In this document: one piece after another, positions 1-64,000 of the stretch | How the letters are laid out: the number at the start of each line of letters is the position of its first letter | How positions within the stretch are numbered: position 1 is the first letter of the stretch | DNA from: Candidatus Parcubacteria bacterium | GTDB lineage: Bacteria > Patescibacteriota > Minisyncoccia > Phycocordibacterales > EsbW-18 | Assembly: GCA_039798445.1 (NCBI GenBank) | Contig: JBDKFZ010000012.1 | Coordinates: 2,407-66,406 of the forward strand | Direction of reading: 5' to 3' | Length of the DNA stretch: 64,000 nt | Notes under the pieces: model-generated | Seen by the model: the letters and a program-made list of their open reading frames with translations, nothing else | Database searches by the model: none | Told to the model about the DNA's origin: nothing | Program-made: the position numbers and the translations under genes

Positions 1-552
1 GATGATCGCAAGGTGCTTGCGTGAAAGACCTGAGACGAGCGTCATGCCGAGCCAGATACCAAACGCAACAATGGCACCACCAAAGTCTGGCTGAACAAAC
101 AGAAGAATAAAAAAGATGAATGCATACGCGCCCGAGACAAAAATGTGGCGAGCGTGAGCGATCTCGACGTGCCGACGTGAAAAATATTTGGCCAAGATGA
201 TGACAAGCGCGAGCTTTGCCGGGTCAGACGGCTGAATAAAGAACACGCCAAGGTCAAAGCGCGACATGGCACCCATGGTGATCGTTCCGAGACCAAAGAG
301 AAGCGCGAGCGAGACAACTGATGCGATGAAAATGGTGACGACCACCGGCGTTGTGCGGAGAAATCGCCAGTCGACGAGGCTCGCACCAAAGAACACCGCA
401 ATCGAAACCAAGAACCACACAAGCTGTTGCTGAAAGAAGCTATTCGACGGTCCAAATGAGTTCATCGTCACCAATCCCGCCATGACGAGCAGCCCAGCAG
501 CACCGAGCATGAGCCAGTTCACTGAGCGACTAAAAGATGCGAGCGGAGACAT
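1..552 (-). CDS. FtsW/RodA/SpoVE (SEDS) family cell-wall polymerase, N-terminal 184 aa; gene continues beyond window start
   Basis: Not in the ORF track (no stop in window). Reverse-complement translation from ATG at 552..550 gives MSPLASFSRSVNWLMLGAAGLLVMAGLVTMNSFG...DPAKLALVIILAKYFS...PDFGGAIVAFGIW, a multi-TM pattern typical of SEDS proteins. Confidence 0.6.
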   Translation of the reverse strand, partial: MSPLASFSRSVNWLMLGAAGLLVMAGLVTMNSFGPSNSFFQQQLVWFLVSIAVFFGASLVDWRFLRTTPVVVTIFIASVVSLALLFGLGTITMGAMSRFDLGVFFIQPSDPAKLALVIILAKYFSRRHVEIAHARHIFVSGAYAFIFFILLFVQPDFGGAIVAFGIWLGMTLVSGLSRKHLAII

Positions 553-555
553 GGT

Positions 556-1311
556 CTATCGGTCTGAAAATACAGGAATGATGTCGATCTGTGCCACGGA
601 ATCCGAGAACGGCTGCGGCCAGGTGAATACAACGCGCGTCTCAGCGAGCGCATCGAGTCCGTCGACGATGGTGCGCGATGCGTGGAGTGCATTGCCTTCG
701 ATGTCATAGAGGATCGCGACTGCGGCGAATTCCCCTACCGCATCGGTGGTATCGTTGTGCAAAATAGCAGTAACGGTCGGCTGCGTCGCCTCGTTCTCGA
801 TCTTCTCGTCGCGTACCGAAATATCGTATGGCAACTCATCTTGTCGGACCCATACCGGCTCACCGAGCGTGAATTCAGAACGGGTCGGGATGCGTGAGCC
901 TGTCTGCAAGCCGGTCTCAAAGATTGGTATCACACTCTTCGGTGGCAACGAGATGAGTCCCTTCTTTTCGTACACGAGCACGTTATCGGCTCCACGAAGC
1001 TTGAAGCTGTATGGAACATCAACAGCACCGACGGTGGCGTTTGGATTCTCGACAAGTGCGAGGGTGCTATAAACACCGGGGATCACATTAAAAAGACGGC
1101 TCCACTGTGTAAGTGCATCCGCCGCACTGAAGCTACAGATAATCGGACAGTTACCACCACAATCGACGCCATCCTCGAGCCCGTTCTGGATACCATCGGT
1201 ACACGTCGGTTCTTCATGAAAAAAGAAATACGTCGGCACACCAATGATAATCGCAAAGGCGACGATGAGACCCAAGAGATAGAGTGCGCGACGGCGGGAT
1301 GCCCAAGACAT
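556..1311 (-). CDS. hypothetical membrane-anchored protein, one N-terminal TM and a Cys-rich segment (CTDGIQNGLEDGVDCGGNCPIIC)
   Basis: The ORF track 556..1350 starts with TTG inside a repeat; the first ATG (MSWASRRRALYLLGLIVAFAIIIG) is at 1311. ATGA-type abutment to the downstream SEDS gene. Confidence 0.5.
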   Translation of the reverse strand: MSWASRRRALYLLGLIVAFAIIIGVPTYFFFHEEPTCTDGIQNGLEDGVDCGGNCPIICSFSAADALTQWSRLFNVIPGVYSTLALVENPNATVGAVDVPYSFKLRGADNVLVYEKKGLISLPPKSVIPIFETGLQTGSRIPTRSEFTLGEPVWVRQDELPYDISVRDEKIENEATQPTVTAILHNDTTDAVGEFAAVAILYDIEGNALHASRTIVDGLDALAETRVVFTWPQPFSDSVAQIDIIPVFSDR

Positions 1312-1358
1312 GGGTATAGTATACAGCAAGTAGCAATTGGCAATGAGCAATTAAGAAT

Positions 1359-1467
1359 GCGAAGCGACCTGTCCATCCAAGGAGCCTACGGAGCGCGACT
1401 GGCGCGAGTCGAGCGGCGAGCTAGCAAGCGAGACCGCGTGCTCCTTGGAGGGAACAGGGAGCGGAGC
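1359..1467 (+). repeat. GC-rich ~110-bp palindromic repeat element, copy B1 (second copy at 27681..27789, same orientation)
   Basis: Near-identical to 27681..27789 (differences at about 4 positions). Contains a perfect 10-bp inverted repeat tccaaggagc ... gctccttgga. Confidence 0.8.
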
Positions 1468-1505
1468 AAGAGAGCGAAGGTCAGTTAGATGAGTTTCGGG
1501 ATAAA

Positions 1506-1538
1506 GAAAAACCCCAACGATTTGTTGGGGTTTTTCTG
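1506..1538 (-). terminator. rho-independent terminator of the rRNA operon
   Basis: Hairpin ccccaac-gatttg-ttgggg followed by a T-run on the minus strand, immediately 3' of the 5S rRNA. Confidence 0.7.
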
Positions 1539-1552
1539 TTCAAGCTCCTTAA

Positions 1553-1659
<107 letters not shown>

Positions 1660-1723
1660 TTACGAAGCTCGAAATAATATCAATGAACACCGGAGACTGG
1701 CCATCTCCTAAAAAGAGATGGTG

Positions 1724-1797
1724 TGGTGGACCTAGGAGGATTCGAACCTCCGACCTCGTGAGTATCAGTCACGCGCTCTACGCTGAGCTATAGGTCC
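1724..1797 (-). tRNA. tRNA-Ile (anticodon GAT), CCA encoded
   Basis: Reverse complement GGACCTATAGCTCAGCGTAGAGCGCGTGACTGATACTCACGAGGTCGGAGGTTCGAATCCTCCTAGGTCCACCA folds as a cloverleaf: 7-bp acceptor, short D-loop, anticodon loop CTGATAC, T-loop TTCGAAT. Confidence 0.85.
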
Positions 1798-2110
1798 ACA
1801 TGAAAAACATTGTGAAGAACTACACGCGCGGGCGTCCGGAGGGCACGAAACCCTCTCTGATAAGAACGAGTTGCCTCGCTCCATCAGAACGTCCACCTAA
1901 GCCTTCCGGAGGATCCGGAAGTGTCTGACACTCTCGCGTCATGACTTGCCTTCGGAAACGACGGAGCGACCCGTGCGCAATGACCGGACCGTAGTCCGAC
2001 CAATCTTCGATGTTCATTGAATTGTGAAAGATCGTCCTGTGACGCCATTAACAACTTCATACTGTAGAGAATGAGAGAAACGTGGGGATTTTGTTTTGAT
2101 TTTCAGATTA

Positions 2111-5475
<3,365 letters not shown>

Positions 5476-5649
5476 AGGAAATCTAAAAACCTCTACATTA
5501 TCTTCCTACATTTCTTACCCTCCATAACTTGCGTCATGGAGGACTACAATCCACCCGATGCACTTTCGTACATCAGGCTTACCTGTTTTTCTTAATTCTC
5601 TACAGTATGAAATTGTCAACGTACATCAGCTCTCTCTTAAAAAACAAAT

Positions 5650-5668
5650 TCCGCCTCGCGGGCGGATT
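5650..5668 (-). terminator. hairpin plus T-run on the minus strand upstream of the 23S 5' end (insulator terminator or leader processing stem)
   Basis: tccgcc-tcgcg-ggcgga preceded by aaaacaaa on the plus strand, which is a U-run after the hairpin on the minus strand. Confidence 0.35.
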
Positions 5669-5934
5669 CCTGGGGTCGAGCACTTCCGTGCAAGGCCTTA
5701 GGGCATCCGCTGCGTCTTGGGAAGTGAATTCATAATCGAGAGTGAGGGCATTATATACGGCTCAAAATAAGGTGTCAACTCCGTCCCATGCTTTACCCGC
5801 CTCATATATTGGGTATTGGGGTAGGCTCCAAAAAAGGACAAAATATAAGGCTTTTTTGGAGGGTCAATTTGATAACCTGTGGAAAGCCTGGGGATTCACT
5901 CTATTTTCATTATCTGCCTGTACAATAGGGTCTT

Positions 5935-7389
5935 ATGAACGAAAAAATACCGCCCGTTGAAGCCTCTGTTGAAAGACCACCAAAAGCAAAAGAACTCTGG
6001 ATCTCAGCTTCTGAAACATTCCCCGAAGAAGAGCTTTCTCGCATGGTTCAGGAGCAAGAATTTACAACAACGGTCCGACTCGGTGACAGAACACCCAACA
6101 GTGAAGATCCAAAGGGTGCATATCATCCGGGACACTTTGTCGCCTTCCGCATCAAGCGTCCTGACGGTACATTCGCGCAGGATATACCGGTCGTCATCAC
6201 CGAAACACGACTAGAACAAATTGCCACGATGCCAGAAGAAGCACTTACGAACGATCCAGTTGACGGCGATACAAAAGAAAAACTAATCGTGCGTCTCGAA
6301 GGGGCATACAACAAAACAATCGCTCCCACCGACATCGTAACGATTGTTAATTTTGAAAATGCCGACGGTCTCGCCTCAGTCGAAGATCTTCTGCGTACAC
6401 ACGTACTCGCACGTGCCGAAGCGCCGCTCGACAATCCAAAGGATATAGAATTCGATTGCTACACTGTCCCCCTCATCGAACACGACTACCCAGCAAAAAC
6501 GCCGGTGATGTGGAACGCCGCGTACAAAGCATTCGGTATCGATGCTGGCAACATCATGCTTGTTGGTGATCCAACATCTGGCGAACACATTTTGTCCGCT
6601 CTCAAAAAGGATGAACACTACATCGGTGGAGGCGCGGGTGTCGGCTTCAAAGACGCAGTTGTAGAACACCTTGATGAGCTCGACGAAACAGCAATAGAAG
6701 CCGGCTCGGTCAATTTCATACTAAAAACCGAGGCGGGTCAGCTTCGCGGTTTTAACACAGACGGCCTTGGATTCGCTGAAGGCCTCGAAGATCTCTTCTC
6801 CCAGAACGATGAGTCTCTCACGGGAAAACGGATGATTATTCTTGGTTCCGGTGGGACAGGCAACGCTGTTGCTTCGGCACTCGCCGGCAAAGGCGCTCGA
6901 CTAACCATCATCAACCGCACTGTCGAGAAAGCGCAGCAGTTGGCCAAAAAGATGAACGAACGATATGGAGTAGACACCGCGACCGCAGACAGCGAGGACT
7001 CTATCGCTACGCATGTTCAAACAGCTGACGCCATCATTAACGTCTCAACAAAAGGATCAAAAGGCGCACTTGAGGGATATTCGGCACTTGCTCCCGCCTC
7101 TCTCCCTGCAAACCCAGAGAACCTCGAAGCAAATCTCAAGAGCGCGCAAGAGATTTTCGAGATGATTCCGAAAAATGCGATTGTCGCTGACGTAGTGCTT
7201 GCAGGAAAACCAACCCCCCTCATCGCTGAAGCACATGCACGCGGCCTTCGTACAATGGATGGGATACCGATGGTCATCAACCAAGGGGTCAAAGCTTTCA
7301 TGATCCTACATGGGGACGAGCTCGCCGAAAAAGGCTTCACCGAGGACGACGTAAAGAGAGTTATGAACGAGGCGGCCTCTCGAGCATAG
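5935..7389 (+). CDS. shikimate/quinate 5-dehydrogenase (AroE) family protein with a ~175-aa N-terminal extension of unknown function
   Basis: C-terminal 300 aa matches the AroE fold: substrate domain with GFNTDGLGF and catalytic Lys in GVGFKDAV, then a Rossmann segment ILGSGGTGNAVASALAGKGARLTIINRT. No recognisable domain in residues 1-175. Confidence 0.65.
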   Translation: MNEKIPPVEASVERPPKAKELWISASETFPEEELSRMVQEQEFTTTVRLGDRTPNSEDPKGAYHPGHFVAFRIKRPDGTFAQDIPVVITETRLEQIATMPEEALTNDPVDGDTKEKLIVRLEGAYNKTIAPTDIVTIVNFENADGLASVEDLLRTHVLARAEAPLDNPKDIEFDCYTVPLIEHDYPAKTPVMWNAAYKAFGIDAGNIMLVGDPTSGEHILSALKKDEHYIGGGAGVGFKDAVVEHLDELDETAIEAGSVNFILKTEAGQLRGFNTDGLGFAEGLEDLFSQNDESLTGKRMIILGSGGTGNAVASALAGKGARLTIINRTVEKAQQLAKKMNERYGVDTATADSEDSIATHVQTADAIINVSTKGSKGALEGYSALAPASLPANPENLEANLKSAQEIFEMIPKNAIVADVVLAGKPTPLIAEAHARGLRTMDGIPMVINQGVKAFMILHGDELAEKGFTEDDVKRVMNEAASRA

Positions 7390-7409
7390 GTAAAAATGAT
7401 TTTAGCAAC

Positions 7410-7444
7410 AACGAACTCCGCCCCAGACTGCGAGCGGAGTTCGT
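7410..7444. terminator. GC-rich 12-bp stem hairpin between the aroE-like stop and the convergent small ORF (weak U-run)
   Basis: aacgaactccgc-cccagactgcga-gcggagttcgtt. Confidence 0.4.
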
Positions 7445-7476
7445 TGCGCGCGTCGGTGGCGGAGTGATAGAGAAAG

Positions 7477-7683
7477 TTACATCACCTTGAGGAGGGTGAA
7501 TGCGACCTGTCCAGGCCGCGGTGATGGAGCGACGGAAACGACTCGCGCCACCCCGTAAAACTGAGCGAGCTCCCAGGAGACTTGGTCTCCTTCCTTGAGA
7601 TTCCACTCTTGAGGCACGTGTTCCACCACCTCCTCGTTGTGATCGAACTTCTGAAAATGGAGTAGACCAATTTCGATATTCAT
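7477..7683 (-). CDS. hypothetical small protein (68 aa)
   Basis: A GAGGAG Shine-Dalgarno sits 6 nt upstream of the ATG, and hairpin terminators flank both sides. No recognisable domain. Confidence 0.4.
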   Translation of the reverse strand: MNIEIGLLHFQKFDHNEEVVEHVPQEWNLKEGDQVSWELAQFYGVARVVSVAPSPRPGQVAFTLLKVM

Positions 7684-7752
7684 CGGCTTCTCCTCGGTAG
7701 GGTGTCCGTTGACGAGAGTATTCTCTCTTCAAACCTTTTGCAACTCCAAAAG

Positions 7753-7786
7753 AAAAACCTCCCCGAGATGGGGAGGTTTTTCTGAC
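7753..7786. terminator. bidirectional rho-independent terminator (downstream of the RRM gene)
   Basis: aaacctcccc-gagat-ggggaggttt flanked by A-runs and T-runs. Confidence 0.7.
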
Positions 7787-7804
7787 ACCGAGGTGTCCGG
7801 GATA

Positions 7805-8110
7805 TTACCAGCGGTTGCCGCTGTCGTATCCGCCGTTGTCGCGGCGAGGAGGACGCTCTGCCATTGGGCGAGCGACATTCACCGTGAGAGGACGACCATC
7901 GAAATCCTTCTCGTGGAACATTTCGATTGCCTTCTGTGCGTCTGCTTCAGACGACATCTGGACGAAACCGAAGCCTTTCGAGCGACCGGTCATCTTGTCC
8001 TTAATAATGGTTGCTGATGCAACCGCACCGGCCTGGCTAAAGTGGTCCGTGAGCGTCTGCTCAGTGGTACCGTAGCTCAAGTTTCCGACGTACAATTTTG
8101 CGTTATCCAT
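7805..8110 (-). CDS. RNA-binding protein with one RRM domain and a Gly/Arg-rich tail
   Basis: Contains RNP-2 KLYVGNLSY and RNP-1 RSKGFGFVQM. The first ATG giving MDNAKLYVGNL is at 8110; the ORF-track start at 8161 is probably an upstream extension. Confidence 0.8.
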   Translation of the reverse strand: MDNAKLYVGNLSYGTTEQTLTDHFSQAGAVASATIIKDKMTGRSKGFGFVQMSSEADAQKAIEMFHEKDFDGRPLTVNVARPMAERPPRRDNGGYDSGNRW

Positions 8111-8192
8111 ACTGCTTGTTATGTCCCATCCGCTTATCGCTTCAGGAGACCCTATAAACACTGACCAGAGTACCAGACTCTTGATAAAAAGT

Positions 8193-11100
8193 CTATAAAG
8201 TGCCCGCTTGGGTTTTTATAAGCTCCTGCAAGAGCTGTTTAAGGAGCTCTATGAGCTTGAGCTGGAGCTGTTCAAGTGGCGTCCCCGTGGCTGGTGGCAT
8301 TGTTTCTCCACTCCCACCTCCCCCGCTTCGTCGGTGTGAACCACTACTTCCACCATCATCTTCCTCGTCTTCAGCTGGTGGAGTTTCTTCTTCATTTATT
8401 TCTTCCCAAACAAAAACATCTGCAACCCCATTAGTATCTCCAATTACAAGGTTTGTGTTTGAAGAATAAAAGGAAACAACCGTGCCACCATCAGAAACAT
8501 CTGGATATGAAACAGATGCGCCACCATCCGCAATACCAACACCTTCTGTTATCAATAATTCAACATCCTCTTCTCTGTCGTAACGATATAAATGGAGATC
8601 TTCTCCGCCCTCATCATACGCCGTATAAAAAACATAACGCCCATCTGATGACACGGCCACACGACCGCTCACATATCCATTGCCTGTAACATAGTCATCA
8701 CCAATAAGTTCTGTTGTACCGAGAGTACGGTCTCGAAGAAAGACTGCTCCGCTTCCATTTACTTCATCAGCAGTTAGGTTTGTTGAATCAGACCAAAACA
8801 CAACGTAGCGGCCATCTTCGGAAATAGCTGGGGTTGTCGCCGAAGCGTCACCAGTCACTTCATCACTATCTACATCGACTTGTTCCGTTGTGTCACTTTC
8901 ACGGTCAAACAAAAATACGTTTGTAAGAGAGGTGTCATTATCAAACCGAACATACACAATATATCGGCCGTCGTTAGACAGTATTAGTTCATCCTCATTT
9001 GCATTCAAAAAATACTGATCCTCAGTATCAAAAGCAACTTCTCGGGTAATCGCTTCCATAGTTTGGTCGTAGACAAAAATATCAGTTTTTCCGTTAGTAT
9101 CCCCCACAACAAGATTGGTGGCCTGCGACGTGAACACAATGTAGCGACCATCCTCAGATAGTGCACTTCGTGCAGAATCACTATCTCCCTCTTCGCCTCC
9201 TTCGTTTTTACTTACAAATGTAAGTTCTTCTGTGTCACGATCATAGACAAAAACATTACTTACTCCAACCATATTCTCAGGAAGGAGAAGCCCTGAAGTT
9301 GAAAATAGAACAAAACGTCCATCGCCCGATATCTCTGGCTCCCCTGCATTTTCAACATTTTCTCCTCCCTCCCCATTCAAACTTACGCGCTTAACACTGT
9401 TAGCCTGTCGATCATAGACAAAAATATCGTATGTGCCATTGGTATCATCAGGAACCAAATTTGTTGCGACTGATTCGAAGACAACATAGCGGCCGTCGCT
9501 TGAAATTTTTGGATTTTGCGAAGTTCCGTCTCCCTCTTCTGCCCCATCACTTATACTTACTCGTTCAAAATCAAACGTTATTGCTGGAGCGGCTATGAAG
9601 TTCCATGTTGTTTCGTCTGCAATACCAGCAAAAAGATTTCCGGATTCATCTTCAATCGCAGTTGCGTCTATGTGGAAGTAGTAGTCCGTTTCATTCTCGA
9701 GTGTAACTGTTGGAAAAAGAGATACGAGTGTACTATCAACCGTCACAGCATCTCCATCAGTCACATCGAATGTCTCAACAACACTGTCATCACTTGTCTT
9801 AAATAAAGTGATATTGCCTGTTCCGGCAACGACGGTTTCACTAAAATATAAATCGAACTGAGAAATATCTATTGCGACACCCGTTTCGTCGTCTCCCGGA
9901 GTAAAGCCAACGGATGTTGGCACCGCATCTGACGTGAAATTCCATGTTGTTTCATCAGAGATACCCACAAAACCGTTCCCAACCAAATCTTCAACGGCCC
10001 CTATATCAATAAGGAAATAATACTCTGTTCCCAACTCAAGCGTCACCGATGGATCTATGACAAGCGTGTCTGTTCCCGAAAGAGAAACCAGTCCTCCTGC
10101 AATATCTATTGTCTCCACGACAGAATCATCGGATGCATCGTACAAAACAATATCCCCTGTTGATGTCGCAATGTCTTGTTCAAACGTAATAGAAAATGTC
10201 GCATCAAGACCAATTTCAATAGCACCGTCTGCTGGATCAAATGTCGTAATGTTTGGTATATCAGGATACATATACACGCGACCGTTGTTTACGTTCGCTA
10301 TCATAAAGGAACCATCTGCATCCAGTGCAACTGCGTTCCACCCCTTGTCGGTAGCCCCTGCAGGTTGTTGTTCTGTCCAATTCTCACCACTATCGTCCGA
10401 TGTATAGAGACGACCACTGCTCACAGCGGCTATCAAATGTGAGCCATCAGAATCGGATGCAACAGTGATCCATGACTTATTAACAGCCCCCGCAGGTTGA
10501 CGCTCTGTCCAATCTACCCCTCCGTTACTTGAAGTGTAGAGACGACCATTGCTCACGCTGGCTATCAAATTGGAACCATCGGCATCAGAGGCAACACCCC
10601 ACCACAATGTATCAACATCTCCCGCAGGTTGACGCTCTATCCAATCTACCCCTCCGTTACTTGAAGTGTAGAGACGTCCACCAAGTACGCCGGCTATCAA
10701 GTTAGAACCATCGGCATCAGAATCTACCGATCGCCATTCTCCGTTAACATCTCCCGCAGGTTGACGCTCTATCCAATCTACCCCTCCGTTACTTGAAGTG
10801 TAGAGACGACCATTGGTGGCTATCCCCGCAATAAGATTTGAGCCATCAGCGTCAGAAGCGGCATCCCACCATGATTTTGTGACATCGCCCGCAGGTTGAC
10901 GCTCTGTCCAACTTACCCCTCCGTCATCAGATGTATAGAGACGGCTGTTTTGACCTCCCACAATAAGGTTCGAACCGTCATCATCAGAATCCAAAGCTCT
11001 CCATGAGCCATCAAAATTCCCAATGGGCTGACGTTGCGTCCATGTGATCCCTCCATTACTTGATGTCCAAAGTCTTCCACCACCACCAGAAGCTCCAACA

Positions 11101-11267
11101 AAAAGGTTTGAACCATCGGCGTCTGACGCCGCAGCAGACCATCCGTAATTAGCCGCAAACCCTGTAGGGGTCACCTCCAGCCACGTGTCTGTCGCAAACA
11201 CCAAACTTGGCAATACAAGCGCAAGTATCAAAAAAGAAAAAGTGAGGAAAGAAAGTAGTTTTTTCAT
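8193..11267 (-). CDS. giant secreted surface protein P1 (1024 aa): signal peptide, BNR/Asp-box-like propeller, Big_5-like Ig domains, PD40/TolB-like repeats, shared C-terminal helix module (no peptidoglycan-binding domain)
   Basis: Signal peptide MKKLLSFLTFSFLILALVLPSLVFA. About 8 repeats of S-x-[DN]-G-G-[VI]-[DST]-W-x-ERQPAG, 3 Ig-like units ending ETTWNFT, and about 7 repeats of SxDGRYVVFxSxATNLVxxDTNGxxDIFVYD. Tail reads GSHRRSGGGGSG...LEQLQLKLIELLKQLLQELIKTQAGTL. Confidence 0.8.
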   Translation of the reverse strand: MKKLLSFLTFSFLILALVLPSLVFATDTWLEVTPTGFAANYGWSAAASDADGSNLFVGASGGGGRLWTSSNGGITWTQRQPIGNFDGSWRALDSDDDGSNLIVGGQNSRLYTSDDGGVSWTERQPAGDVTKSWWDAASDADGSNLIAGIATNGRLYTSSNGGVDWIERQPAGDVNGEWRSVDSDADGSNLIAGVLGGRLYTSSNGGVDWIERQPAGDVDTLWWGVASDADGSNLIASVSNGRLYTSSNGGVDWTERQPAGAVNKSWITVASDSDGSHLIAAVSSGRLYTSDDSGENWTEQQPAGATDKGWNAVALDADGSFMIANVNNGRVYMYPDIPNITTFDPADGAIEIGLDATFSITFEQDIATSTGDIVLYDASDDSVVETIDIAGGLVSLSGTDTLVIDPSVTLELGTEYYFLIDIGAVEDLVGNGFVGISDETTWNFTSDAVPTSVGFTPGDDETGVAIDISQFDLYFSETVVAGTGNITLFKTSDDSVVETFDVTDGDAVTVDSTLVSLFPTVTLENETDYYFHIDATAIEDESGNLFAGIADETTWNFIAAPAITFDFERVSISDGAEEGDGTSQNPKISSDGRYVVFESVATNLVPDDTNGTYDIFVYDRQANSVKRVSLNGEGGENVENAGEPEISGDGRFVLFSTSGLLLPENMVGVSNVFVYDRDTEELTFVSKNEGGEEGDSDSARSALSEDGRYIVFTSQATNLVVGDTNGKTDIFVYDQTMEAITREVAFDTEDQYFLNANEDELILSNDGRYIVYVRFDNDTSLTNVFLFDRESDTTEQVDVDSDEVTGDASATTPAISEDGRYVVFWSDSTNLTADEVNGSGAVFLRDRTLGTTELIGDDYVTGNGYVSGRVAVSSDGRYVFYTAYDEGGEDLHLYRYDREEDVELLITEGVGIADGGASVSYPDVSDGGTVVSFYSSNTNLVIGDTNGVADVFVWEEINEEETPPAEDEEDDGGSSGSHRRSGGGGSGETMPPATGTPLEQLQLKLIELLKQLLQELIKTQAGTL

Positions 11268-11299
11268 GCAGAAATTGGTACTGGGGGGGGCAATGAATC

Positions 11300-11310
11300 A
11301 GTATACCAAA
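11300..11310 (-). promoter_or_regulatory. extended -10 box TGGTATACT (minus strand) upstream of P1
   Basis: Plus strand reads agtataccaaa; on the coding strand this is tttGGTATACT, about 35 nt upstream of the ATG and directly downstream of the P2 terminator. Confidence 0.4.
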
Positions 11311-11314
11311 CAAA

Positions 11315-11333
11315 AACCGCCTATTGAGCGGTT
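11315..11333 (-). terminator. rho-independent terminator after P2
   Basis: aaccgc-ctattga-gcggtt followed by tttttgtttgg on the minus strand. Confidence 0.6.
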
Positions 11334-11372
11334 CTTGTGTCTTGGTTGCATCAGCCCCTGATATAGAAAGGC

Positions 11373-14096
11373 TTATCTCTGTGTCATCAATTCCTGCAAG
11401 AGCTGTTTAAGGAGGTCAATCAGCTTAAGTTGAAGCTGGATGAGAACGTTAGTGTCCCCATGGAATGACGGCGGGTTGCTGATAGGCTTCCGGTGGGAAC
11501 CGCTTCCGCTTCCCCCATTGTCATCGTCTTCGCCCTCTTCTTCCTCTTCCACTTCCTCTCCTACTTCAAGATCAAATGTCGCAGTGACACTCTGTGCCGC
11601 ACTCATCGTGACAACACATGTTCCCGTACCTGAACATCCACCTCCTGACCATCCTATGAAATCAGAACCATCTGCAGCAACCGCAGTAAGAGTCACCTCG
11701 GTATCTGCCGCATAGTCTTCTGTACAATCAACACCACAGTTGATACCCGATGGGGCTGACGTCACAGTTCCCGAACCCGTGCCATCTTTTGAGACGGTGA
11801 GCGTTTCGGTGCCACCTACACCAGTGTTAAAAAAGAACAACGTTGAGGTTCCACTGTTAATGTCGTAATTACCGACATACAACTCCGTGTCGTCCGCAGC
11901 CAAACCAAGACCGTACACATTCGCTGTACCCACAGGATCAAACGCCGTTGCCGTACCATCTGTTGTGTCGAACGCAGCGAGATAATCACGCGACGTACCA
12001 CTGTTCACATCCGCAAAATCTCCACCGGCATAGAGGAGCGCATCATCTGAAGAGAGTTCAAGCTTGAAGACTAGAGCGTCGGGAACTGGTATAAATGCTG
12101 TTATGAGTGAATTGTCAGACAAGTCGATTCCCAACAAATACGGTGCACTAATTGCTCCGTAGCTGGAGAATTCTCCTCCGACGTATACATCACCTGTTGA
12201 TGTTGAAACTGCCACCGTGTACGAAATGCCGTCAAAGTTTGGATTAAAACTTGTCGCCAACCCCGTAGTTACGTTGAGTTCTCCAAAATACCCCCGGGCT
12301 TCAGAACCAATGTCTGTGAAGTCTCCTACAACATAGAGTGTTGTCTCATCTGTAGAAAGCGCGGTTGAGTGTACGTGTTGTCCATTTCCAGTTACGGTCG
12401 CATCAAACGCAGAAACGAGGGAGCCGTCCGAGGTATCAAGTTTGGCCAAAGCCGTTCTACTTCCTCCACCAATAGTGGTGAACGAACCTCCGGCGTAGAT
12501 ACTTGTTTCATCCGGAGACAGCACAAACGTTCTTATAGTACCATCAGCGTTGGGATCAAACGCCGTTACGGTACCCGCACCGACAGTGGTAAATGCTCCG
12601 GCATTATTTCTTGCTGTTGCCGTTGCGTCGAACGATGTGAAGTCACCACCCATGTAGAGAGTTCCATCATCATCTGAAAGAGCGAGTGCCCGCACGGTGC
12701 TATCTGCATCTGGGTCAAATGCTGTTACAGTACCCGCACCAACGGTGGTGAATGCCCCCACATAGTTTCTAAATGTTGCTCCACCGTCGAACGTTCCAAA
12801 ATCACCTCCCATGTAGAGAGTTCCTCCGTCCGAGGAAAGTGCGAGTGCGAATACTGTCGCGCCCGCACTAGGATCAAAAGCCGTTACTGAACCGTCTGTT
12901 GTGTCGAATGCCGCCACGTAATCTCTTACTGTCCCGTTTTCAACGGAGTTAAACTGACCACCGGCATAGAGTGTTGATCCATCTGGAGATAGTGCAAGTG
13001 CGAACACTGTTGCGTTATCGATATCAGGGTCAAATGCAGAATCTAAAACACCAGACGACGTGATATGTGCAAGGCGTGGTTGTGTTGTTGTTCCAACGTT
13101 CGTAAAACTTCCACCGATATACCATCCCCCCTCACCATCTGGAACAGATGCGTATATTGTTGCCCCCGGACCTCCTAATGTTGAAACCTTTGGATACGCA
13201 ACTGATGCTTGTGTTACTTCATCAAACGGAACCCCTTCACCAGCAAGTGTTCTGAACTCAAGAAAGTTACCACCTACATACAACGTAGTGCCGTCCGAAG
13301 AGCGCGCAAGAACCTGCCCCGCAGCATCGAGAGCAGCATTAAAATTGGTTATATCACCGGTATCACTATCAAATTCGGCTATGTACTCTTGGGGCAAAAG
13401 CCCATTTACGGTCAAAAAATCCCCAGCAGCATACACCGTTGATTCATCTACTGACAATTTAATACTCCATACCGTACTATCAACATCTGGATTAAAGTCA
13501 GTTGCAACACCATCCACGGTCGTAAACCCGGCAATATAGTTTCGAGCCGTCCCGCTATTTACGTCAGTAAATGAACCCCCAGCAAAAAGCGTTGCGTCAT
13601 CAGAAGAAAGCGCTATCGTGTTTACCTCGCCGTTTGGATTTGGATTAAATGCTGTGGCATTACCTGTTGTTGTATCTATTGCTGCAAGGTTAAATCGCTC
13701 ACTTTCGAGACATGCGGCCTCAAACTCCCCGCCGATACACCAAAATGACCCTCCCATGTACAACGTAGAGCCGTCCGAAGAGAGTGCTAGAGATGTCACA
13801 CCCCCGTTAAGGTTCGGATCAAACCCTCCTATCAATGAACCGTCACTCACATCAAACGCCGCAAGATAGTTTCGTGCGGTTGAAAGAGGTTCCCCAACAG
13901 TCGGCGTGATTTGGGTAAAATTACCACCCACGTAGAGCGTGGTGCCATCAGAAACGACAGCGGCAATAGATCCATCGAATTCATACCTACTTTTCACTGC
14001 GTCCGGAATTGAATCAAGCGCAGGTGCGGCATGTACGAAAGAAGGCACCGATGTGAACACGAAGAGAAGCGCGATGAGAAAGAATAGTTTTTTCAT
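11373..14096 (-). CDS. giant secreted surface protein P2 (about 907 aa): signal peptide, about 16 delta-60-like ~50-aa propeller repeats, shared C-terminal SHRKP/helix module (no peptidoglycan-binding domain)
   Basis: Likely start MKKLFFLIALLFVFTSVPSFVHA at 14096 (ORF track starts at 14135). Repeats follow the pattern LALSxDGxTLYxGGxFTxVNGxxRNYxAAFDTxxGxxTAFxPNxN. Tail reads EEEEEGEDDDNGGSGSGSHRKPISNPPSFHGDTNVLIQLQLKLIDLLKQLLQELMTQR. Confidence 0.8.
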   Translation of the reverse strand: MKKLFFLIALLFVFTSVPSFVHAAPALDSIPDAVKSRYEFDGSIAAVVSDGTTLYVGGNFTQITPTVGEPLSTARNYLAAFDVSDGSLIGGFDPNLNGGVTSLALSSDGSTLYMGGSFWCIGGEFEAACLESERFNLAAIDTTTGNATAFNPNPNGEVNTIALSSDDATLFAGGSFTDVNSGTARNYIAGFTTVDGVATDFNPDVDSTVWSIKLSVDESTVYAAGDFLTVNGLLPQEYIAEFDSDTGDITNFNAALDAAGQVLARSSDGTTLYVGGNFLEFRTLAGEGVPFDEVTQASVAYPKVSTLGGPGATIYASVPDGEGGWYIGGSFTNVGTTTQPRLAHITSSGVLDSAFDPDIDNATVFALALSPDGSTLYAGGQFNSVENGTVRDYVAAFDTTDGSVTAFDPSAGATVFALALSSDGGTLYMGGDFGTFDGGATFRNYVGAFTTVGAGTVTAFDPDADSTVRALALSDDDGTLYMGGDFTSFDATATARNNAGAFTTVGAGTVTAFDPNADGTIRTFVLSPDETSIYAGGSFTTIGGGSRTALAKLDTSDGSLVSAFDATVTGNGQHVHSTALSTDETTLYVVGDFTDIGSEARGYFGELNVTTGLATSFNPNFDGISYTVAVSTSTGDVYVGGEFSSYGAISAPYLLGIDLSDNSLITAFIPVPDALVFKLELSSDDALLYAGGDFADVNSGTSRDYLAAFDTTDGTATAFDPVGTANVYGLGLAADDTELYVGNYDINSGTSTLFFFNTGVGGTETLTVSKDGTGSGTVTSAPSGINCGVDCTEDYAADTEVTLTAVAADGSDFIGWSGGGCSGTGTCVVTMSAAQSVTATFDLEVGEEVEEEEEGEDDDNGGSGSGSHRKPISNPPSFHGDTNVLIQLQLKLIDLLKQLLQELMTQR

Positions 14097-14126
14097 GAGA
14101 ATGATGAAGCTAAAAGAATGCCCAAA

Positions 14127-14138
14127 GTATAGCAAAAG
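14127..14138 (-). promoter_or_regulatory. extended -10-like box TGCTATACT upstream of P2
   Basis: Minus strand reads ttttGCTATACTttggg, about 25 nt upstream of ATG 14096, overlapping the P3 terminator T-run. Confidence 0.35.
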
Positions 14139-14159
14139 CCACGGATTCCCGTGGCTTTT
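14134..14159 (-). terminator. rho-independent terminator after P3
   Basis: aaaagccacgg-attc-ccgtggctttt. Confidence 0.65.
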
Positions 14160-14184
14160 GTGTGAATTGACTAGAATCTAATGT

Positions 14185-17100
14185 CTACAAACCGTTGATA
14201 TACGCCCTCGTCACTGGTCCGAAGTATCCAGCAGCTGGAGTGATACCGACAGATGCTTGGTATTCAGCAAGAGCTGCTTGGGTGAGAGGGCCGAAGAAGC
14301 CTGTTGCTCCAACTGCTGCAAGAGCTTGGGCTTGTGGTCCCTTGTTTTGAGCAATGAGGAAGAGTTGGAGTGCTGTTACGTCTGGTCCCTTACTATTGAG
14401 ATCGAGGTCGCGGGTGTAGATATCTGATGTGGTTGATGGGATGCCGAGAAGTGAAGCCAGTATCGCCTTGAGTTCTTCGATGCGGGCTTGGAGAGACTCG
14501 AGGAGAGTTGTGTCGTCACGGAACGACGGAGGATTGACGAGAGGCTTTCGGTGACTTCCGCTTCTGGTTTCCCCATCATCTTCAACTTCGTCCACGTCTT
14601 CTGAATCATAAATACCAAACCAACCAGACGATCCTCCTACATATAGTTCATCGCCATCAGGGTGAAGGGCCAACGCATACATGTAGTAGGCATCTGTGGG
14701 ATTGAAATCAAGAACACTGGCATTAGACGTCTGAATTGCAGCGAGATAATCACGCAACGCCCCTCCTTCAGAATTAAAACTTCCACCTGCATAGAGGACC
14801 TCATCGTCAGATGTGAGAGCGAGAGAATACACAGCACCGCCTTCCGCGAAATCTGGGTCAAAATCGAGAAGCCCAAGATCGGACGTTGAGAATGCTGCAA
14901 GACCAGCACGTGCACCACCCCCAGTTTCTAACACACGCAACACCCCTCCTCCTGCAAAGATATTTCCATTTACGGGACCACTGATGGTATATACATCGTA
15001 ACCAAAACTAGTATTAAGACGGGCACTGAATTCTGTGAGTGTTGCGTCACTCGTATTGAGTGCTACGAGACCGGCAACATTCTCACCACTTATGTTTGTA
15101 AAACCACCACCCGCATACAGAACGGACTCGTCAGAAGAAAGACTTAATGCATACACCGTAGAGTTGGCGTCGGGGGCAAAAGGCATTGCAAGACCGTCGT
15201 CTGTGTCGATTGCAGCAAGACGATAGCGCTCGCTTCCAAGACACACTTCCTCTTCGTCATCATACCCACCAACACAGTAGAAATCTCCTCCTGCAAACAA
15301 AACACTGTCATCATCCGAGAGTTCCAGTGAGTAGACGCTACTGTTCATATCAGGATTAAACGCAGTTGCAACGCTCGTTGTTTCTGTTGTATCAAGTGCT
15401 GCGAGATAGTTTCTATCCGCATTACATACTTCCAGACCCGAATCATATTCGACACAAGAGAAACTTCCTCCCACATACAATGTCAAATCATCAGAAGAAA
15501 GAGCAAGACTTGTGGCACCGTTATTTAGAGAGGGCGCAAAGTCTGTTGCAACTCCATCTGAGGTGTTGAATCCAGCGACGTGACCGCGATCTGTTGCGCC
15601 ATTAACTACTAGGAAGTTCCCCGCTGCGTAGAGTGTTGCCTCATCTGAACTTAGTTGAAGTGCGTATACGTCGCCATTCATGTCGGGATCAAAATTGGTC
15701 AGTGATCCATCACTCGTATCGAATGCGGCAAGACGATTTCTTGTTGTTGAGTTGATCGTTGTGAATTCTCCACCCGCGTAAAGCGTTTCTCCATCAGAAG
15801 AAAGTGCGAGGGCCCGAACTGTTCCCCCCTCAGAACCGAAGTCCGGCTCGAAGGTAGGATCGATAGTCATATCAGGAAGAATGTGTGCAATGCGCGAGTC
15901 CCATACTCCTCCATCTATACGGTTGAAGGACCCACCAGCATACCAACCACCGTTGCCGTCCGGGATAGATGCGTGGACTGTGCTTGCATTCGTCGAAAAA
16001 ATCGACTGTGAATCAACAAATGATCCTGTTGTGGCGTCAAAAATACCTCCCTCACCGATATTTATAAGGCCTGGTGTAAATTCAGTAAACTCACCTCCCG
16101 CATATAACGTCTCTCCGTCAGAGGAGAGTGTGAGGGCCCGAACCGTATCATCCGCTGGAAATTCTGTAGAAAGAAGGGTGGAACCGTCAGTGGTATCAAG
16201 TGCGACCAGTTTTTCTGTGAAGTCTCCACCAGCGTACAAACTGTTGCCATCAGACGAGAGTTTAAGTGCGCGAACCTCACCATCAAGTGAAGGAGTGAAC
16301 GCAATCTCCGCTCCTGTACCCGCGTCCATTTTTGCTACGTAATAAACGTCCCCGCCTACTCCCCATTCCTCAAAATCTCCACCGGCGTACACCGTTGAAC
16401 CATCAGAAGAGACAACAAGAGAATAAACCGTATATCCACCCCCCATATTGGGATTAAAATCCGTCATGACTCCATCAATTGTAGTGACCGCCGCAAGACT
16501 GTAACGATTACCTCCGATTCCATTTATTCCATTAAAAGCACCTCCAATATAGAGAGTCCCAGCATCTGGTGAGAGAGCGAGAGCATGCACCGACTGATCT
16601 ACTGAGACCACGTTTGGATTAAAATCAGTTAGTTCATACGTAGCAAGATCGATTGCAGCGACTTCACTTCGAGAAACACGATCTGCTTGTGTCATTGAAC
16701 CCCCTGCAAGCAACTGTCCATTCACAGAAGAAAGCGCGTAAACTGTACCATCGTAAAATCCACCACCAAAATCCTCTGCGGTCGCCGTGCCGTCAGAAAC
16801 TGCGAGTGCTGCGATTCTATTGCGTGTCGTTCCTCCATTAACCGCTGTAAATGACCCACCTGCGTAAAGTGTGGTCTCATCAGAAGAAAGTGCGAGTGAA
16901 TACACAAAACCAGCACCCACGTTTGGGTCAAATGCCTCTACAAGTGAGCCGTCGGTCGTATCAACTGCAGCAATTTTGTTACGTGTCGTGCCAGAATTAA
17001 CATCTGTAAACACTCCTCCTATATAGAGTGTCGAATCATCGTCTGAAAGAGCCATCGCAAGAATGTCATCATTAACATTTGGATCAAAGACAAGCTGACT

Positions 17101-17979
17101 TCCATCAGACGTGTCGAATGCAAAAAGCGCGTCATACCCATCACCTATCCCAAATTCCGTAGTACCACCCCCCACATACAATATGTCTCCGCCGGAAGAA
17201 AGGGCTAAAGAATTGGGGCGTGCAGGGAAAGTGATGTCCCCTCCAAAATCAACACCGGGAACAAGGGAGCCGTCTGTTGTATTAAGCGCGGCAAGACCAT
17301 ATGCAGATTGTCCATTAACCGAAACAAATGTTCCACCGACATACAATGTTTCTCCATCCGGAGAAAGCACAATCGCCTTAACAATATTGGTCAAGTTTGG
17401 ATTAAACGCTGTAAGTGTCCCATCTGATGTATTAATCGCTGCAAGACGATTTCGTGTCGTACCATTGATTTCAGAAAAATCACCTCCAACATAAAGTGTT
17501 TCACCGTCTGGTGAAAGAGCCAGGGCTAAAACCATATCTCCAAGAATAAATACGGGATCAAAATCGGTATCAATAGATCCATCAGAAAGCACGTGTGCAA
17601 GGGAGTAAAGGCTCTCTCCGTTTACTGTGTCAAAATCCCCACCGACATACCAGCCCCCAACCCCATCATCTGTAACAGCAAAAACTGTTTCTTCATCGCC
17701 TGGGGTCACTCTTTCAAATCTCGGGAACGTTTCCACTCGTTCTCCTGTTTCCTCAGTAAACAAAACTGCATTACCAACAATCTTCGAAACCTGAGAAAAA
17801 CTTCCGCCGAGATACAATGTGTCGCCATCAGTTACAACCACATTTATCTGATCACTAAACGTATACTTATTCTTTACTGCATCCAATGTTTCGGAGAGTG
17901 TTGGTGCTGCTTGCACAAAAAATGGTGCGATGACAAGCACAGCAAGGAGGGCGAAGATGGAACGATACAATGCCTTCAT
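14185..17979 (-). CDS. giant secreted surface protein P3 (about 1264 aa): signal peptide, about 22 delta-60-like propeller repeats, shared C-terminal linker module, C-terminal peptidoglycan-binding domain (PG_binding_1-like)
   Basis: Likely start MKALYRSIFALLAVLVIAPFFVQA at 17979 (ORF-track TTG at 18000). C-terminus reads DDGETRSGSHRKPLVNPPSFRDDTTLLESLQARIEELKAILASLLG then YTRDLDLNSKGPDVTALQLFLIAQNKGPQAQALAAVGATGFFGPLTQAALAEYQASVGITPAAGYFGPVTRAYINGL. Confidence 0.85.
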   Translation of the reverse strand: MKALYRSIFALLAVLVIAPFFVQAAPTLSETLDAVKNKYTFSDQINVVVTDGDTLYLGGSFSQVSKIVGNAVLFTEETGERVETFPRFERVTPGDEETVFAVTDDGVGGWYVGGDFDTVNGESLYSLAHVLSDGSIDTDFDPVFILGDMVLALALSPDGETLYVGGDFSEINGTTRNRLAAINTSDGTLTAFNPNLTNIVKAIVLSPDGETLYVGGTFVSVNGQSAYGLAALNTTDGSLVPGVDFGGDITFPARPNSLALSSGGDILYVGGGTTEFGIGDGYDALFAFDTSDGSQLVFDPNVNDDILAMALSDDDSTLYIGGVFTDVNSGTTRNKIAAVDTTDGSLVEAFDPNVGAGFVYSLALSSDETTLYAGGSFTAVNGGTTRNRIAALAVSDGTATAEDFGGGFYDGTVYALSSVNGQLLAGGSMTQADRVSRSEVAAIDLATYELTDFNPNVVSVDQSVHALALSPDAGTLYIGGAFNGINGIGGNRYSLAAVTTIDGVMTDFNPNMGGGYTVYSLVVSSDGSTVYAGGDFEEWGVGGDVYYVAKMDAGTGAEIAFTPSLDGEVRALKLSSDGNSLYAGGDFTEKLVALDTTDGSTLLSTEFPADDTVRALTLSSDGETLYAGGEFTEFTPGLINIGEGGIFDATTGSFVDSQSIFSTNASTVHASIPDGNGGWYAGGSFNRIDGGVWDSRIAHILPDMTIDPTFEPDFGSEGGTVRALALSSDGETLYAGGEFTTINSTTRNRLAAFDTSDGSLTNFDPDMNGDVYALQLSSDEATLYAAGNFLVVNGATDRGHVAGFNTSDGVATDFAPSLNNGATSLALSSDDLTLYVGGSFSCVEYDSGLEVCNADRNYLAALDTTETTSVATAFNPDMNSSVYSLELSDDDSVLFAGGDFYCVGGYDDEEEVCLGSERYRLAAIDTDDGLAMPFAPDANSTVYALSLSSDESVLYAGGGFTNISGENVAGLVALNTSDATLTEFSARLNTSFGYDVYTISGPVNGNIFAGGGVLRVLETGGGARAGLAAFSTSDLGLLDFDPDFAEGGAVYSLALTSDDEVLYAGGSFNSEGGALRDYLAAIQTSNASVLDFNPTDAYYMYALALHPDGDELYVGGSSGWFGIYDSEDVDEVEDDGETRSGSHRKPLVNPPSFRDDTTLLESLQARIEELKAILASLLGIPSTTSDIYTRDLDLNSKGPDVTALQLFLIAQNKGPQAQALAAVGATGFFGPLTQAALAEYQASVGITPAAGYFGPVTRAYINGL

Positions 17980-18007
17980 AGTTTCAGATGTTAATTTCAA
18001 TCCTCAA

Positions 18008-18020
18008 AGTATACCAAAAG
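18008..18020 (-). promoter_or_regulatory. extended -10 box TGGTATACT upstream of P3
   Basis: Minus strand reads cttttGGTATACTttgagg, about 30 nt upstream of ATG 17979. Confidence 0.4.
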
Positions 18021-18036
18021 CCACGGATCCCCATAG

Positions 18037-18064
18037 CAAAACCACCCCTGTTGGGGTGGTTTTG
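18037..18064 (-). terminator. rho-independent terminator after fusA
   Basis: aaaaccacccc-tgtt-ggggtggtttt. Confidence 0.7.
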
Positions 18065-18083
18065 GGCATCTTTTGAATTGAGA

Positions 18084-20231
18084 TTACTTTTTCCCTCGGG
18101 CCTCGACGACGGTCTTGGCGACGTTCTCAGGAACCACGGCGTAGTGGTCGAATTCCATGAGCATCGTACCGCGACCTTCGGTCATCGAACGGAGATCAGT
18201 GGTGTAACCAAACATCTCGGAGAGCGGAACCTGGGCCTTAACGACCTTGAGCTGTCCACGGTCTTCCATGCCTTCGATCTGACCACGCTTTCCTGAAAGG
18301 CTTCCGGTGATATCACCCATGAATTTTTCAGGAACGATGACTTCGACTTTCATAACAGGTTCGAGGAGAACAGGACGTGCTTTCTGTGCACCCTCTTGGA
18401 AGGCCATCGATGCAGCAATCTTGAACGCGATTTCAGATGAGTCGACATCGTGGTACGAACCATCGTAGAGCTCGACTGAGATGTTGACCATCTTGAAGCC
18501 GGCAGTAACACCGCGGTCGAGTGACTCGCGGATACCCTTTTCGACTGCAGGGATGAATTCCTGTGGAATGACACCACCCTTGATGTTGTTGATGAACTCG
18601 AATCCACCATCGCGCTTCGTGTTCTTTGGAAGATCTTCTTCGTTGACGGTGAGGTCCATCGGCTTGAGACGGAGTTTGACGTGACCGTACTGTCCCTTAC
18701 CACCAGTCTGCTTGATGTATTTGTTTTCGACTTCGGCAGTTCCCATGATGGTCTCACGGTATGCGACCTGTGGCTTACCGACGTTTGCTTCGACAGCAAA
18801 TTCGCGGCGCATGCGCTCAACGAGAACTTCGAGGTGAAGCTCACCCATGCCGGAGATGATGGTCTCGAGTGTTTCGGGATCACCCATGACGCGGAATGTT
18901 GGGTCTTCATCAGCAAGACGGCGGAGTGCCATACCGAGTTTCTCTTGGTCGGCCTTGGTCTTAGGTTCGATGCGGAGCGAGATGACCGGTTCAGGAACCT
19001 TGATTGGGTCGAGGATGATTGCGTGATCTTCGTCACAGAGTGTGTCAGATGTCTTTGTGTCTTTGAGACCGACGGCTGCCGCGATTTCTCCGGCGAAGAC
19101 CTTCTTCACTTCTTCACGGTCGTTGGCGTGCAAACGAACGATACGGCTCAAGCGCTCTTTGCTCTGTGTGCGGCTGTTGTAGATGTATGAACCTGCCTCA
19201 ACAGTACCTGAGTACACACGGAAGAAGGTGAGCTGTCCGACGAATGGGTCTGTTTGGACCTTGAACGCGAGCGATGCGAATGGCTCGTCGTCAGATGGGT
19301 TGCGGAAGACGTCCTCACCAGTGTTTGGGTCGATACCCTTTGTAGGTGGGATGTCGAGCGGTGATGGGAGGTAGTCGACGACGGCGTCGAGGACCAACTG
19401 AACACCCTTGTTCTTGAGAGCTGAACCAGTGAAGACCGGAACGATCTTGTTGGCGATAACCGCAACGCGGAGCGTTGCTTTGAGCTGTTCAAGAGAAGGT
19501 TCCTTACCATCGAGGTAGTCGCTCATGAGTGCTTCGTCTTCGCCGACAATTTTTTCGATGAGCTCGGCGCGGTACTTCTTTGCATCTGCCACGTACTTCT
19601 CAGGAATCTCTTCCTGGCGGAGCGTGTTACCCATGTTTCCTTCGAAGTAAACCGCCTTCATTGTGAGGAGATCGATGACACCCTCGTGGTTGTCTTCTTC
19701 GCCCATCGGGATCTGCATGCGGACCGCGAACTTTGTGAGACGGTCGAGAATCGATGCGTACGAGCGTTCGAATGATGCACCCGTTCGGTCGAGCTTGTTG
19801 ATGAAACAGATACGAGGAACCTTACCTTCATCGGCGTAGCGCCAGTTGGTTTCTGACTGAGGTTCAACACCGGCAACACCGTCGAAGACGACGACGGCAC
19901 CGTCGAGAACGCGGAGCGATCGCTTCACTTCGATGGTGAAGTCGATGTGTCCAGGGGTGTCGATGATATTGAAACGGTGCATGTGCGACTTGTCGGCACC
20001 TGCATACGTAGGATTCCAAAATGCGGTAACGGCAGCAGCAGTGATTGTGATACCACGCTCACGCTCCTGTTCCATCCAGTCCATGACCGTGTCACCTTCG
20101 TGCACTTCACCGATTTTGTGCGAAACACCGGTGTAGAAGAGGATGCGCTCTGATGTCGTCGTCTTTCCGGCGTCGATGTGCGCGACGATACCGAAGTTTC
20201 TCACCTTCTCCAATGGGTAATCACGGTTCAT
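18084..20231 (-). CDS. fusA: translation elongation factor G
   Basis: N-terminus [35 protein letters not shown]; full-length GTPase and EF-G domains (715 aa). Confidence 0.95.
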
Positions 20232-20284
20232 ATATGACTGGTAGCTAGAAGCTGTTGGCTAATATAGATAAATAGAGAAAAAAT

Positions 20285-20305
20285 GCCCTGTTTGGGCAAG
20301 GGCAC
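20285..20305 (-). terminator. hairpin with U-run in the rpsG-fusA intergenic region (candidate internal attenuator)
   Basis: gccct-gtttgggca-agggc followed on the minus strand by ttttttct. 155-nt spacer between rpsG and fusA. Confidence 0.4.
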
Positions 20306-20387
20306 TATAGCACGTAAGGGTTCTTTGACAATACGACAAACAGAAAAGCCCCTCGCGGGACTTTGATGTATCTCTCTGGAGGAAAGA

Positions 20388-20879
20388 TTATTTCTTCTGC
20401 GTTCGGCTGAAAGCGAAGTGAGCGAATGCCTTGTTGGCTTCTGCCATGCGGTGCACGGTTTCGCGCTTCTTCATTGCCTCCCCTTCTCCCTTGCTTGCAA
20501 GGATGAGCTCGTTGGCGAGACGTGTACCAAATGGAGCGCCTTTCTTTCCGCGAACGCCGCCGAGGATCCAGCGGAGTGAGAGTGCGAGCTGACGTTCAGG
20601 ACGAACTGGGAAAGGAACCTGGTAGTTAGCACCACCGACGCGGCGTGAGCGGACTTCCATAGTAGGAGCGACGTTCTGGATCGCAGTCTCAAGGAGCGCT
20701 GCTGGATCTTCGTTGCCTGCTGCCTTCATTGCTTCGAGCGCATCGTAGACGGCGCGCTGTGCAGTCGACTTCTTTCCGCCGATCATGACGTAGTTAACGA
20801 GCTTCGTAACAGTTACGGAGTCGTACTTGCGATCTTTGATCGCTGGGTGCTTCTGCTTTTCTTTGAGAGGACGTCGCAT
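20388..20879 (-). CDS. rpsG: 30S ribosomal protein S7
   Basis: MRRPLKEKQK...VYDALEAMKAAG...MEVRSRRVGGANYQVP...ANKAFAHF. Confidence 0.95.
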   Translation of the reverse strand: MRRPLKEKQKHPAIKDRKYDSVTVTKLVNYVMIGGKKSTAQRAVYDALEAMKAAGNEDPAALLETAIQNVAPTMEVRSRRVGGANYQVPFPVRPERQLALSLRWILGGVRGKKGAPFGTRLANELILASKGEGEAMKKRETVHRMAEANKAFAHFAFSRTQKK

Positions 20880-20888
20880 GAAAAATTA

Positions 20889-21305
20889 TTATGAAGTTGC
20901 CTTTGGCTTCTTGGTACCGTAGTGGCTGCGACCCTTGCGGCGCTTTTCGACACCTTCTGCGTCGAGACGACCACGAACGATTGTGTAACGAGCACCGATG
21001 TCTTTGACACGACCACCGCGGAGCATGACCACCGAGTGTTCCTGGAGCTTGTGTCCCATTCCTGGGATGTACGCGGTGACTTCGAGACCGTTGGTGAGGC
21101 GAACGCGGGCGATCTTGCGGATAGCCGAGTTAGGCTTCTTAGGAGTTGTTGTTTTGACCTGCGTACAAACACCACGCTTGAAAGGAGATGGGTAGGTCGA
21201 AGGACGGTTCGTGATGGTGTTAAAACCACGACGAAGGGCCGTCGTCTTTGATTTTGCGGCGACTTTCTTGCGGTTGCGGCGTACGAGCTGGTTAACGGTT
21301 GTCAT
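20889..21305 (-). CDS. rpsL: 30S ribosomal protein S12 (with a C-terminal basic extension)
   Basis: [14 protein letters not shown]...[43 protein letters not shown]. Confidence 0.95.
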
Positions 21306-21639
21306 TGGGTCAAAAAATCCGCGATTGCGGATAGAGGGAGAATACTATGAAAGTCGTTGGGATGCAAGACGGATTGGAGCTCCTCCATAAAGAACGGCCA
21401 CATGCGGAGTGCGCAGAGGTGGCCTGTGTGTCCTTTCGGACTGAACCCCGTTGTAGGGCTCTGGGTAAGTATCCTTTGTGATCCGGTACATCTTTGGTCT
21501 ACCGAACATTCGGCTTGGCGTCGCCGGACACGCCTCCGGATCATCTCGGCGCGGACGCAGTCCTCAGCTCTAAACGAGGAGACGCTTCATGTATACCTCA
21601 CCTCCTTCCAGGAGAGAACTTACACCTTGAGCTCCCACT

Positions 21640-22239
21640 CTACAAGTTGATGCCCGTCACGAGACTAAAGAGTCCCCTCACAATCGGACCCAAGACCGGC
21701 GAAAGAAAGATGACAAATATGACGACGAGAAAGAAACCGTACTTCTCGAGAAAGAAGCGTGCCTGCTGAGCTCTATATGGAAGAAGTGCAAAGAGAATCT
21801 TGGAGCCGTCGAGTGGTGGGATTGGCACGAGGTTAAAGACCGCGAGGCTGATGTTAACCAAGACGATAATCGCAAACACATCAAACATCGCCTGTGGCAC
21901 GGCCACAAATCGCATCGCAAGACCAAAGATGAGCATAAGCGCAAAGTTGGATGCGGGACCTGCGAGTGCGACGAGTGCTTCTCCCCAGACACCGTGGCGG
22001 AGATTGTAGGGGTTGTAGGGAACCGGCTTTGCCCATCCAAAGATGAATCCTCCCGAGATACTCGTGATGATTGGCAACAGAACCGAACCGATCGGATCGA
22101 TGTGTGGAATCGGGTTCAAGGTGAGCCGTCCGGCATAGCGGGCAGTCGGGTCACCGAGCCACTCTGCGACATAGCCGTGAGCAACCTCGTGGATGATGAT
22201 GGAGAGTATCAATATGACGATGCCAATGAGGGTTTCCAT
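21640..22239 (-). CDS. site-2 protease family (peptidase M50) small membrane metalloprotease
   Basis: HEVAH (HExxH) in TM1, the LNPIPHIDP motif, and the NLVPIPPLDGSKI motif (199 aa). Confidence 0.8.
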   Translation of the reverse strand: METLIGIVILILSIIIHEVAHGYVAEWLGDPTARYAGRLTLNPIPHIDPIGSVLLPIITSISGGFIFGWAKPVPYNPYNLRHGVWGEALVALAGPASNFALMLIFGLAMRFVAVPQAMFDVFAIIVLVNISLAVFNLVPIPPLDGSKILFALLPYRAQQARFFLEKYGFFLVVIFVIFLSPVLGPIVRGLFSLVTGINL

Positions 22240-22292
22240 GGGTATCTTGCGATATCGTATTCGTATGATATCATCATGGTCTCAATAAATGT

Positions 22293-22550
22293 ATGCCAAA
22301 AGTCTGTGTCGTAACAGGAAAGACGGGAATCATGGGCGGTCGCTACAGCAACCGTGTTCGTGCTACCCAGTTTAACCCCGGCGTAAAGCGCGGTAAGGTT
22401 CGTCGTAAGGCAAACCTCCAGAAGCGCCGTCTTTTCGTCCCTGAAACCGGCAAGACCGTCACGGTCACCATCTCGAACCGCGGCATGAAGACAGTCCGCA
22501 AGAACGGCGTTTACGCCACCCTCAAGAAAGCAGGCGTCATCAAGAAATAA
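22293..22550 (+). CDS. rpmB: 50S ribosomal protein L28
   Basis: MPKVCVVTGKTGIMGGRYSNRVRATQFNPG...RRLFVPETGKTVTVTISNRGMKTVRKNG; L28 family pattern. Confidence 0.8.
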   Translation: MPKVCVVTGKTGIMGGRYSNRVRATQFNPGVKRGKVRRKANLQKRRLFVPETGKTVTVTISNRGMKTVRKNGVYATLKKAGVIKK

Positions 22551-22573
22551 ACTCTCCTCCTCAAGCCCCGCTC

Positions 22574-22600
22574 ACCGCGGGGTTTGTTCTATCTCATAAA
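22574..22600. terminator. rho-independent terminator after rpmB (also downstream of the convergent MBL gene)
   Basis: ccccgc-tcac-cgcgggg followed by tttgttct. Confidence 0.65.
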
Positions 22601-23443
22601 CCGAAGCGTCTTCCCATCACTCTCAAAAACGATAGTCCCCTCTTCAAAGGTAGCGAGTATCGTCGTGCTTGCGGCGACCAGCCGAGCGACAACCTCCTCA
22701 TGCGGATGCCCGTACGAATTATCCTTCCCTGCTGAAATGATTGTGTAGTCGGGATCAACAGCATCAAGGAACTCTTGCGAGGTGGATGTCTTCGAGCCAT
22801 GGTGCCCTGCTTTGAGGATGTCACTCGTAAGATGAGACTCCATCGAGACGAGATGGGTTTCGGTCTCATCGGGCGCGTCGCCGGTAAGCATCACTTCGGT
22901 CTCGCCATAAACAAGTTGAGCGACAATCGATGCGCTGTTGGTCTCCGCTCCATCCATATCTTTGTCGGGATAGAGAATGCGGAGGTACGCTCCCCCACCC
23001 AAATCGATGACCTGACCTCGACGCGCTTCGTGATAGACAACGTCTCTTTCTTGAGCACGCATATCAGCATAGAAATCGTACCCTTCGGTATCGGCTTCAA
23101 GCCCAGGGTCGAGCACCACATCAATATCGTATTGCTCAAACACGTACGGCAATCCGCCAATGTGGTCTTTGTCTGGATGTGTCGCAATCACCACATCAAT
23201 CGAACGATCAAAGAACGGCATGACCGATGCAAGCTGAGCCAAAACATCTCGATCGATACCACCGTCGATGAGCACCTGACGCCCTGTTGGGCTTTGTATA
23301 AAAATAGAATCCCCTTGTCCGATATCAAGAAACGCGACCGTGAGTTTTTTCTCCGGCATGTCATACGCCATCCAAGCGAGTGCAACAGCGCTCGCGACAA
23401 TGAGATAGAGAACGACGAGCCGGAGCCAGTGCTTCATACGCAC
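22589..23443 (-). CDS. ComEC/Rec2-type metallo-beta-lactamase-fold protein (stand-alone MBL domain with N-terminal TM)
   Basis: DIGQGDSIFIQSP...VVIATHPDKDHIGGL...LKAGHHGSKTSTSQEFLDAV...YGHPH: MBL motifs as found in the C-terminal domain of ComEC. Confidence 0.75.
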   Translation of the reverse strand: MRMKHWLRLVVLYLIVASAVALAWMAYDMPEKKLTVAFLDIGQGDSIFIQSPTGRQVLIDGGIDRDVLAQLASVMPFFDRSIDVVIATHPDKDHIGGLPYVFEQYDIDVVLDPGLEADTEGYDFYADMRAQERDVVYHEARRGQVIDLGGGAYLRILYPDKDMDGAETNSASIVAQLVYGETEVMLTGDAPDETETHLVSMESHLTSDILKAGHHGSKTSTSQEFLDAVDPDYTIISAGKDNSYGHPHEEVVARLVAASTTILATFEEGTIVFESDGKTLRFMR

Positions 23444-23577
23444 AGTGTAACGTGGTGGAGATGAGATTGGGGTAAAAGAAAACGGCGCAGACGAGCTTTC
23501 TCAATCCCGAGGGATCGATAGGCTGTCTGCGCCGCAAGGCGTCAATCAGTAGAGAGGGCGGGTCAGTTGTCGGCGGA

Positions 23578-24486
23578 CTACTCCTTGTTCTCGGCAGTCG
23601 TCACCGTGATCTTCGTGGCGCCGGCGCGGGCCACTGAGACCTGCTGACCGAGCGATGCGAGCCCACGCGACTCGTAGACCTTCATGGCGGTCATCATGTC
23701 GATGGCCAATCGGGTCTGATCCTCGGGGGTCGGCACGAAGGACAGGAAGTTCAGGCGGACACCCTTATCCTCGAGACGCTTGTTGACCTCCTCGAGGAGT
23801 CGATCTTCGAACTCGGCTTGCGAGAAGTCGATGATGTCCTCCTTGATGAGCAGGCCGGTAACGACGTCGCGCAAACGCTTGTCGATGACGGTGTTCTCCG
23901 CCGACTCGTAAGCGCTCGACGAGTTGCTCTGATCCTGAGCGTCGCTGTTCTCCTTGCCGAGGTACTTGGCCTCGCCGATGAACTTCATCGCGTCGAAGAT
24001 GATGTACTCGTAGGGAATCTCGACGCCAGCGATGACGCGGTCCTTGAAACTCGTTTTGAACCGCGTCTCACCCTGCATGGGGTAGTCCGGCACCGTGACC
24101 TTGTAGGAACACGGGCCAATCATCGCGGGGAGGACCTTCCCAGGCTGCACGAGCTCCCAATCAACACCGCAGTCGCTGGTGACCAGCGTCTGCACGTTGG
24201 CGTGAGAACGTGCGCATCCGGAGGTACCGATCCCGCAGAGCGCGAGAACTAGGCCGACGCCGAGACCCGCACTTCGGGAAGGAACCTCTGCCCGAAGAAT
24301 GGCGCGGATGAGCTGGTAGCCACCCCACACCAACACGATGGGCCAGACGGCACCGAACAGGATGGTGAGGTAGATCGGCGCCGAGACGTAGTACTGCCCG
24401 ACGAAGAACGTCTGGAACCAGGACATCAGCAGACCGAGATCCCCCAACACCACCAGCGCGATGCTCAACCCTTTGAGAAATTTCAT
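23578..24486 (-). CDS. hypothetical membrane protein (4 TM N-terminal, then soluble domain), GC-rich island of about 67% GC
   Basis: 302-aa ORF. GC is far above neighbours (a sampled 60-nt stretch gave 40 G+C). Several other frames are open in the same region, so the coding frame is a judgement call. Confidence 0.5.
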   Translation of the reverse strand: MKFLKGLSIALVVLGDLGLLMSWFQTFFVGQYYVSAPIYLTILFGAVWPIVLVWGGYQLIRAILRAEVPSRSAGLGVGLVLALCGIGTSGCARSHANVQTLVTSDCGVDWELVQPGKVLPAMIGPCSYKVTVPDYPMQGETRFKTSFKDRVIAGVEIPYEYIIFDAMKFIGEAKYLGKENSDAQDQSNSSSAYESAENTVIDKRLRDVVTGLLIKEDIIDFSQAEFEDRLLEEVNKRLEDKGVRLNFLSFVPTPEDQTRLAIDMMTAMKVYESRGLASLGQQVSVARAGATKITVTTAENKE

Positions 24487-24695
24487 GTCTTCTCTCCCTT
24501 TTTTGACGAAGAACTACTATCGAGCAACAGGCCTGTGAACACATGTCACAAGTCCTATTGTTCTGAAGGTATTATAGCAGTTATAAAACATAAGTCAAGG
24601 TTTACAGGAGTTTTAAAAGTTACATAAAACAAAACACCCCGCACATTTCTGTGCAAGGCATTTTGACTTGTCCTCCGAAGCTCGAGCGAAGAGGA

Positions 24696-25277
24696 TTAGT
24701 TGAGTGCGTAGAAGGCAAATCGGATACGGCTGGTGACAGGGTCAGCGACCGTGTGAGCAGGCTCAAGACCAACTGCCCATGACGGCGTGTTCATGACGGA
24801 GATTGGAGAATAGAAGTGCATCACGTCTGACGAAAGCGGGTTGAGGTCGGCGTCAGCGTAATAGACAGAACGTGCGATTGAAACGGCACTATCCCATGAA
24901 GGGCTCGAGTCCTGGTAGCTCATCGAGACGTTGATCGAGTACTGCTTGTCTGTCGCATGCATACCAGAAAACTGGCCACGGGCGAGGACAACGTCTTCGT
25001 ATGAATCACCGCCGTATGCGCCTGACTCGACGCGGTTACGGATGACCCACGCAACGAGTTCCTGCTCGCTGGCCTTCTTGGTCTCAGAATAGATCGTTCG
25101 GGCGAACCAGAGGATCTCATCATCAACCTTGGAGAAACCGAGGACACTAATCGATGCAGCTTCAGCATGGTTGCTCAAAAGCGTGATGTTCGATGTGAAC
25201 GCAAGGGCTCCGAGGAGGGCACAAACGGCCGTCTTTGCGAAAAGCCTATAAAGGTTCTTGATTTTTGTATTTTGCAT
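24696..25277 (-). CDS. cell-wall hydrolase, SleB/CwlJ-like (Hydrolase_2), secreted
   Basis: WFARTIYSETKKASEQELVAWVIRNRVESGAYGGDSYEDVVLARGQFSG. Likely start at the internal Met (MQNTKIKNLYRLFAKTAVCALLGALAFTS signal peptide); the exact start coordinate is uncertain by a few nt. Confidence 0.7.
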   Translation of the reverse strand: MQNTKIKNLYRLFAKTAVCALLGALAFTSNITLLSNHAEAASISVLGFSKVDDEILWFARTIYSETKKASEQELVAWVIRNRVESGAYGGDSYEDVVLARGQFSGMHATDKQYSINVSMSYQDSSPSWDSAVSIARSVYYADADLNPLSSDVMHFYSPISVMNTPSWAVGLEPAHTVADPVTSRIRFAFYALN

Positions 25278-25486
25278 AGTGCCTTCCTCAACGAAAAAAG
25301 CCGCCCCGGAGGACGGCTCTTTCCGAAAAGAAAGATGCCTTATTATAGCAGGGCTACTTTTTTTGTCAATAGCACCCCACAAGAAGCTATTTTGGTCAAG
25401 TCTTGCAACCACCAGACAGCCTAATGGAGCCGTTTTATGGCCATGTTATACTTATTTTGCTTATAAGCCCCCTAAGACTATCTTTT

Positions 25487-26092
25487 ATGACAGCTACCCC
25501 CTACTCAGCCCGCCAGTTCACCCTTCCGGAGGTTTCCGGTATCTCTCCCAAGACATTTGAGACCCATATCAAGCTCTACGAAGGCTATGTAAAACAGGCC
25601 AATGTCGTTTTGGGCAAGATCGAGGAGTATTCCAAGGATTCTGAGGCAAATGCCTATGCCTTGGGTGAGCTCCAGCGACGCTTTGCCTTCGAATTCGATG
25701 GTATGCGAAACCACGAATACTACTTTGGCGCTCTTGAGGGTGGTCCAAAAGCCCTCCCCACAGACAGTGCTCTCGCCCAAGCAATCACCGAAACTTGGGG
25801 CAGCGTTGATGCCTTCATGGCCCGATTCAAGGCTATCGCCCTTACCCGCGGCATCGGCTGGGCGATGCTCTACCATGATCCAACCGCCAAGCGTCTTTTG
25901 ACCCAGTGGGTCGACGAACAGCACTTGGGCCACCTCACCGGCCTTTCCCCTATCGTCACCTTGGACATGTGGGAACACTCATATCTTTTGGATTACGCTC
26001 CTGCCGACAAGGCTAAATACGCTGCAGCATATCTCGATGCTCTCAACTGGGAGACGGTAGCTCAGTGGTACGAGGAAGCTTCGGCACAATAA
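25487..26092 (+). CDS. superoxide dismutase, Fe/Mn family
   Basis: DMWEHSYLLDY motif, FEFDGMRNHEYYF, GWAMLY. The ATG giving MTATPYSARQF is at 25487; the ORF track begins at an upstream TTG. Confidence 0.9.
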   Translation: MTATPYSARQFTLPEVSGISPKTFETHIKLYEGYVKQANVVLGKIEEYSKDSEANAYALGELQRRFAFEFDGMRNHEYYFGALEGGPKALPTDSALAQAITETWGSVDAFMARFKAIALTRGIGWAMLYHDPTAKRLLTQWVDEQHLGHLTGLSPIVTLDMWEHSYLLDYAPADKAKYAAAYLDALNWETVAQWYEEASAQ

Positions 26093-26201
26093 GTGGTCAC
26101 ACTTTCGCTGCGTGGTCCGTGTTTTGTCCTCGCAAGCTCGGAAAAACCCGGATCCACTTCGCTCTGCGCCATACATTTGGAGTTTTCTAATTGCCAATTG
26201 C
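26093..26201 (+). repeat. ~110-bp repeat element A1 (inverted copy A2 at 39437..39548)
   Basis: The reverse complement of 26093..26201 aligns to 39437..39548 with about 88% identity, including a shared terminal motif gcaattggcaatt. Fills the convergent sod / comEC intergenic region and abuts the comEC stop codon. Confidence 0.85.
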
Positions 26202-27641
26202 TTATTGCTTCTTACTGAATAGTACCCAGCATCCGATTACCACATACAGACCAACAAGCACCCACACGGACATCACTCCCACATCCACCAACATCGACGG
26301 AAAGCTGTCAGCGATTTTGACGATCCAAAAGACGTACGCACCCACTGCTTCGATGAGAATTGAAAATGGTAGAGCGACGAACGCGCCGAAGAATCCTGCA
26401 ACGCCTGCCGCCAATGAACCAATCATAAAAAGCGGCATCGTTGGGAGCACCACGAGATTTGCCGGGAGTGTGAGGAGATTCGTCATTCCCGATTGATATA
26501 AGAGGATAGGAGTCACGGCGGTCTGCGCGCCGAGCGTCGTTCCGAGCGTCTCGCGCAATCCGCCCGTCTCGGGAACCCACGTCAGATGTTTGGCATACAG
26601 CGGCGCGATAGAAACAAGCCCCCATGTGGCCAAGAAAGAGAGTTGGAACGATGGATCGTACAGAAGGATATATGGAACATGAAAAATCATGAGGCACCCC
26701 GCCAACATGAGCGAACGGGTCACGTTGTAGCGCCGCTTCACCACGCGCGCGAGCACAGTGAGCCCGGCCATAATGCCCGCACGGATAGCCGTTGATGAGG
26801 CTCCGGCGATCATGATGTAAACCACAATGCCGACAATGCTCCCCAACGAGCCGACAACTGTTGAAAAGGAGCTGAACATAGTGCGGACAAAGTCTCCCGC
26901 CATGGTGATGTTGTAGCCCGAGACCACGATGATGTGGATCAACCCCGCGATGCGGAATGCCTCCTCGTCATCTTGAGACAAAGCACCTTCAACACCAAGC
27001 ACAACACCCGAAGCTAACCCCGCCGAAGGTTCTGATACGCTTCGCTCGATGCTCTCAACGAACGAATGTTTTACTTTGATAAAGAACGCGCGGATTGGAT
27101 TTCCTTGGTCAGCTTCAATAAGCGTCGCGCTCCCCCGCTTGATCACATGGAATATCCCCTTTCGAGCCAAGAAGCTCGGATAATCGAACGTGCGTCCCAA
27201 ATCGGTTTCGAATGCTTCAGGTAATTCGAGCTTTCCTTCGACCATCACTTTGTCGCCATAGGAGAATATTGGATATGACGGAACAGAAACCGAGATGTCT
27301 TCCCTCCCCACATCAACCAGTATCTTCTGCCCTTTCGGACTCATCTGCGGGTCATCGCTGATGATGCCCTCGAGCGTTATTGACTCGCCGATGCGTTCTA
27401 TCACCATCGGATCGCCTGCAAAAAGCCGCGAATGGTACGAGCGGGCGATGCCAAGTCCAAAGCACATGAGAAATATCGCGATGCAGACGAGCGCTCTTTT
27501 CTCTGACCTGAACATCAAAATGGATGCGATGCCGACAAGCACGGCCTCGGCGCCATATTCCCAACCCACATCCCAAAGAAACTGAAGCGCTACACCCCCA
27601 AGGAATCCCCAGAATCCTGCATGAACAAAAGCAGAGCGCAT
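26202..27641 (-). CDS. comEC: competence protein ComEC/Rec2 membrane channel (N-terminal OB-like domain plus competence domain, no MBL domain)
   Basis: About 480 aa with many TM helices: LIHIIVVSGYNITMAG, FQLSFLATWGLVS. The ATG (MRSAFVHAGFWGFLGG) is at 27641; the ORF-track start 27689 is a TTG inside repeat B2. Confidence 0.8.
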   Translation of the reverse strand: MRSAFVHAGFWGFLGGVALQFLWDVGWEYGAEAVLVGIASILMFRSEKRALVCIAIFLMCFGLGIARSYHSRLFAGDPMVIERIGESITLEGIISDDPQMSPKGQKILVDVGREDISVSVPSYPIFSYGDKVMVEGKLELPEAFETDLGRTFDYPSFLARKGIFHVIKRGSATLIEADQGNPIRAFFIKVKHSFVESIERSVSEPSAGLASGVVLGVEGALSQDDEEAFRIAGLIHIIVVSGYNITMAGDFVRTMFSSFSTVVGSLGSIVGIVVYIMIAGASSTAIRAGIMAGLTVLARVVKRRYNVTRSLMLAGCLMIFHVPYILLYDPSFQLSFLATWGLVSIAPLYAKHLTWVPETGGLRETLGTTLGAQTAVTPILLYQSGMTNLLTLPANLVVLPTMPLFMIGSLAAGVAGFFGAFVALPFSILIEAVGAYVFWIVKIADSFPSMLVDVGVMSVWVLVGLYVVIGCWVLFSKKQ

Positions 27642-27680
27642 GGCATGACCATACGCTCTGACCCATGAAAAGAATTTAAA

Positions 27681-27789
27681 GCGAAGCAACCTGTCCCTCC
27701 AAGGAGCCTACGGAGCGCGACTGGCGCGAGTCGAGCGGCGAGCTAGCAAGCGAGACCGCGTGCTCCTTGGAGGGAGCAGGGAGCGGAGC
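27681..27789 (+). repeat. GC-rich ~110-bp palindromic repeat element, copy B2 (copy B1 at 1359..1467)
   Basis: Near-identical to B1. Lies between the mscL stop and the comEC start. Confidence 0.8.
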
Positions 27790-27790
27790 T

Positions 27791-28084
27791 TTACCCTTCC
27801 TTCTTCATATCCAACCTATCAAGCTTGAGGCCTTTGAAACCAAAGTAGATGACGGCTGCGATGATGAGGAAGTCGATAATCGATGCCACGAAGCTTCCGA
27901 GCAATACCGGTCCAATCATCATGTCCGCAAGTCCGCCGATGTTACCAAACAGCATTCCGATGAGAGGATTGATGACGTCAGTGACGAACGATGTAACGAC
28001 TTTTGATACTGCACCACCGAGGATAAAACCAATTGCCAATCCGATGACTCCCTGCTCTCTCACGAATTGTATGAATCCTGTCAT
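27791..28084 (-). CDS. mscL: large-conductance mechanosensitive channel
   Basis: MTGFIQFVREQGVIGLAIGFILGGAVSKVVTSFVTDVINPLIG... Confidence 0.9.
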   Translation of the reverse strand: MTGFIQFVREQGVIGLAIGFILGGAVSKVVTSFVTDVINPLIGMLFGNIGGLADMMIGPVLLGSFVASIIDFLIIAAVIYFGFKGLKLDRLDMKKEG

Positions 28085-28088
28085 AAAA

Positions 28089-28511
28089 TTATTTATTTAA
28101 ATGTTCATCCATCGCCTCGTTCGCAAGCTCATCGGCCGCACCATTCTCCTCACGCATCACATGAACGAATGAGATGCTTGGGAACTTGGCGATGAGCGTG
28201 CCAACTTTGGCAAATTGGAGTTTGAGTCCAGCGTCTTTTACTTTGTATTCTTTTCGAAGCTGTTTGATTACGAGCTCGCTGTCCATGCGGACTTCAACAT
28301 GATTCTCCTTTCTCCCCTCTTGTGGAGCAAGGGTGTCCAACTCGCCAAGCGCGCGGATGAGCGCTTCGTACTCGGCCTGATTGTTGGTTGTCTCACCGAT
28401 GTACGCTTTGCCCGTCTTGATGACAGCGCCATCCTGCTGAATAACAAAACCGATGCCCGACGGCCCCGGATTACCTCTCGCTCCCCCGTCTGTGTTTACG
28501 ATAAATTTCAT
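28089..28511 (-). CDS. rnhA: ribonuclease HI
   Basis: MKFIVNTDGGARGNPGPSGIGFVI...AEYEALIRAL...VHVMREENGAADELAN. ATG at 28511; the ORF track extends upstream to 28661 through GC-rich DNA. Confidence 0.85.
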   Translation of the reverse strand: MKFIVNTDGGARGNPGPSGIGFVIQQDGAVIKTGKAYIGETTNNQAEYEALIRALGELDTLAPQEGRKENHVEVRMDSELVIKQLRKEYKVKDAGLKLQFAKVGTLIAKFPSISFVHVMREENGAADELANEAMDEHLNK

Positions 28512-28519
28512 GTGCCATG

Positions 28520-28530
28520 AGTATACCAAA
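28520..28530 (-). promoter_or_regulatory. extended -10 box TGGTATACT about 8 nt upstream of the rnhA ATG (possible leaderless transcript)
   Basis: Minus strand reads tttGGTATACTcatggcacATG. Confidence 0.35.
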
Positions 28531-28578
28531 CGAAACCCGCCCGCCAGCCTCAAGTTGAGGGTGGCGGGACGGTGGGGT

Positions 28579-28881
28579 TCACGCGTGAAGCATGAATGTG
28601 TCGGTGGAGATCGACTTCTCCGGCGAAACGTAGTGGTACTGGGACTGCTTGAGCTTCCCACGTTTCACCAGCCGACTGAGCGCAGAATTGACTTCGAACG
28701 CTCTGATGAAATACGGCTTGTGCTCGAGCTCGTCGGGCCAGGAAGAGAACTTGACCCTCCGGACGATGCTGCGCCGATGGGTTCGCGAATCCTCGGCGGG
28801 CAAGTCACGAGGGGCGACGTCCATGACCAGGATCTCGACAGCCTTCCGTCGCTTCTCCAACCAGCGCTTGATGAAGTTCAT
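28579..28881 (-). CDS. hypothetical small basic protein (100 aa) in a GC-rich island
   Basis: ORF in roughly 60% GC DNA between rnhA and recJ. A 14-bp GC palindrome (cccgccagcctcaa g ttgagggtggcggg) lies just downstream. No domain recognised. Confidence 0.35.
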   Translation of the reverse strand: MNFIKRWLEKRRKAVEILVMDVAPRDLPAEDSRTHRRSIVRRVKFSSWPDELEHKPYFIRAFEVNSALSRLVKRGKLKQSQYHYVSPEKSISTDTFMLHA

Positions 28882-28938
28882 TGAAACCTCCGGAACAGGT
28901 GCCGACCATTCGGCGATTCTAGATATTGTATACGCCTT

Positions 28939-30591
28939 CTACGACAAAATATCAACGATACGCAATCTGATGCCTCGACGCTTTCCGAATGCATCTTCTT
29001 CGATATGTGCGAGAAGCGAGACCGTCTCCCCCGCTCTTACGCCCTTGAGCTTCTCCTCAGAAAAGAATTGGATCGCAGAAACAGCGCCATTATCACCCAA
29101 CGTAAGACGTGTGTGCTGTTTTTCTTTACCAAAAGGCTCTGCACCTGATACCAAACAATCTTTGAAAAGGAAGACCGGCTTCTTGTTGCCTGCACCAAAC
29201 GGTGCCATGCGCTGTACATCCATGTGCATCGTGTAATTCACATCAGAGAGTGCGAGTTCGGCATCGTGTTCAGGTATTTCTTCTTGTGCTATCGCAACAG
29301 CACGACCAAGCGCTTCGGAAAGCGATTCTTCGAGACGGACGATGTGCTGGACCGTCGTTGAAAATCCGCCCGAGTGTTTATGTCCGCCGTACTCAACAAA
29401 ACATTCTTTGGCTTCTGTCATGAGGAGCATGATGTCGACACCACCACCCGAACGACATGAGCCTTTGATCATTGTTGATTCGCCTTGGCCCCACACGAAT
29501 GCGGGGCGATTGTATGTTTCGGCGACCTTGGTGGCAGCGAGACCGAGCAGACCAGGACGCCAGTGTGTATTGCCGACGACGACCACTGACGGGATCTCTT
29601 CGCGCGAAGCGAGCATCGCATTAATTTCTTTTGTCATCGATGCAACAGCGCCTTTGCGGCTGTTGTTGACGCCCTCGAGATGTTCGGCAAGTAGGTCTGC
29701 TTCTTGCATCGTTGTTGCAGCAAGGAGTCGGAACGCGGCCTCGGGCTCGTCCATGCGCGATGCAGCGTTGATGCGCGGCGTGATGGTGAAAACCACATCA
29801 TCATCGGTGAGATATCGCTGACGGATTCGAGCACGATCACACAGTGCACGAATACCCGGACGCGGAGATTTGCGCAGCACCATGAGGCCGTAATGCGCGA
29901 GTGCGCGATTCTCACCAGTGAGCGCAACCATGTCGGAGAGCGTTGCAATGCCGACCATATCCAAAAGCCATTTTTCCCATCCAAATGGAATGTCGGCGAC
30001 GCGCGGGTCATTGTCGAAACGAAGCTGTGCGATCACCGCTTGGACGACTTTGTATGCAACACCGGCTCCACACAAAGATTTATTCGGATATTCATCTCCG
30101 ATCTTATTGGGATTCACGACGATACATTTTGGTGCGCCCTCCTCCCCCTCTTGGTGATGATCGATGACGATGACATCGATGCCTGCAGCCATGGCGCGAT
30201 CGATGCGAGTCGCGTCGCCCATTCCACAGTCAATAGTAATGAGAAGTTTCACGCCGTTGTCGATGCATTCGTCGACGACACGCTCGTTGAGACCGAATCC
30301 TTCGGTGTTGCGGTGTGGAATCGAGATGGAAAAATCCTTCGCTCCGAGCTTCGTGAGTGCGTCGTTCATCAAAACAGCTGAGGGGATTCCATCAGCGTCG
30401 AAATCGGTGAAGACTTTGATTTTCTCCCCTTCCCTCAGCGCTGTGATAATGCGCTCGACCACCTTGTCCATGTCAGACAAGAGCATCGGATCAAGGACAT
30501 GCTTTGCATAGTCAGGAAAAAGGAAGGTCTCGATGTCTTCCTCGGTGGTTATGCCCCGCAAAGCAAGGAGTTTTTTGAGCAGTTCGGTCAT
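28939..30591 (-). CDS. recJ: single-stranded-DNA-specific exonuclease RecJ
   Basis: DHH motifs DFDADGI, VIVIDHH, GGHKHSGGF. ATG (MTELLKKLLALRGI) at 30591. Confidence 0.9.
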   Translation of the reverse strand: MTELLKKLLALRGITTEEDIETFLFPDYAKHVLDPMLLSDMDKVVERIITALREGEKIKVFTDFDADGIPSAVLMNDALTKLGAKDFSISIPHRNTEGFGLNERVVDECIDNGVKLLITIDCGMGDATRIDRAMAAGIDVIVIDHHQEGEEGAPKCIVVNPNKIGDEYPNKSLCGAGVAYKVVQAVIAQLRFDNDPRVADIPFGWEKWLLDMVGIATLSDMVALTGENRALAHYGLMVLRKSPRPGIRALCDRARIRQRYLTDDDVVFTITPRINAASRMDEPEAAFRLLAATTMQEADLLAEHLEGVNNSRKGAVASMTKEINAMLASREEIPSVVVVGNTHWRPGLLGLAATKVAETYNRPAFVWGQGESTMIKGSCRSGGGVDIMLLMTEAKECFVEYGGHKHSGGFSTTVQHIVRLEESLSEALGRAVAIAQEEIPEHDAELALSDVNYTMHMDVQRMAPFGAGNKKPVFLFKDCLVSGAEPFGKEKQHTRLTLGDNGAVSAIQFFSEEKLKGVRAGETVSLLAHIEEDAFGKRRGIRLRIVDILS

Positions 30592-30620
30592 TGGGGTAGC
30601 GATACTATATACTATCAGCC

Positions 30621-31016
30621 ATGAATGACTGTATCTTCTGCAAAATAGCCTCAAAAGAGATCCCTGTTGACCTCGTCTATGAAGATGAACGTATTATCGC
30701 TTTTCTTGATATGAAGCCGATAAACCCCGGCCACACCCTCATTGTTCCCCGGGAGCACGTCGACCACTTCTTCGATATGTCATTACCTGTCTACCAGCAC
30801 GTATTTGATATGGCAAAAAAGATTGCTCCCAAACTAAAGGATGCCATGGGCTCAGCCCGAATAGGGGTTCTCATAGAAGGTCTTGATGTCCCACACGCCC
30901 ACGTGCATCTTATTCCGATAAATGGTGGAAGGGAGATAGACCACGAGCGGGCACGGATGGCCACACCCGAGGAGTTGAAAGAGACGACAGAGAAAATCAA
31001 ATCCGCTCTCCTATAA
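30621..31016 (+). CDS. HIT-family (histidine triad) protein
   Basis: CIFCKI..., VPHAHVHLIP histidine triad. Confidence 0.9.
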   Translation: MNDCIFCKIASKEIPVDLVYEDERIIAFLDMKPINPGHTLIVPREHVDHFFDMSLPVYQHVFDMAKKIAPKLKDAMGSARIGVLIEGLDVPHAHVHLIPINGGREIDHERARMATPEELKETTEKIKSALL

Positions 31017-31022
31017 AAACTA

Positions 31023-31052
31023 CGCCCCGCACGAATGTGCGGGGTTTGCTTC
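31023..31052 (+). terminator. rho-independent terminator after the HIT gene
   Basis: ccccgcacgaatgtgcgggg followed by tttgctt. Confidence 0.75.
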
Positions 31053-31068
31053 AGGGGAGCTGCGGAAA

Positions 31069-31407
31069 TCAGAGTCCTCCTTCGGCGTACGTGGAATCGT
31101 GAGTAGGAACCAGCTCGCAGAACATCTTCCCGAAGATCAGGATGCTGGTAGGAGGGAGCTCATCGCTCCACCACTCTGCCGCTTCCGTCTTCCCGACAGC
31201 ACGCAGAGCTTCCACCGCATCTCGGAGAAGAACACCGTAACCGTTCTGATTCTCCGGGGCGGGCTCACCACCGAACACCCCGAACTGAGGAGTAGTGGGG
31301 CCAGACTCCCCTACAGTGGGAAGAACGACACCGACCCAAGCCCTTCGGATCTCTTCCGGCGCTTGTCCAGCAGGCACTGAGATGATTTTAATCGCCATAG
31401 CGATCAC
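31069..31407 (-). CDS. hypothetical protein (112 aa) in a GC-rich island
   Basis: About 60% GC ORF between the HIT terminator and pgk. No recognisable domain. Confidence 0.4.
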   Translation of the reverse strand: MIAMAIKIISVPAGQAPEEIRRAWVGVVLPTVGESGPTTPQFGVFGGEPAPENQNGYGVLLRDAVEALRAVGKTEAAEWWSDELPPTSILIFGKMFCELVPTHDSTYAEGGL

Positions 31408-31448
31408 CTCCTTTCCGAGGTATTTCTAACACACCCATTGGTCAAACA

Positions 31449-32552
31449 CTAGGCTTCAAGCGCCGCCACCGCAGGAAGCGTTCCGTATGCAAAAAGATGG
31501 AGCATCGCACCACCGGCTTCTGAAACGAACGCAAATGCGCCGGTGGTGTCGATATCTTTGATGGATGCGAGTGTATCTCCCCCACCGATCACAACCTGCG
31601 CCTCACAATCCATGAGCATGTGCGCGAGCAGATGTGTTGATTCTCCGTATCCGCGTTCGTAATCGCCGAGCGGTCCGTTCCAGATGACTGTTTGTGCCTG
31701 CGCGATGAGCGCGCTGAGCTCGGCGAGGCTCTCAGTACCTGCGTCAACGATTGATTCATCTTTTTTCACCTCGGTGATGGGACCGACGCGCATGATGCCG
31801 TCGGGACCGATGATGCGTGCGTCGATTGGAAGTTTGATGCGCGCGTCGGCAGTGATGGCGTCCAAATCAGGGATGTTCTTCGATGCACTCACCGAGACAC
31901 CAATCTCCTCCCCTTTGTCTTCGAGCAACACGTTCGCAGAAACACCACCGGCGTACACGGTGTCGAATCGGTCAGTCATCTTGGCAATGAGTGGAAGCTT
32001 GGTCTCAGGCTTTGCTCCGCCGATGATTGCGAGTGACGGCGATGTAGGAGATGCAAACTTCGACAATCCCTCGTATTCGCGCTGGAACGAAAGACCCATA
32101 ACACTAGGCATAAGCTTGGGAACGCTCACGACTGAGGCATGTTCACGGTGAGCCGCCGTAAAATCATCATTCACATAGATATCTGCGAGCTCGGCGAGCT
32201 GTGCAGCAAATGCAGGATCGTTCTTCTCTTCTCCGGGATAACGACGGAGGTTTTCGGCAAGAACAACTTTGTCATTTCCTGTATATGAAAAAATGTCTTC
32301 GACAAAAACGACCGGTAGGTGTTTTGAAAGATAATCAGCGACCGGTTTGAGAGACGTGTCAGCGCCGTCCGAGTGGTGGCTCACCAAGATAATGCGTGCT
32401 CCGGCATTGATGAGAAAATCGATTGTCGAGACGCAGTCATCGATACGAACCGTATCGCGAATCGTTTCACCATCCATTGGCACGTTAAAAGGTGCTCGCA
32501 CGAGAACGCGCTTTCCTTTGATGTCACCAAGTGATGAGAGTCCTGAAGGCAT
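31449..32552 (-). CDS. pgk: phosphoglycerate kinase
   Basis: RAPFNVP, NLRRYPGEEKND, YVNDDFTAAHREHAS, and the C-terminal GGGD hinge. Confidence 0.9.
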   Translation of the reverse strand: MPSGLSSLGDIKGKRVLVRAPFNVPMDGETIRDTVRIDDCVSTIDFLINAGARIILVSHHSDGADTSLKPVADYLSKHLPVVFVEDIFSYTGNDKVVLAENLRRYPGEEKNDPAFAAQLAELADIYVNDDFTAAHREHASVVSVPKLMPSVMGLSFQREYEGLSKFASPTSPSLAIIGGAKPETKLPLIAKMTDRFDTVYAGGVSANVLLEDKGEEIGVSVSASKNIPDLDAITADARIKLPIDARIIGPDGIMRVGPITEVKKDESIVDAGTESLAELSALIAQAQTVIWNGPLGDYERGYGESTHLLAHMLMDCEAQVVIGGGDTLASIKDIDTTGAFAFVSEAGGAMLHLFAYGTLPAVAALEA

Positions 32553-32554
32553 AC

Positions 32555-33322
32555 CTATGCTTTATCGACTGACGCGATTATTGCCTTGAATTCTTTTGCA
32601 TCGACGCTCGCATGACCGACGAGGAATCCGTCGACGGTCCCCTCTTGCAAAAGCGACGCCGCGTTCTTTGATTCGACCGAACCGCCATAGAGCACACGGA
32701 CCGCTGTGCCCGGCTTTCGTCCGTACATGCTCACCAAGATTTTTTTAATAAAGAGCGTCGTCTCGTGAAGCGTCGACGGCGTCATCGCCTGATCGGCAGA
32801 CTTTCCGATTGCCCACACCGGCTCGTATGCAATAACGACCGACGCAAGCTTGGGACGCGTGATGCCTGTAAGCGATTCTCTAATCTGACTCTCAAGCGTC
32901 GTGAGGTAACCACCGCGCATGTCACGTTCGTTCTCACCAACGCAAACAACTGCGGTCAAACCGTGTTTGATGACGGTCTGCGCTTTGAGCGACACCAAGT
33001 GGCTCGTCTCCCCCGCTGCGCGCATCTCAGAGTGTCCGAGGATTACGTGCGACACACCAAGACTGCGGAGCGCGTACACGCTCGATGCACCGGTATGCTT
33101 TGGTTCTACATCCCAAAAAGCATCTTGTGCTCCAAGACGGATCGACGAAGAAACGTTTGATGCAAAAAGTCCGAGGAGAGGTGTTTGAGGACAAACAACA
33201 ACGTGCGTACGTCGTGCAGTACGAGCGGCGTTCTGACTGGCGCGGTAGAGTTCTTTCGCCTCTTTTGGAGAATCGATGTAAAGCTTCCAGTTACCGATGA
33301 CGAGTTTTTTGTTTTGGGCCAT
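32555..33322 (-). CDS. tpiA: triosephosphate isomerase
   Basis: MAQNKKLVIGNWKL, ILGHSEMR, AYEPVWAIGKS, YGGSV. ATG at 33322. Confidence 0.9.
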   Translation of the reverse strand: MAQNKKLVIGNWKLYIDSPKEAKELYRASQNAARTARRTHVVVCPQTPLLGLFASNVSSSIRLGAQDAFWDVEPKHTGASSVYALRSLGVSHVILGHSEMRAAGETSHLVSLKAQTVIKHGLTAVVCVGENERDMRGGYLTTLESQIRESLTGITRPKLASVVIAYEPVWAIGKSADQAMTPSTLHETTLFIKKILVSMYGRKPGTAVRVLYGGSVESKNAASLLQEGTVDGFLVGHASVDAKEFKAIIASVDKA

Positions 33323-33512
33323 ATAAAGAAAAGAGATGTCCCAATTGTAGCATGTGGCAACTTTCAACTTATTCCTTTTAAAATAAGGCTGGAGTGACTT
33401 TTAAGGGATGAAAAAACCTCGCATCCGCCGGTATGGCGAAGCGAGGCTCCCATCGAGACACCGATGGATGTGTTGGGCGGTATGCCCTCTGCAGACAGAG
33501 AACGTTTGGGCT

Positions 33513-34187
33513 TTAGAAGTGAGGGTCCATGTTGACCGGCAGGGTCCCGACGAAGCGCCACTCCTCTCCCCAAGATTCAGGGGAGCGACCCATATGAACG
33601 TACCAGTCATCCTTGTGGCAACAGCCGGCGAGGAAGCAGAAAACGCCCCCAACCTGCCACTGCGTGGCGTAATGTCGACCATCCCGGAAGAGAGGCTGGG
33701 ACGAAAATGCCTCCGCCAGGGCACGAGGATCGGGCGTGAGGCGGTTGGCACCATAAAGCTCGGCCACCTGAAGGGAACTGATGCGACCCTCCTGATAGTA
33801 CCCCGAGCTCGGCTCGATGATGCCGAGATCAACTTCTTCACCAAGACCCGTCGGAACGGCTTGGAGAACCTCGGGGTCGATGTGCTGGTGTCCCCCGATG
33901 GACTCGATGACTTCCCACGGAGCGAGACCACGATTGACCTGGATGTGCGATACGGTGGTGATGTCGCCACCCTCCACGTGCTTACGGACCACTGCCAGAA
34001 GCTCCGGAGTCAGGAGATCGGGTTGATGGTTCATAGCGTCCCGCAGTAAATCTGCGGGGAACCGCTCCGCCCGAACTGCAAGGTCAAGCCTTTCGAAGAG
34101 CTTCGCGATTTGAAAGCCACTTGCAATTTGAATACTCGGGGTCATCATCGTTCTCCTTTTGAGTGCTGTACCCAATATGGGATTCAT
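33513..34187 (-). CDS. hypothetical protein (224 aa) in a GC-rich island of about 58% GC
   Basis: Three long ORFs overlap here in different frames. The minus-strand frame has GC3-rich codons and a normal amino-acid composition, while the plus-strand ORF is Arg-rich like an antisense artifact. Confidence 0.45.
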   Translation of the reverse strand: MNPILGTALKRRTMMTPSIQIASGFQIAKLFERLDLAVRAERFPADLLRDAMNHQPDLLTPELLAVVRKHVEGGDITTVSHIQVNRGLAPWEVIESIGGHQHIDPEVLQAVPTGLGEEVDLGIIEPSSGYYQEGRISSLQVAELYGANRLTPDPRALAEAFSSQPLFRDGRHYATQWQVGGVFCFLAGCCHKDDWYVHMGRSPESWGEEWRFVGTLPVNMDPHF

Positions 34188-34293
34188 AGCTTCACCAGAA
34201 TGGTGAGTTGCTACTACGTAGTGCTCTTAAGATACATCCGCGTGCACTATGACAATTCTAGATGAATCTGTCAACAGATGATTTGATTCCCTC

Positions 34294-35709
34294 TTACTCA
34301 ACCTCTTCCCATTCAAGGAATGTAAACTCGTCCGATATTGTTGGTGTGAGTGGCGGTGGTGATGTAACAAGATCCGAGTCATAAATATTCACGCGGTTCT
34401 GGTATCCCGACACAACGTTCGAGCCCGATGTCCATTTGGTACCTTCACGCGCATTGGAGACGATCGTACCGTTCACGGTAAGCAAGGTGCGAAGATAGTT
34501 TGCACCTTCTGATGATGGATAGTAATTACGTCCGAAGTAACCATTTTGTGCGATGAAGATACCACTGAGGCTCATCGTGCTCGGAGAATTGAACGGAATG
34601 AGGATGGAACGGTCTGCAATGACGGTGAGACCATCGGCGCCGGTGTCGTCAGCATAGGTTATATTGCCGTTCAGGATGACGTCAGCGCGTGCGGAAGGGC
34701 TTATAATTTCATCTGCAGCGATAATCACTTTTTGATCGACGACTCCCTCAATCCACGTCTTTGCTTCGACAAAGATAACCGGACAATCCTCTGGAATAGT
34801 CACTGTCGTCTGACTTTGTGTGCTTGTAATCGTGTGATAGTCGCTGTGCCACTGTGTGCCAGTATCAACGTGCTGTGCATCCACAGCAGACGTGCCGGTT
34901 ACTCGCCATCGTGTGATGGTACCGTTGCCATTGAACCGTATACGCATACCGCGCTGGTCAGAATTGCTCGTCTCGTTGATATATAAACCTTGTGAGACAG
35001 CGAGTGCTTTGATCTGAGCAAGATCCGTCGTGATACCGGCAAAATCCACCTGCGGAAGCGGATACTGCCACAATGCACTCCCCGACCCTGAACCAAAGAC
35101 TCCCGTTGTCGTGGCGGTCGGACTGCACCCAAACGAACTTGTACATGACCATGTTGAGACAGCGCTCGTCACAAGCGAATCGTTGGTACCGTCCATACGA
35201 ATACCGCCGTTACTATGATAATTACCACTGATTTGACGATCGGAACCCGCCCACACGTTGCTGTTGATGATGTATGCATACGATGCAACCGACGGCCGTG
35301 CGTAGCGGGCATACACCGTCCGGCGCAGTGTTGGATCCTCATCCGTCCATCCTGTTGATGTGATTGAGATAGTGCTCGTCTGTCCACAGAATTCCTCACT
35401 ATCAACGTTGAGCTCAAACGTACCCACAACCCCGCTCTCCGGATCGCTATACGGAACCTGCTGTGGTCCGGGTTGTCCGGTTCCATTCGTAAGATCGTTC
35501 GGAAAATGCGCGAGACGCCATTTATAGTAATCAACACCCGCCTCTGCAATCTGAAGTGCACGCTCGCGAGTTTCTTTTTTTACTTGGCTCTTGGTCTGAA
35601 GAAAAACAAATCCCACAAGCCCACCAAGAATCGTGAGGAACACGGTGCCGAACACGACAACCGAGATAACGATGTATCCTCGATGCTTGGAGTGATCGGT
35701 CATACTCAC
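34294..35709 (-). CDS. PilX-like pilus assembly / minor pilin-associated protein (N-terminal hydrophobic anchor, Ser/Thr-rich ectodomain)
   Basis: N-terminus HRGYIVISVVVFGTVFLTILGGLVGFVF resembles PilX_N. ATGA overlap with the upstream prepilin gene suggests translational coupling within the pilus cluster. Confidence 0.5.
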   Translation of the reverse strand: MSMTDHSKHRGYIVISVVVFGTVFLTILGGLVGFVFLQTKSQVKKETRERALQIAEAGVDYYKWRLAHFPNDLTNGTGQPGPQQVPYSDPESGVVGTFELNVDSEEFCGQTSTISITSTGWTDEDPTLRRTVYARYARPSVASYAYIINSNVWAGSDRQISGNYHSNGGIRMDGTNDSLVTSAVSTWSCTSSFGCSPTATTTGVFGSGSGSALWQYPLPQVDFAGITTDLAQIKALAVSQGLYINETSNSDQRGMRIRFNGNGTITRWRVTGTSAVDAQHVDTGTQWHSDYHTITSTQSQTTVTIPEDCPVIFVEAKTWIEGVVDQKVIIAADEIISPSARADVILNGNITYADDTGADGLTVIADRSILIPFNSPSTMSLSGIFIAQNGYFGRNYYPSSEGANYLRTLLTVNGTIVSNAREGTKWTSGSNVVSGYQNRVNIYDSDLVTSPPPLTPTISDEFTFLEWEEVE

Positions 35710-36314
35710 AGATTGATTTTAAGGTTACGAATTGCAGCGCTCGAACGGAGCACATATTCGTTCGGCAACGTCTCAGGGTTCACATTGACGACGAGACTCA
35801 CCTTCACAAAGACCGCAGGAGTAACGTTCGTATACGACGTGAGTTCTGCACCCGCACTATTAAAGTATTCAAAAATGGGAACGTTCTGCTCGACATTGCG
35901 CACATTCTCCGAAACAACACTCACTATCCCATTCGCCTCATTGTAGACTGCAGGCGAACCAACAGGATTAGTGATGCTTTTCATAAACGATGTCCCGTCG
36001 AGATAGAAGCGAACAAGCTCGGCATCGTTATCCCTATCAAGGTCAGTATAGATTGCAACAGTTGTCGATCCGATTGTAATGATGGGATAGGCACCCGTCT
36101 CCGAATACCGCGCTTCGCGGATATCGCGAACCATCTGCTCGACACCACGACGTGCATTCTCGACTGCGATTGCTTGCTCCATCGCATATCTATTTCCGCG
36201 GTACAACATGACAATCGAGCTCACAACCGCCGTGCTGATAATCATGAAGATAGCGAGCGTGGTAATCGCCTCAATAAGCGTGAAGCCTCGACGATTGTTC
36301 GTTGTGAAATACAT
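35706..36314 (-). CDS. type IV prepilin-like protein (minor pilin / pseudopilin)
   Basis: Class III signal MYFTTNNRRG|FTLIEAITTLAIFMIISTAVV, with the conserved Gly, Phe+1 and Glu+5. Confidence 0.85.
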   Translation of the reverse strand: MYFTTNNRRGFTLIEAITTLAIFMIISTAVVSSIVMLYRGNRYAMEQAIAVENARRGVEQMVRDIREARYSETGAYPIITIGSTTVAIYTDLDRDNDAELVRFYLDGTSFMKSITNPVGSPAVYNEANGIVSVVSENVRNVEQNVPIFEYFNSAGAELTSYTNVTPAVFVKVSLVVNVNPETLPNEYVLRSSAAIRNLKINL

Positions 36315-36317
36315 ATT

Positions 36318-38141
36318 CTAAGGATTGAGGAGGACCGAATACGTTGTTGCTCCCGAAACCGAGAGCCCCGTGATGTTTTGTGTCGTAAATCCACTTGCCG
36401 ATACATCCAATGTGTATGAAGTTGCAGATAGACCACGGAAGAACGACTGTCCACATGCCGATGAGTCTATGGTTTCATCATACCCCGTTCTACTGAGACG
36501 CACTGATGCGTTTTCGAGCGGGACATTCTGGTCATTCGTGACATACACAAGAAGCGAGTGCGCAGTCGCAGGTGCAAAGATGAAATCAACAATCTGTGAG
36601 ATTGCTGGATTGAGCCCAAATGGCTGGAACGGACAAGCCTCAACAACCGAAAGGCTGCTTTCAGCGGATCCTTTGGTGATGAGGTAGGTGTCCCACTCGA
36701 CGTCTTCAATCGCAAGCGTTCCATCAACTCCGGTAGTGTGTGAATCGGTATATTTGTAGATAGGTGCACCTCCACCATCGGTGCCGATTGTCTTTGCTCC
36801 CTGCATCGTAAAGGTGGTTGTTGGACGTGGAATCGGACCCTCATCATAGGTAATCGTCCACGAACGAAGCGTTGGCGTAACCCATGGGTCACTGCTCTGC
36901 ACATCGCCGACCAGCGCAAGACTGGGATACTCAATAACCGACAAACCAGAAAGATCGACCGGTGATGAACTGAATCCCGAAGAATTGCCGGGAAGATCGC
37001 TGTCAGAAACCAGCACTGATGACGTCGCCGTTGTAGCGAGTAGCGAAACACGCACAGTCGTGCTTGCCATGGCAATCGCATCAAATGCCAACTCATGCCA
37101 TGTATTCAGATATACAGGAGCAACCGATGTGGCAGTCACAGAACCAGTAGAAAAATATGTTCCTGGGGCTCCCGCGAGCGTCACCTCCCCTCCCGACACA
37201 ACAACATCCTCTGCCTCCGCAACCAACGATGAATCAGCAAATGAGTCTGTCCACGTTGCGGAACGAGTCTCGTCAAATGAACGCAATGTGATGTCAGAAA
37301 GCTCGTCGATACGGAACGTTGAAGATGTGATGGTGTCCCCAATAACAGTGAGCGTCCCGGGCATAGGGTTCGGATTCGACGGCGAGGCCAGATAGGTGCG
37401 GTCTGTGCTGTGTCCGGCTTTCGTCGTTTCAATCTGATACGCAGTCGATGTTGGTGCACCAGGAAAATAAGCGACGCCGTCATTGCTCGAAAACGTGGAG
37501 ATGCTGATGTTCGGCGACACGACGGTATTCGTTATTGTTATCTCCGCATTGGATACCGGTGCACCTCCGGCATCAACAACATTCACCACAAGTGTTCCTC
37601 CCCCATCCAAAGTCTCAATGCCTTTTGGAACGACGTTAGTTATGAGCGACACATCGCGGTCGGTGCCACGGAATTGCCATGAGACGCTTACCTTGGCGAT
37701 TTTAAAATCTGCCTGAATCCCATTGGTATCAGAGGGCCCTGTACCGTCCGCAGCATGATCGATGAACTGAACAAATGTACGACGCGTGTAAACAATATTA
37801 TTGAGAGAAATGCTTTCTTCGGGTGGAATAGAACCTGCGGGAATGCCACCCAACACCGCGACGCTGTTGTACGGGAGACTTCGTATATATTCAATCTGTT
37901 CATTGGCGAGCGCAATCGCACCAGTCTTTGCCTTTCCCAATCCCACTGACACCACCGCAAGCCGGATGACACCAAAAAGACCGATGAAAATGAGCAACAT
38001 GAGCGCCGTACCGACCACTGCATCAATCAGAGTAGCCCCGCGCTGGGGCGTAGAAGCACGAAATCCGAATCTCGAAATCCGAAACAAATTCAAAGCTCGA
38101 AATCCTAAATCCAAAACAGGTTGTAAGTTCGTTTTGAACAT
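36318..38141 (-). CDS. large pilin-like protein (607 aa) with prepilin-type N-terminus and a Thr/Ser-rich ectodomain; candidate tip adhesin or major subunit
   Basis: ...QRG|ATLIDAVVGTALMLLIFIGLFGVI prepilin-like segment. The annotated ATG (38141) lies in the loop of a large palindromic repeat cluster, so the true start is uncertain. Confidence 0.65.
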   Translation of the reverse strand: MFKTNLQPVLDLGFRALNLFRISRFGFRASTPQRGATLIDAVVGTALMLLIFIGLFGVIRLAVVSVGLGKAKTGAIALANEQIEYIRSLPYNSVAVLGGIPAGSIPPEESISLNNIVYTRRTFVQFIDHAADGTGPSDTNGIQADFKIAKVSVSWQFRGTDRDVSLITNVVPKGIETLDGGGTLVVNVVDAGGAPVSNAEITITNTVVSPNISISTFSSNDGVAYFPGAPTSTAYQIETTKAGHSTDRTYLASPSNPNPMPGTLTVIGDTITSSTFRIDELSDITLRSFDETRSATWTDSFADSSLVAEAEDVVVSGGEVTLAGAPGTYFSTGSVTATSVAPVYLNTWHELAFDAIAMASTTVRVSLLATTATSSVLVSDSDLPGNSSGFSSSPVDLSGLSVIEYPSLALVGDVQSSDPWVTPTLRSWTITYDEGPIPRPTTTFTMQGAKTIGTDGGGAPIYKYTDSHTTGVDGTLAIEDVEWDTYLITKGSAESSLSVVEACPFQPFGLNPAISQIVDFIFAPATAHSLLVYVTNDQNVPLENASVRLSRTGYDETIDSSACGQSFFRGLSATSYTLDVSASGFTTQNITGLSVSGATTYSVLLNP

Positions 38142-38200
38142 TTGGATTTAGGGTTTAGTGCTTCTTTCGGATTTCGTGCTTCGTGCTTCGGATTTCATCC
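38037..38200. repeat. palindromic repeat cluster (direct and inverted copies of cgaaatccgaa, tandem cgtgctt x2) spanning the pilin start and the pilC stop
   Basis: gaagcacgaaatccgaatctcgaaatccgaaac ... ttggatttagggtttagtgcttctttcggatttcgtgcttcgtgcttcggatttc. Two ~55-nt arms, imperfectly complementary, around a ~26-nt loop that contains the pilin ATG. Confidence 0.7.
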
Positions 38201-38201
38201 C

Positions 38202-39410
38202 CTAGATACCGCTTGAGAGCGAATAAATCGGCGTAATCATGGAGACGGCAAAGAACCCGACCGCAGCACCAATGATGACCATGAGGAATGGTTCGATGAT
38301 CGTCGACATATCTTTTGTCTTCTGATCGACCTCACTCTCGAAGAAGACCGCAATTTGGAGAAGCATCGCCGGGAGCTTTCCAGTCTCTTCACCCACCGCT
38401 ATCATCTCGTTCACCATCGGTGGAAAGAGGCGCTCGTAGCGTGAAAAAACGGCTGAGACCGCTGCACCTTTCTGGATTTCTTGTTCGGCCTCAACAAATG
38501 CTTCTTTGTAATACGAGTTCTGGAGGACATCCCCCGTGATCGATATCGCAGCAACCATGTCGACTCCTGATGAAAGAAGTGACGAGAACGTGCGCGACAT
38601 ACGTGCCGCATTGGTTTCTTTAACCAAGTTGCCGATGATTGGCATGCGGAGCATGACGAACTCGAATCCCCGTTTGCCCCTGCGCGTACGCGAAAGCATG
38701 ATGGCCCCAACGACAAGAAGGATAAGCCCTGCGATAACCGCAATCGGATTTGCAGTGAGCAAATCACTCGATGAGATAACGAGCTGTGTCGTTGCGGGAA
38801 GTTTGACGTTGAGTTCAACGAACGTCGCAGTGAGCGTCGGAACGACGAACATAAGCATGAGGATACCAATGATAATCATCACCGAAAGGATGATGATTGG
38901 ATACATCATCGCGCCACGTATCTTCCGGCGCAGTGCGTAACTGCGATCCATTTGTTCGGCGACGATACGGAGCGAGTCACCGAGCTTACCAGATTCTTCA
39001 CCAGCACGGACCATCGATACAAAGAGCGGCGAGAAAGTCTCTGGAAACTTGGCAAGGGCTTCTGAAAGCGCCGAACCTTTTTCGACATATGCGCTCAGGG
39101 CAACGAGAATCTTCTTGAATTTCTTGCTCTTCGTCTGACGCTCCATAACGGTGAGCGCGCGAGAGAGTGCAAGGCCCGCGTCGACCATCGCCCCAAGGTT
39201 CTTGGCAAAAGTGATCTTGTCGGCGAGCTTTACACCACCAAATGAGATATTGAAACGCGAACCCACGCTTTCCTTATTAGACTCTTCAGCAGTGATGAGC
39301 GTCTTCCCTTCTGTTTTGAGATCGCGCGCAAGCGCGAATTGATCATCCGCTTCGCGGATCCCCTCTTCAACTTCGCCGCTTGATGCGACTGATTTATACG
39401 AGAACTTCAT
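38202..39410 (-). CDS. pilC: type IV pilus assembly platform protein PilC (GspF family, two T2SSF repeats)
   Basis: Three TM segments, duplicated F-domain signatures. ATG MKFSYKSVASSG at 39410; the ORF track starts at 39464. Confidence 0.9.
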   Translation of the reverse strand: MKFSYKSVASSGEVEEGIREADDQFALARDLKTEGKTLITAEESNKESVGSRFNISFGGVKLADKITFAKNLGAMVDAGLALSRALTVMERQTKSKKFKKILVALSAYVEKGSALSEALAKFPETFSPLFVSMVRAGEESGKLGDSLRIVAEQMDRSYALRRKIRGAMMYPIIILSVMIIIGILMLMFVVPTLTATFVELNVKLPATTQLVISSSDLLTANPIAVIAGLILLVVGAIMLSRTRRGKRGFEFVMLRMPIIGNLVKETNAARMSRTFSSLLSSGVDMVAAISITGDVLQNSYYKEAFVEAEQEIQKGAAVSAVFSRYERLFPPMVNEMIAVGEETGKLPAMLLQIAVFFESEVDQKTKDMSTIIEPFLMVIIGAAVGFFAVSMITPIYSLSSGI

Positions 39411-39436
39411 TACGAAAATTGTAGCACGAGAAGCTA

Positions 39437-39548
39437 TTAGCAATTGGCAATTAAAAAACTCCAAATGTATGGCGCAGAGCGGAGTGGATCCGGGTTTTTC
39501 CGAGCCTGCGAGGACAAAACGCGGACCACGCAGCGAAGGTCATACCGC
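39437..39548 (-). repeat. repeat element A2 (inverted copy of A1) in the pilB-pilC intergenic region
   Basis: Aligns to the reverse complement of 26093..26201. Begins with gcaattggcaatt and ends near ggaccacgcagcgaagg. Confidence 0.85.
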
Positions 39549-39555
39549 GAGGTCC

Positions 39556-41310
39556 TTATTCCGTAACCACACGCAATACCTCTTCGAGCGTTGTGATGCC
39601 TTGTGCTGCTTTGAACACGCCGTCTTCGAGCATCGTCATCATGCCTTCGCTCTTTCCCTGTGCTTCGATAGCATCTCCAGTCGCACCTTTCATAATGAGC
39701 TCTTTGATCGTTGGTGTGATGCGCAACACTTCGTGAATACCAATGCGCCCCTTGTACCCATCTTCAACATCAGAACCTCCCTTTGGGCGATAGAAAGTGA
39801 CATCATCCCATTTCGCTCCCGTCTTGATGATCTTTTCAGACACGAGAAAACCGAGCATGCGGTCGAGATCGACACTCTTCCCGAGCGTCGCAAGCTCCGC
39901 TTTTGAAAGCGTGTATTCTTCTTTCTTCTCTTTTGCGAGAACGCGCACAAGTCGCTGACCGATTATCACCTTGATCGTCGAGACCAAGAGGAAGGGTTCA
40001 ACGCTCATGTCGAGCATACGAGGAATGGCACCAGAAGCCGAGTTCGTGTGAAGCGTCGAGAGCACCAAGTGACCAGTGAGCGATGCGTTCACCGCGAGTG
40101 ATGCGGTCTCGGTGTCACGAATTTCACCCACCATGATGATGTCTGGGTCTTGGCGGACGAGCGAACGAAGACCATTGCCGAACGTCATCCCAATCTCGGG
40201 CTTCACCTGTGTCTGATTGATGCGTGGCATCTGATACTCAACCGGATCTTCAATGGTCGAGATGTTAACGTCCGGCGTGTTGAGGATATCGAGCACGGTG
40301 TAGAGCGTTGTTGTTTTACCCGAACCAGTTGGTCCTGTCGTGAGAATCATTCCTGTCGACTGTTTCGTCGCCCAGTGAATCGCCTCGAGGCCTTCGCCAT
40401 GAAAACCAAGTGATTCCAGTGTGTATCCTCCCCCACCTTCACGAAGCACACGCATAACGGTTTTCTCACCGTAGTATGTCGGCAATGTCGACACACGGAA
40501 GCTCACTTTCTCACCGTCGAGATCAATCTTGAATCGACCGTCTTGTGGTAAGCGCTTCTCATCAAGCTTGAGGCTCGAAAGCACTTTGATGCGCGCAACA
40601 ATGCCCGGCGCCGCCTGCTTGGGCAATGTCATCGCGTCGTGCAACAGACCGTCGATACGATAACGGACCAAAAGCTCGCGCTCCATCGGTTCGATGTGAA
40701 TGTCAGATGCACCTTGGACAACGGCGTGTTTGATAAGCGTGTCGACGATGCGGACAATCGGGAGATCCTCGGCCATCTTCTTGAGATCCTCACTCGACGC
40801 TTCGGAGCCATCACCTTCGGTAATTGCAACAAGCGATGCCGCCTCGGTGCTAATAATATCGCCGAATTCTGCCTTGAGGCTCTTTTGATATTGAAGAAGG
40901 GCACGCTTCACCGACTCGGCATCAGTAAGTCGCGGAAGGATCGAAAGACCAGTCTTCTTTTTGACGAAGTCGATTGCCTGCAAGTCGCCAACATCGAGCA
41001 TCGCGACTTCAAGGCCGTGCGAACTCTTGCCGTAGGCGACGATATTGTGCGTGCGAGCGATCGGTTCAGGGATGAGCGAGAGGACCGCGAACTCAACCTT
41101 CTGCTCTTTGAGATCGACGAATGGAATACCGATGACGTGTGCCTTGGCACGACGGACATCGTCTTCGGACAGCGCACCTTCGGAAACGAGCGCTTCTTCG
41201 AGCGTTGTGTCGTTTTTCTCCGCAGCTTTCTCGATATCAGCGAGCTTCGCTTCGGTTACGAGGCGTGCATCGATGAGAAATTGTTTGAACTGTTCGGTAT
41301 CAACGCGCAT
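39556..41310 (-). CDS. pilB: type IV pilus assembly ATPase PilB (GspE family)
   Basis: Walker A GPTGSGKTTT, Asp box, His box, and N-terminal GSPII-like domain. ATG MRVDTEQFKQF at 41310. Confidence 0.9.
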   Translation of the reverse strand: MRVDTEQFKQFLIDARLVTEAKLADIEKAAEKNDTTLEEALVSEGALSEDDVRRAKAHVIGIPFVDLKEQKVEFAVLSLIPEPIARTHNIVAYGKSSHGLEVAMLDVGDLQAIDFVKKKTGLSILPRLTDAESVKRALLQYQKSLKAEFGDIISTEAASLVAITEGDGSEASSEDLKKMAEDLPIVRIVDTLIKHAVVQGASDIHIEPMERELLVRYRIDGLLHDAMTLPKQAAPGIVARIKVLSSLKLDEKRLPQDGRFKIDLDGEKVSFRVSTLPTYYGEKTVMRVLREGGGGYTLESLGFHGEGLEAIHWATKQSTGMILTTGPTGSGKTTTLYTVLDILNTPDVNISTIEDPVEYQMPRINQTQVKPEIGMTFGNGLRSLVRQDPDIIMVGEIRDTETASLAVNASLTGHLVLSTLHTNSASGAIPRMLDMSVEPFLLVSTIKVIIGQRLVRVLAKEKKEEYTLSKAELATLGKSVDLDRMLGFLVSEKIIKTGAKWDDVTFYRPKGGSDVEDGYKGRIGIHEVLRITPTIKELIMKGATGDAIEAQGKSEGMMTMLEDGVFKAAQGITTLEEVLRVVTE

Positions 41311-41376
41311 ATCTTTGCGCTTTATTGTATCAGTTCTACAAAAAAGAGAACGTGAATAAAAACGAGATATGAAAAA

Positions 41377-41406
41377 GGCCTGTGCACCGTAGTGGTACAC
41401 AGAGCC
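41377..41406 (-). terminator. rho-independent terminator after the GC-rich hypothetical gene, upstream of pilB
   Basis: ggcctgtgcacc-gtagt-ggtacacagagcc followed by tttttcat on the minus strand. Confidence 0.55.
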
Positions 41407-41494
41407 TCCATCGTACAACCGATGGTGTGTTGGGCAGTAGTGCCCGAAACAAAGCGAGAACGTTCACGCGGGATGCAAGGGTCGGAGCCTCGTA

Positions 41495-41995
41495 CTACTC
41501 CGCGAGCACGCCGATCACCTCGTAGTCCAGGGACCAGCGGTGGCTGGGGTGTGCGTACCGAGCGCTCATCCGGCACACACCGGCAGCGGTCTTTCTGATC
41601 GTGAGCATCTGCGGTGCGTCATGTCTGTCGGGAATCGTCGGCATGACCACAGACGCGCAGTCCTCGCGATCGTCGCCAACGAGGGCTTCCTGTCCATGCG
41701 GGGCCGTTTCCGGCGGACAAATCGCCCGCCACCGTTCGAACATCTTCAGCAGTTCCGTCGTGGTCGGCCGCTCGGTGAAACCGAAGTCCTTGACCTGACA
41801 CCTTCCGAAAGTGACGAAACGCTTTGGCCCGGGGACGTACTGTCGGCTGCAGAGGACCTCCCTTGTGGTACGGTCGAGACGAACCCCCTTTGCTTCGAGA
41901 CGCGTGATGTGGTCAACGGGGTCAACCCCGCCGATTCTGAGCGTCATCCAGAAGACCAGCGGGTTCGCTACGTGTTGCGGTGCGGCGGTGCTCAT
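41495..41995 (-). CDS. hypothetical protein (166 aa) in a GC-rich island of about 60% GC
   Basis: ATG MSTAAPQHV at 41995 with AAGGAG 7 nt upstream. The plus-strand 351-aa ORF over the same DNA is antisense of this gene and of the neighbouring one, and is rejected. Confidence 0.5.
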   Translation of the reverse strand: MSTAAPQHVANPLVFWMTLRIGGVDPVDHITRLEAKGVRLDRTTREVLCSRQYVPGPKRFVTFGRCQVKDFGFTERPTTTELLKMFERWRAICPPETAPHGQEALVGDDREDCASVVMPTIPDRHDAPQMLTIRKTAAGVCRMSARYAHPSHRWSLDYEVIGVLAE

Positions 41996-42169
41996 GTGGC
42001 AATCTCCTTTTCCTACAGCGATAAAGTGGGTGGAATTCTCTACACGAGAATCACAGTCCACAGGGTACTTCTGTCAGCACAATGCTTTCTTGAAGCCCTT
42101 TTGTCAATCATTGTGATAAAAAAGAAAACCCGCCTCTTTCGAAGCGGGTTTCCCTATTCATCATCCTGT

Positions 42170-43036
42170 TTATCGAATCTCGTAGGTGATTGTCACCGAT
42201 GCCGAAATGCGATTCTCACCAGGAGTGATGGTTGGAGCGACCGGAGCAGCACCGTCGCTGTCCATCGCCATTTCCATCTTGGCGTACATCGGGTAGTAGC
42301 CACCACCGTTTTCGTTAAACGAAACGATACGGACCAAACGGACATCGAGATCATCGGCGAGCTGTTCTGCCTTCTCGCGTGCGTCTTCGATAGCTTCGTG
42401 GCGTGCGTCGCGCTGGAGTTCGTCTTCGTCATCAATCGTAAAGTTTGGACCGTAGATATCAGTGATGCCCTTTGCTGTAACACCAGCGATGAGCTCACCT
42501 GCCTTATCGGTGTCACGAATCTTTACCGAAATTGTCTGGTAAACGTCATAGCCAACCAAGACGCGGGTGTCACCACCGTCCCAAACTGGGTATGACACTG
42601 CCCTCATAGGCTCTGCCGAACCAGTAGAAGTTTCTCCTTCGTACATGACCGGCATGTCATAGACCGGCATGATACCTGCGTCACGATATTCATAACGAGG
42701 GTTTGCGCTGTAGTTTGTGGTTTTGATGTCCTTCTCATCAATTCCCTGTGCCTTGAGGTATTCGATTGCCGCATTCATTTTGATTGCTGCTGCTTCTTGA
42801 GCCTCAGGAAGCGTTGCCGCTTCTTCGTTGACGCTGAAGCTGATCTCGGCGATATCAGGAACAGCAAATACTTCGCCTTCACCGGTGACCGTGATGACGT
42901 TTCCACTCGGATACTGTGAGCCGATATACGGGTACTCGCGGAGCTTGCCGATGGCAAGAATACCAACGTAAACCGTGAGCACGATACCGAGCACATAGAG
43001 AGCTTTCATCGCTCGTTCTTTCATAAGTTGATCCAT
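42170..43036 (-). CDS. SIMPL-domain (DUF541) periplasmic/secreted protein
   Basis: N-terminal TM, then ITVTGEGEVFAVPDIAEISFSV and other SIMPL signature blocks. Confidence 0.75.
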   Translation of the reverse strand: MDQLMKERAMKALYVLGIVLTVYVGILAIGKLREYPYIGSQYPSGNVITVTGEGEVFAVPDIAEISFSVNEEAATLPEAQEAAAIKMNAAIEYLKAQGIDEKDIKTTNYSANPRYEYRDAGIMPVYDMPVMYEGETSTGSAEPMRAVSYPVWDGGDTRVLVGYDVYQTISVKIRDTDKAGELIAGVTAKGITDIYGPNFTIDDEDELQRDARHEAIEDAREKAEQLADDLDVRLVRIVSFNENGGGYYPMYAKMEMAMDSDGAAPVAPTITPGENRISASVTITYEIR

Positions 43037-43098
43037 ACAATAAATACTAAGTGATAATGGTAAGTTCGTTACCGCCCATTATATACCCCTGTGGATGT

Positions 43099-43131
43099 GT
43101 TTCGTTACAGTCGTGTATCATGTAACGAAAC
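43099..43131. promoter_or_regulatory. perfect 11-bp inverted repeat gtttcgttaca-N11-tgtaacgaaac upstream of the ECF sigma gene (candidate operator); a second small palindrome ggtaa-gttcg-ttacc lies at 43058..43072
   Basis: Seen directly in the sequence 19-50 nt upstream of the sigma-factor ATG. Confidence 0.45.
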
Positions 43132-43149
43132 AGGACCCCGACCATATAT

Positions 43150-43692
43150 ATGAGCCAGGACACAGAACGATTCCGCAGCCTCGTCGAACGCCTCAAAAAC
43201 GGCGACGAAGCTGCATTCAAAGAACTCTATGAAAGCCTCTCCGGTCGCGTGTTCTCATATATCATCCCGCGCGTCGGTGGACGCGACGAAGCACTCGATC
43301 TGCTCCAAGATGTCTTTCTCGATCTGTGGTCAGCACGTTTGCGGTTTTCATATGTAAACGACGCTTCGGTCTGGGGGTTCATCTTCTTGATTGCACGACG
43401 TAAACTCGCAGAGCACTACGGCAAGCGCCGTAGAGATTCCGAAATCAGTGAGCTCCCTCAAGAAGACCGCTACGACATGGATATCAATGCTCTCGGTGAT
43501 GTCCATGCAATCGAGCTCGGCATGAAAGATCTTTCAGAGAAAGACCGCGATGTGCTGACACTGCGATACTGGAGTGGGCTCTCATTTGCAGAGATTGCTG
43601 AAGCGAACGGAAAAACAGAGACTGCGGTACGAGTCCACCACCACCGAGCGCTCGCCAAGCTGGAAGCTATCCTCAAAAACCATGGAAACTAA
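43150..43692 (+). CDS. RNA polymerase sigma factor, ECF subfamily (sigma-70 regions 2 and 4)
   Basis: Region 2: RVFSYIIPRVGGRDEALDLLQDVFLDLW. Region 4: LTLRYWSGLSFAEIAEANGKTETAVRVHHHRALAKL. Confidence 0.85.
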   Translation: MSQDTERFRSLVERLKNGDEAAFKELYESLSGRVFSYIIPRVGGRDEALDLLQDVFLDLWSARLRFSYVNDASVWGFIFLIARRKLAEHYGKRRRDSEISELPQEDRYDMDINALGDVHAIELGMKDLSEKDRDVLTLRYWSGLSFAEIAEANGKTETAVRVHHHRALAKLEAILKNHGN

Positions 43693-44344
43693 CGACATGA
43701 AAAAGCTCGAGAATATCCGCATCCGCCCTCTCTCGAACGAGGAGCGTTCACGCGCGTGGAACAGCATTGCATCACGGCTTCCTTCGACACCGGTGCTCTC
43801 ACCTTTTGTATTCCCTATTCACAAAGTGGTCTCATTCGCAGCCGTTTTCATATTCCTCATCGGCACCGTCAGCGCCTCAGATAGCGCTCGCCCCGGACAA
43901 CTTCTTTTCCCTGTCGATATCGCCGTCGAACGAATTGAGTCGTCGCTCGACTCTTCATCTCAAGCAGATCATGCGCAAGAACGTCTCGCTGAATTCGATC
44001 AAACCGTGACAGTAAAGACTGATGACCAGGAAGTGCCGACAGCCGCACGAATGGAAAAGGCGGCGGCACCAATGGCGCCCATTAACCCTCGACCGTCGGA
44101 TGTTTTCTTAGAAGGAGAGCCTGCAAGTGAAGCGACAGATATGATGATGTTCTCAGTGGTACGTGATGGACCAGCACCGACTCCCCTTTCGGCTGAAACA
44201 GAGCAAACAATCACGACGACACGAGCAGCTCTCGAAGAGATTCTCAACAAAGCACTGATGAGTGATGACACCGAGACAGTCGTGGAGATTATGGCAACGA
44301 TTGATGAATTCGAAGCAAAGGTCCGAGTGATGCGCGGACAATAA
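43682..44344 (+). CDS. putative anti-sigma factor (single-TM membrane protein co-transcribed with the ECF sigma)
   Basis: Overlaps the sigma-gene stop. One TM (VVSFAAVFIFLIGTVSA). Start at 43682 (METND) or 43697 (MKKLEN); the ORF-track start 43574 is inside the sigma gene. Confidence 0.55.
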   Translation: METNDMKKLENIRIRPLSNEERSRAWNSIASRLPSTPVLSPFVFPIHKVVSFAAVFIFLIGTVSASDSARPGQLLFPVDIAVERIESSLDSSSQADHAQERLAEFDQTVTVKTDDQEVPTAARMEKAAAPMAPINPRPSDVFLEGEPASEATDMMMFSVVRDGPAPTPLSAETEQTITTTRAALEEILNKALMSDDTETVVEIMATIDEFEAKVRVMRGQ

Positions 44345-44351
44345 ACACTAC

Positions 44352-44440
44352 GCGGCCATCCTTCCTTGTTCCGCTGCGGAACTCGTCGCGCCCTTCGGCG
44401 ACTCCTCGGCAGTCCTCGCTCCACAGGAAGGACGGACCGC
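44352..44440 (+). other. GC-rich nested-hairpin element in the 3' region after the anti-sigma gene (candidate structured RNA)
   Basis: Outer inverted repeat gcggccatccttcc ... ggaaggacggaccgc encloses gttccgc/gcggaac and gtcgcgcc/ggcgac sub-hairpins. It is followed by a canonical terminator. Confidence 0.4.
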
Positions 44441-44458
44441 TTCGTTTATATCAAAAAC

Positions 44459-44480
44459 AAAACACCCTTTCGGGTGTTTT
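44459..44480. terminator. bidirectional rho-independent terminator
   Basis: aaaacaccc-tttc-gggtgtttt. Confidence 0.75.
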
Positions 44481-44503
44481 GCCTAATAGCCAATAGCTTC
44501 TAG

Positions 44504-45232
44504 CTATTTTGTAGCGACGAGGTGGAGCGTGATAGCAATCTTGTCATCGATGATTTTGTCACCGAGGTCTTCGAAGAAACTACCAGAACCGTAGCGGATA
44601 TCCCAGTTTGCACGGTTAAGGATGACTGATGCGTCGGCAATGATTCGCGTATCTGTCTCTGATTCGATCTTTGCAGGGAACGTGATGGTCTTCGTAATAC
44701 CTTTGATCGTGAGATCACCAGTAACCGTTCCGTTCGTTACGTTTTTGATAACGAAGTGAGCTGTTGGGTGTGCCTCGATTGAGAAGAAGTCTTCGGAACG
44801 AAGGTGGCCTTCGAGCTTGTCGACGCCAACCTTTGTGTTGCTCGACGTCATGACCTTCAACGAATTCATGTCGATAGTGAAATCACCCGATGTGATGTTG
44901 CCATTTGCAACCGTAAGGCTGCTGTCACCATTGAGCTTGAGTATGCCGGTGTCGACGTAACCCGGAACAAGTGGCTTGCTGCCCGTCCATGAAATGAGGC
45001 TCTCATCGGCTGAGAGTTTGTAGCTACCATTAACGAGATTACCTTGTGATGGACCAACTGCCGGAGTTGCAGGTGTCACCGCTGTCGTAATTGTTGTTTC
45101 CGTCGTAGTCGTCGCCGGAGTCGTCGTCGAAGTCTCAGTTGGAGCATCAACCTGGTTTGCTTTGAAGGCCCAGAGACCGAGCAGAATGACCACAACGGCA
45201 ATAAGGATGCCGTAAAGCGCCTTTTGATTCAT
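44504..45232 (-). CDS. YceI-like domain protein with N-terminal TM and Thr-rich linker
   Basis: LEGHLRSEDFFSIEAHPTAHFVIKNV and TGDLTIKGITKTITF match the YceI family pattern. Confidence 0.75.
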   Translation of the reverse strand: MNQKALYGILIAVVVILLGLWAFKANQVDAPTETSTTTPATTTTETTITTAVTPATPAVGPSQGNLVNGSYKLSADESLISWTGSKPLVPGYVDTGILKLNGDSSLTVANGNITSGDFTIDMNSLKVMTSSNTKVGVDKLEGHLRSEDFFSIEAHPTAHFVIKNVTNGTVTGDLTIKGITKTITFPAKIESETDTRIIADASVILNRANWDIRYGSGSFFEDLGDKIIDDKIAITLHLVATK

Positions 45233-45262
45233 ACAGATTTAAGTTAAAAACCTAGGAAAAGC

Positions 45263-45817
45263 TTACTTGATAACGTTTTCTACTATACCACCTTTTGAAA
45301 CACGCATTCCATAAGCCCACAATACAATGAGAAAGGCAAAAAGCGTCAGCGACATGACTGGGATGGTTATATACCCAAAGCCACTGACATACCCCTCGAG
45401 ACATGAAACCGCTCCCGGGGCACAGATATACGAGGAAGCCTGGATGGGAAGAATGACGACGTGGTAGATGGCGATAAGGAACCCAAAAATAGAGAGCCCA
45501 CCAACATAGGGAAAGACACCGCGGTCATTGCGGGCGACTGCAATAGTGAGAACAATGAGTTGAGCGATGATGAGCCAACGTTGATAGATACAAAGAACGC
45601 ACGGGGCGAATCCGAGGATCATCGAATAGAAGTAGCTTCCAAGAATAGAAGCGAGCACAACAACAAACATAGTGGCGAGCGCATGCCGACCAACCAAAAC
45701 TACCCATCGGTTGTCGCGTCGAAGAAAGAGACCAACGATTCCGACGATGACGGCGAGTTGCATGAGAAGAACTCCCCATATAATCAAACTACCGACAATG
45801 TTGGGTACTGCTTCCAT
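45263..45817 (-). CDS. disulfide bond formation protein B-like (DsbB/BdbC family)
   Basis: Four TM segments with Cys pairs APCVLCIYQRW and CAPGAVSC. Confidence 0.75.
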   Translation of the reverse strand: MEAVPNIVGSLIIWGVLLMQLAVIVGIVGLFLRRDNRWVVLVGRHALATMFVVVLASILGSYFYSMILGFAPCVLCIYQRWLIIAQLIVLTIAVARNDRGVFPYVGGLSIFGFLIAIYHVVILPIQASSYICAPGAVSCLEGYVSGFGYITIPVMSLTLFAFLIVLWAYGMRVSKGGIVENVIK

Positions 45818-45826
45818 GATGATTGG

Positions 45827-46564
45827 TTAGAAATAGTTTGGTGAGAGAATATCGCCGAATTCTGAAAGCGGGATGTTCGTCTTGAGGATACCAGCCGCAT
45901 ACGGAGCAACTTGATACTGATTGAAGTAGAACGTAATAGATGCGTCCCCGAGCGAGAATACCATATAGTTGCCCTCGTCTGCCTTGGTTCCAGCCTCGAA
46001 CATTTCTTGATTAAAAATCTGATTCGTTTCGAGGTCAGCTTTGAGACGTGGAACCACTGCCTGTGCAATACGCTCGAGATACGGTGCATCATCGATAAAC
46101 AAATCTTTGAGACGGAGGTCCTTGCCGGCATCGTCGTACATAAACGGTACAAGCGACGTGCCGCCGTGCGCTCCCCCAGTGAAGTTGTATTCCTGAACAA
46201 TCATGCCGGCGAGCGTTCCGGACGACCACACTTCCCCACTGATGAATTGCTCGTAGCGCATGTCGCGAGTGGTGAACCCAAGCATATCGAGGTCCTCGGC
46301 TGAAAAAGCGTCGGGGCCATACATCTCATCAAATTCGGCAATGCGCGCCTCTGTGTGTGCACGGACAGATTCGTTGAGAGTCACGTTTGGAGTAGCAGGA
46401 AGATCAACAACCACATGGTATGTCGTTGTCGTTGCTTCGTGTGTGAATGGAAGCGACTCCTCCTCAGGAGGTACGGCAACACCAGATCCTGCGAACTGAC
46501 TGTAGAGAAACCACGCAATTGCCCCCAAAACAAGCGCAAAGAAGATGTTTTTGAAAAAGCTCAT
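45827..46564 (-). CDS. DUF3298/DUF4163-domain (RsiV-like) secreted protein
   Basis: N-terminal TM. C-terminal ITFYFNQYQVAPYAAGILKTNIPL is typical of DUF3298. Confidence 0.65.
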   Translation of the reverse strand: MSFFKNIFFALVLGAIAWFLYSQFAGSGVAVPPEEESLPFTHEATTTTYHVVVDLPATPNVTLNESVRAHTEARIAEFDEMYGPDAFSAEDLDMLGFTTRDMRYEQFISGEVWSSGTLAGMIVQEYNFTGGAHGGTSLVPFMYDDAGKDLRLKDLFIDDAPYLERIAQAVVPRLKADLETNQIFNQEMFEAGTKADEGNYMVFSLGDASITFYFNQYQVAPYAAGILKTNIPLSEFGDILSPNYF

Positions 46565-46587
46565 GTGGTCTATTTTACCATAACAAG

Positions 46588-46609
46588 AACGCCCCTTTTG
46601 GGGGCGTTC
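46588..46609 (-). terminator. hairpin terminator after P4
   Basis: gaacgcccc-ttttg-ggggcgttc. Confidence 0.5.
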
Positions 46610-46637
46610 AAAAACGTATGGAATTCGTCTGATGTGA

Positions 46638-49600
46638 CTAAAGACTATTTACGTATGCCCTCGTTACCGGCCCAAAGAATCCTACAGCAGGAGTGATACC
46701 GACAGGTGCTTGGTATTCAGCCAAAGCTGCTTGTGTAAGAGGTCCAAAGAAGCCTGTGGCTCCGTTTGAGGCGAGCGATTGTGCTGCGGGTCCCTTGTTC
46801 TGTGTCATGAGGAAGAGCTGGAGCTGGAGGACATCGTCCCCTTGTGCACCGAGATCGAGGTCACGGGTGTAGAGGTTGGATGTTGTCGTTGGAGTGCCGA
46901 GGAATGCGAGCATTGCTGGTGACGGGGTGCCGCCTTGTGCGATGAATTGGGTAATGAGGGTGCGGAGAAGGGTGAGAAGGTCGGAGCTTCCGCCTGTTGT
47001 TCCTGAACCACCGCCGCGACGATGAGATGAGCTTCCTCCCCCGTCTTCTTCCTCTTCATCATCGGCTGGCGGGGTTTCTTCTTCAACAACCTCTTCCCAA
47101 ACGAAGACGTCCGTCGAACTATTTGTATCACCCGTAACAAGGTTTGTTGCGTCAGAAACAAAACCTATGATTAAACCGTCATTTGAAATTGCTGGGCTGT
47201 CTGAATATCCACTCCCATCAGAGTTCGACGAGCCCTCAGTTATGTACAGCAATGTGTCTGTTGTACGGTCATATCGATAGACACCCGCATAGTCCCCCTC
47301 TCCATCATCCGTAGTTTGACCGAACGCAACATAGCGACCATCGGCAGAAATGACAGGTGCGTAAGAGGAGTCAGCGTCATCATTTGTAATACGTTCCATC
47401 ACTCCTGTCTCCCTATCAAGCACGAATACATCTTGAACGCCCTCTGTATCATCAGAAACTAGATTGTCTGCGTTGGATGAAAACGCAACATAGCGACCAT
47501 CGGCAGAAATTGCCACACCTCCTCCCGCGATATCACTATTTCCCTCCTCGTCCAAGTCATTTTTATCAACCATCTCCACAGTATCCGCATCTCTGTCATA
47601 CACATACAGGTGGTTATATCCTTCAATGGCTTCCGGCACAAGCAGACCACTCGTACTAAAGGTCACAAAGTTCCCGTTGCCTGATATTCGGACGGCACCT
47701 TGAACGTTTTCTGTGTTTTCTCCTCCTTCATCATCAAGACTCACCCGTTCAATAGTATCGGTGTCACGATCGTAGACAAAAGCATCACTTCTGCTATTTG
47801 TATCATCCGTAACAAGGTTTGTCGCATCGGAGTAAAAAGCGACATAACGACCATCGTTAGAAAGAATAGGATCATATGAAGCCCCATCCCCTTCCTGACC
47901 AAGGTCATTGAGACTTACGCGCTCAACCGTATCAGTGTCACGATCGTACACAAAAACATCGAAGGTATCATTGGTGTCATCGGGGATAAGGTTCGTCGTA
48001 GCTGAACGAAAAGCTACATACCTACCGTCAGATGAGATGCTCGGGGTCTGTGAATTACTGTCTCCTTCCTCACCAAGGTCGCTCACACTTACCCGTTCAA
48101 TGGTGTCTAAATCACGATCGTAGACAAAGACATCGTCCCATCCGTTTGTGTCATCCGAAACAAGATTGGTTGCTCCTGAACTAAAGACGACATACCTGCC
48201 ATCTGTCGAAAGGGAAACATTGAATCCTGTGGAATCGCCCTCTTCACCTTCGTTGTTTACGTTCACACGTTCAAAATCAAGTGCGGGTGGTGCTGGAACA
48301 TCTTGTACCGTAAAGTTCCATGTTGTTTCGTCCGCAATTCCAACATACGAGTTACCAGTACCATCCACAAAAGCTCCCTCGTCAATTAGCAGGTAATACG
48401 CCGTGGCATATTCAAGATCGACGTCTTGATATATGTAGACGTTTTCATCCTCGGCCTCAAGAGCATCGGCATCCGTCACGTCAAAAGTGGCGACAGTGCT
48501 GTCATCAGAAACTTTTTTAAGGGTTATGTTTCCTGTTCCAACAACGACATCTTGATCAAAAACAATCGTTGGGGTACCTCCCGAAAAAACAGTTATCGAA
48601 ACGTCTTCAGCATCATCTGCGGGTGAAAACGTTTCGACCACAGGAGGTGCATCTGTCGTAAAACTCCACTGTGTTTCATCCGAAATCCCAACAAACGGAG
48701 CGCCCCCATCATCTTCGATTGCTCCTGTATCAATGAGCACGTAATATTCTGTTGCCTCTTCGAGATCCGCATCTAAATCAATCTCCAACGTTGTAGTATC
48801 GGAGAGCGTAGCTTTTGGACCGGCAACATCTACTGTTTCGACCAGACTATCGTCGCTTGCTTTGTGAATTGTTATATTTCCCGTTGTTGTCGCAATGTCT
48901 TTATTAAAAACAAGAGTGAGGTTTGTGCCTACAACAACCTCTCTGGCGTTGTCTGAAGGTGTAAAACTGTCTAATACAATTGGCTCTGGTGTTACATACA
49001 ACCCACCCTCGACAGTAGCAACAATAAGATTCGAGCCGTCGGCGTCTGAAGCAACAGCCTGCCAAGCATAGCTATTGACACCTCCCGGCTGTTCTTCAAA
49101 CCACGTATCTCCACCGTCGTCAGAAGAATGTAGACTTCCTCCATTTACCCCCGCAAGCAAATTTGTACCAGTATCATCGGAAGCAACTGACCCCCAACCT
49201 TCAGTCGGAAAACCTGTGGGTTGACGCTCCATCCAGTTTGCACCACCATCACTTGATGTATATACAAGAGTGTTTCCTCCGGCAACGATGAGATTCGAAC
49301 CATCGGCGTCGGAGGCAACCTTGTCCCAGTTTTTTTCGGTGTCACCGGCAGGTCGACGCTCTACCCATGTATCTCCTCCATCGTCGGAGACATAAATAAA
49401 CCCATTAAACGTACCGATAATGAGCACAGAACCATCCGCATCTGAATCAACAGATATGATATTTATCTGTGTCGAAGTTGCAGTATGTTCTTCCCATGTA
49501 TCTCCGCCGTCGAAAGACGTATAGATAGTACTAGTTGCGCTTGTAACAGCGGCGAGATTCGAGCCATCGGCGTCTGAAGCAATACCCGTCCAATATTCAA

Positions 49601-49970
49601 CTGCACCACTGCTTGGATCAAGTGCGCTCCACGTCTCTCCACTATCCTCTGATCTATAGAGAAGGCCTGAGGCCCCGCCCCCTACAAGTAAGTTGGTTCC
49701 AGTAGAGTCTGATTTGACACTACGTGCTCCGTTCCCTGATGGACCCACAAGGTGTTCGGCCCATATTCCCCCAAAGTCGTGTGAAATGAAAATACTATTT
49801 GTTGAATTTCCTGCAATAAGATTTGAACCGTCGGCGTCTGAGGCAACAGCTCTCCATGCAGTTGAGGCATCTGTAGTAAACCATTCGTGAGATGCAGCAA
49901 ACACCGGCGTCACTTGGAGGAGAAGTGCGACGGTTGCGAGAGTTGCAGCGAATTTGCGGAGTAGTTTCAT
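46638..49970 (-). CDS. giant secreted surface protein P4 (about 1110 aa): signal peptide, BNR/Asp-box-like propeller, Big_5-like Ig domains, PD40-like repeats, shared C-terminal module, peptidoglycan-binding domain
   Basis: Likely start MKLLRKFAATLATVALLLQVTPVFA at 49970. Tail EEEEDGGGSSSHRRGGGSG...LLTLLRTLITQFIAQGGTPSPAMLAFLG...YTRDLDLGAQGDDVLQLQLFLMTQNKGPAAQSLASNGATGFFGPLTQAALAEYQAPVGITPAVGFFGPVTRAYVNSL. Confidence 0.85.
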   Translation of the reverse strand: MKLLRKFAATLATVALLLQVTPVFAASHEWFTTDASTAWRAVASDADGSNLIAGNSTNSIFISHDFGGIWAEHLVGPSGNGARSVKSDSTGTNLLVGGGASGLLYRSEDSGETWSALDPSSGAVEYWTGIASDADGSNLAAVTSATSTIYTSFDGGDTWEEHTATSTQINIISVDSDADGSVLIIGTFNGFIYVSDDGGDTWVERRPAGDTEKNWDKVASDADGSNLIVAGGNTLVYTSSDGGANWMERQPTGFPTEGWGSVASDDTGTNLLAGVNGGSLHSSDDGGDTWFEEQPGGVNSYAWQAVASDADGSNLIVATVEGGLYVTPEPIVLDSFTPSDNAREVVVGTNLTLVFNKDIATTTGNITIHKASDDSLVETVDVAGPKATLSDTTTLEIDLDADLEEATEYYVLIDTGAIEDDGGAPFVGISDETQWSFTTDAPPVVETFSPADDAEDVSITVFSGGTPTIVFDQDVVVGTGNITLKKVSDDSTVATFDVTDADALEAEDENVYIYQDVDLEYATAYYLLIDEGAFVDGTGNSYVGIADETTWNFTVQDVPAPPALDFERVNVNNEGEEGDSTGFNVSLSTDGRYVVFSSGATNLVSDDTNGWDDVFVYDRDLDTIERVSVSDLGEEGDSNSQTPSISSDGRYVAFRSATTNLIPDDTNDTFDVFVYDRDTDTVERVSLNDLGQEGDGASYDPILSNDGRYVAFYSDATNLVTDDTNSRSDAFVYDRDTDTIERVSLDDEGGENTENVQGAVRISGNGNFVTFSTSGLLVPEAIEGYNHLYVYDRDADTVEMVDKNDLDEEGNSDIAGGGVAISADGRYVAFSSNADNLVSDDTEGVQDVFVLDRETGVMERITNDDADSSYAPVISADGRYVAFGQTTDDGEGDYAGVYRYDRTTDTLLYITEGSSNSDGSGYSDSPAISNDGLIIGFVSDATNLVTGDTNSSTDVFVWEEVVEEETPPADDEEEEDGGGSSSHRRGGGSGTTGGSSDLLTLLRTLITQFIAQGGTPSPAMLAFLGTPTTTSNLYTRDLDLGAQGDDVLQLQLFLMTQNKGPAAQSLASNGATGFFGPLTQAALAEYQAPVGITPAVGFFGPVTRAYVNSL

Positions 49971-49998
49971 GTAATGGGAGCTAAAAACAATATCAAAA

Positions 49999-50010
49999 GT
50001 ATACCAAAAA
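49999..50010 (-). promoter_or_regulatory. extended -10 box TGGTATACT upstream of P4
   Basis: Minus strand reads gggtttttGGTATACTtttgatatt, about 30 nt upstream of ATG 49970. Confidence 0.4.
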
Positions 50011-50043
50011 CCCCTCAACTCTTTGGTTTTTGGGGATTACTCT

Positions 50044-53000
50044 CTAGAGTCCATTAATATGCGCCCTCGTCACTGGTCCAAAGTACCCTGCTGCTGGGGT
50101 GATGCCGACAGATAGCTGGTATTCAGCAAGAGCCGCTTGGGTGAGAGGTCCAAAAAGGCCTGTGGCTCCAACGACTGCAAGTGCTTGAGCCTGTGGTCCT
50201 TTGTTTTGAGCGATGAGGAAGAGTTGGAGTGCTGTTACGTCAGAGCCTTCGCTGTTGATGTCGAGATCGCGGGTGTATGTGCCTCCTGTAGTTGCTGGAG
50301 CACCAAGGAATGCGAGCATCGCTGGTGATGGGGTGCCACCTTGTGCGATGAATTGGGTGATGAGGGAGCGGAGGAGAGCAAGAAGATCTTGTGATGTGCC
50401 GCCTGAAGCAGGAGCAACTCCACGTCCTCGGTGAGAAGAGCTGCTGCCTCCCCCACTGTCGCCGTTGTCGTCATCATCGTCATCGTCACCAGAAGGAATC
50501 TCGTCTTCAATCAGTGTGTAGATAGCCAGTCCACCCGTGAAGGCTCCGCCGGCATAGAGTTCAGACTGGTCTGGCGAAAGAATGAGAGTGTTAACAGAAC
50601 TATCGATATCATCCACAGAAGGGCTGAAATCGCTTACCTCACCCGTCGCACTATTTACACTAGCGATTCTGAGTCGATCCAAACCATCGATTTGAGTGAA
50701 GTCACCACCAACGTAAAGAGTTGATCCATCGGAACTCAAATCGAGCCCTCGCACAGTGCTGTCGGGGTTAGGAGCAAAAGCGGTGGCAATACTATCGGCA
50801 ATGGTAAACTCTGCGAGATAATTACGTGTGGCATCTCCCCCGTTTACATCTCCAAAGTCTCCACCGGCAAAAACGGTTGATTCATCAAGAGAGAGCTTGA
50901 GAGCCCTCACTGTGCCATCAACATCCGGATTGAATGCTGTTACTGCACCATCTGCAGTTGTAAATGATGCAAGACGGCTGCGAGAGGCGGCACCGTTGTT
51001 GACTGTCGTGAACGCTCCTCCGGCATAGAGAACTGATTCGTCTGCAGAAAGCTCGAGAGAATTCACTGTCGAGCTCATATTCGGGTTGAATGCCGTCACA
51101 ACACCGTCCACCGTTGTGAATGCAGCGATACGCCTGCGCGATGTGCCTCCATTCACCGTCTGGAAGCTTCCTCCTGCATAGAGGATGCTGTCATCAGAAG
51201 AGAGCTTGAGGGCGTTCACCGTGCTGGCCATATTCGGATTAAACGCTGTTACAACTCCGTCCACGGTCGTAAACGCAGCAAGACGGTTTCGAGTTGTTCC
51301 AAGACACCCCCCTTCACCATCAAATATCCCATTTACACAGATAAACGTCCCGCCAACATAGAGCGTTAGTCCATCAGAAGAGAGTGCCAGCGCATTAACG
51401 GTATTGTTTATATCTGGATCAAAAGGCAAAAGAGTGTACGACGAGAGATCAATTGCGGCTACGTTATGACGAGTAGAAGCACCCGCCGCGGTGAAACTAC
51501 CACCGATATAAACGACACCATCCGCGACATCCGCCGCAGCCACACCTCCGTTCAGAGCAGGATCAAAATCTGTAACATTACTTGTAGCTAAATCAAACTC
51601 AGCAAATCCAGCTCGAGGTATATCACCATTCACCGTAGTCAGCTCTCCTACCGCATACAGCGTCAAACCATCCGAAGAAAAATCCATTCCACTTACTCTC
51701 CCTCCAGTAATATCAGGATCGAAATCAGTAGCGATACTAGTTGTTACATCAACAGCCGCAACTCCATTTCGGATTGTCCCCCCATTCACATCTCCAAACG
51801 TACCTCCAACATAAAGCGTCTCTCCATCAGGAGAAAGGAGAAGAGAGTACACACTGCCGTTAACGTTGGGGTCAAAATCAGTAGCGATACCCGTTGTAGC
51901 ATCAACAGCTGCGACACCGTTCCGCTCGACATATTCTGAAAGACTAAATGATCCACCGATATACAGTGCTGTACCATCTACGGCAATCTCAGAAATTCCT
52001 GAGTTTGAACCTGTAAAACCCGGGTCAAAATCAGTGACTAACGATGTTGTCGTATCAAACGCCGCGATACCAAGTCGCTCAACGTCATCATTTACCATGC
52101 TTATATTTCCTCCGACATACACCAGAGAACCGTCTTCCGAAAGGGCAATACTTGTTACAGAGTCGAACTCACTAATACCGGCGTCAAAACTCGTTACCGT
52201 TCCTGTCGTTGCATCGAATGCAGCAAGACGATTGCGTGTAGTTCCGCCATTCACTGTACTGAAATACCCTCCCGCATACACCACCGATCCATCTACGGCT
52301 ATTTCGTTAATCGTATCATTAACATTGGGGTTGAAAGCAGTTACCTCTCCTGTCGTTGCATCAAACGATGCAAATCTGTTGCGTGTTGTGTCTCCATTCA
52401 CTTCAGTAAAATCTCCGCTGATGTATACGACTGAACCTGCGAGCACCATACTACTACCAGCTTGGAATGAGTCTCCAAGATCTGGATCAAAAGAAGTCGC
52501 AACGCTGGTATCTGTGTCAAAAGCCGCTGCTCCATGTCGAGTCGTTGCTCCGTTTACCGTCTGGAAGTTTCCTGTCACGTACAAAGTTCCATCATCGGGA
52601 GAAAGTGCAATAGCATTAGCGCCCCCTTCTATGTTTGGATCAAAGTCTGTAGCAACACCTGTTTCTGTGTAGAAAGCGGCAACTTTATTTCGAGTGGTTG
52701 CGCCCCCGTTAACCGTAGAGAAGTATCCTCCCGCGTACAAAATCTCTCCATCCGAAGAAAGCGCCAATGAAATCACTGAGCTATCCAAATCTGGATCAAA
52801 GTTGGGGTCGACAGTGCCATCTGCGAGTATGTGGGCTAGACGATTACGCGCGGTGTTTTGAGCGGTCAAATTTGTAAAGTTTCCTCCGACATACCAACCG
52901 CCGTCTCCATCAGAAACAGCGACCGCCGGGTTGCCCCCATTGACTGTCGGCAACAAACTTTTTTGTTCGGCAGTCGTATCAAAAATGAATTCTTGAGCAT

Positions 53001-55470
53001 ACGTATAATTGTTTACTGAGGTCATGTTTGGTCCTCCCATGTACACCACACCATCGTCATACGCCAATGCCACACCGGCACTTGAATTAGGTGCTGGGTC
53101 AAAATCCAAGACCTCCGAGGTATCAGTATCAAATGCGGCAACGCGTCTACGTGGATACGCCCCGACATTACTGATGGAGCCAGAGATAAAGAGGATTGTA
53201 TCGTCTGGTGACAATACTAAGGCACGCACGGCACCGTCTGGGTCAGGTATGTCAAAATCTGTTGCCACGCCCGTCTCTGTGTCAAACGCGGCGACACCGC
53301 CACGCGAGACTTCTTCATTGTTTACATAACTAAAACCTCCACCTGCATAGAGAATAGAACCATCAGAAGAAAGAACGAGAGATTCAACGGTGGCATTTAC
53401 ATTCGGGTCAAAACCTTCATCAACAGTTCCCAGGCTCGTGATATGCGCAATATTATTGCGATCTGTTCCTCCAACAGATGTAAACGTTCCTCCGATATAC
53501 CAACCACCATCTCCATCAGAAACAACTACTGAAACTTGTCCTTCTACTTCGGGAAAAGTACTAACCGCTGCCTGTGTTGTTTCGTCAAATGGTATACCAC
53601 CACCCGTTGTGCCTCCACCCACAGCAAAGTCAAAGTTTCCACCAACGTAGAGTGTTGTGCCGTCAGTAACAACGGCGTTTATTGGTCCGTCAAATGAAAC
53701 TCGATTCTTAAGTTCATCAAGAACAGCATCTGGTGGTGGTGCAGCTTGGGTCGTAAAATTCCACGTTGTTTCATCTGCAATTCCTCCATACGCGTTTCCG
53801 TTTTCATCTTCGAGCGCTCCCGCATCGATGGTGAAGTAATACTCCGTTCCATATTCAAGGGCTCCCGTTTCCGGATATAGGTAGACAGTACTACCCCCAG
53901 CCTCTACAGCATCTCCGTCCGTAACATCAAAGGTTTCAACCGTACTATCATCAGAAACCTTTTTAAGAGTTATGTTTCCACTTCCTACAACCATGCTCTG
54001 ATTAAACTCGATAGTAACGTTCTCCTCTGCAAGAAATTCTATTGCAATATTTTCTGCATCATTTGCAGGTGAAAAACTGACAACAACAGGGGCTGTGTCG
54101 GTCGTAAAACTCCATGCCGTTGGATCAGAAATACCTGCAAATGCGTTACCGACAAGGTCTTCAATCGCACCTGCATCTATAAGAACGTAATACCCAGTCG
54201 CTACGTCTAATATCGTAGTGGGATCAATCGTGAGATCTGTACCAGAAACCGTTACCTTGGGACCAGCTACATCTATTGTTTCAATAAGCGAATCATCGCT
54301 TGTTTTATATAGCTCAATAGAACCCGTTGAAGTGGCAATGTCTTCGTTAAAAGTAATCGAGAAGGTTCCATCAACGGCAACTTCTGTTGCTTCGTCTGTG
54401 GGGTCAAACGATAGAACAAAAGGGCCCGTGTTGTCAGGAGCTAAAAAGAAAGCACCGTAACTAGCAAAAGCGATATGGGTTCCATCGGCGTCGGAAGCAG
54501 CGAAGCTTGCTGAGACTTGTCTGTTTCCTCCAGGATTCTCTTCTAACCACGTTTCACCGCTATCCTCGGAAGAAAAAAATCTTGGGGAACCACCATCGTT
54601 GCCGTATACAAACAAATTTGATCCACTTGCATCTGATGTGCCCGCTCCCCAATATACGCCAACATCCCCTGCTGGCTGACGTTCTGTCCAATCCACCCCT
54701 CCGTTTGAAGATGTATAAATACGTCCACTACCACCTGCACCCACAATAAGATTAGATCCATCGGCGTCTGAGGCAGCTATGTTCCATGCTTTACCAACAT
54801 CTCCCGCCGGCTGACGTTCTGTCCAATTGGCACCGCTGTCGCTTGATGTATATACACGACCAGAACCAATATAAGCATCAGCAAAAGTATCAACAACAAG
54901 AAGATTTGAACCATCTGCGTCCGAGGCAACAACATTCCAATCCCTATCAACATCCCCTGCTGGCTGACGTTCTGTCCAATCAACTCCTCCGTTTGAAGAT
55001 GTATAAAGACGTCTACCGCCCGCAGCTACAATAAGATTAGAGCCATCCGCATCTGAGGCAGCAGCGCGCCAGTAGTTGTCAATATCACCCGCTGGCTGAC
55101 GTTCTGTCCAATCAACTCCTCCGTTTGAAGATGTATAAAGACGACCAGAGTACACGCCCGCAACTAAATTGGAACCGTCGGCATCTGATGCTACCGGCCT
55201 CCATTGCTGGTCCTGAGCCCCACCCGGCTGACGTGCTGTCCAATTGGCACCGCTGTCGTCTGATACGTAGATATATCCCGAGCCATCAGCAAGAATGAGA
55301 TTCGATCCGTCGGCGTCTAATGCAACACCGTTAAAAGCGATCTGGTCGTTAGTAGCCGCGCCTGTCGGTCGAGGCTCACCCCACGTGTGTTCTGCAGCAA
55401 ACACTGGCGTCACCTGAAAGACCAGGCTGAGAATTGCGAAGGCGGCGACGCATTTGCGTAGGAGTTTCAT
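50044..55470 (-). CDS. giant secreted surface protein P5 (1808 aa): signal peptide, BNR-like propeller, Big_5-like Ig domains, about 25 delta-60-like repeats, shared C-terminal module, peptidoglycan-binding domain (mosaic of both subfamilies)
   Basis: MKLLRKCVAAFAILSLVFQVTPVFA signal. N-terminus like P4, central repeats like P2/P3. Tail DDDDDDDNGDSGGGSSSSHRGRG...LLALLRSLITQFIAQGGTPSPAMLAFLG...PGBD. Confidence 0.85.
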   Translation of the reverse strand: MKLLRKCVAAFAILSLVFQVTPVFAAEHTWGEPRPTGAATNDQIAFNGVALDADGSNLILADGSGYIYVSDDSGANWTARQPGGAQDQQWRPVASDADGSNLVAGVYSGRLYTSSNGGVDWTERQPAGDIDNYWRAAASDADGSNLIVAAGGRRLYTSSNGGVDWTERQPAGDVDRDWNVVASDADGSNLLVVDTFADAYIGSGRVYTSSDSGANWTERQPAGDVGKAWNIAASDADGSNLIVGAGGSGRIYTSSNGGVDWTERQPAGDVGVYWGAGTSDASGSNLFVYGNDGGSPRFFSSEDSGETWLEENPGGNRQVSASFAASDADGTHIAFASYGAFFLAPDNTGPFVLSFDPTDEATEVAVDGTFSITFNEDIATSTGSIELYKTSDDSLIETIDVAGPKVTVSGTDLTIDPTTILDVATGYYVLIDAGAIEDLVGNAFAGISDPTAWSFTTDTAPVVVSFSPANDAENIAIEFLAEENVTIEFNQSMVVGSGNITLKKVSDDSTVETFDVTDGDAVEAGGSTVYLYPETGALEYGTEYYFTIDAGALEDENGNAYGGIADETTWNFTTQAAPPPDAVLDELKNRVSFDGPINAVVTDGTTLYVGGNFDFAVGGGTTGGGIPFDETTQAAVSTFPEVEGQVSVVVSDGDGGWYIGGTFTSVGGTDRNNIAHITSLGTVDEGFDPNVNATVESLVLSSDGSILYAGGGFSYVNNEEVSRGGVAAFDTETGVATDFDIPDPDGAVRALVLSPDDTILFISGSISNVGAYPRRRVAAFDTDTSEVLDFDPAPNSSAGVALAYDDGVVYMGGPNMTSVNNYTYAQEFIFDTTAEQKSLLPTVNGGNPAVAVSDGDGGWYVGGNFTNLTAQNTARNRLAHILADGTVDPNFDPDLDSSVISLALSSDGEILYAGGYFSTVNGGATTRNKVAAFYTETGVATDFDPNIEGGANAIALSPDDGTLYVTGNFQTVNGATTRHGAAAFDTDTSVATSFDPDLGDSFQAGSSMVLAGSVVYISGDFTEVNGDTTRNRFASFDATTGEVTAFNPNVNDTINEIAVDGSVVYAGGYFSTVNGGTTRNRLAAFDATTGTVTSFDAGISEFDSVTSIALSEDGSLVYVGGNISMVNDDVERLGIAAFDTTTSLVTDFDPGFTGSNSGISEIAVDGTALYIGGSFSLSEYVERNGVAAVDATTGIATDFDPNVNGSVYSLLLSPDGETLYVGGTFGDVNGGTIRNGVAAVDVTTSIATDFDPDITGGRVSGMDFSSDGLTLYAVGELTTVNGDIPRAGFAEFDLATSNVTDFDPALNGGVAAADVADGVVYIGGSFTAAGASTRHNVAAIDLSSYTLLPFDPDINNTVNALALSSDGLTLYVGGTFICVNGIFDGEGGCLGTTRNRLAAFTTVDGVVTAFNPNMASTVNALKLSSDDSILYAGGSFQTVNGGTSRRRIAAFTTVDGVVTAFNPNMSSTVNSLELSADESVLYAGGAFTTVNNGAASRSRLASFTTADGAVTAFNPDVDGTVRALKLSLDESTVFAGGDFGDVNGGDATRNYLAEFTIADSIATAFAPNPDSTVRGLDLSSDGSTLYVGGDFTQIDGLDRLRIASVNSATGEVSDFSPSVDDIDSSVNTLILSPDQSELYAGGAFTGGLAIYTLIEDEIPSGDDDDDDDNGDSGGGSSSSHRGRGVAPASGGTSQDLLALLRSLITQFIAQGGTPSPAMLAFLGAPATTGGTYTRDLDINSEGSDVTALQLFLIAQNKGPQAQALAVVGATGLFGPLTQAALAEYQLSVGITPAAGYFGPVTRAHINGL

Positions 55471-55501
55471 AAAATAAATGGAGGTTAATTACAATATCAA
55501 A

Positions 55502-55515
55502 AGTATACCAAAAAA
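55502..55515 (-). promoter_or_regulatory. extended -10 box TGGTATACT upstream of P5
   Basis: Minus strand reads gggttttttGGTATACTtttgatattg, about 32 nt upstream of ATG 55470. Confidence 0.4.
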
Positions 55516-55547
55516 CCCTCGACTGTCTGAGTTTTTTGGGGATTCTG

Positions 55548-57587
55548 TTAGAGAGTATTGAAATGCCCTCGTGTTACTGGTCCAAAATAGCCTGTTGCTG
55601 GGAAAATACCCACAGATGCTTGGAATTCAGCAAGAGCTGCTTGTGTAAGAGATCCAAAGAAGCCTGTTGCTCCGTTTGCTGCCAGTGCTTGAGCCTGCGG
55701 GCCCTTCTTTTGCTGTATAAGAGCTGCTTGAAGAGCGGTAACGTCTGAACCTGAAGAACCAATATCAAGATCACGGGTATATGTACCTGTTGTTGGTGTA
55801 GTCGTAGGAAGTGTCGATACATCGAGTGCAAGAACAGTGAGCATACCCTGCGAAGGCACCCCGCCGAGGAGGATGTACTGCGAAATAAGATCTTTGAGCT
55901 TGATGATAATCGTTTGATATGTGCTTCCTCCAATGTGAGGCGGCGCTGTCTGACCGTCTTCAGACGAGGTATCGCTTTTTCTACTGCTACTTCCTCCACC
56001 ACCACCGCCACCTCCCCCACCACTATCTTCTTCCTCTTCTTCCTCACAGGCTGAAGTCGTCACTGTTCGGTGGGAACCATATGAAAGCCCTCCTAGCACA
56101 TTCGATGCCCACGCCTTGAAGTGGTACGTCGTCTCACACTCAAGAGAAGAGAGCGTCGTAGAAAAGGTTCCCGTCGAAAAAGTGCCTTCTTCGGTCGTCG
56201 TCGCCCCATACGAGACCGACAGACCATAGGCAAATCCACGGAGGTTCGGATCTTGGCCACCCGTCGTAGCGATATTGCCGTTGAGCGTCACTTCGGTCTG
56301 TCCGATCCCCGATGCGGGGACCGTTATCACACCGGGAGCATCGGCTTCGGGCACATCTTCGAGTTCGACGGTAATGGTTCCCGTACCCGCAGTAGAAAGC
56401 CACCAATCATCCATCACCTCAATCACAAGCTCGAATGATGGGTTCGTTTCAAAATCGATGGCTTCTTCAGTGTTGACGCTAATGGCCCCCGTGTCCGCAT
56501 CGATTGCGAATGCACTATCTGTGTTACCCGAGAGAATGGAGTACGTTAGGGTGTTCCCGCCCAATGCGTCAGTTGCTGTTGTTGTCCCCACAAATGTTCC
56601 ATTGGCACTGTTCTCCATGAGGGAGAACGTCTCATCGGTAACTTCTGGTGTCTCGTTGAACACATCAAAACAGGAAAGATCATACGTAGACATCTGATAC
56701 CCGCCATCATTACCAAGCGTGGCAATTGAGCTGTTGATCGCATCTATATACGCTCCGTAGAAAGGACCGTAGCCAACTCCTGTTACCGTGAGCGCGAGAA
56801 TCGGCTGATTATTGATGAAGAAAAAACCCGGCTGTCCGGAATCCCCGTTGACTTGCGCTTCATAGAAATCAAAGCGGGTCGACGGTGCGTCGGGAGTAAA
56901 GTGATTAAAGTACACATGCTCATTAGCTAAACCTATTGCATAATTAATTTCCTGAATGCTTGCTTTTGCCTCCTGATCAAACAAGAGGAATGGGAACTGT
57001 GGTTCTGAAAGATAACGATCCAACTCCAATTTCGAAATCGCAGGATAAAAAGCTATCGAAGGTGGGACGTCAGAATCAAGCACACCGAGCTGTACATCTT
57101 CTCCTGCATCGGGCTGAAACACCACTGACATCTGCGCTTGAAGCGTACGCGTTGCAACAGAGTTATCATCCGCAACAAAAACAACGGTTGATCCGTTAGT
57201 TATTGGAAAATGTTTTGCAAAAACAATGTGACGAGGAGAAATAAGAACCCCAGCACGTCTAAAGTCCAAGTTGGAGTTCCATGGAGACGCACCTGACAAA
57301 TCCAGTGGAGCATCTCCCTCCGTTATCCATGCCGTTGAGCTTCGTGTCCACGGGTCTGTCGCATTTCCTCTGGTTGAGAAGATTTTCTTGGTGCTGTCGT
57401 TGGCTGTCAGACCATCAATACGATAATCGACCTCATGGTTCAGTTCTGCGACAAGATCCGTCGAAAAAAGATCTTCACAACTTGAAGGCACAAATACCTC
57501 AGCAAAAATGACATGTGGAACAAGGAAACCACTCAGCGCGATCGTGCCCACAAGGAGTCTTTGTGCCTTTAAAAAGAAGGTGGGCAT
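55548..57587 (-). CDS. secreted surface protein P6 (679 aa): signal peptide, trypsin-like serine-peptidase domain, cadherin-like/Ig-like region, poly-Gly linker, peptidoglycan-binding domain
   Basis: His in VLISPRHIVFAKHF, Asp in DVQLGVLDSDV, Ser in VNGDSGQPGF (a GDSGxP motif). Tail EEEEEDSGGGGGGGGGGSSSRKSD...IIIKLKDLISQYILLGGVPSQGMLTVLA...YTRDLDIGSSGSDVTALQAALIQQKKGPQAQALAANGATGFFGSLTQAALAEFQASVGIFPATGYFGPVTRGHFNTL. Confidence 0.7.
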   Translation of the reverse strand: MPTFFLKAQRLLVGTIALSGFLVPHVIFAEVFVPSSCEDLFSTDLVAELNHEVDYRIDGLTANDSTKKIFSTRGNATDPWTRSSTAWITEGDAPLDLSGASPWNSNLDFRRAGVLISPRHIVFAKHFPITNGSTVVFVADDNSVATRTLQAQMSVVFQPDAGEDVQLGVLDSDVPPSIAFYPAISKLELDRYLSEPQFPFLLFDQEAKASIQEINYAIGLANEHVYFNHFTPDAPSTRFDFYEAQVNGDSGQPGFFFINNQPILALTVTGVGYGPFYGAYIDAINSSIATLGNDGGYQMSTYDLSCFDVFNETPEVTDETFSLMENSANGTFVGTTTATDALGGNTLTYSILSGNTDSAFAIDADTGAISVNTEEAIDFETNPSFELVIEVMDDWWLSTAGTGTITVELEDVPEADAPGVITVPASGIGQTEVTLNGNIATTGGQDPNLRGFAYGLSVSYGATTTEEGTFSTGTFSTTLSSLECETTYHFKAWASNVLGGLSYGSHRTVTTSACEEEEEEDSGGGGGGGGGGSSSRKSDTSSEDGQTAPPHIGGSTYQTIIIKLKDLISQYILLGGVPSQGMLTVLALDVSTLPTTTPTTGTYTRDLDIGSSGSDVTALQAALIQQKKGPQAQALAANGATGFFGSLTQAALAEFQASVGIFPATGYFGPVTRGHFNTL

Positions 57588-57602
57588 GACTTCAGAGCCC
57601 TC

Positions 57603-57614
57603 AGTATAGCAAAA
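57603..57614 (-). promoter_or_regulatory. extended -10-like box TGCTATACT upstream of P6
   Basis: Minus strand reads ggttttGCTATACTgagggc, 18 nt upstream of ATG 57587, directly after the P7 terminator hairpin. Confidence 0.35.
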
Positions 57615-57634
57615 CCACGGATTTCCGTGGTTTT
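57611..57634 (-). terminator. rho-independent terminator after P7
   Basis: aaaaccacgg-atttc-cgtggtttt. Confidence 0.65.
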
Positions 57635-57658
57635 GTGAGGATTGGTCGAAGCCAACGT

Positions 57659-60310
57659 CTACAACCCGTTCACGTACGCTCTCGTTACCGGCCCAAAGAA
57701 TCCTACGGCAGGTGTGATGCCGACAGATGCTTGGTATTCAACCAAAGCTGCTTGTGTCAGTGGTCCAAAAAAGCCCGTGGCACCGTTTGCTGCGAGTGAT
57801 TGTGCTGCAGGGCCTTTGTTTTGTGCGATGAGGAAGAGTTGGAGTTGGAGGACGTCGTCACCTTGTGAGCCAATGTCGAGATCACGGGTGTAAAGGTTAG
57901 ATGTTGTTGGAGTGCCGAGGAATGCGAGCATCGCTGGTGACGGGGTGCCGCCTTGTGCGATGAACTCTACAATTAAACTCCTCAATGTTTCAAAGAGATC
58001 GGTGTCCTCGCGGAATGACGGCGGGTTACTGATGGGTTTTCGATGGGTGCTACCTCCCCCACCACCGCCGCCGCTGTTATCGTCATCTGGCTCTTCCTCA
58101 TCTTCAACACCTTCGTCCCACACAAACACATCACGATCATCATTTGTATCGCTTTCAACAAGATCAGTTGCGTCTGAAGCAAAGGCGACAACATGACCGT
58201 CTCCTGAAACAGAACCTCCATTTCCACCGACGAGTGAATTCTCTGTTATGTGAAGAAGTGTATCTGATTCTCTATCGTAACGGAAAATGTTGTTCGTCTG
58301 TCCCTCTCCACCATCTGTAGATCTTGTAAAAACAACATACCGCCCATCTGAAGAAATGCTCGGTTTACCGGTGCTCTCCTCATCATCGTCAATCAATCGA
58401 TCAATAGTGTCGGTGTCGCGATCATAGACAAAAACTCCCCATTTGGTACTGGTGTCTCCTGAAACAAGATTTGTGGCATCAGAGGCAAAAGCTATATAAC
58501 GCCCATCAGATGAGAGAGCAATTTCCTGTCTCGCGTCGTTGTTTCCTTCCACCCCTTCGTCTGACACGCTCACACGTTCGATGGTTTCTCCCACACGATC
58601 GTACACAAACACATCATTCCTACCGTTCGTGTCGTCCACAACAAGGTCCGTAGAAGCTGAGACAAGAACGACATGTGTGCCATCTTTCGAGATTACCCCG
58701 AGGCGAGATTGCCCATCAGATCCCGACGTGATGTTGGTTTCTGTGTCGAGCTCTCGATCGTGGAGAATGATGTCATATCTCCCATCGCTATCTAGGCGTT
58801 GCGTATAGACCACATAGCGTCCATCATCAGAAATAGATGGCGACTCAAAGGAGTCTCCAGACACCCCATCTGTATTTACCTGTTCAATACTACCGAGCGT
58901 CCTGTCATAGAGAAAAATGTCGACTGAACCAGATATGTTGTCCGTTAAGTTCTCCGCAGCTGACGAAAAAACAACATACCTACCGTCTGAAGAAATATAC
59001 GGACTGATCGAGTGTCCATCCCCTTCTTCTCCTGCTATATTCGCACTCGCGAGTTCGATGGTATCCGTATCGCGATCGTAGACGAAGATATCCCGGCTGT
59101 CATTGGTATCTTCCAAAACAAGATTCGTAGCGTCTGACTCAAAGACGATATACCTACCATCTTCAGAAAGCTGTGGGGGTAGGTTCGCCGAGTCACCGTC
59201 CGCCTCCTCCCCCTCATCGTTTACACTCACGCGCTCAAATTCAAACGTTGGGGGTGGTAGCGTTGTAAAATTCCATGTCGTTTCGTCAGCGATACCCGTA
59301 AATCCAACGATTGCTGTGCTATCGATGGTAAAATAATAATCCGTACTCCTCTCCAAATCGACTGCTGGATGCAATGTCAACGTAGCGTTAGAAATAGTGA
59401 CCTCCTCTTCGACGCTCACATCAAACGTATCTACAACGCTGTCATCACTCGCTTTGTAGAGAGTTATATTCCCTGTTCCACCATAAATATTCTTATCAAA
59501 TTCTATTGTATAACTATCTAAAACAATCGAGACACCTGTTTCACCATCGGCAGGATTAAGCGTCACAATCGCTGGGGCGGCCTCCGTGGTGAAATTCCAT
59601 GTTGTTTCGTCAGTGATGCCGGCGAAAGGAACTATCGCACCCACATCAATGAGAATGTAGTATTCCGTTGCTGGTTCAAAGAGATCTAGGCGTGAAAAAT
59701 ACACTCCTTGATTTTCTACTGTCACCTCTTCGTCATTAGTTATGTCCCACGTTTCAACAATACTGTCATCGCTCGCTTTATAAAGCGTTATATTGCCCGT
59801 GTCCGTGTAAACCAGCCCATCAAAATAAATAGAAACGGGATCCTCCGGATTCAAGGAAGCATCTATCGCATCGTCCCCTGGTGAAAGTGAGTCGATTCCG
59901 CGTGGTGTATCATATGCATCTGTTGTAAAGCTCCAAGTCGTTTCGTCAGAAATACCTGCAAAGTCAACTATTGCCCCTGCGTCGATTTGAAAATAATATT
60001 CTGTACTCGTTGCAAGATCAGTATCGATGAGTACATAGACAACCACTCCAGAAAAATTTGCCTCCTCAGGGTCAGTGACATCGAGCGTCTCGACTACGCT
60101 ATCATCGCTCGCTTTGTAGAGCGTTATGTTTCCTGTTCCCGCAACTATTGCTTCATCAAAAATAAGATAATATGCCTGTTGGTCATTGAATATTGTCGTA
60201 TTAACTGCATCATCTTCAGGAGACAGGTTTGTTACTACGGCCGCCTGCGCAAAAAGGGGCAGGCAAGCCGAAATAAGAAAAAGAAACGACGCTAGGAGGA
60301 ATCTCCTCAT
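57659..60310 (-). CDS. giant secreted surface protein P7 (883 aa): signal peptide, about 4 Big_5-like Ig domains, about 7 PD40-like repeats, shared C-terminal module, peptidoglycan-binding domain
   Basis: MRRFLLASFLFLISACLPLFAQA signal, Ig units ending ETTWSFTT / ETTWNFTT. Tail GGGGGGGSTHRKPISNPPSFREDTDLFETLRSLIVEFIAQGGTPSPAMLAFLG...YTRDLDIGSQGDDVLQLQLFLIAQNKGPAAQSLAANGATGFFGPLTQAALVEYQASVGITPAVGFFGPVTRAYVNGL. Confidence 0.85.
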   Translation of the reverse strand: MRRFLLASFLFLISACLPLFAQAAVVTNLSPEDDAVNTTIFNDQQAYYLIFDEAIVAGTGNITLYKASDDSVVETLDVTDPEEANFSGVVVYVLIDTDLATSTEYYFQIDAGAIVDFAGISDETTWSFTTDAYDTPRGIDSLSPGDDAIDASLNPEDPVSIYFDGLVYTDTGNITLYKASDDSIVETWDITNDEEVTVENQGVYFSRLDLFEPATEYYILIDVGAIVPFAGITDETTWNFTTEAAPAIVTLNPADGETGVSIVLDSYTIEFDKNIYGGTGNITLYKASDDSVVDTFDVSVEEEVTISNATLTLHPAVDLERSTDYYFTIDSTAIVGFTGIADETTWNFTTLPPPTFEFERVSVNDEGEEADGDSANLPPQLSEDGRYIVFESDATNLVLEDTNDSRDIFVYDRDTDTIELASANIAGEEGDGHSISPYISSDGRYVVFSSAAENLTDNISGSVDIFLYDRTLGSIEQVNTDGVSGDSFESPSISDDGRYVVYTQRLDSDGRYDIILHDRELDTETNITSGSDGQSRLGVISKDGTHVVLVSASTDLVVDDTNGRNDVFVYDRVGETIERVSVSDEGVEGNNDARQEIALSSDGRYIAFASDATNLVSGDTSTKWGVFVYDRDTDTIDRLIDDDEESTGKPSISSDGRYVVFTRSTDGGEGQTNNIFRYDRESDTLLHITENSLVGGNGGSVSGDGHVVAFASDATDLVESDTNDDRDVFVWDEGVEDEEEPDDDNSGGGGGGGSTHRKPISNPPSFREDTDLFETLRSLIVEFIAQGGTPSPAMLAFLGTPTTSNLYTRDLDIGSQGDDVLQLQLFLIAQNKGPAAQSLAANGATGFFGPLTQAALVEYQASVGITPAVGFFGPVTRAYVNGL

Positions 60311-60317
60311 GATTTTA

Positions 60318-60325
60318 GTATATCA
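60318..60325 (-). promoter_or_regulatory. -10 box TATACT 6 nt upstream of the P7 ATG (possible leaderless mRNA)
   Basis: Minus strand reads ctgaTATACTaaaatcATG. Confidence 0.3.
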
Positions 60326-60389
60326 GACCCGCTATTTGGGGCGATTACATTGCCCCCAATCATAATACCGGCACCATTGCTGTAGCTTT

Positions 60390-60698
60390 TTGAGGGGCAT
60401 ATACTTGGTTCATATGGATCAGAAGAAAGCTCTAACAATGGATGTGCTCAAAGCCCTGGTTGTAGTTATATCCGGAGCCGCACTCGTCTCGCACTACAGC
60501 GCTTCAAATCCTTCGAGCGCGTTATCAAACGAGCCGCGCCCCGAAATCGTTCGTCAGGGCGAACAACTCGGTACGCCCCGATCTTTTGTCTGTGCGAAAG
60601 ATTCTTTGGCTCAGGACGAGAATGATGTTTTGGCGATGGAATACAGCAATACAAAAACAGTGGACTGCATGTTCGTAGGCTGTGGAGGTATCTTCTAG
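60390..60698 (+). CDS. hypothetical small secreted Cys-containing protein (low confidence)
   Basis: 102-aa ORF with a signal-like segment MDVLKALVVVISGAALVSHYSA. Converges on and overlaps the next gene by 4 nt. No domain. Confidence 0.3.
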   Translation: MRGIYLVHMDQKKALTMDVLKALVVVISGAALVSHYSASNPSSALSNEPRPEIVRQGEQLGTPRSFVCAKDSLAQDENDVLAMEYSNTKTVDCMFVGCGGIF

Positions 60699-62089
60699 TT
60701 AACAATAGACTCTAAGAACTCTTTTTGATTTATAAAAGAGTCTTTTATCTCTTTTTCTGAGTACCCCGCCTTCTGCAATTCACTCAATCGTAGAAACGGG
60801 AATCGTACCTGCATCGCCATCAGTTCTTTCTCCGTCATCATGTAGGTGAGTGTGTCGTCTATCCTCCAAACAGACTGCGCATACGGCATGTAGAGCAACG
60901 AATACGCAGACCTCGTTGTGTGTAAGAATCCCGGAGAGATGACGAAATTGCTCTCTACTCGTTGAGACATCTCTAAGATGTCAGTGAACAGAGCCACGGA
61001 ATTGAGCGCCGGAGCGATTACACCAAACTGATTTTCCATGAGGCTTTCATATTCTGCGGATGTCGTAGCGATGTCGTGTGTATCGAGAAAATCAAGGGTC
61101 ATTATCCTGGGATAAAACGTCAGGTTGGTGCATTCATACGTAACGGCCTCTGGCTGACTATAAAAAGGAAGTCCCCTTTCCCTCAATCGCACACTGATGA
61201 GATCCCTGTCTGTTGGTGACAAAATACGAAAATAGCTTTCATCAACCAACTTCGGGATGAATACTCTTTTATCATCAATGGAGCCGTAAACGGCATAGAG
61301 CGAATGTGGCGAACCTCTCCAACAGGAAGAGGGAGCGAGATACGGCCCACTCACCTCTTGTTCTATTCGTATAAAAGGTAGATTCTCTCGAATCGTTTTA
61401 CTATTCGTATCTGTATCGTCTACTTTCTGGACTTCGCGCGATAGATCATCGCGATTTCGAACAATCTCTCGAATATCACAACCTCTATTCTCCAGGAGAC
61501 ACTTTTTACGTCGTGCTATCTCCTCTTTGAGTGTGAGGCCGTTCTTATATATCTTCTCGAAATCTTTTTGGACGATCTCCTCGGATGTCCCGCTCTCGAT
61601 GAAGAAATAATAGCGAGGATCCGCTGTTGGGGCTTGCGCTTCTATCTTTGCAAATGCATCCAAGGTCGAAGAAGCTGATTCGATGTAGGCATCTGCGGCT
61701 TCTTCATATGTATCCAAGAGCCCTTTTGCCTTGTTTGAGTCCGGGTCATGAAAAAAATCTTCCGTCAGCACAGCTATCTCCGGAAGTGCGCTCAAGAATC
61801 TGCTTGGAAAAAGTTCGTACTCTCTGAGAATTCCCACGTACTCAGAGAACCTTTTGTCTTTTCTGTTCTCTATAGTCCCAATGACGGTGTCGCGTAGTCT
61901 CTTTTCTGAAAAAGCTATCTCGTCTACAGCACCTCCGAAATCATCGTCCATGAAGGGCGAATACAGGAGCGGGTCTTCTTTGGTTATTTTCTCAAAAGCT
62001 TCCAGCCCTGGAGCGGTTTTGTGAGCAGATGAGAACCAGACTACGCCACCGACGATTACAAGAAATGCGACGATGATGGTATTTCTCAT
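60695..62089 (-). CDS. hypothetical protein with N-terminal TM anchor (464 aa)
   Basis: MRNTIIVAFLVIVGGVVWFSS anchor, then a large soluble domain with no recognisable motif. ATGA overlap with the upstream ligase gene. Confidence 0.6.
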   Translation of the reverse strand: MRNTIIVAFLVIVGGVVWFSSAHKTAPGLEAFEKITKEDPLLYSPFMDDDFGGAVDEIAFSEKRLRDTVIGTIENRKDKRFSEYVGILREYELFPSRFLSALPEIAVLTEDFFHDPDSNKAKGLLDTYEEAADAYIESASSTLDAFAKIEAQAPTADPRYYFFIESGTSEEIVQKDFEKIYKNGLTLKEEIARRKKCLLENRGCDIREIVRNRDDLSREVQKVDDTDTNSKTIRENLPFIRIEQEVSGPYLAPSSCWRGSPHSLYAVYGSIDDKRVFIPKLVDESYFRILSPTDRDLISVRLRERGLPFYSQPEAVTYECTNLTFYPRIMTLDFLDTHDIATTSAEYESLMENQFGVIAPALNSVALFTDILEMSQRVESNFVISPGFLHTTRSAYSLLYMPYAQSVWRIDDTLTYMMTEKELMAMQVRFPFLRLSELQKAGYSEKEIKDSFINQKEFLESIVN

Positions 62090-63387
62090 ATCTCTGCGAG
62101 CATTATCTTGGCGACCGCTTTTCCCGAAACCGAAGAAAGCTCCGCAAAACGTACTTCGAGCGGATTAAAGAGCCCTGTCAGAACAGCTTCTTTGAGATTC
62201 ATAGATGGGGACACTCTAAAGTACTCCATGAATTCGGACCGTATCTTTTCTTTGAGGCTCTCAGTTGCTTGGACATTCTGATTTACCATGACCGTAAGCT
62301 CCATAGAGATTTTCGGTTTGTTGTCGAGATATTCTTCTTTCATCCTGACCTCGAAATGCGGCGTAAGGAACTCCTTGAGCCTCAGTAAAGGGGTTTCTAT
62401 CATGTCTCTCCTGATCTCAAAGCCGCCAGCTTTGACGAAATCATTGAACATCCTTCCCTTTACCAAAAGCAGTGGCTCTTTGTTGTCACACTCACACTGT
62501 TTATCCACAAAACATGCGCGGTCTCCCGTTCTATATCGAATCAGGGGTGTGGCGAGATTTGTAAAATCCGTGACCACCAATTCGCCATCCTGACCGTCTG
62601 GCACGTGCTTCCCTGTCTCTGGATCCAATATCTCAAGAAAGAAATGCTCGTTCATCGGATGAAGAAGAATCTCATCATGCGCACGGGCCAACATAGGACA
62701 TTGAATAGCGCACTTCCCTATCTCACCTGAACCGTAGAGCGTAAAGACTTCTTGGTCCGGATAGAGCGACTGTATGTATTCTTTCTTCGAAGGTGTGACG
62801 AGCTCTCCGGTTAATCTGATGTATTTCAACGTAGCGAGAAGCGAAGGATCATTCTCCAGATATTTTTTAAGCACAATCATCATCGTGGGGGTGCTGAGAA
62901 TCGTCCGTATCTTCGCTCGCGCGGCCAGCGAGATGGTGGCGGGTAGATTATGTATGTCACCGATCATCGACATGCGGTTTATCAAAAAGGTGTAGTACAT
63001 GATTGAGCTCGCTCGTAGCGGGCCAAAGAGGATGAGCATCCTTCCAAAATCTCCCGTCTCTAAATCTTTCCTTACCGCTTTCGAGGATGGTGTGTTGTAT
63101 GTCACCATCGGCTTGTTCGAGGTGGTGCCCGAAGTCGCCGACATCGTGACAACATCTTCTTCTGGCACAAAAAGGAGATTCTCATGCCCAAAATCTAAAA
63201 GCTCCTCTTTTGTTGTTAGGGGAATCTTTTCGATATCCTCGAACGAATTAAAGCCGGCGCTGGGGTCGAACCCTGCCGCGGTGAACTTGTCGAGATAAAA
63301 ACTGCTGTGTTTATTCTCAAAAACAAACTTCAACAACTCCTTCCAATCCCCTATACCCAGTGTCTTTTTCATACTGTATAAAAACAC
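62086..63387 (-). CDS. adenylate-forming enzyme of the phenylacetate-CoA ligase / coenzyme F390 synthetase (PaaK/CapK-like) family
   Basis: SATSGTTSNKP (AMP-binding P-loop-like motif) and RYRTGD near the C-terminal domain; 433 aa. Confidence 0.7.
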   Translation of the reverse strand: MFLYSMKKTLGIGDWKELLKFVFENKHSSFYLDKFTAAGFDPSAGFNSFEDIEKIPLTTKEELLDFGHENLLFVPEEDVVTMSATSGTTSNKPMVTYNTPSSKAVRKDLETGDFGRMLILFGPLRASSIMYYTFLINRMSMIGDIHNLPATISLAARAKIRTILSTPTMMIVLKKYLENDPSLLATLKYIRLTGELVTPSKKEYIQSLYPDQEVFTLYGSGEIGKCAIQCPMLARAHDEILLHPMNEHFFLEILDPETGKHVPDGQDGELVVTDFTNLATPLIRYRTGDRACFVDKQCECDNKEPLLLVKGRMFNDFVKAGGFEIRRDMIETPLLRLKEFLTPHFEVRMKEEYLDNKPKISMELTVMVNQNVQATESLKEKIRSEFMEYFRVSPSMNLKEAVLTGLFNPLEVRFAELSSVSGKAVAKIMLAEI

Positions 63388-63441
63388 CTTATCACACCGT
63401 TGCGGTGACTGCTTGTCCGCCTATCGGCTCCTCCTAATATA

Positions 63442-63472
63442 AAACAACCCCGCATAATGCGGGGTTGTTTTA
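63442..63472. terminator. bidirectional rho-independent terminator
   Basis: aaaacaaccccgcat-aatgcggggttgtttt. Confidence 0.75.
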
Positions 63473-63484
63473 TAACCAGAAGTC

Positions 63485-64000
63485 CTAGTCGAGCTCGCTA
63501 TCGATATCATCCAAAACATCATTGAGTTCATCGATGATGTCGATGACTTCATCCCAATCTTCGTCGTCGAAAGCATCTTCTGCGTCGTCGAGAAGGTCGT
63601 TCGCTTCATCGAGAAGGTCTTCTGCGTCGTCGACATTGTCTCCATCATCTTCAGCTTCGCTAATGTCATCTTCCGCGCTATTGATATCGTCCTCTGCCTC
63701 ATCGATTGCATCTTGAGCATCTTCTTCGTCTGCATCACTGCTGTCATTACTGTCACCGTCAACCTCATCTTGAGCATCGTCGGCGCTATTGCGAGCCTCG
63801 TCTGCATAATCAGTAGCCTCGGCATAATCACCATTGAGGAATGCACGGAATGCATCAAAGATGCTTTCGTTTGCCTCATCGATCATGTCTTCTGCATCAC
63901 CGGTATCTTCATCGTCATCTTCAGCACTATTGAACTCCTTCTCGGCATCTTCAATCGATTCAATAGCGGCCTTGAGACGAGTGCGGGCGTCCTTCTCCGC
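63485..64000 (-). CDS. extremely acidic repeat protein (C-terminal 171 aa in window; gene continues beyond window end)
   Basis: ...DEANESIFDAFRAFLNGDYAEATDYADEARNSADDAQDEVDGDSNDSSDADEEDAQDAIDEAEDDINSAEDDISEAEDDGDNVDDAEDLL...IDSELD*. The frame stays open upstream of the first Met to position 64000. The alternative M/T/K-rich frame (63421..63879) is rejected. Confidence 0.6.
   Translation of the reverse strand, partial: AEKDARTRLKAAIESIEDAEKEFNSAEDDDEDTGDAEDMIDEANESIFDAFRAFLNGDYAEATDYADEARNSADDAQDEVDGDSNDSSDADEEDAQDAIDEAEDDINSAEDDISEAEDDGDNVDDAEDLLDEANDLLDDAEDAFDDEDWDEVIDIIDELNDVLDDIDSELD

Follow-up and report, generated by a model that had tools for sequence, protein, structure and literature searches.

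Seven paralogous, predicted surface proteins encoded in one 64,000-nucleotide stretch of a Candidatus Parcubacteria metagenome-assembled genome (MAG; the stretch is hereafter the window) have a common C-terminal cassette that finishes in one of two ways, either with a peptidoglycan-binding domain (PGBD) or at a short leucine-rich helix. The helix-only ending is real, under selection and recurrent; it is an alternative C-terminal module rather than an artefact of truncation, and the two C-termini that finish in this conserved helix point to a second, undescribed way of holding surface proteins on the cell. Members of the Patescibacteria (CPR) spend their lives attached to other microbes, and little is understood of how they mount and exchange their surface proteins. 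Here one family combines two C-terminal solutions. One is a murein-binding domain; the other, a conserved terminal helix of short length, is portable, under selection and recurrent on many ectodomains of related genomes. Should the helix prove to be a tag for docking or anchoring, it would provide a handle with which to recognise the surface proteome of uncultured bacteria by sequence alone; if it is a mere oligomerisation helix of released proteins, the outcome would be a modest refinement of annotation.

Two arrays of modular proteins

Positions 8193-18000 of the window hold, on the minus strand, three real genes (RLY47_322, RLY47_323 and RLY47_324), each terminated separately. The long open reading frames span 8193-11267 for P1 (1024 aa), 11373-14135 for P2 and 14185-18000 for P3. 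The probable true starts of P2 (14096, MKKLFF, 907 aa) and P3 (17979, MKALYR, 1264 aa) lie inside these frames and agree with the deposited RLY47_323 and RLY47_324 as well as with gene calls on a related contig. The genes, and a further array of the same family, are as follows.

8193..11267, minus strand: P1 (RLY47_322), 1024 aa; signal peptide, BNR/Sortilin-type propeller, two Big_5 Ig-like domains, PD40 repeats and a helix-ended cassette without PGBD (open reading frame, Pfam, 100% match to the deposited protein)
11373..14096, minus strand: P2 (RLY47_323), 907 aa; signal peptide, tandem DUF5122/Rax2 beta-propellers, InlB-B-like domain (Flg_new_2), disordered linker and terminal helix, without PGBD (open reading frame, Pfam, AF2)
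14185..17979, minus strand: P3 (RLY47_324), 1264 aa; signal peptide, DUF5122/Rax2 propellers and the full cassette of helix plus PGBD (open reading frame, Pfam, related-contig gene calls)
46638..60310, minus strand: array P4-P7, same family, with cassette and PGBD in all four (Pfam, tblastn, protein comparison)

At 900-1800 aa the proteins of the family are large, and the word giant, used in a preliminary description of this DNA, overstates their size. Hydrophobic, signal-like segments open all seven paralogs. At the other end, a transmembrane (TM) or LPXTG sorting signal was ruled out for P1-P7 by hydropathy and motif scanning: the maximal 19-residue Kyte-Doolittle average over the C-terminal 140 aa is 0.96-1.50, the LPx[TSA]G motif is absent in 7/7, and NCBIfam sorting-domain models are unmatched. 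We infer a surface location for P1-P3.

One cassette, two endings

The cassette is collinear in all seven window paralogs and comprises an acidic run, a Gly/Ser run, the motif S-x-H-R-K/R, a spacer of 10-25 residues and a Leu-rich helix of 22-25 residues. After the helix comes a PGBD in five of the seven (P3-P7), while P1 and P2 stop 2-8 residues on; the cassette alignment leaves the helix cassette as the sole C-terminal element common to all. Pfam and NCBIfam models do not match this acidic/Gly/HRK/helix stalk. Together with the ectodomain modules, the collinear cassette places P1-P3 in one family with P4-P7, as the preliminary description had proposed.

8208..8276, minus strand: terminal Leu-rich helix of P1, LEQLQLKLIELLKQLLQELIKTQ, followed by AGTL and the stop at 8193-8195 (sequence; profile matches always C-terminal; hydrophobic moment)
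8328..8339, minus strand: S-H-R-R basic motif of P1, downstream of the acidic and Gly/Ser runs (regex scan, seven-paralog cassette alignment)
11379..11453, minus strand: terminal helix of P2, TNVLIQLQLKLIDLLKQLLQELMTQ, followed by R and the stop at 11373-11375 (sequence, AF2)
11487..11498, minus strand: S-H-R-K motif of P2, followed by PISNPPSFHGDT (regex scan, cassette alignment)
14449..14514, minus strand: pre-PGBD helix of P3, LLESLQARIEELKAILASLL (AF2 of the last 130 aa: helix at residues 22-43, pLDDT ~62-68)
14188..14412, minus strand: PGBD of P3, PG_binding_1 fold (Pfam, AF2, Foldseek, identity to the P4-P7 PGBDs)

The pre-helix spacer PISNPPSFHGDT of P2 is also present in P3 and P7. In the AF2 model of P2 the helix (residues 882-906) follows a linker (845-881) with pLDDT of ~30; in that of the P3 C-terminus a low-confidence linker separates the helix from the PGBD (residues 56-130, pLDDT >=90). 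As modelled, the helix would be an independent element, standing after a disordered linker in P2 and apart from the PGBD in P3.

Scores for PG_binding_1 (PF01471) straddle the Pfam cut-off of 23 bits, with P6 above it at 28.0 and P3 (21.4), P5 (21.0) and P7 (18.6) below; the P4 domain goes unreported by Pfam, yet shares 76-90% identity with its P3 and P7 counterparts. The full C-terminal module previously read into P3 is borne out by several approaches: its PGBD is 71-87% identical to those of P4-P7, its model has the three-helix-bundle PGBD fold, and Foldseek matches it with probability 1.0 to the SleB N-domain (6tci; TM 0.76, rmsd 2.2 A, 76 columns), 5tv7, AP3 endolysin (5nm7) and phiKZ gp144 (3bkh). 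Searching the window by tblastn with the five PGBDs (E<=10) gives five copies, in P3-P7, and the DNA repeat family D2 likewise has five. This domain presumably confers non-covalent murein binding on P3-P7. Between paralogous PGBD modules synonymous divergence is 0.8-2.4 and dN 0.05-0.19, and the gene order fusA-P3-P2-P1-RRM is retained in a related genome (L004: fusA-P3'-P2'-P1'-RRM), both supporting the earlier suggestion of old duplication rather than a recent island.

The helix-only ends are genuine

No PGBD-like sequence lies at or near the P1 and P2 stops in any frame (tblastn, five PGBDs, E<=10), nor does Pfam find one in either protein; the lack of a PGBD thus stands, and the C-terminal sequences quoted in the preliminary description are exact. 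The source being a metagenome-assembled genome, one might suspect a frameshift, assembly error or recent pseudogenisation that hid or removed the domain, but this reading is effectively refuted and its probability negligible, because every frame lacks PGBD-like sequence, the 105 bp between the P2 stop and the P1 start contain a terminator, an RRM-protein gene lies 82 bp past the P1 stop, and orthologues in other, independent assemblies stop at the same point after the helix (L004, L009/L010, L012, P0002 and P0023). Among the homologues retrieved, ~34 end in such a helix and ~22 in helix plus PGBD, counts that were made manually; an automated regex census gave both false positives and false negatives.

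Comparison with proteins at large gave the same answer. An exhaustive search of 1.84 billion representative proteins with a profile of the P1/P2-type tail yielded 15 matches at E<=1e-3, and 15/15 end no more than four residues from the C-terminus. They are carried by PD40, DUF5122, BNR+Big_5, SpaA_2 and DUF5011 architectures and by one 177-aa protein; to judge from these sequences, the tail is a portable module on varied ectodomains. Tails vary even among orthologues of P2, two of which have a PGBD (P0003, 80% identical, and P0007) and another a different helix type (P0004). Metagenome contigs scanned with the tail alignment confirmed one locus, L012, the degenerate pattern having saturated the results, and a scan for P2 of species-representative genome contigs, a set that excludes the source genome, returned distant propeller proteins only. 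Full-text literature searching found nothing relevant to tails of this helix type at the C-termini of surface proteins from Patescibacteria.

Selection on the helix is apparent from the window itself. Despite unrelated ectodomains, the P1 and P2 helices are identical at 16/17 residues, polar K/Q/E included, and over these 17 codons pN is 0.05 and pS 0.64, with synonymous sites near saturation. Recent gene conversion as the source of the near-identity is excluded by those same synonymous differences. Among the invariant and near-invariant columns of the helix are Q, K and Q. The helices fall into discrete types, which neighbouring, unrelated proteins of one genome have in common: type A occurs twice in the window, and in L011 LMEQLINVLQQYLALLLAAKGQQ adjoins LMEKLVALLMQYLQLLLAAKGQ. 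Conservation that extends to polar positions would favour specific recognition. The preliminary description had envisaged anchored forms alongside released or alternatively attached ones, with which these data are compatible, and purifying selection on the helix, polar positions included, favours alternative attachment over simple loss of an anchor.

What the terminal helix may do

We favour an explanation in which P3, P2 and P1 would be separately transcribed genes for Sec-exported, modular surface proteins of adhesin-like type, assembled from beta-propellers and Ig-like domains. P3-P7 would attach directly to murein via their PG_binding_1 domain. The terminal helix of P1 and P2, by contrast with that domain, would serve as a tag for protein-protein docking or oligomerisation, lineage-specific and of coiled-coil type, keeping the ectodomain on the cell through a conserved putative partner, possibly the stalk helices of wall-bound paralogs or another receptor. 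In essence, one cell would show wall-bound and piggy-backed propeller proteins together. To the whole of this explanation, which joins modular surface proteins and a genuine helix-only module to a docking or oligomerisation role that we infer for the helix, we assign a probability of about 45%. A simple heteromeric zipper with the PGBD-bearing paralogs is not obvious, because their helices in the window are of sequence types other than the P1/P2 helix.

The physical properties of the helix bear on this proposal from both sides. Its periodicity peaks at an angle of 98-108 degrees, its length is only about three heptads, and a/d registers reach 0.62-0.75 hydrophobic occupancy, none of them clean or unique; the short length and the want of a clean register count against the proposal. 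Net charge runs from -3 to +1 and aromatic residues are few, a combination more suited to a coiled coil than to a helix that binds lipid. The hydrophobic moment of the P1 helix is 0.45-0.51, a value reached by 317/20000 shuffles; the full P2 helix rises only weakly above its shuffles (3523/20000 reach it), such that the label amphipathic, originally given to both, suits P1 and is weak for P2.

According to the foremost rival, the terminal helix would act as an in-plane anchor, lying in the cytoplasmic membrane's outer leaflet in the manner of PBP5, with the acidic/Gly-rich linker of 50-70 residues threading the wall. We regard this as unlikely, albeit a serious contender. Not only is the helix terminal and the disordered linker of suitable length, but a basic HRK/HRR motif lies upstream, and the higher moments of helix-only tails (0.46-0.59, against 0.50 for the PBP5 membrane anchor and 0.27-0.38 for pre-PGBD helices) favour such an anchor. 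When tested as PBP5-type anchors, the tails had a moment of 0.49-0.51, net charge of 0 to +1 and no aromatics, and the shuffle test was significant for P1 only. The charge of the helix, around zero or negative, and its scarcity of aromatic or Trp/Tyr interface residues sit poorly with a lipid-facing role, as does the amphipathicity of the full P2 helix, which is not clearly beyond shuffles. Moreover, lipid binding alone would not require conserved polar positions under strong purifying selection, nor discrete lineage-specific types.

A bolder form of the docking proposal, which we consider speculative and rather improbable, is that the tail acts as a lineage-specific address tag of Parcubacteria. 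A single C-terminal helix would, dockerin-like, dock interchangeable propeller/Ig adhesins on a common wall- or membrane-bound receptor; tail exchange would enable host-dependent cells to change their surface repertoire, and tail types would co-evolve with the receptor.

It is also conceivable, if doubtful, that P1 and P2 are released, soluble forms that diffuse or act at a distance, with the helix used only for self-oligomerisation or left as a stalk remnant. All recognisable wall or membrane anchor domains, TM segments and LPXTG motifs are absent, and the PGBD is dispensable, as shown by orthologues that alternate between PGBD and helix-only tails. A vestigial helix is, however, inconsistent with a pN so far below pS and with its position as last element on many unrelated ectodomains, and the long stalk-like linker that has been kept is more sensible for a tethered protein.

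Lastly, the PGBD may bind the wall of the host, or be a targeting domain of the lytic-enzyme type, leaving the helix as the self-attachment element of all seven proteins; P1 and P2 would then just be without host-murein binding. We think this improbable. The helix cassette alone is common to 7/7 C-termini, and in Ca. Paceibacteria co-cultures signal-peptide PGBD proteins are among the most highly expressed genes and have been proposed to function in host attachment (PMC10936435). Set against this, the PGBD sits at the end of the stalk, distal from the ectodomains and past a long linker, which is the usual topology of an anchor to a cell's own wall, and some reported hosts of the group are archaea without murein.

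Likeness to known attachment systems

Low-molecular-weight PBPs, such as PBP5 and PBP6 of E. coli, are held by a C-terminal amphipathic-helix membrane anchor. Like them, P1 and P2 are predicted to be Sec-exported and to have, as their last ~20 residues, an amphipathic helix, weakly so in P2, of similar hydrophobic moment and without a TM segment. Their tails differ in being Leu/Gln/Glu/Lys-rich, near neutral, aromatic-poor, of discrete lineage-specific types and placed behind a long low-complexity stalk, and have no sequence homology to the PBP anchors.

Dockerin-cohesin and WxL/Csc-type systems form surface complexes of Gram-positive bacteria. As a functional analogy, they have in common with our family an organisation in gene arrays, in which some members bind the wall and others have a short C-terminal module that could dock, and a modular tail found on many ectodomains. 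Dockerin, cohesin, WxL and SLH domains are nevertheless absent here; the tag is a single helix and its receptor only putative.

The LPXTG/sortase, PEP-CTERM, GlyGly-CTERM and PGF-CTERM signals resemble the cassette in their tripartite C-terminus, here the short motif S-x-H-R-K/R, a spacer and a hydrophobic-rich end helix. Unlike those signals, the cassette has no TM segment (maximal 19-residue Kyte-Doolittle average <1.6) and no LPXTG or other known motif, and both its motif and its helix are found internally as well, ahead of the PGBD.

With secreted PG_binding_1 proteins of Patescibacteria/Paceibacteria, and with the PGBDs of SleB, CwlC-type hydrolases and phage endolysins, P3-P7 have in common a signal peptide, domains of adhesin-like type and, at the C-terminus, a three-helix PGBD. 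In contrast to those systems, P1 and P2 are entirely without PGBD, the PGBD of P3-P7 has no accompanying hydrolase domain, and the conserved acidic/Gly/HRK/helix stalk precedes it.

Ectodomains and paralogy

P1 scores above Pfam cut-offs for Big_5 (78.2 bits, cut-off 23.6) and PD40 (47.5, cut-off 20.9), while Sortilin-Vps10 is borderline at 32.1 bits against 33 (paralog P4 scores 47.7); a 132-nt blade repeat runs across 10267-10950. Pfam assigns Rax2/DUF5122, a delta-60-type propeller, to P2 and P3, together with Flg_new_2 in P2 and PG_binding_1 in P3, and DUF5122 (PF17164) exceeds its 27-bit cut-off in both (45.7 and 64 bits, respectively). The AF2 model of P2 contains tandem propellers at residues ~35-757 (pLDDT 80-95), for which Foldseek against the PDB returned generic WD40-like multi-propellers only, and no functional lead. 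The P1-P3 ectodomains thus score as DUF5122/delta-60, BNR/Sortilin and PD40 (TolB-like) propeller surface proteins; such families serve as general binding scaffolds and give no hint of enzyme activity. Labels of the Rax2 and Ycf48 type rest solely on blade similarity. As for sources of variability, neither a diversity-generating retroelement nor near-identical DNA repeats were found, the direct repeats being protein-blade repeats, 60-86% identical.

The proposed resemblance of P1 to P4 and P7 holds, at 44.6% identity over 965 aligned aa for P4 and 40.5% for the C-terminal part of P1 against P7; its N-terminal half is 54% identical to P5. P2 and P3 had been likened to the central part of P5. 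The similarity is real, at 35-36%, but spans P5 residues 572-1808, which make up the C-terminal two thirds of the protein and not the centre only.

Terminators and promoter-like elements

The intergenic regions contain the following elements.

11315..11333, minus strand: intrinsic terminator after P2, AACCGC...GCGGTT followed by a U-tract (intergenic RNA fold -33.6 kcal/mol, z -3.57)
11300..11308, minus strand: TGGTATACT, extended -10-like element upstream of P1, a putative promoter (read in the sequence)
14133..14160, minus strand: intrinsic terminator after P3 (fold z -3.71)
14126-14134, minus strand: motif TGCTATACT, past the P3 terminator
18008..18064, minus strand: double terminator hairpin after fusA, then TGGTATACT (18008-18016) upstream of P3 (fold -42 kcal/mol, z -6.05)

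The statement that terminators directly follow both helix-only genes is accurate for P2 (z -3.6) and does not extend to P1, after which a weak hairpin without a U-tract folds no better than shuffles (z -0.06). The terminators and the TG(G/C)TATACT motifs suggest independent transcription of P3, P2 and P1. Elements of the same motif class as TGGTATACT precede P2 and P3.

Absence of the peptidoglycan-binding domain from P1 and P2

On five grounds, P1 and P2—predicted surface proteins of the first array—genuinely lack the peptidoglycan-binding domain (PGBD; PG_binding_1, PF01471) carried by P3-P7, as the preliminary description had claimed. In the window, tblastn with a threshold of E<=10 recovers no copy beyond the five already known, and the PGBD-based family of DNA repeats likewise counts five. 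A hidden domain has no room: the P2 stop is followed by 105 bp containing a terminator, and the gene after P1 lies 82 bp away. The same ends recur at orthologous loci in independent assemblies, a comparison that the preliminary description had proposed. L004 (GCA_020049755.1) has the order fusA-P3'-P2'-P1'-RRM, with a PGBD on P3' and the window-type helix ending both P2' and P1'; L009/L010 encode a PGBD protein, a P2-like helix-only protein and the RRM protein; and in L012 a P1-like helix-only protein precedes the RRM gene and the dehydrogenase gene also present in the window. Of the homologues retrieved, a manual count places about 34 in the class with such a terminal helix and about 22 in the class with helix plus PGBD. 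Finally, when 1.84 billion representative proteins were searched with a profile built from the P1/P2-type tail, 15 matched (E<=1e-3), all ending within 4 residues of the C-terminus, on PD40, DUF5122, BNR+Big_5, SpaA_2 and DUF5011 architectures and one 177-aa protein. A PGBD concealed behind the P1 and P2 stops was rejected on the tblastn result, the tight spacing and the matching ends in independent assemblies.

Gene order and transcription

P1, P2 and P3 encode the deposited proteins RLY47_322, RLY47_323 and RLY47_324 (85-kb contig, Candidatus Parcubacteria MAG) at 100% identity, and the minus-strand order is rpsG, fusA, P3, P2, P1 and an RRM gene, whose equivalent position is kept in L004, L009 and L012.

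Features of the first array (domains from Pfam)
18084-20231, minus strand: fusA
18008-18016, minus strand: TGGTATACT/TGCTATACT site ahead of P3, following the terminator hairpin
14185-17979, minus strand: P3; DUF5122/Rax2 propellers, PG_binding_1 domain
14126-14134, minus strand: the same type of site ahead of P2, following the terminator hairpin
11373-14096, minus strand: P2; DUF5122/Rax2 propellers, InlB-B-like domain
11300-11308, minus strand: the same type of site ahead of P1, following the terminator hairpin
8193-11267, minus strand: P1; BNR/Sortilin-type propeller, two Big_5 domains, PD40 repeats
7805-8110, minus strand: RRM RNA-binding protein, 101 aa, single RRM, directly downstream of P1

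The starts of P2 (MKKLFF) and P3 (MKALYR) agree with the deposited proteins and a related contig's gene calls; a mechanical ORF list placed both slightly too far upstream. Downstream of fusA, P3 and P2 lie strong terminators made of a hairpin and a U-tract (fold z -6.1, -3.7 and -3.6). The statement that terminators directly follow the P1 and P2 stops therefore holds for P2 but not for P1, where the downstream hairpin is weak, its fold no more stable than that of shuffled sequence. Within a few bases after each terminator, ahead of P3, P2 and P1, stands TGGTATACT or TGCTATACT, resembling an extended -10 element; these sites were absent from the output of a consensus promoter scan. Terminator and element seem to form a unit reused between genes and, given this arrangement before each gene, P3, P2 and P1 look like separate transcription units.

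Ectodomain modules and the C-terminal cassette

The ectodomains and the PGBD belong to known families, and the seven proteins combine a small set of ectodomain modules in mosaic fashion. The noted resemblance of P1 to P4 and P7 is borne out by BLASTP (44.6% identity to P4 over nearly full length; 40.5% between the P1 C-terminal part and P7); the N-terminal half of P1 is 54% identical to P5, and P2 and P3 match P5 residues 572-1808 at 35-36%. An NCBIfam search gave nothing specific beyond the Pfam assignments. In the P1 BNR blades (10267-10950), a 132-nt tandem repeat has adjacent units of up to 80% nucleotide identity, exceeding that between paralogs, which hints that blades were duplicated or homogenised relatively recently.

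All members have N-terminal hydrophobic signal-like segments, and a C-terminal cassette is collinear in all seven: acidic run, Gly/Ser run, S-[ST]-H-R-[KR] (SSRK in P6), spacer (PISNPPSF-x-DT in P2, P3 and P7) and Leu-rich helix. P1 ends 4 residues past the helix and P2 1-3 residues past it; P3-P7 continue with a short linker and then a domain of roughly 75 residues, 66-90% identical among paralogs. AF2 models the P3 PGBD at pLDDT >=90, with a fold matching solved PG_binding_1 structures (SleB N-domain, 5tv7, AP3 endolysin, phiKZ gp144), and the preceding helix as a separate element of lower confidence. The P2 model has tandem propellers (pLDDT 80-95; PDB matches are generic multi-propeller proteins only), a small domain that is poorly modelled, a disordered linker (845-881) and the terminal helix (882-906). 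No Pfam or NCBIfam model matched the stalk cassette or the helix-only terminus.

Selection on, and exchange of, the tails

The P1 and P2 helices share 16 of 17 residues on unrelated ectodomains. Compared as DNA, they give pS 0.64 against pN 0.05, so purifying selection and not recent conversion accounts for the identity. Paralogous PGBD modules (dS 0.8-2.4, dN 0.05-0.19) support the old duplications previously suggested.

Tails are exchanged between orthologues. P0003, 80% identical to P2, ends in a helix of the P4/5/7 type followed by a PGBD; the tail of P0007 is of the P3 type, and P0004 has another helix-only type. Within a genome, one helix type is common to neighbouring unrelated proteins: the P1/P2 type (type A) occurs twice in the window, and in the related locus L011 LMEQLINVLQQYLALLLAAKGQQ stands next to LMEKLVALLMQYLQLLLAAKGQ. 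There, a 619-aa secreted protein without a Pfam domain (12791-14650) has a 13-glycine run and then a helix-only tail of the type of its neighbour P0004, so the tail occurs on an entirely unrelated protein. P2-like orthologues (L007 744-3737; L011 10001-12658; L005/L006 10001-12964) lie at different genomic sites, beside rpmE-prfA-rpsB-tsf or directly after fusA, with differing tails; gene position and tail are thus both mobile among relatives.

Divergence climbs steeply along the array between window 7805-20231 and L004 1-11906: at the amino-acid level the EF-G C-terminus is 100% identical, P3 93.6%, P2 73.5% and P1, whose length is rearranged (1024 versus 1271 aa), about 50%. The RRM proteins downstream look the same by eye. 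This drop marks the array as a fast-evolving, hypervariable surface locus between conserved housekeeping genes.

What the terminal helix may do

Interpretation draws here on sequence data and single-chain prediction. We favour, at a rough probability of 0.45, a docking or oligomerisation helix: conservation extends to its polar positions, proteins of one genome share discrete types, its Leu/Gln/Glu/Lys composition carries a near-neutral or negative net charge, and it is structurally independent in AF2. An in-plane membrane anchor resembling that of PBP5 would fit the hydrophobic moments of helix-only tails (0.46-0.59, versus 0.27-0.38 in pre-PGBD helices), but is unlikely given that the charge is neutral, aromatic residues are lacking and amphipathicity exceeds shuffles significantly for P1 only. 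Slightly less probable is that P1 and P2 are released forms, which is hard to square with a helix under selection and a stalk that has been kept. Host-wall targeting or host attachment has been proposed for Ca. Paceibacteria PGBD proteins (PMC10936435), and we consider it improbable that the PGBD targets host walls while the helix serves all seven proteins for self-attachment. Overall, the preliminary description's observation is confirmed, with small corrections, and its hedged interpretation is supported; its view of anchored and possibly released or alternatively attached forms is compatible with the data.

The P1-P7 tails do not fit the definition of a sortase-type or other TM-containing sorting signal, with neither a C-terminal transmembrane segment nor an LPXTG motif found; likeness to PBP5 anchors, or to piggy-back systems of the dockerin or Csc type, is no more than an analogy of function. 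Among the papers searched in full text, none was relevant to such a helix-type C-terminal tail. What is new is a helix-only variant among the attachment modules of Patescibacteria surface proteins, a known kind. A conserved, portable terminal helix offers a concrete, testable lead, its mechanism being at the proposal stage.

Other genes in the window

The arrays had been described as interrupted by the str operon and housekeeping genes; housekeeping genes are present, but the 28-kb stretch between the two arrays also holds type IV pilus and competence genes, relevant to host attachment.

Genes between or beside the arrays
39556-41418: PilB-like T2SSE ATPase, between arrays
38202-39464: PilC-like T2SSF protein, between arrays
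26202-27689: ComEC, between arrays
45263-45817: DsbB-family gene, just downstream of the second array

The pilus region (36318-41418) also encodes a 607-aa protein with a CarboxypepD_reg domain. The N-terminal 320 aa of P6 (56628-57587 of 55548-57587) have no Pfam match and contain GDSGQPG, reminiscent of a chymotrypsin-type serine-protease active-site motif; L011 encodes a P6-like protein with a PGBD (5700-7712). With a DsbB neighbour and 3-6 cysteines in P2, P3, P5 and P6, extracytoplasmic disulfide formation may matter for the family.

Follow-up and report, generated by a model that had tools for sequence, protein, structure and literature searches.

Five solitary GC-rich genes of this contig look like real protein-coding accessory genes, and the reading that we favour, to which we give about an even chance, is that they are predicted, separately transcribed units in variable slots that have recently spread through a recombining population. 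They lie in the window, by which we mean the whole stretch of 64,000 nucleotides analysed, and are referred to below as islands ISL1 to ISL5:

ISL1, 23578-24486, minus strand: GC 0.603, GC3 0.828; protein of 302 aa, predicted to join an N-terminal two-helix membrane segment and an SPFH-like lipoprotein, with an invariant Cys91
ISL2, 28579-28881, minus strand: GC 0.578, GC3 0.802, GC2 0.396; basic protein of 100 aa, for which the JGI record has a gene call
ISL3, 31069-31398, minus strand: GC 0.585, GC1 0.664, GC2 0.500, GC3 0.591; protein of 109 aa
ISL4, 33513-34187 as the longest ORF, minus strand: GC 0.579, GC3 0.649; protein of about 211 aa encoded by 33513-34148, from the ATGATG at 34148
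ISL5, 41495-41995, minus strand: GC 0.629, GC3 0.760; protein of 166 aa, predicted C-type-lectin fold, from a CPR family that includes targets of diversity-generating retroelements (DGRs)

Composition and expression signals of the islands

The whole-gene GC of the islands (57.8-62.9%) exceeds that of each of the 35 remaining genes of the window (mean 0.505, sd 0.027, maximum 0.557, i.e. 55.7%), with z scores of 2.6 to 4.5 against these genes. The original prediction, that both GC and GC3 are markedly higher than in every flanking gene, is thus right for GC in all five cases and for GC3 only in ISL1, ISL2 and ISL5, the sole clear outliers (z 2.9-3.8): the GC3 of ISL4 is lower than that of the L28 gene (0.663), and ISL3 has a GC3 in the normal range and carries its GC surplus in GC1 and GC2, i.e. 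in its amino-acid composition. In ISL1, the protein of which is highly conserved, the shift affects GC3 alone; in ISL3 to ISL5, which are freer to change, GC1 and GC2 are shifted too. The announced range of 58-67% GC was too high at its upper end, as 67% is attained by none of the whole islands and the richest 300-bp window reaches 63.7%, and the genome, put at 45-50% GC, measures 50.1% in the window and 51.6% in the local genes. The suggested check for a deviation in codon usage gave a positive result: the pooled islands use CGG (0.24), GGG (0.26) and CTG (0.28), codons that are nearly absent from the highly expressed genes of the same genome (0.00, 0.04 and 0.01, respectively), and their usage correlates with that of a 60%-GC Paceibacterota contig at r 0.87, versus r 0.72 with the window background. 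All background genes compared (19/19) are closer to the window background than to the 60%-GC contig.

The coordinates and strand of the five ORFs were correct and all reading frames are open; the minus-strand location is true of all five but not distinctive, since it is shared by nearly all the genes here. A Shine-Dalgarno site, claimed for several islands, precedes every one of them, and four of the five possess in addition a promoter-like or terminator-like site; the terminators also claimed were found, as terminator-like hairpins, after ISL3 and ISL5. AAGGAG is located 8 nt 5' of the ATG at 41995 (ISL5), GGAGG 7 nt 5' of the ATG at 28881 (ISL2) and AAGGAGGTGA 5' of the ATG at 31398 (ISL3, for which the GTG at 31407 is merely a mechanical ORF start), and in ISL4 AAGGAG is followed by the ATGATG at 34148, the longest ORF beginning at 34187. 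The additional signals are:

24571-24598, minus strand: promoter-like site of ISL1 (TTGACT, 16-nt spacer, TG-TATAAT; 11 of 12 consensus matches), a consensus match only
34246-34274, minus strand: promoter-like site of ISL4 (TTGACA, 17-nt spacer, CATAGT), a consensus match only
31025-31044, minus strand: terminator-like hairpin and T-run directly 3' of ISL3
41379-41403, minus strand: terminator-like hairpin 3' of ISL5

The promoter-like site of ISL1 lies 3' of the hairpin (24665-24630) that terminates the preceding gene, and the SIMPL gene upstream of ISL5 has a terminal hairpin of its own (42155-42122).

Variable slots and near-identity between diverged strains

In the two nearest genomes with synteny, L008 and L093, the gene order PilB-PilC-607aa-pilin-like-471aa / TIM-PGK / HIT-RecJ / RNaseH-MscL-ComEC is preserved, and four of the five gaps are covered. 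The islands are missing from all four, where there are either ORFs without homology to them, none GC-rich, or just 33-262 bp. Among named genomes, the nearest bear the labels Parcubacteria or Paceibacterota, with one MAG labelled 'Saccharibacteria'. The description of the islands as isolated, non-housekeeping single genes of accessory or mobile character is borne out by their atypical composition, their variable gaps and their near-invariance between strains.

Flanking core genes are 5-8% different between strains, against 0-1 differences in the islands (ISL1 0/909, ISL2 0/303, ISL3 1/339, ISL4 0/675, ISL5 1/501), and neighbouring genes show a pS of 0.19-0.38 and a pN/pS of 0.04-0.18. For ISL1 the comparison used three contigs from a strain with about 95% overall identity, and for ISL2, ISL3 (the single difference of which is nonsynonymous) and ISL4 it used contig L006. 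A third strain, L092, has three synonymous differences in ISL4, so that the identity of the islands reflects recency and not constraint at the nucleotide level. The tracts concerned are:

23451-24518: difference-free tract of ISL1 in L002-L004, the nearest differences being at 23450 and 24519
28570-28883: identical tract of ISL2 in L006
30545-31464: near-identical tract of ISL3 (one difference), comprising the RecJ 3' end, HIT, ISL3 and the PGK 3' end
33391-34289: identical tract of ISL4 in L006, which begins directly upstream of TIM and ends at the preceding gene's stop codon
41437-42008: near-identical tract of ISL5 (one difference), with dense differences on both sides

Outside the ISL1 tract, the L002-L004 contigs (1.9-2.4 kb) carry 86-119 differences. 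Taken jointly, the coincidence of islands and identical tracts is significant (permutation p = 6e-4 on L006; gene-level Fisher p = 5e-4). The chance that a single island lies in an identical tract is p 0.03-0.17, such tracts making up about 38% of the L006 alignment and including the GC-normal HIT gene (0/396 differences) and part of PilC.

Protein families of the islands

The model of ISL5 (pLDDT 94.6) has structural matches only among C-type-lectin and FGE-type folds, and points to a ligand-binding C-type-lectin-fold protein, from a family mutated by DGRs, as its predicted function. Its named relatives are from Paceibacterota and Ryanbacteria. The fold is shared with the DGR variable proteins Mtd of Bordetella phage and TvpA of Treponema denticola, both among the structural matches, and two homologues also resemble these in having adenine-biased VR/TR mismatches: the homologue of contig L195 (~33% identical), adjoined by Avd and a reverse transcriptase (RT), has a C-terminal VR and a TR downstream, with 25/25 mismatches at TR adenines, and that of the Paceibacterota contig L192 has a 39-nt TR-like repeat with 7/7 mismatches at adenines. 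Unlike the DGR variable proteins, ISL5 is accompanied by no TR, Avd or RT in the 64-kb window, its VR-equivalent region is invariant between strains, and its compact domain (~150 aa) matches no Pfam family. The window copy is fixed and has no retroelement in cis. It is preceded by a block of genes assigned with Pfam:

42170-45817, minus strand: DsbB (45263-45817), YceI (44504-45232) and SIMPL (42170-43036)

The order DsbB-YceI-SIMPL-ISL5 homologue recurs in L192, with amino-acid identities of 40, 51, 58 and 42%, respectively. An ECF sigma factor gene and an unknown gene lie inside the block on the opposite strand.

ISL1 is, to judge from its sequence, a membrane-anchored SPFH-like lipoprotein module that elsewhere occurs in prophages, this function being a prediction. 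The family comprises more than 200 proteins (48-75% identity) with an invariant lipobox-like cysteine; ISL1 resembles SPFH/Band 7 proteins in its match to Band_7 (E=8.5e-4), which is weak and scores under the Pfam cut-off, 11 of 36 relatives match Band_7, and PHROG 200 'lipoprotein' is matched weakly too (E 4e-4). Named relatives belong to Patescibacteria, Moraniibacteriota, Parcubacteria and Pedobacter, with one copy in a Pedobacter prophage and 12 on IMG/VR viral contigs. This prophage and L177 have the two parts as separate adjoining ORFs, and the ~60%-identical relatives, a small two-helix ORF and a lipoprotein directly upstream of the Pedobacter prophage terminase genes, recall 'moron'-type lipoprotein modules; unlike these, ISL1 has both parts fused in one ORF and lies by itself between ComEC-related genes and genes for cell-wall hydrolases, away from any phage genes.

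The ISL4 protein diverges rapidly, is restricted to the species and falls into allele classes. Among 5.8e9 (5.8 billion) clusters its only relatives are P0126 (99%) and P0129 (42%), both from the same slot; the 42% allele, in L091, lies between the same flanks and is GC-rich too (0.573). In L092 an ISL4 body of the window type follows upstream sequence of the L091 type, the breakpoint being in the ISL4 5' end, and this mosaic gives direct evidence that the slot has recombined. ISL2 and ISL3 encode small proteins to which sequence assigns no role: ISL2 has no match in Pfam, NCBIfam, PHROGs, PADLOC, plasmids or viral contigs, relatives of ISL3 were not found in limited searches, and phage, plasmid, viral-contig and local-locus searches were negative for both. 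The claim that the island products have no recognisable domains stands as regards profile libraries, but ISL1 and ISL5 belong to sizeable protein families.

Proposed recent spread and its alternatives

Several observations run counter to recent spread. A single import from a GC-rich donor fails to explain the GC-elevated relatives of ISL5 (L192, L195, L194) and ISL1 (L088, L089) elsewhere, and because of these relatives a foreign source is no more than a possible cause of the GC excess. The ISL5 homologue after SIMPL in a second Paceibacterota contig has diverged as its neighbours have and looks vertical; the ISL4 family, confined to its own slot, has no visible donor; neither insertion scars nor repeats nor an integrase were found beside the islands; and identical tracts are common enough for each island alone to fall in one by chance.

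It is possible, if rather unlikely, that the GC excess is intrinsic to these loci and of long standing rather than a foreign mark, the slots being recombination hot spots with repeated allele replacement, in which GC-biased heteroduplex repair or family-specific pressure (e.g. DGR targeting) would keep the genes GC-rich and the same recombination would homogenise them between strains. Consistent with this, ISL5 homologues stand 6-11 points of GC above their flanks in four genomes with a base GC of 39% to 60% (0.72 vs ~0.60 in L192, 0.53 vs ~0.46 in L195, 0.46 vs ~0.40 in L194), among them the active DGR target of L195, beside which Avd and RT are not GC-rich (0.41); ISL1-clade genes (~300 aa) exceed their flanks by 12-15 points in three genomes; both divergent ISL4 alleles are GC-rich in a family known from one slot, with a recombination breakpoint in the ISL4 5' end; and the shift in GC3 only in conserved ISL1, and in GC1 and GC2 also in ISL3 to ISL5, is the pattern that a directional pressure would be expected to leave. 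However, local GC and strain divergence are uncorrelated outside the islands (Spearman 0.08, p 0.39), the further identical tracts (HIT, PilC) are not GC-rich, nor are the slot occupants of L008 and L093, and the ~235-aa relatives of ISL1 (phages, L177) are not elevated. To judge from the literature the expected effect is also too small, the GC3 effects reported for bacterial recombination being a few points and not 20-25.

An artefact, in which assemblers stitched in the islands of an abundant strain or the look-up picked identical copies only, seems improbable as the source of the near-identity, even though every comparison contig comes from a short-read metagenome assembly and run SRR11088468 yields both a window-like ISL1 contig and a divergent-type ISL5 contig. 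The contigs were fetched by exact-protein look-up with three of the five islands (ISL1, ISL4 and ISL5) as keys, which biases these to zero nonsynonymous change but spares synonymous sites, where about 50 differences would be expected in ISL1 alone, as well as ISL2 and ISL3, near-identical on L006 without having served as keys. Three NCBI metagenomes and three Logan runs, assembled independently and with contigs unlike the window, repeat the pattern, L006 is unbroken over 12.4 kb with about 15 identical tracts, as if one haplotype dominated the sample, and only one sequence variant is present in the 90% cluster of ISL1.

The original prediction proposed recent transfer from a high-GC host, e.g. 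Actinobacteria, into an episymbiont. The small CPR-type genome, the DNA-uptake genes (ComEC, type IV pilus genes) and the atypical single genes, with a composition and codon usage typical of a ~60% GC genome, do recall Saccharibacteria living on Actinobacteria, and ISL2 and ISL3, searched less broadly, may be host-derived. For ISL1, ISL4 and ISL5 the proposal is largely refuted, as no actinobacterial relatives were found among 5.8 billion clusters or 1.84 billion representatives: for ISL1 and ISL5 the named relatives come from CPR lineages, Pedobacter and phages, and for ISL4 the only ones are in its own slot. Homologues of ISL1 and ISL5 are common across other CPR genomes, low-GC ones among them, and ISL5 is in its place after SIMPL in L192, which goes partly against the original prediction. 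The amino-acid usage, described as actinobacterial in style, is not so (Ala 8.0% and Gly 7.7% not elevated, Lys 4.1%, only Arg, Pro, Trp and Cys elevated), and the nearest named genomes have no known host; transfer from such a host is very unlikely overall.

That the islands are GC-rich non-coding DNA or structured RNA, the few stops of which leave spurious ORFs, is scarcely credible: several long alternative ORFs do overlap ISL2, ISL4 and ISL5 on both strands, ISL2, ISL3 and ISL4 lack domain matches and the AF2 model of ISL4 is unusable (pLDDT 37), but codon-position periodicity is strong (GC3 minus GC2 of 0.43 in ISL1 and 0.41 in ISL2), the ribosome-binding sites are canonical and correctly spaced, ISL1 and ISL5 belong to protein families, ISL5 with a confident fold, the ISL4 frame is open across the 42%-identical allele with Trp, Cys, Gly and Pro residues conserved, and an Rfam search gave no match inside any of the five islands.

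Under the favoured reading of recent spread, the islands occupy variable intergenic slots of a strongly syntenic Paceibacterota/Parcubacteria gene order, and each island allele would have entered or originated recently before homologous recombination carried it between diverged genomes of the population, perhaps through natural transformation, which is possible because ComEC and type IV pilus genes are present in the same region. Flexible genomic islets and gene-specific sweeps have reportedly been described for marine Vibrio and freshwater populations. Here too, diversity is lost locally at few genes amid a diverse, mosaic core, and slot content varies between related genomes with syntenic flanks; by contrast, the units are single genes of 0.3-0.9 kb, five within 20 kb, and the low-diversity tracts end within tens of bases of the ends of ISL2 and ISL5. 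The outcome would resemble a gene-specific sweep. The source gene pool would be CPR- and phage-like rather than actinobacterial, and the islands may resemble cell-surface or conflict genes under recurrent selection.

Base composition and coding status of the islands

In the window (50.1% GC), a 23S-5S rRNA segment containing one tRNA gene is accompanied by genes encoding ribosomal proteins, EF-G, ComEC, SOD, MscL, RNase H, RecJ, HIT, PGK and TIM, a type IV pilus cluster, and SIMPL, YceI and DsbB genes. Using PGK, the closest public genomes in the genome and metagenome collections scanned were found to be only about 50% identical. Five single genes, called islands here, stand out by their base composition:

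23578-24486, minus strand, ISL1 (GC3 0.83)
28579-28881, minus strand, ISL2 (GC3 0.80)
31069-31398, minus strand, ISL3 (likely true start codon, ATG at 31398)
33513-34148, minus strand, ISL4 (likely true start codon, ATG at 34148; longest ORF to 34187)
41495-41995, minus strand, ISL5 (GC3 0.76)

All five ORFs exist as described in the original prediction, and the GC-rich islands are thus real, but the contrast with a 45-50% GC genome was overstated, as the background is about 50-52% and none of the islands reaches the proposed upper value of 67%. The GC of the islands is 0.578-0.629, each exceeding every one of the 35 other window genes (mean 0.505, sd 0.027, maximum 0.557), with z scores of 2.6-4.5. 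Only ISL1, ISL2 and ISL5 are outliers in GC3 (local mean 0.57); ISL4 is marginal, and the excess of ISL3 lies in codon positions 1 and 2. Codon usage in the islands resembles that in a genome with GC near 60%, correlating with a 60%-GC Paceibacterota contig at r 0.87 vs r 0.72 with the window's own genes. The window also contains seven very large ORFs (679-1808 aa, at 8193-18000 and 46638-60310) with internal repeats of about 130-160 and 300 nt that look beta-propeller-type; their GC3 (0.34-0.44) is markedly below that in the remainder of the window, a deviation opposite to that of the islands.

The islands are protein genes. Codon-position periodicity is strong in ISL1 and ISL2, and the reading frame of ISL4 is uninterrupted in an allele just 42% identical. 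The expression signals that had been attributed to these genes were recovered, in the form of ribosome-binding sites, two promoter-like sites and terminator hairpins. With these coding signals present, and no Rfam family matching within any island at E<=1, structured non-coding RNA was rejected. The Pfam, NCBIfam, PHROGs and PADLOC profile libraries gave only weak matches to Band_7 and PHROG 200, both for ISL1.

Elsewhere in the window, the 23S rRNA match (2112-5475) extends over 3364 nt against a 2925-nt model, which indicates about 440 nt of inserted sequence; rRNA insertions or introns are common in CPR bacteria and this excess is consistent with them. The tRNA-Ile gene (1724-1797) lies between 23S and 5S (1552-1659). 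A GC-rich repeat of 117-119 nt is present at 1349-1467, between 5S rRNA and a 264-aa gene, and at 27673-27789, between MscL and ComEC; the copies are 95% identical, and each folds on the minus strand as a long hairpin (energies of -50 and -57 kcal/mol; z scores of -3.4 and -4.7). Candidate identities for this repeat are a REP- or MITE-like element and a hairpin with a shared regulatory role. A second intergenic repeat, of 112 nt and inverted (26101-26212 on the plus strand and 39429-39540 on the minus strand, 94% identical), occurs once after SOD and once between PilB and PilC, and shuffled sequence is predicted to fold at least as well.

Families represented by the islands

ISL1 is of a known kind, a prophage-type lipoprotein module. 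From its sequence it is predicted to be a fusion of a membrane segment of two helices and an SPFH-like lipoprotein: its match to PF01145 (Band_7) is below the gathering cut-off (19.9 bits against 23.6, E 8.5e-4), and 11/36 relatives match the same model at E<=0.01, the best at 9.9e-6. The family has more than 200 proteins, with a mean column identity of 54% and an invariant lipobox-like cysteine. This residue, Cys91, is conserved in all 36 family sequences compared and follows a hydrophobic stretch that has S/G/A at its end, so that ISL1 has the cysteine after a hydrophobic segment that defines a lipobox; its processing as a lipoprotein is nevertheless uncertain, since Cys91 comes after two further N-terminal helices. 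A PDB sequence search with the family found nothing.

In Pedobacter sp. HDW13 the two parts of ISL1 are encoded by adjacent ORFs that immediately precede the terminase genes of a prophage, and terminase, portal and capsid genes adjoin this homologue. Relatives also occur on 12 IMG/VR contigs. Beside ISL1 in the window there are no phage structural or packaging genes, its neighbours encoding a metallo-beta-lactamase-fold protein and a cell-wall hydrolase. A split ISL1-like pair (a 72-aa membrane ORF and a 235-aa lipoprotein) was found on the Patescibacteria contig L177 in a 1.8-kb cassette of three genes; direct repeats of 108 bp, 98% identical, flank this cassette (L177 5553-5660 and 7463-7570), which looks like an insertion with duplicated ends.

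The ISL5 family has 112 representatives at E<1e-3. The predicted model of ISL5 (pLDDT 94.6) matches only C-type-lectin and FGE-type folds, including TvpA and Mtd, two targets of diversity-generating retroelements (DGR), and the predicted fold of ISL5 is thus the C-type-lectin or related one of DGR variable proteins. Its kinship with such proteins is seen in a homologue on the CPR-like contig L195, which is a textbook DGR target:

7001-9478, complete DGR, with an ISL5-family target gene, template repeat (TR), accessory protein (Avd) and reverse transcriptase (RT)
7451-7586, variable repeat (VR) of the target gene, 136 nt, compared with the downstream TR at 7928-8063; 25/25 mismatches at TR adenines
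8070-8432, minus strand, Avd
8591-9478, RT

The VR thus differs from the TR only at TR adenines, and 16/25 of the mismatches are A-to-G. A further ISL5 homologue was found on a phage contig. On L192, a 60%-GC Paceibacterota contig, the homologue located after SIMPL has a 39-nt repeat (8493-8531 and, downstream, 8962-9000) in which 7/7 mismatches are adenines of the downstream copy, which is therefore TR-like; the contig stops short of any visible RT. ISL5 follows DsbB-YceI-SIMPL both in the window and in L192 (identities 40, 51, 58 and 42%), and its divergence between the two is in step with that of the neighbouring genes.

In the 64 kb there is no second copy or repeat of ISL5 that could be a TR, and no RVT or Avd match among the scanned ORFs of the window. 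The hypervariability between individuals that marks a VR is absent from ISL5, the strains differing at a single synonymous position among 501 nt. A PDB sequence search with the family returned nothing, and a BFVD fold search with ISL5 nothing significant. ISL5, too, is of a known kind, a DGR-family lectin-fold protein that, in the window, is found without its retroelement.

ISL2, ISL3 and ISL4 are also of a known kind, ORFans occupying slots, i.e. gaps between conserved flanking genes. A search of 5.8 billion clusters found just two relatives of ISL4, both located in the ISL4 slot; ISL4 has no similarity to the ISL5 family or to the ORF in the corresponding slot of L008, one of the two nearest syntenic genomes, and its AF2 model (from a 3-sequence alignment) is unusable (pLDDT 37). 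Limited searches with ISL2 and ISL3 gave nothing, PDB sequence searches with ISL3 and ISL4 gave nothing, and neither did phage, plasmid and viral-contig searches with ISL2 to ISL5.

Variation between strains and between syntenic genomes

The same region was found in contigs from other assemblies at about 94-95% identity. Between these strains the flanking genes show pS of 0.19-0.38 and pN/pS of 0.04-0.18, and the islands are nearly invariant, each lying in an identical or nearly identical tract:

23451-24518, tract containing ISL1, 0/909 differences in the gene
28570-28883, tract containing ISL2, 0/303
30545-31464, tract containing ISL3, 1/339
33391-34289, tract containing ISL4, 0/675
41437-42008, tract containing ISL5, 1/501

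Contigs were obtained by exact-protein look-up, which biases these counts against nonsynonymous change in the queried island and leaves synonymous sites untouched, and likewise ISL2 and ISL3 on contig L006. The tract ends are only 2-58 bases from the ORF for ISL2 and ISL5. This near-invariance between strains is a new result.

The strains are mosaics. About 38% of a 12.4-kb comparison consists of identical tracts, the remainder being 10-20% divergent in places, so that a single island in such a tract is unremarkable (p 0.03-0.17); the joint probability is 6e-4. At the level of genes, a comparison of 5/5 islands with 1/14 other genes gives p = 5e-4. In a third strain (L092) ISL4 has three synonymous changes, and its sequence is therefore not frozen by constraint. 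The extra contigs found for the homologues in L089, L192 and L177 are from identical strains and so add no information on variation. Against L006, difference-free tracts of 120-900 bp in window 27828-40187, including 728 bp of PilC (38209-38936) and the entire HIT gene, alternate with tracts of 10-23 differences per 100 bp, a pattern suggesting that two deeply diverged lineages recombine very frequently.

The second new result is that the islands sit in variable slots. The whole gene order is retained in the two nearest syntenic genomes, L008 and L093, and the slots compared, those of ISL2 to ISL5, have syntenic flanks with differing or absent content. In L008 the gaps contain ORFs of 211 aa (ISL4 position), 136 aa (ISL3 position) and 222 and 195 aa (ISL2 position), all of ordinary GC and without detectable similarity to the islands. 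In L093 they contain AT-rich ORFs of 141 aa and 71 aa or are empty, the empty ones being those at the ISL4 position (33 bp) and the ISL5 position (261 bp). Within the species, a second allele of the ISL4 slot is the one 42% identical; it is also GC-rich and has unchanged flanks, and in L092 its upstream sequence is joined to a gene body of the window type.

Origin of the islands and of their GC excess

The most economical account would be that the islands are accessory genes in replaceable slots whose present alleles are young. Homologous recombination would have carried these alleles from one diverged genome to another, a process that the window's own ComEC and pilus genes could support through DNA uptake.

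The live rival is a process that raises GC locally at the island loci. Members of the ISL5 family exceed their own flanks in GC in genomes of very different composition (0.72 vs about 0.60 in L192, 0.53 vs about 0.46 in L195, 0.46 vs about 0.40 in L194), and the L195 target gene has 0.53 GC while its own RT and Avd have 0.41. The clade of ISL1 proteins of about 300 aa has GC3 of 0.67 and 0.79 in contigs L088 and L089, vs about 0.3-0.5; the shorter forms, in phage and L177, are not elevated. Such GC-elevated homologues in other genomes, with two ISL4 alleles that are both GC-rich in a family not found elsewhere, keep this rival alive. Two observations speak against it: outside the islands GC does not correlate with divergence, and none of the ORFs that occupy the slots in the sister genomes is GC-rich. 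A DGR footprint in the form of adenine-specific depletion was rejected, A and T being depleted equally. High-GC single genes also occur near the ISL1 homologues of L088 (12084-12878) and L089 (15583-16242), one of the inositol-phosphatase family (0.53 vs 0.41 for the contig) and the other of 219 aa (0.54 vs 0.46); GC-rich single-gene islets may be common in CPR-like genomes.

Transfer from an actinobacterial host, as first proposed, finds support only in its general part, that the islands would be horizontally mobile accessory genes; the host origin is not supported. No actinobacterial homologues were found for ISL1, ISL4 and ISL5, the three islands searched broadly: the named relatives of ISL1 are in CPR lineages (Patescibacteria, Moraniibacteriota), Pedobacter and phages, and those of ISL5 in Paceibacterota and Ryanbacteria. 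Nor is the amino-acid usage actinobacterial (high Ala, Gly and Arg, very low Lys), the islands having 8.0% Ala, 7.7% Gly and 4.1% Lys, with background values of 9.1-9.6% Ala and 8.1-9.5% Gly. A classical genomic island or integrative element was rejected: neighbouring genes scanned against Pfam include no recombinase or integrase, the database's precomputed Pfam annotations list no mobility genes, no flanking repeats of at least 10 nt or att-like sites bracket the islands, and the sole tRNA of the window is that at 1724-1797. CGG, GGG and CTG, codons avoided by native highly expressed genes, are in use in the islands, and translational selection is thereby ruled out as an explanation for the high GC3.

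A broader idea, which we consider rather unlikely, is that raised GC is inherited as a trait in certain fast-evolving CPR accessory families, including the compact C-type-lectin family targeted by DGR, and does not persist from a foreign origin. It would be paired with near-zero within-population diversity, and the slots would be hot spots of recombination and sweeps, in which GC-biased conversion or a process linked to retroelement targeting would lift single genes 6-15 GC points above a genome of any base composition.

The islands show that GC-rich genes in an episymbiont need not derive from a GC-rich host. The coincidence of single-gene slots with near-zero diversity and with a GC excess that recurs in homologues merits population-genomic follow-up, and should the GC elevation of the relatives prove general, bacterial GC-biased processes could be tested with it at the scale of single genes. 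If the reading of young alleles in replaceable slots is right, the window would display the adaptability of a reduced CPR genome in miniature: a rigid housekeeping backbone with a few fixed gaps, where single genes with surface or conflict roles replace one another and go on to spread across a diverged population, with DNA uptake as the probable route.

Follow-up and report, generated by a model that had tools for sequence, protein, structure and literature searches.

The window, the whole 64,000-nt stretch of a Candidatus Parcubacteria contig analysed here, contains a single long inverted pair detectable by repeat search. Its 112-nt arms, A1 (26101-26212) and A2 (39429-39540), are 94% complementary and lie 13,216 nt apart. 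When A2 was searched against the window by BLASTN, it matched A1 at 105/112 identity with E = 1e-44, which excludes chance, and the two copies share unbroken identical runs of 27 and 23 nt. The ~110-bp inverted repeats proposed at this position in the initial annotation are thus real, and closer to each other than the ~88% identity given there. The outer ends set in that annotation (26093 and 39548) fall where the family core starts on its 5' side, GTGGT/GCGGT; on the inner side the similarity extends about 10 nt beyond its limits, to 26212 and 39429. The features of the locus are as follows.

25403-26092, + strand: sod, Fe/Mn superoxide dismutase (Pfam), upstream of A1
26093-26182, + strand: core of element A copy A1, GTGGTCACACTTTCGC ... 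GCGCCATACATTTGGAG; CM score 115.8 bits
26112-26157, + strand: A1 hairpin, arms GTGGTCCGTGTTTTGTCC and GGAAAAACCCGGATCCAC, 10-nt loop, one U.C mismatch, two bulges
26183-26212, + strand: A1 variable 3' tail, with the 7-nt periodic tract AATTGCC AATTGCT TATTGCT at 26189-26209
26202-27689, - strand: comEC (Competence, DUF4131; Pfam), convergent on A1
38202-39410, - strand: pilC (T2SSF; Pfam), downstream of A2
39418-39426, - strand: extended -10-like box TGCTACAAT, 7 nt upstream of the pilC ATG (39410), from sequence comparison
39429-39458, - strand: A2 variable 3' tail, with the heptamer tract AATTGCC AATTGCT AATAGCT at 39432-39452
39459-39548, - strand: core of element A copy A2; CM score 113.5 bits
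39484-39529, - strand: A2 hairpin, arms as in A1, with C.C at the mismatch position
39556-41418, - strand: pilB (T2SSE, MshEN; Pfam), upstream of A2

Pfam assignments agree with the earlier placement of A1 between the convergent sod and comEC genes and of A2 inside the 145-nt pilB-pilC spacer. The accompanying title, in which a 13.2-kb segment separates pilB from pilC, is misleading: these two genes are adjacent, and the segment is what lies between the repeat arms. The A1 core begins at 26093, directly after the sod stop codon (26090-26092), and its 3' tail overlaps the comEC stop codon (26202-26204). The A2 core lies 7 nt past the pilB stop codon (39556-39558) and shares its sense with both pilB and pilC. 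The true start of comEC is probably the ATG near 27655, since repeat B2 overlaps the listed TTG start. The -10-like box TGCTACAAT lies outside the repeat and is kept in relatives with or without element A; we infer that it is part of the pilC promoter.

Element A is a dispersed intergenic repeat of a narrow clade

Full-length element A was recovered on 10 contigs of metagenome sample Ga0172380 by an 18-mer scan of metagenomes. Among species-representative genomes, scanned with a 21-mer, the Patescibacteria MAG JAUPUE01 has 10 copies and MAG CAZMAP01 has one. A further, diverged copy is present in MAG CAYHKK01 (L112). Element A was found at 23 loci beyond the window pair, and an nhmmer profile together with a covariance model recovered every copy at 92-120 bits. 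The same two models found no diverged copies in more distant relatives, and viral contigs gave no match. The family occurs in a narrow clade of Patescibacteria, which the best named protein matches put near Candidatus Campbellbacteria. It has at least 10 copies per genome there, the genomes being roughly megabase-sized as assumed for the group.

Element A is intergenic at 24/24 loci, occurs in both orientations relative to the neighbouring genes, and at seven loci starts within a few nucleotides of the upstream stop codon. The flanking genes are housekeeping genes unrelated to one another, including those for ABC-F, NDK, HlyD, MsrA, PyrD, GlyRS, DnaE, ThrRS, RF and a MraY-like protein. The element is found alone or in modular combinations, with an oppositely oriented copy of family B beside it (L073, L079), with heptamer tails or with terminator hairpins, and small GC palindromes are nested within it in L112. 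Families A, B and C, together with small REPs accompanied by RAYT-like genes, make up the hairpin-repeat families seen in the clade.

The initial annotation also noted an ATG-initiated frame running through both window copies, with exclusively nonsynonymous differences. Such a frame does span A1 and A2 on the antisense strand (MAQSGVDPGFSEPARTKRGPRSEG... and MAQSEVDPGFSELARTKHGPRSES...), and every difference between the two is nonsynonymous (G/E, P/L, R/H, G/S). The presence of an ATG-started frame in both copies is what would favour a small protein. Besides the replacement pattern, the end of the frame differs by locus because the frame continues into unrelated flanks, and the sense-strand ATG is mutated in 8/22 copies. 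A protein product is accordingly a reading we give almost no credence, and by these comparisons the frame is non-coding.

The core is a conserved imperfect hairpin with asymmetric flanks

The ~90-nt core is built around an imperfect palindrome whose 17-bp stem contains one mismatch and two bulged bases and ends in a 10-nt loop; the similar motifs CTTCGCTGCG and CTCCGCTCTGCG bracket it in direct orientation. The conserved region reaches past the palindrome into asymmetric flanks, giving the element a direction. After the core comes an AT-rich tail, frequently with 7-nt periodic repeats, and this tail and the 5' ATG triplet vary freely among copies. The hairpin is present in 22/22 aligned copies, with 14 of its 17 pairs invariant. 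All pairs of the A1 hairpin are Watson-Crick, so that it can form on either strand. In L112 the stem carries a compensatory G:C to A:U change and the U.C mismatch is also closed. In L104, the copy from CAZMAP, two pairs are broken. The covariation amounts to one event, and the observed score was reached by 19/500 shuffles. An outer closing helix predicted on the antisense strand (UAUGGC/GUCAUA) was rejected, as changes in the 5' ATG triplet have no compensating partner in any copy.

Orthologous cores are identical at 74/77 positions (96%), and any two of the 22 copies are on average 95% identical. In the neighbouring genes pilB, pilC, sod and comEC, identity at four-fold degenerate sites is only 56-77%. 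By this comparison the family A core is conserved far above the neutral rate.

Such constraint is shared by a reading in which element A is a host-selected, cis-acting structured RNA of 3' UTRs and intercistronic spacers, each copy being kept as locally useful. It could act as a protein-dependent terminator or insulator, a block to 3' exonucleases, a processing site or a 3'-UTR-derived small RNA. The excess of core conservation over adjacent synonymous sites fits this idea, as do the one compensatory stem change, the frequent start of copies at the upstream stop codon just ahead of the -10 box of the next gene, and the excess of sense (7-8 sites) over antisense (2-3) copies between co-directional genes. 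The distribution is less accommodating: element A is antisense to both neighbours at L017/L101 and L079/L103, lies between divergent genes at L067 and L109, occurs between convergent genes, and is absent from the pilB-pilC spacers of several relatives. It contains no T-run and no terminator or promoter consensus; consensus scans did not exceed shuffles, and the '-10' sequence TGGTATGAC is not conserved across copies, so an internal promoter or terminator was rejected. With every stem pair Watson-Crick, neither strand is favoured. The loops and single-stranded flanks are no less invariant than the stem, which fits recognition of the sequence by a protein better than a simple stabilising stem. 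At gathering thresholds Rfam 15 matched rRNA and tRNA alone, and the cmscan of element A itself, run as the initial annotation had suggested, matched no family even at E = 10, its sole match (9.9 bits) being chance. Taken together, we regard a cis-acting RNA as possible but improbable.

Two other roles were considered and rejected. The heptamer tails do not fit a role as -35 elements, their spacing to the -10 box being 14 or 21 nt and not 17; two of the tracts overlie the 3' ends of convergent genes. A Ter-like replication fork-trap role does not fit the geometry: the GC skew is monotonic across the window, placing A1 and A2 on one replichore, and there the two have opposite orientations.

Element A sites turn over between sister species

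A1 is orthologous to the copy at L106 and A2 to that at L073. The pilB-A-pilC junction recurs in L001 and L073 and the sod-A-comEC junction in L106. A contig almost identical to the window, Ga0485267_0000068, is present in JGI 3300046786. The pilB-pilC spacer is hypervariable in relatives and holds element A, B plus A, a Y1_Tnp gene with its REPs, or extra genes; other relatives have unrelated spacers of 5, 40, 91 or 132 nt. A Y1 (RAYT-like) transposase gene together with its own REPs thus occupies, among relatives, the spacer in which A2 lies in the window. Family C stands in place of A at the yceI-side site, and at the L107/L083 site a short GC palindrome replaces A between the same flanks. 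Between sister species, element A sites are gained, lost or exchanged for small palindromes of other kinds. The short motifs CGCTTCG / CTTCGCT were considered as a signal by which families A, B and C might all be recognised, and rejected, as they are only weakly enriched intergenically and occur in ordinary terminators too.

The ~100-nt size, the dispersed intergenic positions and the differences in presence between species are features that element A has in common with a classical MITE, an internally deleted DDE-type IS with terminal inverted repeats and target-site duplications that is mobilised by the full-length IS. The ends of the element (GTGGTATGAC... and ...ATTTGGAG) are, however, not complementary and form no inverted repeats. 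No flanking direct duplication is visible at any copy; orthologous spacers are wholly different and offer no clean empty site for setting insertion boundaries or target duplications. No IS with related ends was seen, and orthologous copies persist without decay. A MITE origin is therefore highly unlikely.

The inverted pairing of A1 and A2 is incidental

The initial annotation had raised the possibility that A1 and A2 invert the 13.2-kb comEC...pilC segment, parting pilC and the pilins from pilB and switching expression off. The length, identity and uninterrupted runs of the inverted repeat would permit this. The A1 and A2 tails, moreover, are identical to each other at 43/46 positions and to those of their own orthologs at 35/46 and 37/45, which suggests recombination between the copies and hints at past sequence exchange (gene conversion) between A1 and A2.

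The gene order tells against a switch. The junctions of the window recur in all independent assemblies (L001, L073 and L106), and no assembly covering either junction has the alternative orientation. The order pilB-pilC-...-mscL-comEC was found in all related assemblies examined. The arrangement pilB-pilC-...-TIM-PGK-recJ(-RNaseH-mscL-comEC) is kept in L110, L116, L118, L121, L122, L124 and L128, with no copy in the stretch examined, and three of the related assemblies have no element A within ~10 kb either side of pilC. Since this order is shared by relatives with and without copies, the window orientation is ancestral. Pfam identified no invertase, integrase or transposase in the 19 ORFs at 24.7-45.2 kb, 6 of the 19 having no Pfam match; among the genes it could annotate between or beside the arms, none is an invertase or integrase. 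The conserved -10-like box downstream of A2 means that pilC need not depend on pilB transcription. Finally, A1 and A2 are two of many dispersed copies and nothing marks out the pair; with 23 further loci and no evidence of a second orientation, element A behaves essentially as the common dispersed repeat that the initial annotation had named as the outcome speaking against inversion.

Thus, the proposed uncoupling of pilC and the pilins from pilB finds no support in a dispersed family with no annotated recombinase and an arrangement shared by related assemblies. An inversion switch is very improbable, and the inverted pairing around comEC...pilC is incidental rather than programmed; rare RecA-mediated inversion of the segment is possible. 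Hin/Gin/Fim-type switches and repeat-mediated inversions likewise have inverted repeats bracketing surface-structure genes. Element A differs from them in that it also occurs away from this locus, in that Pfam identified no recombinase next to the arms, and in that no assembly has the other orientation. The alternative offered alongside inversion, that A1 and A2 are copies of a mobile or structured element with an RNA or DNA role rather than a peptide, is the one the data support.

Discussion

We consider it probable, at roughly 60%, that element A is a new, lineage-specific REP/REPIN-like family of constrained intergenic hairpin repeats. Element A would be a non-autonomous hairpin that a sequence-specific protein reads in its folded form, as single-stranded DNA (or as RNA). 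The likeliest candidate for this protein is an HUH Y1 enzyme of RAYT type whose gene lies at another place in the genome. After insertion, element A would provide transcripts reading into it, here those of sod and pilB, with a stable 3' stem-loop.

In a REPIN, two REPs in inverted orientation flank a short spacer, and the whole folds into a single long hairpin of ~100 nt. Element A resembles REP/REPIN-RAYT systems in its size, in its hairpin shape, in lying between genes and in having lasted long at orthologous sites. Its clade also commonly carries RAYT-like Y1_Tnp genes accompanied by REPs of their own. Three different Y1_Tnp genes are present there, each flanked by its own dispersed REP. 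In contrast to REP/REPIN systems, no RAYT gene flanked by element A was found: tblastn with a Y1_Tnp protein of the clade against all A-bearing loci detected no Y1_Tnp or other transposase gene flanked by it in the sequences searched, and the two next-closest Y1 homologs looked up each have a REP other than element A. With ~10 copies per MAG, element A is scarce by the standards of REP families; half-elements (REP singlets) did not turn up, and the conserved flanks are asymmetric. The stem starts with GTGG, and the 5' GTAG of enterobacterial and pseudomonad REPs is absent at both ends; this tetranucleotide may be specific to particular RAYT groups. REPINs are described as non-autonomous and vertically inherited, persisting for millions of years (PMC3337134; bioRxiv 10.1101/2022.05.22.493013). 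For element A, transposase-driven spread alone does not explain old orthologous copies that are ~96% identical; this identity points to host-level selection or gene conversion.

IS200/IS605-type insertion leaves no target duplication, and the imperfect hairpin of element A resembles those of IS200/IS605 elements and of PATEs, their non-autonomous derivatives, in having extrahelical bases. The hairpins at the two ends of such an element differ from each other, and its target is a defined sequence of four or five nucleotides, whereas element A has one hairpin and no definable conserved target. The subterminal imperfect hairpins with extrahelical bases are recognised by Y1 transposase on single-stranded DNA (PMC6006769). 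The modular make-up of element A loci also recalls the BIMEs of enterobacteria and the BOX elements of pneumococci, which likewise combine repeat types variably between genes. BIMEs and BOX elements are mosaic intergenic repeats of several modules. They have no sequence relationship to element A, whose modules are specific to one clade of Patescibacteria.

In annotation, the A1/A2 pair should not be labelled as a switch that drives phase variation of type IV pili or of competence. More speculatively, element A may be no selfish junk but a selectively maintained, protein-recognised noncoding module of ultra-small CPR genomes, either the REPIN partner of a domesticated Y1/RAYT or a new cis-acting RNA/DNA signal at gene boundaries. 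The former, if true, would be a replicator-host system of a kind not previously described in Patescibacteria. Our full-text literature search found no paper linking Patescibacteria or the candidate phyla radiation to REP elements, RAYTs or MITEs. Likewise, if the proposal is true, a stretch of 70 nt that stays about 95-96% identical between species in which synonymous sites are near saturation would mean function at each locus. Patescibacteria genomes are tiny and streamlined, and persistent repeated DNA is unexpected in them. This clade nonetheless has several intergenic hairpin-repeat families, and these turn over at hot spots, the pilB-pilC spacer among them. If the conservation reflects function, element A would offer an accessible case for how repeats persist or gain use in reduced genomes.

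The inverted pair and gene order

A repeat search of the window returned a single long inverted pair, 26101-26212 versus 39429-39540, with 112-nt arms that are 94% complementary and spaced by 13,216 nt. BLASTN aligned the arms at 105/112 (94%; E = 1e-44), confirming the pair described in the initial annotation and showing its identity figure to have been too low. The arms are copies A1 and A2 of an intergenic hairpin repeat, element A, and are bordered by the following genes.

25403-26092, +: Fe/Mn superoxide dismutase gene (sod), stop codon directly 5' of A1
26202-27689, -: comEC, convergent on A1, its stop codon overlapped by the final A1 bases
39410 (ATG), -: pilC, on one side of the A2 spacer
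39556-41418, -: pilB, on the other side of the A2 spacer

A2 occupies the 145-nt pilB-pilC spacer and is oriented like pilB and pilC. The 13.2 kb first read as separating pilB from pilC lies between the arms, and the two genes are adjacent. A conserved TGCTACAAT box 7 nt before the pilC ATG is pilC's own. Near the pilC 3' end (38202), a 50-nt imperfect inverted repeat made of CGAAATCC-like short repeats (38059-38190) covers the start of a 607-aa CarboxypepD_reg ORF (36318-38141), along with most of the 60 nt lying between that ORF and the pilC end.

The proposal that A1 and A2 form an inversion switch for comEC through pilC was not supported. Both junctions have the window's arrangement in other assemblies, pilB-A-pilC in L001 (an independent near-identical contig) and L073 and sod-A-comEC in L106, and no recombinase was found among the 13 of 19 region ORFs with Pfam annotation. 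Relatives without a copy in the examined stretch all keep the order pilB-pilC-...-TIM-PGK-recJ, which continues on the same strand to RNaseH-mscL-comEC where the contig is long enough; judged by this gene order, the window orientation is therefore ancestral. Rare RecA-mediated inversion between A1 and A2, whose two longest stretches of perfect identity measure 27 and 23 nt, may occur.

Element A is a dispersed family

In public metagenome contigs the 18-mer GGAAAAACCCGGATCCAC was matched 97 times, mostly by bare chance; the whole element was present on ten contigs, every one belonging to sample Ga0172380. Searched with CCGYGTTTTGTCCTCGCARGC, a set holding one genome per species yielded 11 matches and 0 chance matches, ten in JAUPUE01 (a MAG labelled 'Patescibacteria group bacterium') and one in CAZMAP01 (a MAG labelled Candidatus Saccharibacteria). 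MAG CAYHKK01 (L112) carries an additional, more diverged copy. Searches with nhmmer and with a covariance model derived from 22 copies recovered all the copies above at 92-120 bits and no others in ~427 kb of related DNA. Element A is a family, not a private pair. The closest named pilC homologs come from Candidatus Campbellbacteria (61-64% identity), so the host would be a Patescibacterium near that group.

All copies are intergenic, and their neighbours are unrelated housekeeping genes. Co-directional neighbours flank element A in sense at 7-8 distinct sites and in antisense at 2-3; neighbours are convergent at 3-4 sites and divergent at 2. About 30 nt upstream of the L067 copy (near 1100-1130) lies GTTTCACGTGAAAC, a perfect match to the core of the parS consensus.

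Hairpin and sequence constraint

The 22-copy alignment divides element A into three parts.

5' part: GTGGT, three variable bases (usually ATG), AC
Near-invariant stretch, ~70 nt: YTTCGCTGCG-GTGGTCCGTGTTTTGTCC-TCGCARGCTC-GGAAAAACCCGGATCCAC-TYCGCTCTGCGCCA
3' tail, freely varying: begins TAKATTTSGAG, extended in about half of the copies by 7-nt periodic tracts (e.g. AATTGCC AATTGCT AATAGCT)

On folding, the invariant stretch forms a 17-bp stem that closes a 10-nt loop and is interrupted by one U.C mismatch and two single-base bulges. Its pairs are all Watson-Crick, and therefore both strands can fold in this way, whether as DNA or as RNA. Similar motifs, CTTCGCTGCG and CTCCGCTCTGCG, flank the stem in direct orientation, and the termini have no inverted-repeat relation to each other. 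Of the 17 stem pairs, 14 show no variation; the L112 copy changes one G:C pair to A:U and the U.C mismatch to U:A, and two pairs are disrupted in the CAZMAP copy (L104). Covariation amounts to one compensatory event, equalled by 19/500 shuffles, which is consistent with a selected hairpin and falls short of proof. A further, outer helix was predicted for the antisense strand but rejected, sequence variation giving it no support.

The 77-nt core is 93.5-100% identical across five orthologous pairs (74/77 for both A1 and A2 against their respective orthologs), and mean pairwise identity among all 22 copies is 95%. Four-fold degenerate sites are 56-58% identical in pilB and pilC (window versus Ga0172380) and 64-77% in comEC and sod (window versus JAUPUE01). 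Because core identity far exceeds that of these adjacent sites, the core is, by this comparison, maintained by selection or homogenisation and not merely young. The 5' triplet and 3' tail diverge at about the neutral rate. A1 and A2 have 46-nt tails that agree at 43/46 positions, versus 35/46 and 37/45 with their own orthologs, and have in common ACA and GG variants found in no other copy, a likeness that hints at homogenisation between copies.

Site turnover

The content of the pilB-pilC spacer differs wholly between close relatives.

Window: element A and tail
L073: family B (another hairpin repeat) and element A
L112 (8929-9516), L118 (9265-9900), L121 (572-1186): RAYT-like Y1_Tnp transposase gene, 195-211 aa, flanked by the REP palindrome GAGGTGAAACCTC
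L110: unrelated sequence, 91 nt
L114: 40 nt
L124: 132 nt
L128: 5 nt
L116, L122: extra genes

These Y1_Tnp genes occupy the site equivalent to that of A2, and GAGGTGAAACCTC is dispersed through intergenic regions of the three genomes. In L128, a relative with 96% PilC protein identity, the gap (7266-7270) reads TAA-ACATA-ATG, with no pilC -10-like box, leader or repeat.

Elsewhere, L112 carries element A where the window has family C, and L026 carries it at a site that in the window holds another insert. At the L107 element A site, the L083 counterpart (3324-3385, +) keeps the flanks while a short GC palindrome, ACCCCCGCCATGGCGGGG, replaces the entire stem. Such swapping is the behaviour of a mobile or recombining intergenic cassette. 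The L112 copy (3714-3832, -) has a small GC palindrome, the 20-nt ATGCCTGCCGGCAGGCAGGC, inserted into its 3' flank.

Other repeats and features of the region

1360-1467 and 27682-27789, both -: family B, 108 nt, 97% identical; after the 5S rRNA terminator and filling the mscL-comEC spacer
44340-44450, +: family C, a GC-rich hairpin repeat following the gene that ends at 44344; also at L023 9619-9678
1325-1352 (-), 26189-26209 (+), 39432-39452 (-), 44485-44505 (+), ~20240-20275 (-): heptamer tracts of 3-4 tandem units (AATTGCY, AATAGCY and similar)

Family B folds as a long GC-rich hairpin (CCCTGYTCCCTCCAAGGAGC...GCTCCTTGGAKGGACAGG) and recurs in L073 (two copies), L106 and L079; one L073 copy abuts element A in opposite orientation. 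Heptamer tracts usually precede a TGnTAnAnT-like -10 box directly, and an ATG follows that box after only ~7 nt (leaderless-like starts); two tracts instead reach over the 3' ends of the convergent genes comEC and yceI. A role as a classical -35 element was rejected, since the tracts stand 14 or 21 nt from the -10 box, which does not fit.

The rRNA region (1552-5475, -) is ordered 23S, tRNA-Ile(GAT) (1724-1797), 5S, with no 16S gene within the 64-kb window. The 23S gene spans 3364 nt versus a 2925-position model, and therefore holds ~440 nt of inserted sequence. Two clusters of very large ORFs (8193-18000 and 46638-60310, -) have dozens of internal repeat units in common (families D1-D20 of the repeat scan) and probably encode paralogous repeat-rich surface proteins; the large-ORF region of a related contig gave faint or weak BNR, PD40 and Big_5 matches.

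Nature of element A

A peptide from the antisense ATG frame was rejected: A1 and A2 translations bore out the earlier reading that all differences are nonsynonymous and a peptide unlikely, and the frame exits into unrelated flanks. The sense-strand ATG is mutated in 8/22 copies. The Rfam comparison suggested in the initial annotation matched element A to no known RNA family, and no promoter or terminator consensus was found inside it. The annotation's fallback reading of a mobile or structured element was supported: element A is a dispersed, hairpin-forming repeat of intergenic DNA, constrained in sequence and subject to turnover of its sites.

Element A may act like a REP/REPIN, its hairpin being recognised by a sequence-specific protein, for which a Y1/RAYT enzyme would be the candidate. 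REPINs are described as non-autonomous elements that single-copy RAYTs replicate and that persist under vertical inheritance (PMC3337134; bioRxiv 10.1101/2022.05.22.493013). Three RAYT-like genes occur in the host clade, and each has a REP of its own. Among the RAYT-like Y1_Tnp genes of close relatives, those at L126 1547-2134 and L127 366-962 are flanked by their own short palindromes, GGCAAGGCGWCGCCTTGCC or CGAGGTGTTGCC. Because none of the three (0/3) has element A flanks, it is unproven that element A belongs to the REPIN-RAYT class. A host-selected RNA element at gene boundaries, the main rival, accounts better for the conservation but worse for the mixed orientations than the REP/REPIN-like reading. 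As a dispersed intergenic repeat, element A is an ordinary kind of object; its host is unusual and its conservation unusually strong.

Follow-up and report, generated by a model that had tools for sequence, protein, structure and literature searches.

B1 and B2, two nearly identical palindromes in the window (the whole stretch of 64,000 nt that was analyzed), are members of a previously undescribed family of intergenic repeats, the H family, and nothing of the kind in Patescibacteria turned up in our searches of the literature. The family is multi-copy. Its members share a conserved fold with a marked strand asymmetry, they occupy non-orthologous sites, the occupants of orthologous sites turn over, and some members are chimeras. 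The window is from a 'Candidatus Parcubacteria' MAG, as identified by a database protein (locus tag RLY47_) that is 100% identical to one encoded beside the element, and the relatives that carry the family are Paceibacteria-type Patescibacteria. We consider the chances to be about even that B1 and B2 belong to a lineage-restricted family of intergenic repeats, structured, palindromic, and multi-copy, that resemble REP, REPIN, or BOX elements. This reading is based on the many loci, the presence of both orientations, pairs, subtypes, chimeras, and remnants, the turnover, and the position of elements between a terminator and a promoter. That the H elements are mobile, how they would move, and what, if anything, they would do for the host are points that we infer.

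The genomes of Patescibacteria (CPR) are very small and gene-dense, and persistent repeated non-coding DNA is unexpected in them. It is for this reason that a family of 100–125-nt elements with a strand-specific, covarying fold, several subtypes per genome, and turnover at fixed slots is notable in the CPR. The family represents either a persistent REPIN-like intragenomic population, of which none has been described in the phylum, or a new structured RNA.

The two copies in the window and their surroundings

B1 and B2 (Table 1) are direct repeats on the plus strand that align without gaps over 109 nt, with 106 positions identical (97%); an earlier sequence-only reading had identified both and put their identity at about 96%. 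No repeat of this grade is expected by chance. The three differences (1366 G/27688 A, 1375 A/27697 C, and 1454 A/27776 G) all fall in the outer stem, and the inner 83 nt are identical. Both copies have the perfect 10-bp stem tccaaggagc/gctccttgga described in that reading, which in B2 continues to 14 perfect bp (27694–27707 with 27762–27775, 54 nt between), and in B1 the equivalent 14 bp are 93% complementary. A search of the window for the stem-gap-stem pattern returned only B1 and B2, and there were none in 100 shuffles. Folding of the two copies, the check that the reading had proposed, revealed both strands to be far more stable than shuffles, with energies of −57 and −65 kcal/mol on the plus strand (z ~ −5) and −50.5 and −61 kcal/mol on the minus strand. 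B1 differs from B2 at 3 positions and B2 differs from its ortholog in a relative (L007) at ~6. That the two window copies are closer to one another than B2 is to its ortholog indicates that copying or homogenization within the genome has probably been recent.

Table 1. Coordinates of the H elements, their parts, and adjoining signals in the window.
Feature	Position	Strand	Remarks
B1, H-a copy	1359..1467	+	model score 140.6 bits
B1 5' clamp	1359-1367	+	GC/GAA/GC/GA
B1 long-stem 5' arm	1368-1386	+	
B1 hairpin 1	1389-1411	+	
B1 hairpin 2	1413-1437	+	
B1 long-stem 3' arm	1440-1458	+	
B1 3' clamp	1459-1467	+	GA/GC/GGA/GC
3' tail ('R') motif AGCGAAGGTCAGT	1473..1485	+	common to H' elements and the orthologous L016 spacer
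B2, H-a copy	27681..27789	+	model score 144.3 bits
B2 5' clamp	27681-27689	+	
B2 5' arm	27690-27708	+	
B2 hairpin 1	27711-27733	+	
B2 hairpin 2	27735-27759	+	bulged A, tandem G·A, AGCA loop
B2 3' arm	27762-27780	+	
B2 3' clamp	27781-27789	+	
H' element	39429..39548	+	L module (TAGCAATTGGCAATT...), GCAGAGCGGAG, simple hairpin, GCAGCGAAGGTCATACC
H' second copy	26101..26212	-	94% identical to 39429-39540
H-c, more distant relative	44346..44447	-	19 bits, E 0.06; 5' CGAAGCGG..., long stem, branched tip
Symmetric A-run/hairpin/T-run terminator, 5S rRNA-B1 gap	1505..1537	.	usable in either direction
Promoter-like region, 251-aa membrane-protein gene	1316..1349	-	TTGCCA-16-TACTAT, tandem heptads
13-bp hairpin and U tract around comEC start codon	27632..27660	-	

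Most genes in the window are on the minus strand. B1 lies 47 nt from the ATG (1311–1309) of a gene for a 251-aa membrane protein, the start of which is backed by an identical database protein, and B2 lies 39 nt from the ATG of comEC (27641–27639). The sequence-only reading correctly placed both copies beside the ATG of a minus-strand membrane-protein gene, although its distances of 48 and 40 nt need correction. On their other sides the copies follow the 3' ends of other transcription units, as it had also observed: the 5S terminator is 37 nt from B1, and the stop codon of mscL (27793–27791) is 1 nt from B2. Its claim that the ORF caller was drawn to TTG starts inside the elements holds for comEC (TTG 27689, within B2) but not for B1, since the TTG at 1350 lies 9 nt beyond that element.

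Genes adjacent to the elements were observed to have a −10-like box (TAYAMT-like) 4–8 nt ahead of their ATG and on this basis look leaderless. In the case of the 251-aa protein gene, the promoter-like region ends 4 nt ahead of the ATG and touches the 5' end of B1, and its −10 region is a palindrome (GTATAGTATAC) at 1314–1324. The hairpin around the start codon of comEC is kept via compensatory changes in three relatives (L008, 9981–10010; L009, 9975–10012; L012, 4898–4930), and its role may be that of an attenuator, or of a terminator that acts on upstream transcripts and overlaps the leaderless start. Should mscL transcripts end at this hairpin, the reverse complement of B2 would be located in the 3' UTR of mscL.

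Several other features were noted. Arrays of 3–4 tandem 7-nt repeats precede −10 boxes in the window (1316–1349, TTGCYAN; 39411–39455) and in the relatives L014 (1670–1745), L016 (1040–1100), and L020 (380–425), and orthologs swap a whole heptad array for another heptad (CTAGAAC), as though the repeats evolve in concert. The nearby rRNA operon (1552–5475, minus strand) has a tRNA-Ile(GAT) gene (1724–1797) between the 23S (2112–5475) and 5S (1552–1659) genes, and the 23S match spans 3364 nt against a model of 2925 nt, which leaves ~440 nt of insertions.

Further members of the family and their placement

The sequence-only reading would have been undermined if the repeat had occurred at these two sites only, with no conserved structure; instead, further copies with a conserved fold were found. 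Exact 20-mer scans of species-representative genomes and of JGI metagenomes each yielded one true extra copy. In a Patescibacteria MAG (JAUPUE01), an H-a element lies between divergent def and mnmA genes (L001), and on a JGI contig of 14.9 kb an H-a element adjoins ftsK (L005). Two other JGI contigs (L006 and L021) are identical to the window wherever they were compared. Matches in a Bacteroidota MAG (L002), in high-GC coding sequence (L003 and L004), and in a viral contig (L013) were discarded as chance on reading them, and there was no true match in viral contigs, plasmids, or phages. We also translated the three open frames of the element and searched a protein database for spurious ORFs, which gave five clusters leading to copies L022 through L027. 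In three of these (L023, L024, and L025) H-a is downstream of an Exo_endo_phos (exonuclease) gene, and since L024 and L001 belong to one MAG, at least two copies are present in that genome. Other family loci are beside an ABC-F gene and between rnpA and yidC (L022). No genes orthologous between L001 or L005 and the window were found.

The 12 distinct copies of the two main sets, and the H' and H-c relatives as well, are all intergenic. The H-a set (~109 nt) comprises B1, B2, L001, L007, L005a, L026a, L027a, and L023, and the H-b set (~125 nt) comprises L014/L015, L005c (3012–3138), L026b, and L027b. H-b and H-a differ in their stem sequences but share an architecture: a covariance model built from H-b alone recovered every H-a copy on the purine-rich strand with E ≤ 1e-7, whereas matches on the reverse strand had E ≥ 1e-3. 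The H' relatives share a 5' leader (TAGCAATTGGCAATT...GCAGAGCGGAG) and a 3' tail (GCGAAGGTCATACC) that flank a plain hairpin. Of the two H' elements in the window, the plus-strand one is between the start of a PilC-like gene and the 3' end of the upstream gene, and the other overlaps the stop codon of comEC, between convergent comEC and sodA; further H' elements are in L012, L005b, and L016. The window's H-c element sits after a canonical terminator (44459–44487), between convergent genes.

There are thus five family members in the 64-kb window and three in the 14.9 kb of L005, and the local density in the DNA examined is ~1 element per 5–15 kb. Across the databases the census is small, in that the 20-mer matched one other GTDB species genome and the spurious ORFs formed five clusters, so that copies per genome may number in the tens rather than the hundreds.

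Comparison of orthologous spacers revealed different occupants in different relatives. The spacer between mscL and comEC has an antisense H-a in the window, L006, and L007, a remnant comprising just the final 20 nt of the element, together with an inserted small ORF, in a close relative (L008), another GC hairpin in L009, and a sense-oriented H' in L012. The ORF inserted in the L008 spacer (9582–9965) encodes a 90-aa membrane protein, and a duplicated mscL 3' end is also present there. Similarly, the spacer between the 5S gene and the membrane-protein gene has H-a in the window, H-b in L014, a short H' in L016, and no recognizable member in L020. No clean empty site was seen among the orthologous spacers, only other members or remnants.

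Recombinant forms were also observed. In L022 (5698–5826, from the same JGI sample as the window), the 5' half of an H-a passes into the 3' half of an H-b at hairpin 2, and the rod cannot form; this chimera is located beside dnaA/dnaN. L005a is an H-a fused to the 3' half of an H'. Two loci have inverted pairs reminiscent of REP clusters (BIMEs): in L026 (250–532) an H-b and an H-a are convergent, 45 nt apart, and in L027 (607–852) they are head-to-head with ~10 nt between their 5' ends. Overall, both orientations occur, about one third of copies having the opposite one, and placements include gaps between divergent genes (L001, L005a), gaps between convergent genes, sense positions after stop codons, and the inverted pairs.

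Fold, covariation, and strand asymmetry

The purine-rich strand of the elements (the plus strand of the window) is predicted to fold as a long rod with a three-way junction at its tip. The base of the rod is a conserved clamp of 2 bp, a 3×3 GRA/GGA loop, GC/GC, and tandem G·A, above which is a stem of ~18 bp with a freely variable sequence. Two small hairpins emerge from the junction at the tip, the second of which has a bulged A in its stem, tandem G·A, 3–4 bp, and an ARYA loop. Among H-a copies the tip (83 nt) is nearly invariant across loci and samples, and it is the stem that varies.

Covariation supports this fold. In the H-a set, 13 of 38 pairs had changed on both sides and 98% of cells were paired; none of 500 shuffles scored as high, and sliding the partner by 1–3 columns left 0–5 such pairs. 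As MAFFT failed to align H-a with H-b, a model-based alignment was used for the 12 copies of both sets. In that alignment, which like the H-a one was fitted to the model and in which two clades (the H-a/H-b split) dominate the counts, 98.8% of 430 cells were paired and 27 of 40 pairs had changed on both sides (91 cells), compared to 4–8 pairs in the slid controls. The covariation score was 0.556 versus 0.194 for shuffled sequences, a comparison that kinship alone can win without structure. It is nevertheless unlikely that the covariation is an artifact, based on the slid controls and on the many pairs with at least three pair types.

Two additional tallies from the 12 copies do not depend on alignment. 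G·A accounts for 72 of the 76 mismatches in symmetric internal loops, and there are 18 G·U pairs versus one A·C. On the complementary strand each G·A becomes C·U or U·C and each G·U becomes A·C. The purine strand was 4–18 kcal/mol more stable in all seven copies that were folded on both strands, and with DNA parameters the asymmetry was smaller but in the same direction. This stability difference and the G·A/G·U pattern indicate that one specific strand, the purine-rich one, is under structural constraint as single-stranded RNA or DNA. Compensatory pair changes together with wobble pairs on one strand are what is generally looked for in a structured RNA, and a single-stranded DNA would look alike. 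In B1 and B2, the constrained strand is antisense to the flanking genes.

The elements share with the structured RNAs of Rfam a covariation-supported fold of ~110–125 nt but matched no family even at E ≤ 10. Rfam 15 at gathering scores returned only 23S, tRNA, and 5S from the window, and the permissive search (E ≤ 10) of the B2 region gave only chance miRNA-hairpin matches of 18–20 bits, far under their gathering scores. The Rfam scan that the sequence-only reading had recommended therefore assigns the element to no family. A tRNA/tmRNA scan likewise found nothing at the element.

Known structures and retroelements were also considered as candidates and rejected. By inspection, the loops are not K-turns, in that they are symmetric (3×3, 2×2) rather than a 3-nt bulge followed by tandem G·A. 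The L module was set aside as a sigma-70 promoter for a purine-strand RNA, its spacing and −10 varying among copies. A DGR template/variable repeat pair does not fit two copies that are both intergenic, with 3 differences that show no one-way change at adenines, and a reverse transcriptase is lacking nearby. Retron, attC, SRP, 6S, and RNase P RNA were dismissed on the multi-copy nature of the elements and on their having neither partner genes nor Rfam matches.

Relation to known repeats and competing explanations

BOX and ERIC/IRU repeats offer one point of comparison. The BOX elements of Streptococcus pneumoniae are built of boxA-B-C modules, and both BOX and the ERIC/IRU elements of enterobacteria are intergenic and lack a transposase of their own. 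The H elements resemble these in being modular (an L module, a hairpin body, and an R tail), in their strong predicted fold, in occurring in either orientation, and in that no transposase was seen with them in ~260 kb of related DNA. They have no sequence similarity to them, however, and neither BOX nor ERIC has the strand-specific tandem G·A architecture or the three-way junction. Correia elements of Neisseria and MITEs in general have terminal inverted repeats, a target-site duplication (TA for Correia), and a recognizable parent IS. Like these, the H elements are palindromic intergenic repeats of ~100–150 bp that can lie beside promoters or in 3' UTRs and vary between strains. Unlike them, they have no target-site duplication, there being no direct repeat in the flanks of 13 copies, and although their arms are complementary as terminal inverted repeats would be, the mismatches are systematically purine-purine. 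The gene tables covering ~260 kb of related DNA list no parent IS and no transposase (RAYT/IS200-type, Y1_Tnp, or other), nor was a parent IS found in plasmids and phages. The suggestion in the sequence-only reading of a MITE is thus not supported in the DNA sampled, while its suggestion of a REP-like repeated palindrome gains from the additional copies and their conserved secondary structure.

A REPIN consists of two inverted REPs around a spacer that merely retains a hairpin, its ends being conserved (PMC3337134), and REPINs are believed to function in the form of single-stranded DNA or RNA, with mobilization by a RAYT (PMC3337134, PMC3116915). REP/REPIN populations run to tens or hundreds of copies in a genome, and the cognate RAYT (HUH/Y1) gene usually has repeats on its flanks. 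Like the REP/REPIN elements of Enterobacteria and Pseudomonas (PMC3337134, PMC3116915), H elements are extragenic, multi-copy hairpin units of ~90–120 nt with several sequence groups per genome, are single or in inverted clusters, have a conserved hairpin base, and combine persistence in a lineage with local turnover. The two systems differ in that the H elements lack inverted short REPs around a free spacer, and no RAYT or IS200-like gene was seen in the ~260 kb sampled. The H ends (GCGAAGCGACC and GGGAGCGGAGC) are not reverse complements of one another, having purines in both arms at mismatches, and the H-a tip is a conserved three-way junction on a varying stem, the reverse of a REPIN. In addition, hybrids have been reported absent among REPINs but an H-a/H-b hybrid exists here, the copy number of H is probably lower, and the host is a Patescibacteria lineage. 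The H family thus keeps the overall scheme of REPINs but departs from it in two defining respects, its ends not being true inverted copies and its conservation extending to the tip.

We hypothesize that the H elements are non-autonomous repeats that would be copied, replaced, and recombined among intergenic "safe" gaps, a typical gap running from the end or terminator of one gene to the promoter of a leaderless gene that comes next. As single-stranded nucleic acid, the strand-specific fold is probably what the machinery for copying or recognition would read. Any effects on neighboring genes would probably be secondary; for example, the reverse complement of B2 may form a large hairpin in the mscL 3' UTR, and B1 would simply lie between the 5S terminator and the next promoter.

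Some of our data count against a REP-like origin. A structured RNA would be expected to give the G·A/G·U pattern, and the invariance of the H-a tip, the opposite of what is seen in REPINs, suggests a sequence-specific function for the tip, as in a functional RNA. We give some weight, clearly less than to a REP-like family, to the H-a and H-b rods being a functional single-stranded structure new to Patescibacteria, either a family of ncRNAs or the substrate of a single-strand-specific copying enzyme. If so, they would represent a host-maintained system in genomes that are otherwise stripped of non-coding DNA. One possibility is a REPIN-like system with a novel partner, the enzyme being as yet unrecognized; another is that the GA-clamped rod and invariant tip bind a dedicated protein, the RNA being transcribed divergently from leaderless promoters.

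An RNA explanation can be made more specific, namely that the copies are paralogous genes of a new class of structured ncRNA, trans-acting or antisense, whose purine strand is transcribed divergently from the adjacent leaderless promoter and whose GA-rich rod and three-way-junction tip bind protein or RNA. Such a class would be new, given that Rfam has no matching family, and the strong covariation, the purine-strand specificity of the G·A/G·U pattern, and a tip that is invariant over different loci and samples all favor it. At least eight of the tabulated elements have a 5' end that adjoins and faces a divergent gene start, where transcription could begin from a shared bidirectional promoter region, and the palindromic −10 region beside B1 could fire both ways. 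B1, L014, and L016 are also followed on the purine strand by the symmetric terminator that they share with 5S. That terminator is, however, present only at these 5S-linked copies and is lacking on the purine strand at B2, L001, and L005c. The copies do not each have their own promoter and terminator as independent sRNA genes would, and neither terminators nor sigma-70 matches were consistent among them. In L027 the head-to-head arrangement leaves no room for promoters, and other copies lie in sense directly after stop codons or terminators (L012, L023, L026b, and the comEC-sodA H' of the window). There are also chimeric and truncated copies (L022, L008), and different members at orthologous sites are unexpected for a conserved RNA gene. 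Overall, we hold this explanation as a tentative one and as the main rival, less likely than the REP-like repeat family.

We consider it improbable that the elements act on the pyrimidine-rich strand, sense to the flanking minus-strand genes, as an insulator, a terminator, or an mRNA-stabilizing hairpin that stops or protects the upstream transcript just ahead of the next promoter. REP elements do stabilize upstream mRNA, several members (B1, B2, H39, L005c, L014, L026a) are between the 3' end of a gene and the next promoter, a U-rich stretch follows the hairpin on that strand (e.g., GCUUCGCUUUAAAUUCUUUUC after B2), and the reverse complement of B2 begins 1 nt past the mscL stop codon. Against this, the constrained strand is the other one, the sense strand having C·U/U·C and A·C in its place, and roughly one copy in three is oriented the other way. 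An intrinsic terminator would have a short GC stem-loop with a U tract directly after it, oriented with the gene that it ends, but the elements were not called by the terminator scan, and for L001 and L005a, between divergent genes, there is nothing upstream to terminate. Canonical terminators already precede B1, L014, L016, L026b, and H-c. The insulator or terminator role raised in the sequence-only reading may apply to single copies but fits the data poorly. The cis-regulatory leader that it had also raised fares worse, and we consider it very improbable that the elements are 5' leaders or riboswitch-like regulators of the 251-aa membrane protein gene and comEC. While the window copies are 39–47 nt upstream of a membrane-protein ATG, these genes look leaderless, which would place the element upstream of the transcription start, and the conserved fold is antisense to them. 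A riboswitch would be expected in sense, in the 5' UTR of a consistent class of gene, but family members were found in varied contexts and orientations, with def, mnmA, ftsK, an ABC-F ATPase gene, rnpA/yidC, and the exonuclease gene as other neighbors, and there are comEC and membrane-protein orthologs without H-a. This reading is largely refuted by the distribution of the elements.

H elements have practical consequences for annotation. They mislead gene callers, as in the TTG start within B2 and in spurious ORFs (e.g., P0187–P0191), and, for leaderless genes in these organisms, they mark the boundary between terminator and promoter. A census could be made directly with the two covariance models from this analysis (R1 and R2).

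Other repetitive sequences were noted in the window. The spacer of two minus-strand genes at 38052–38196 contains dense short direct and inverted repeats (GAAATCC/GTGCTTC units). In two regions, 8193–18000 and 46638–60310, there are runs of very large minus-strand ORFs that consist of diverged repeat modules, and modules of ~130–160 nt and ~300 nt are common to both.
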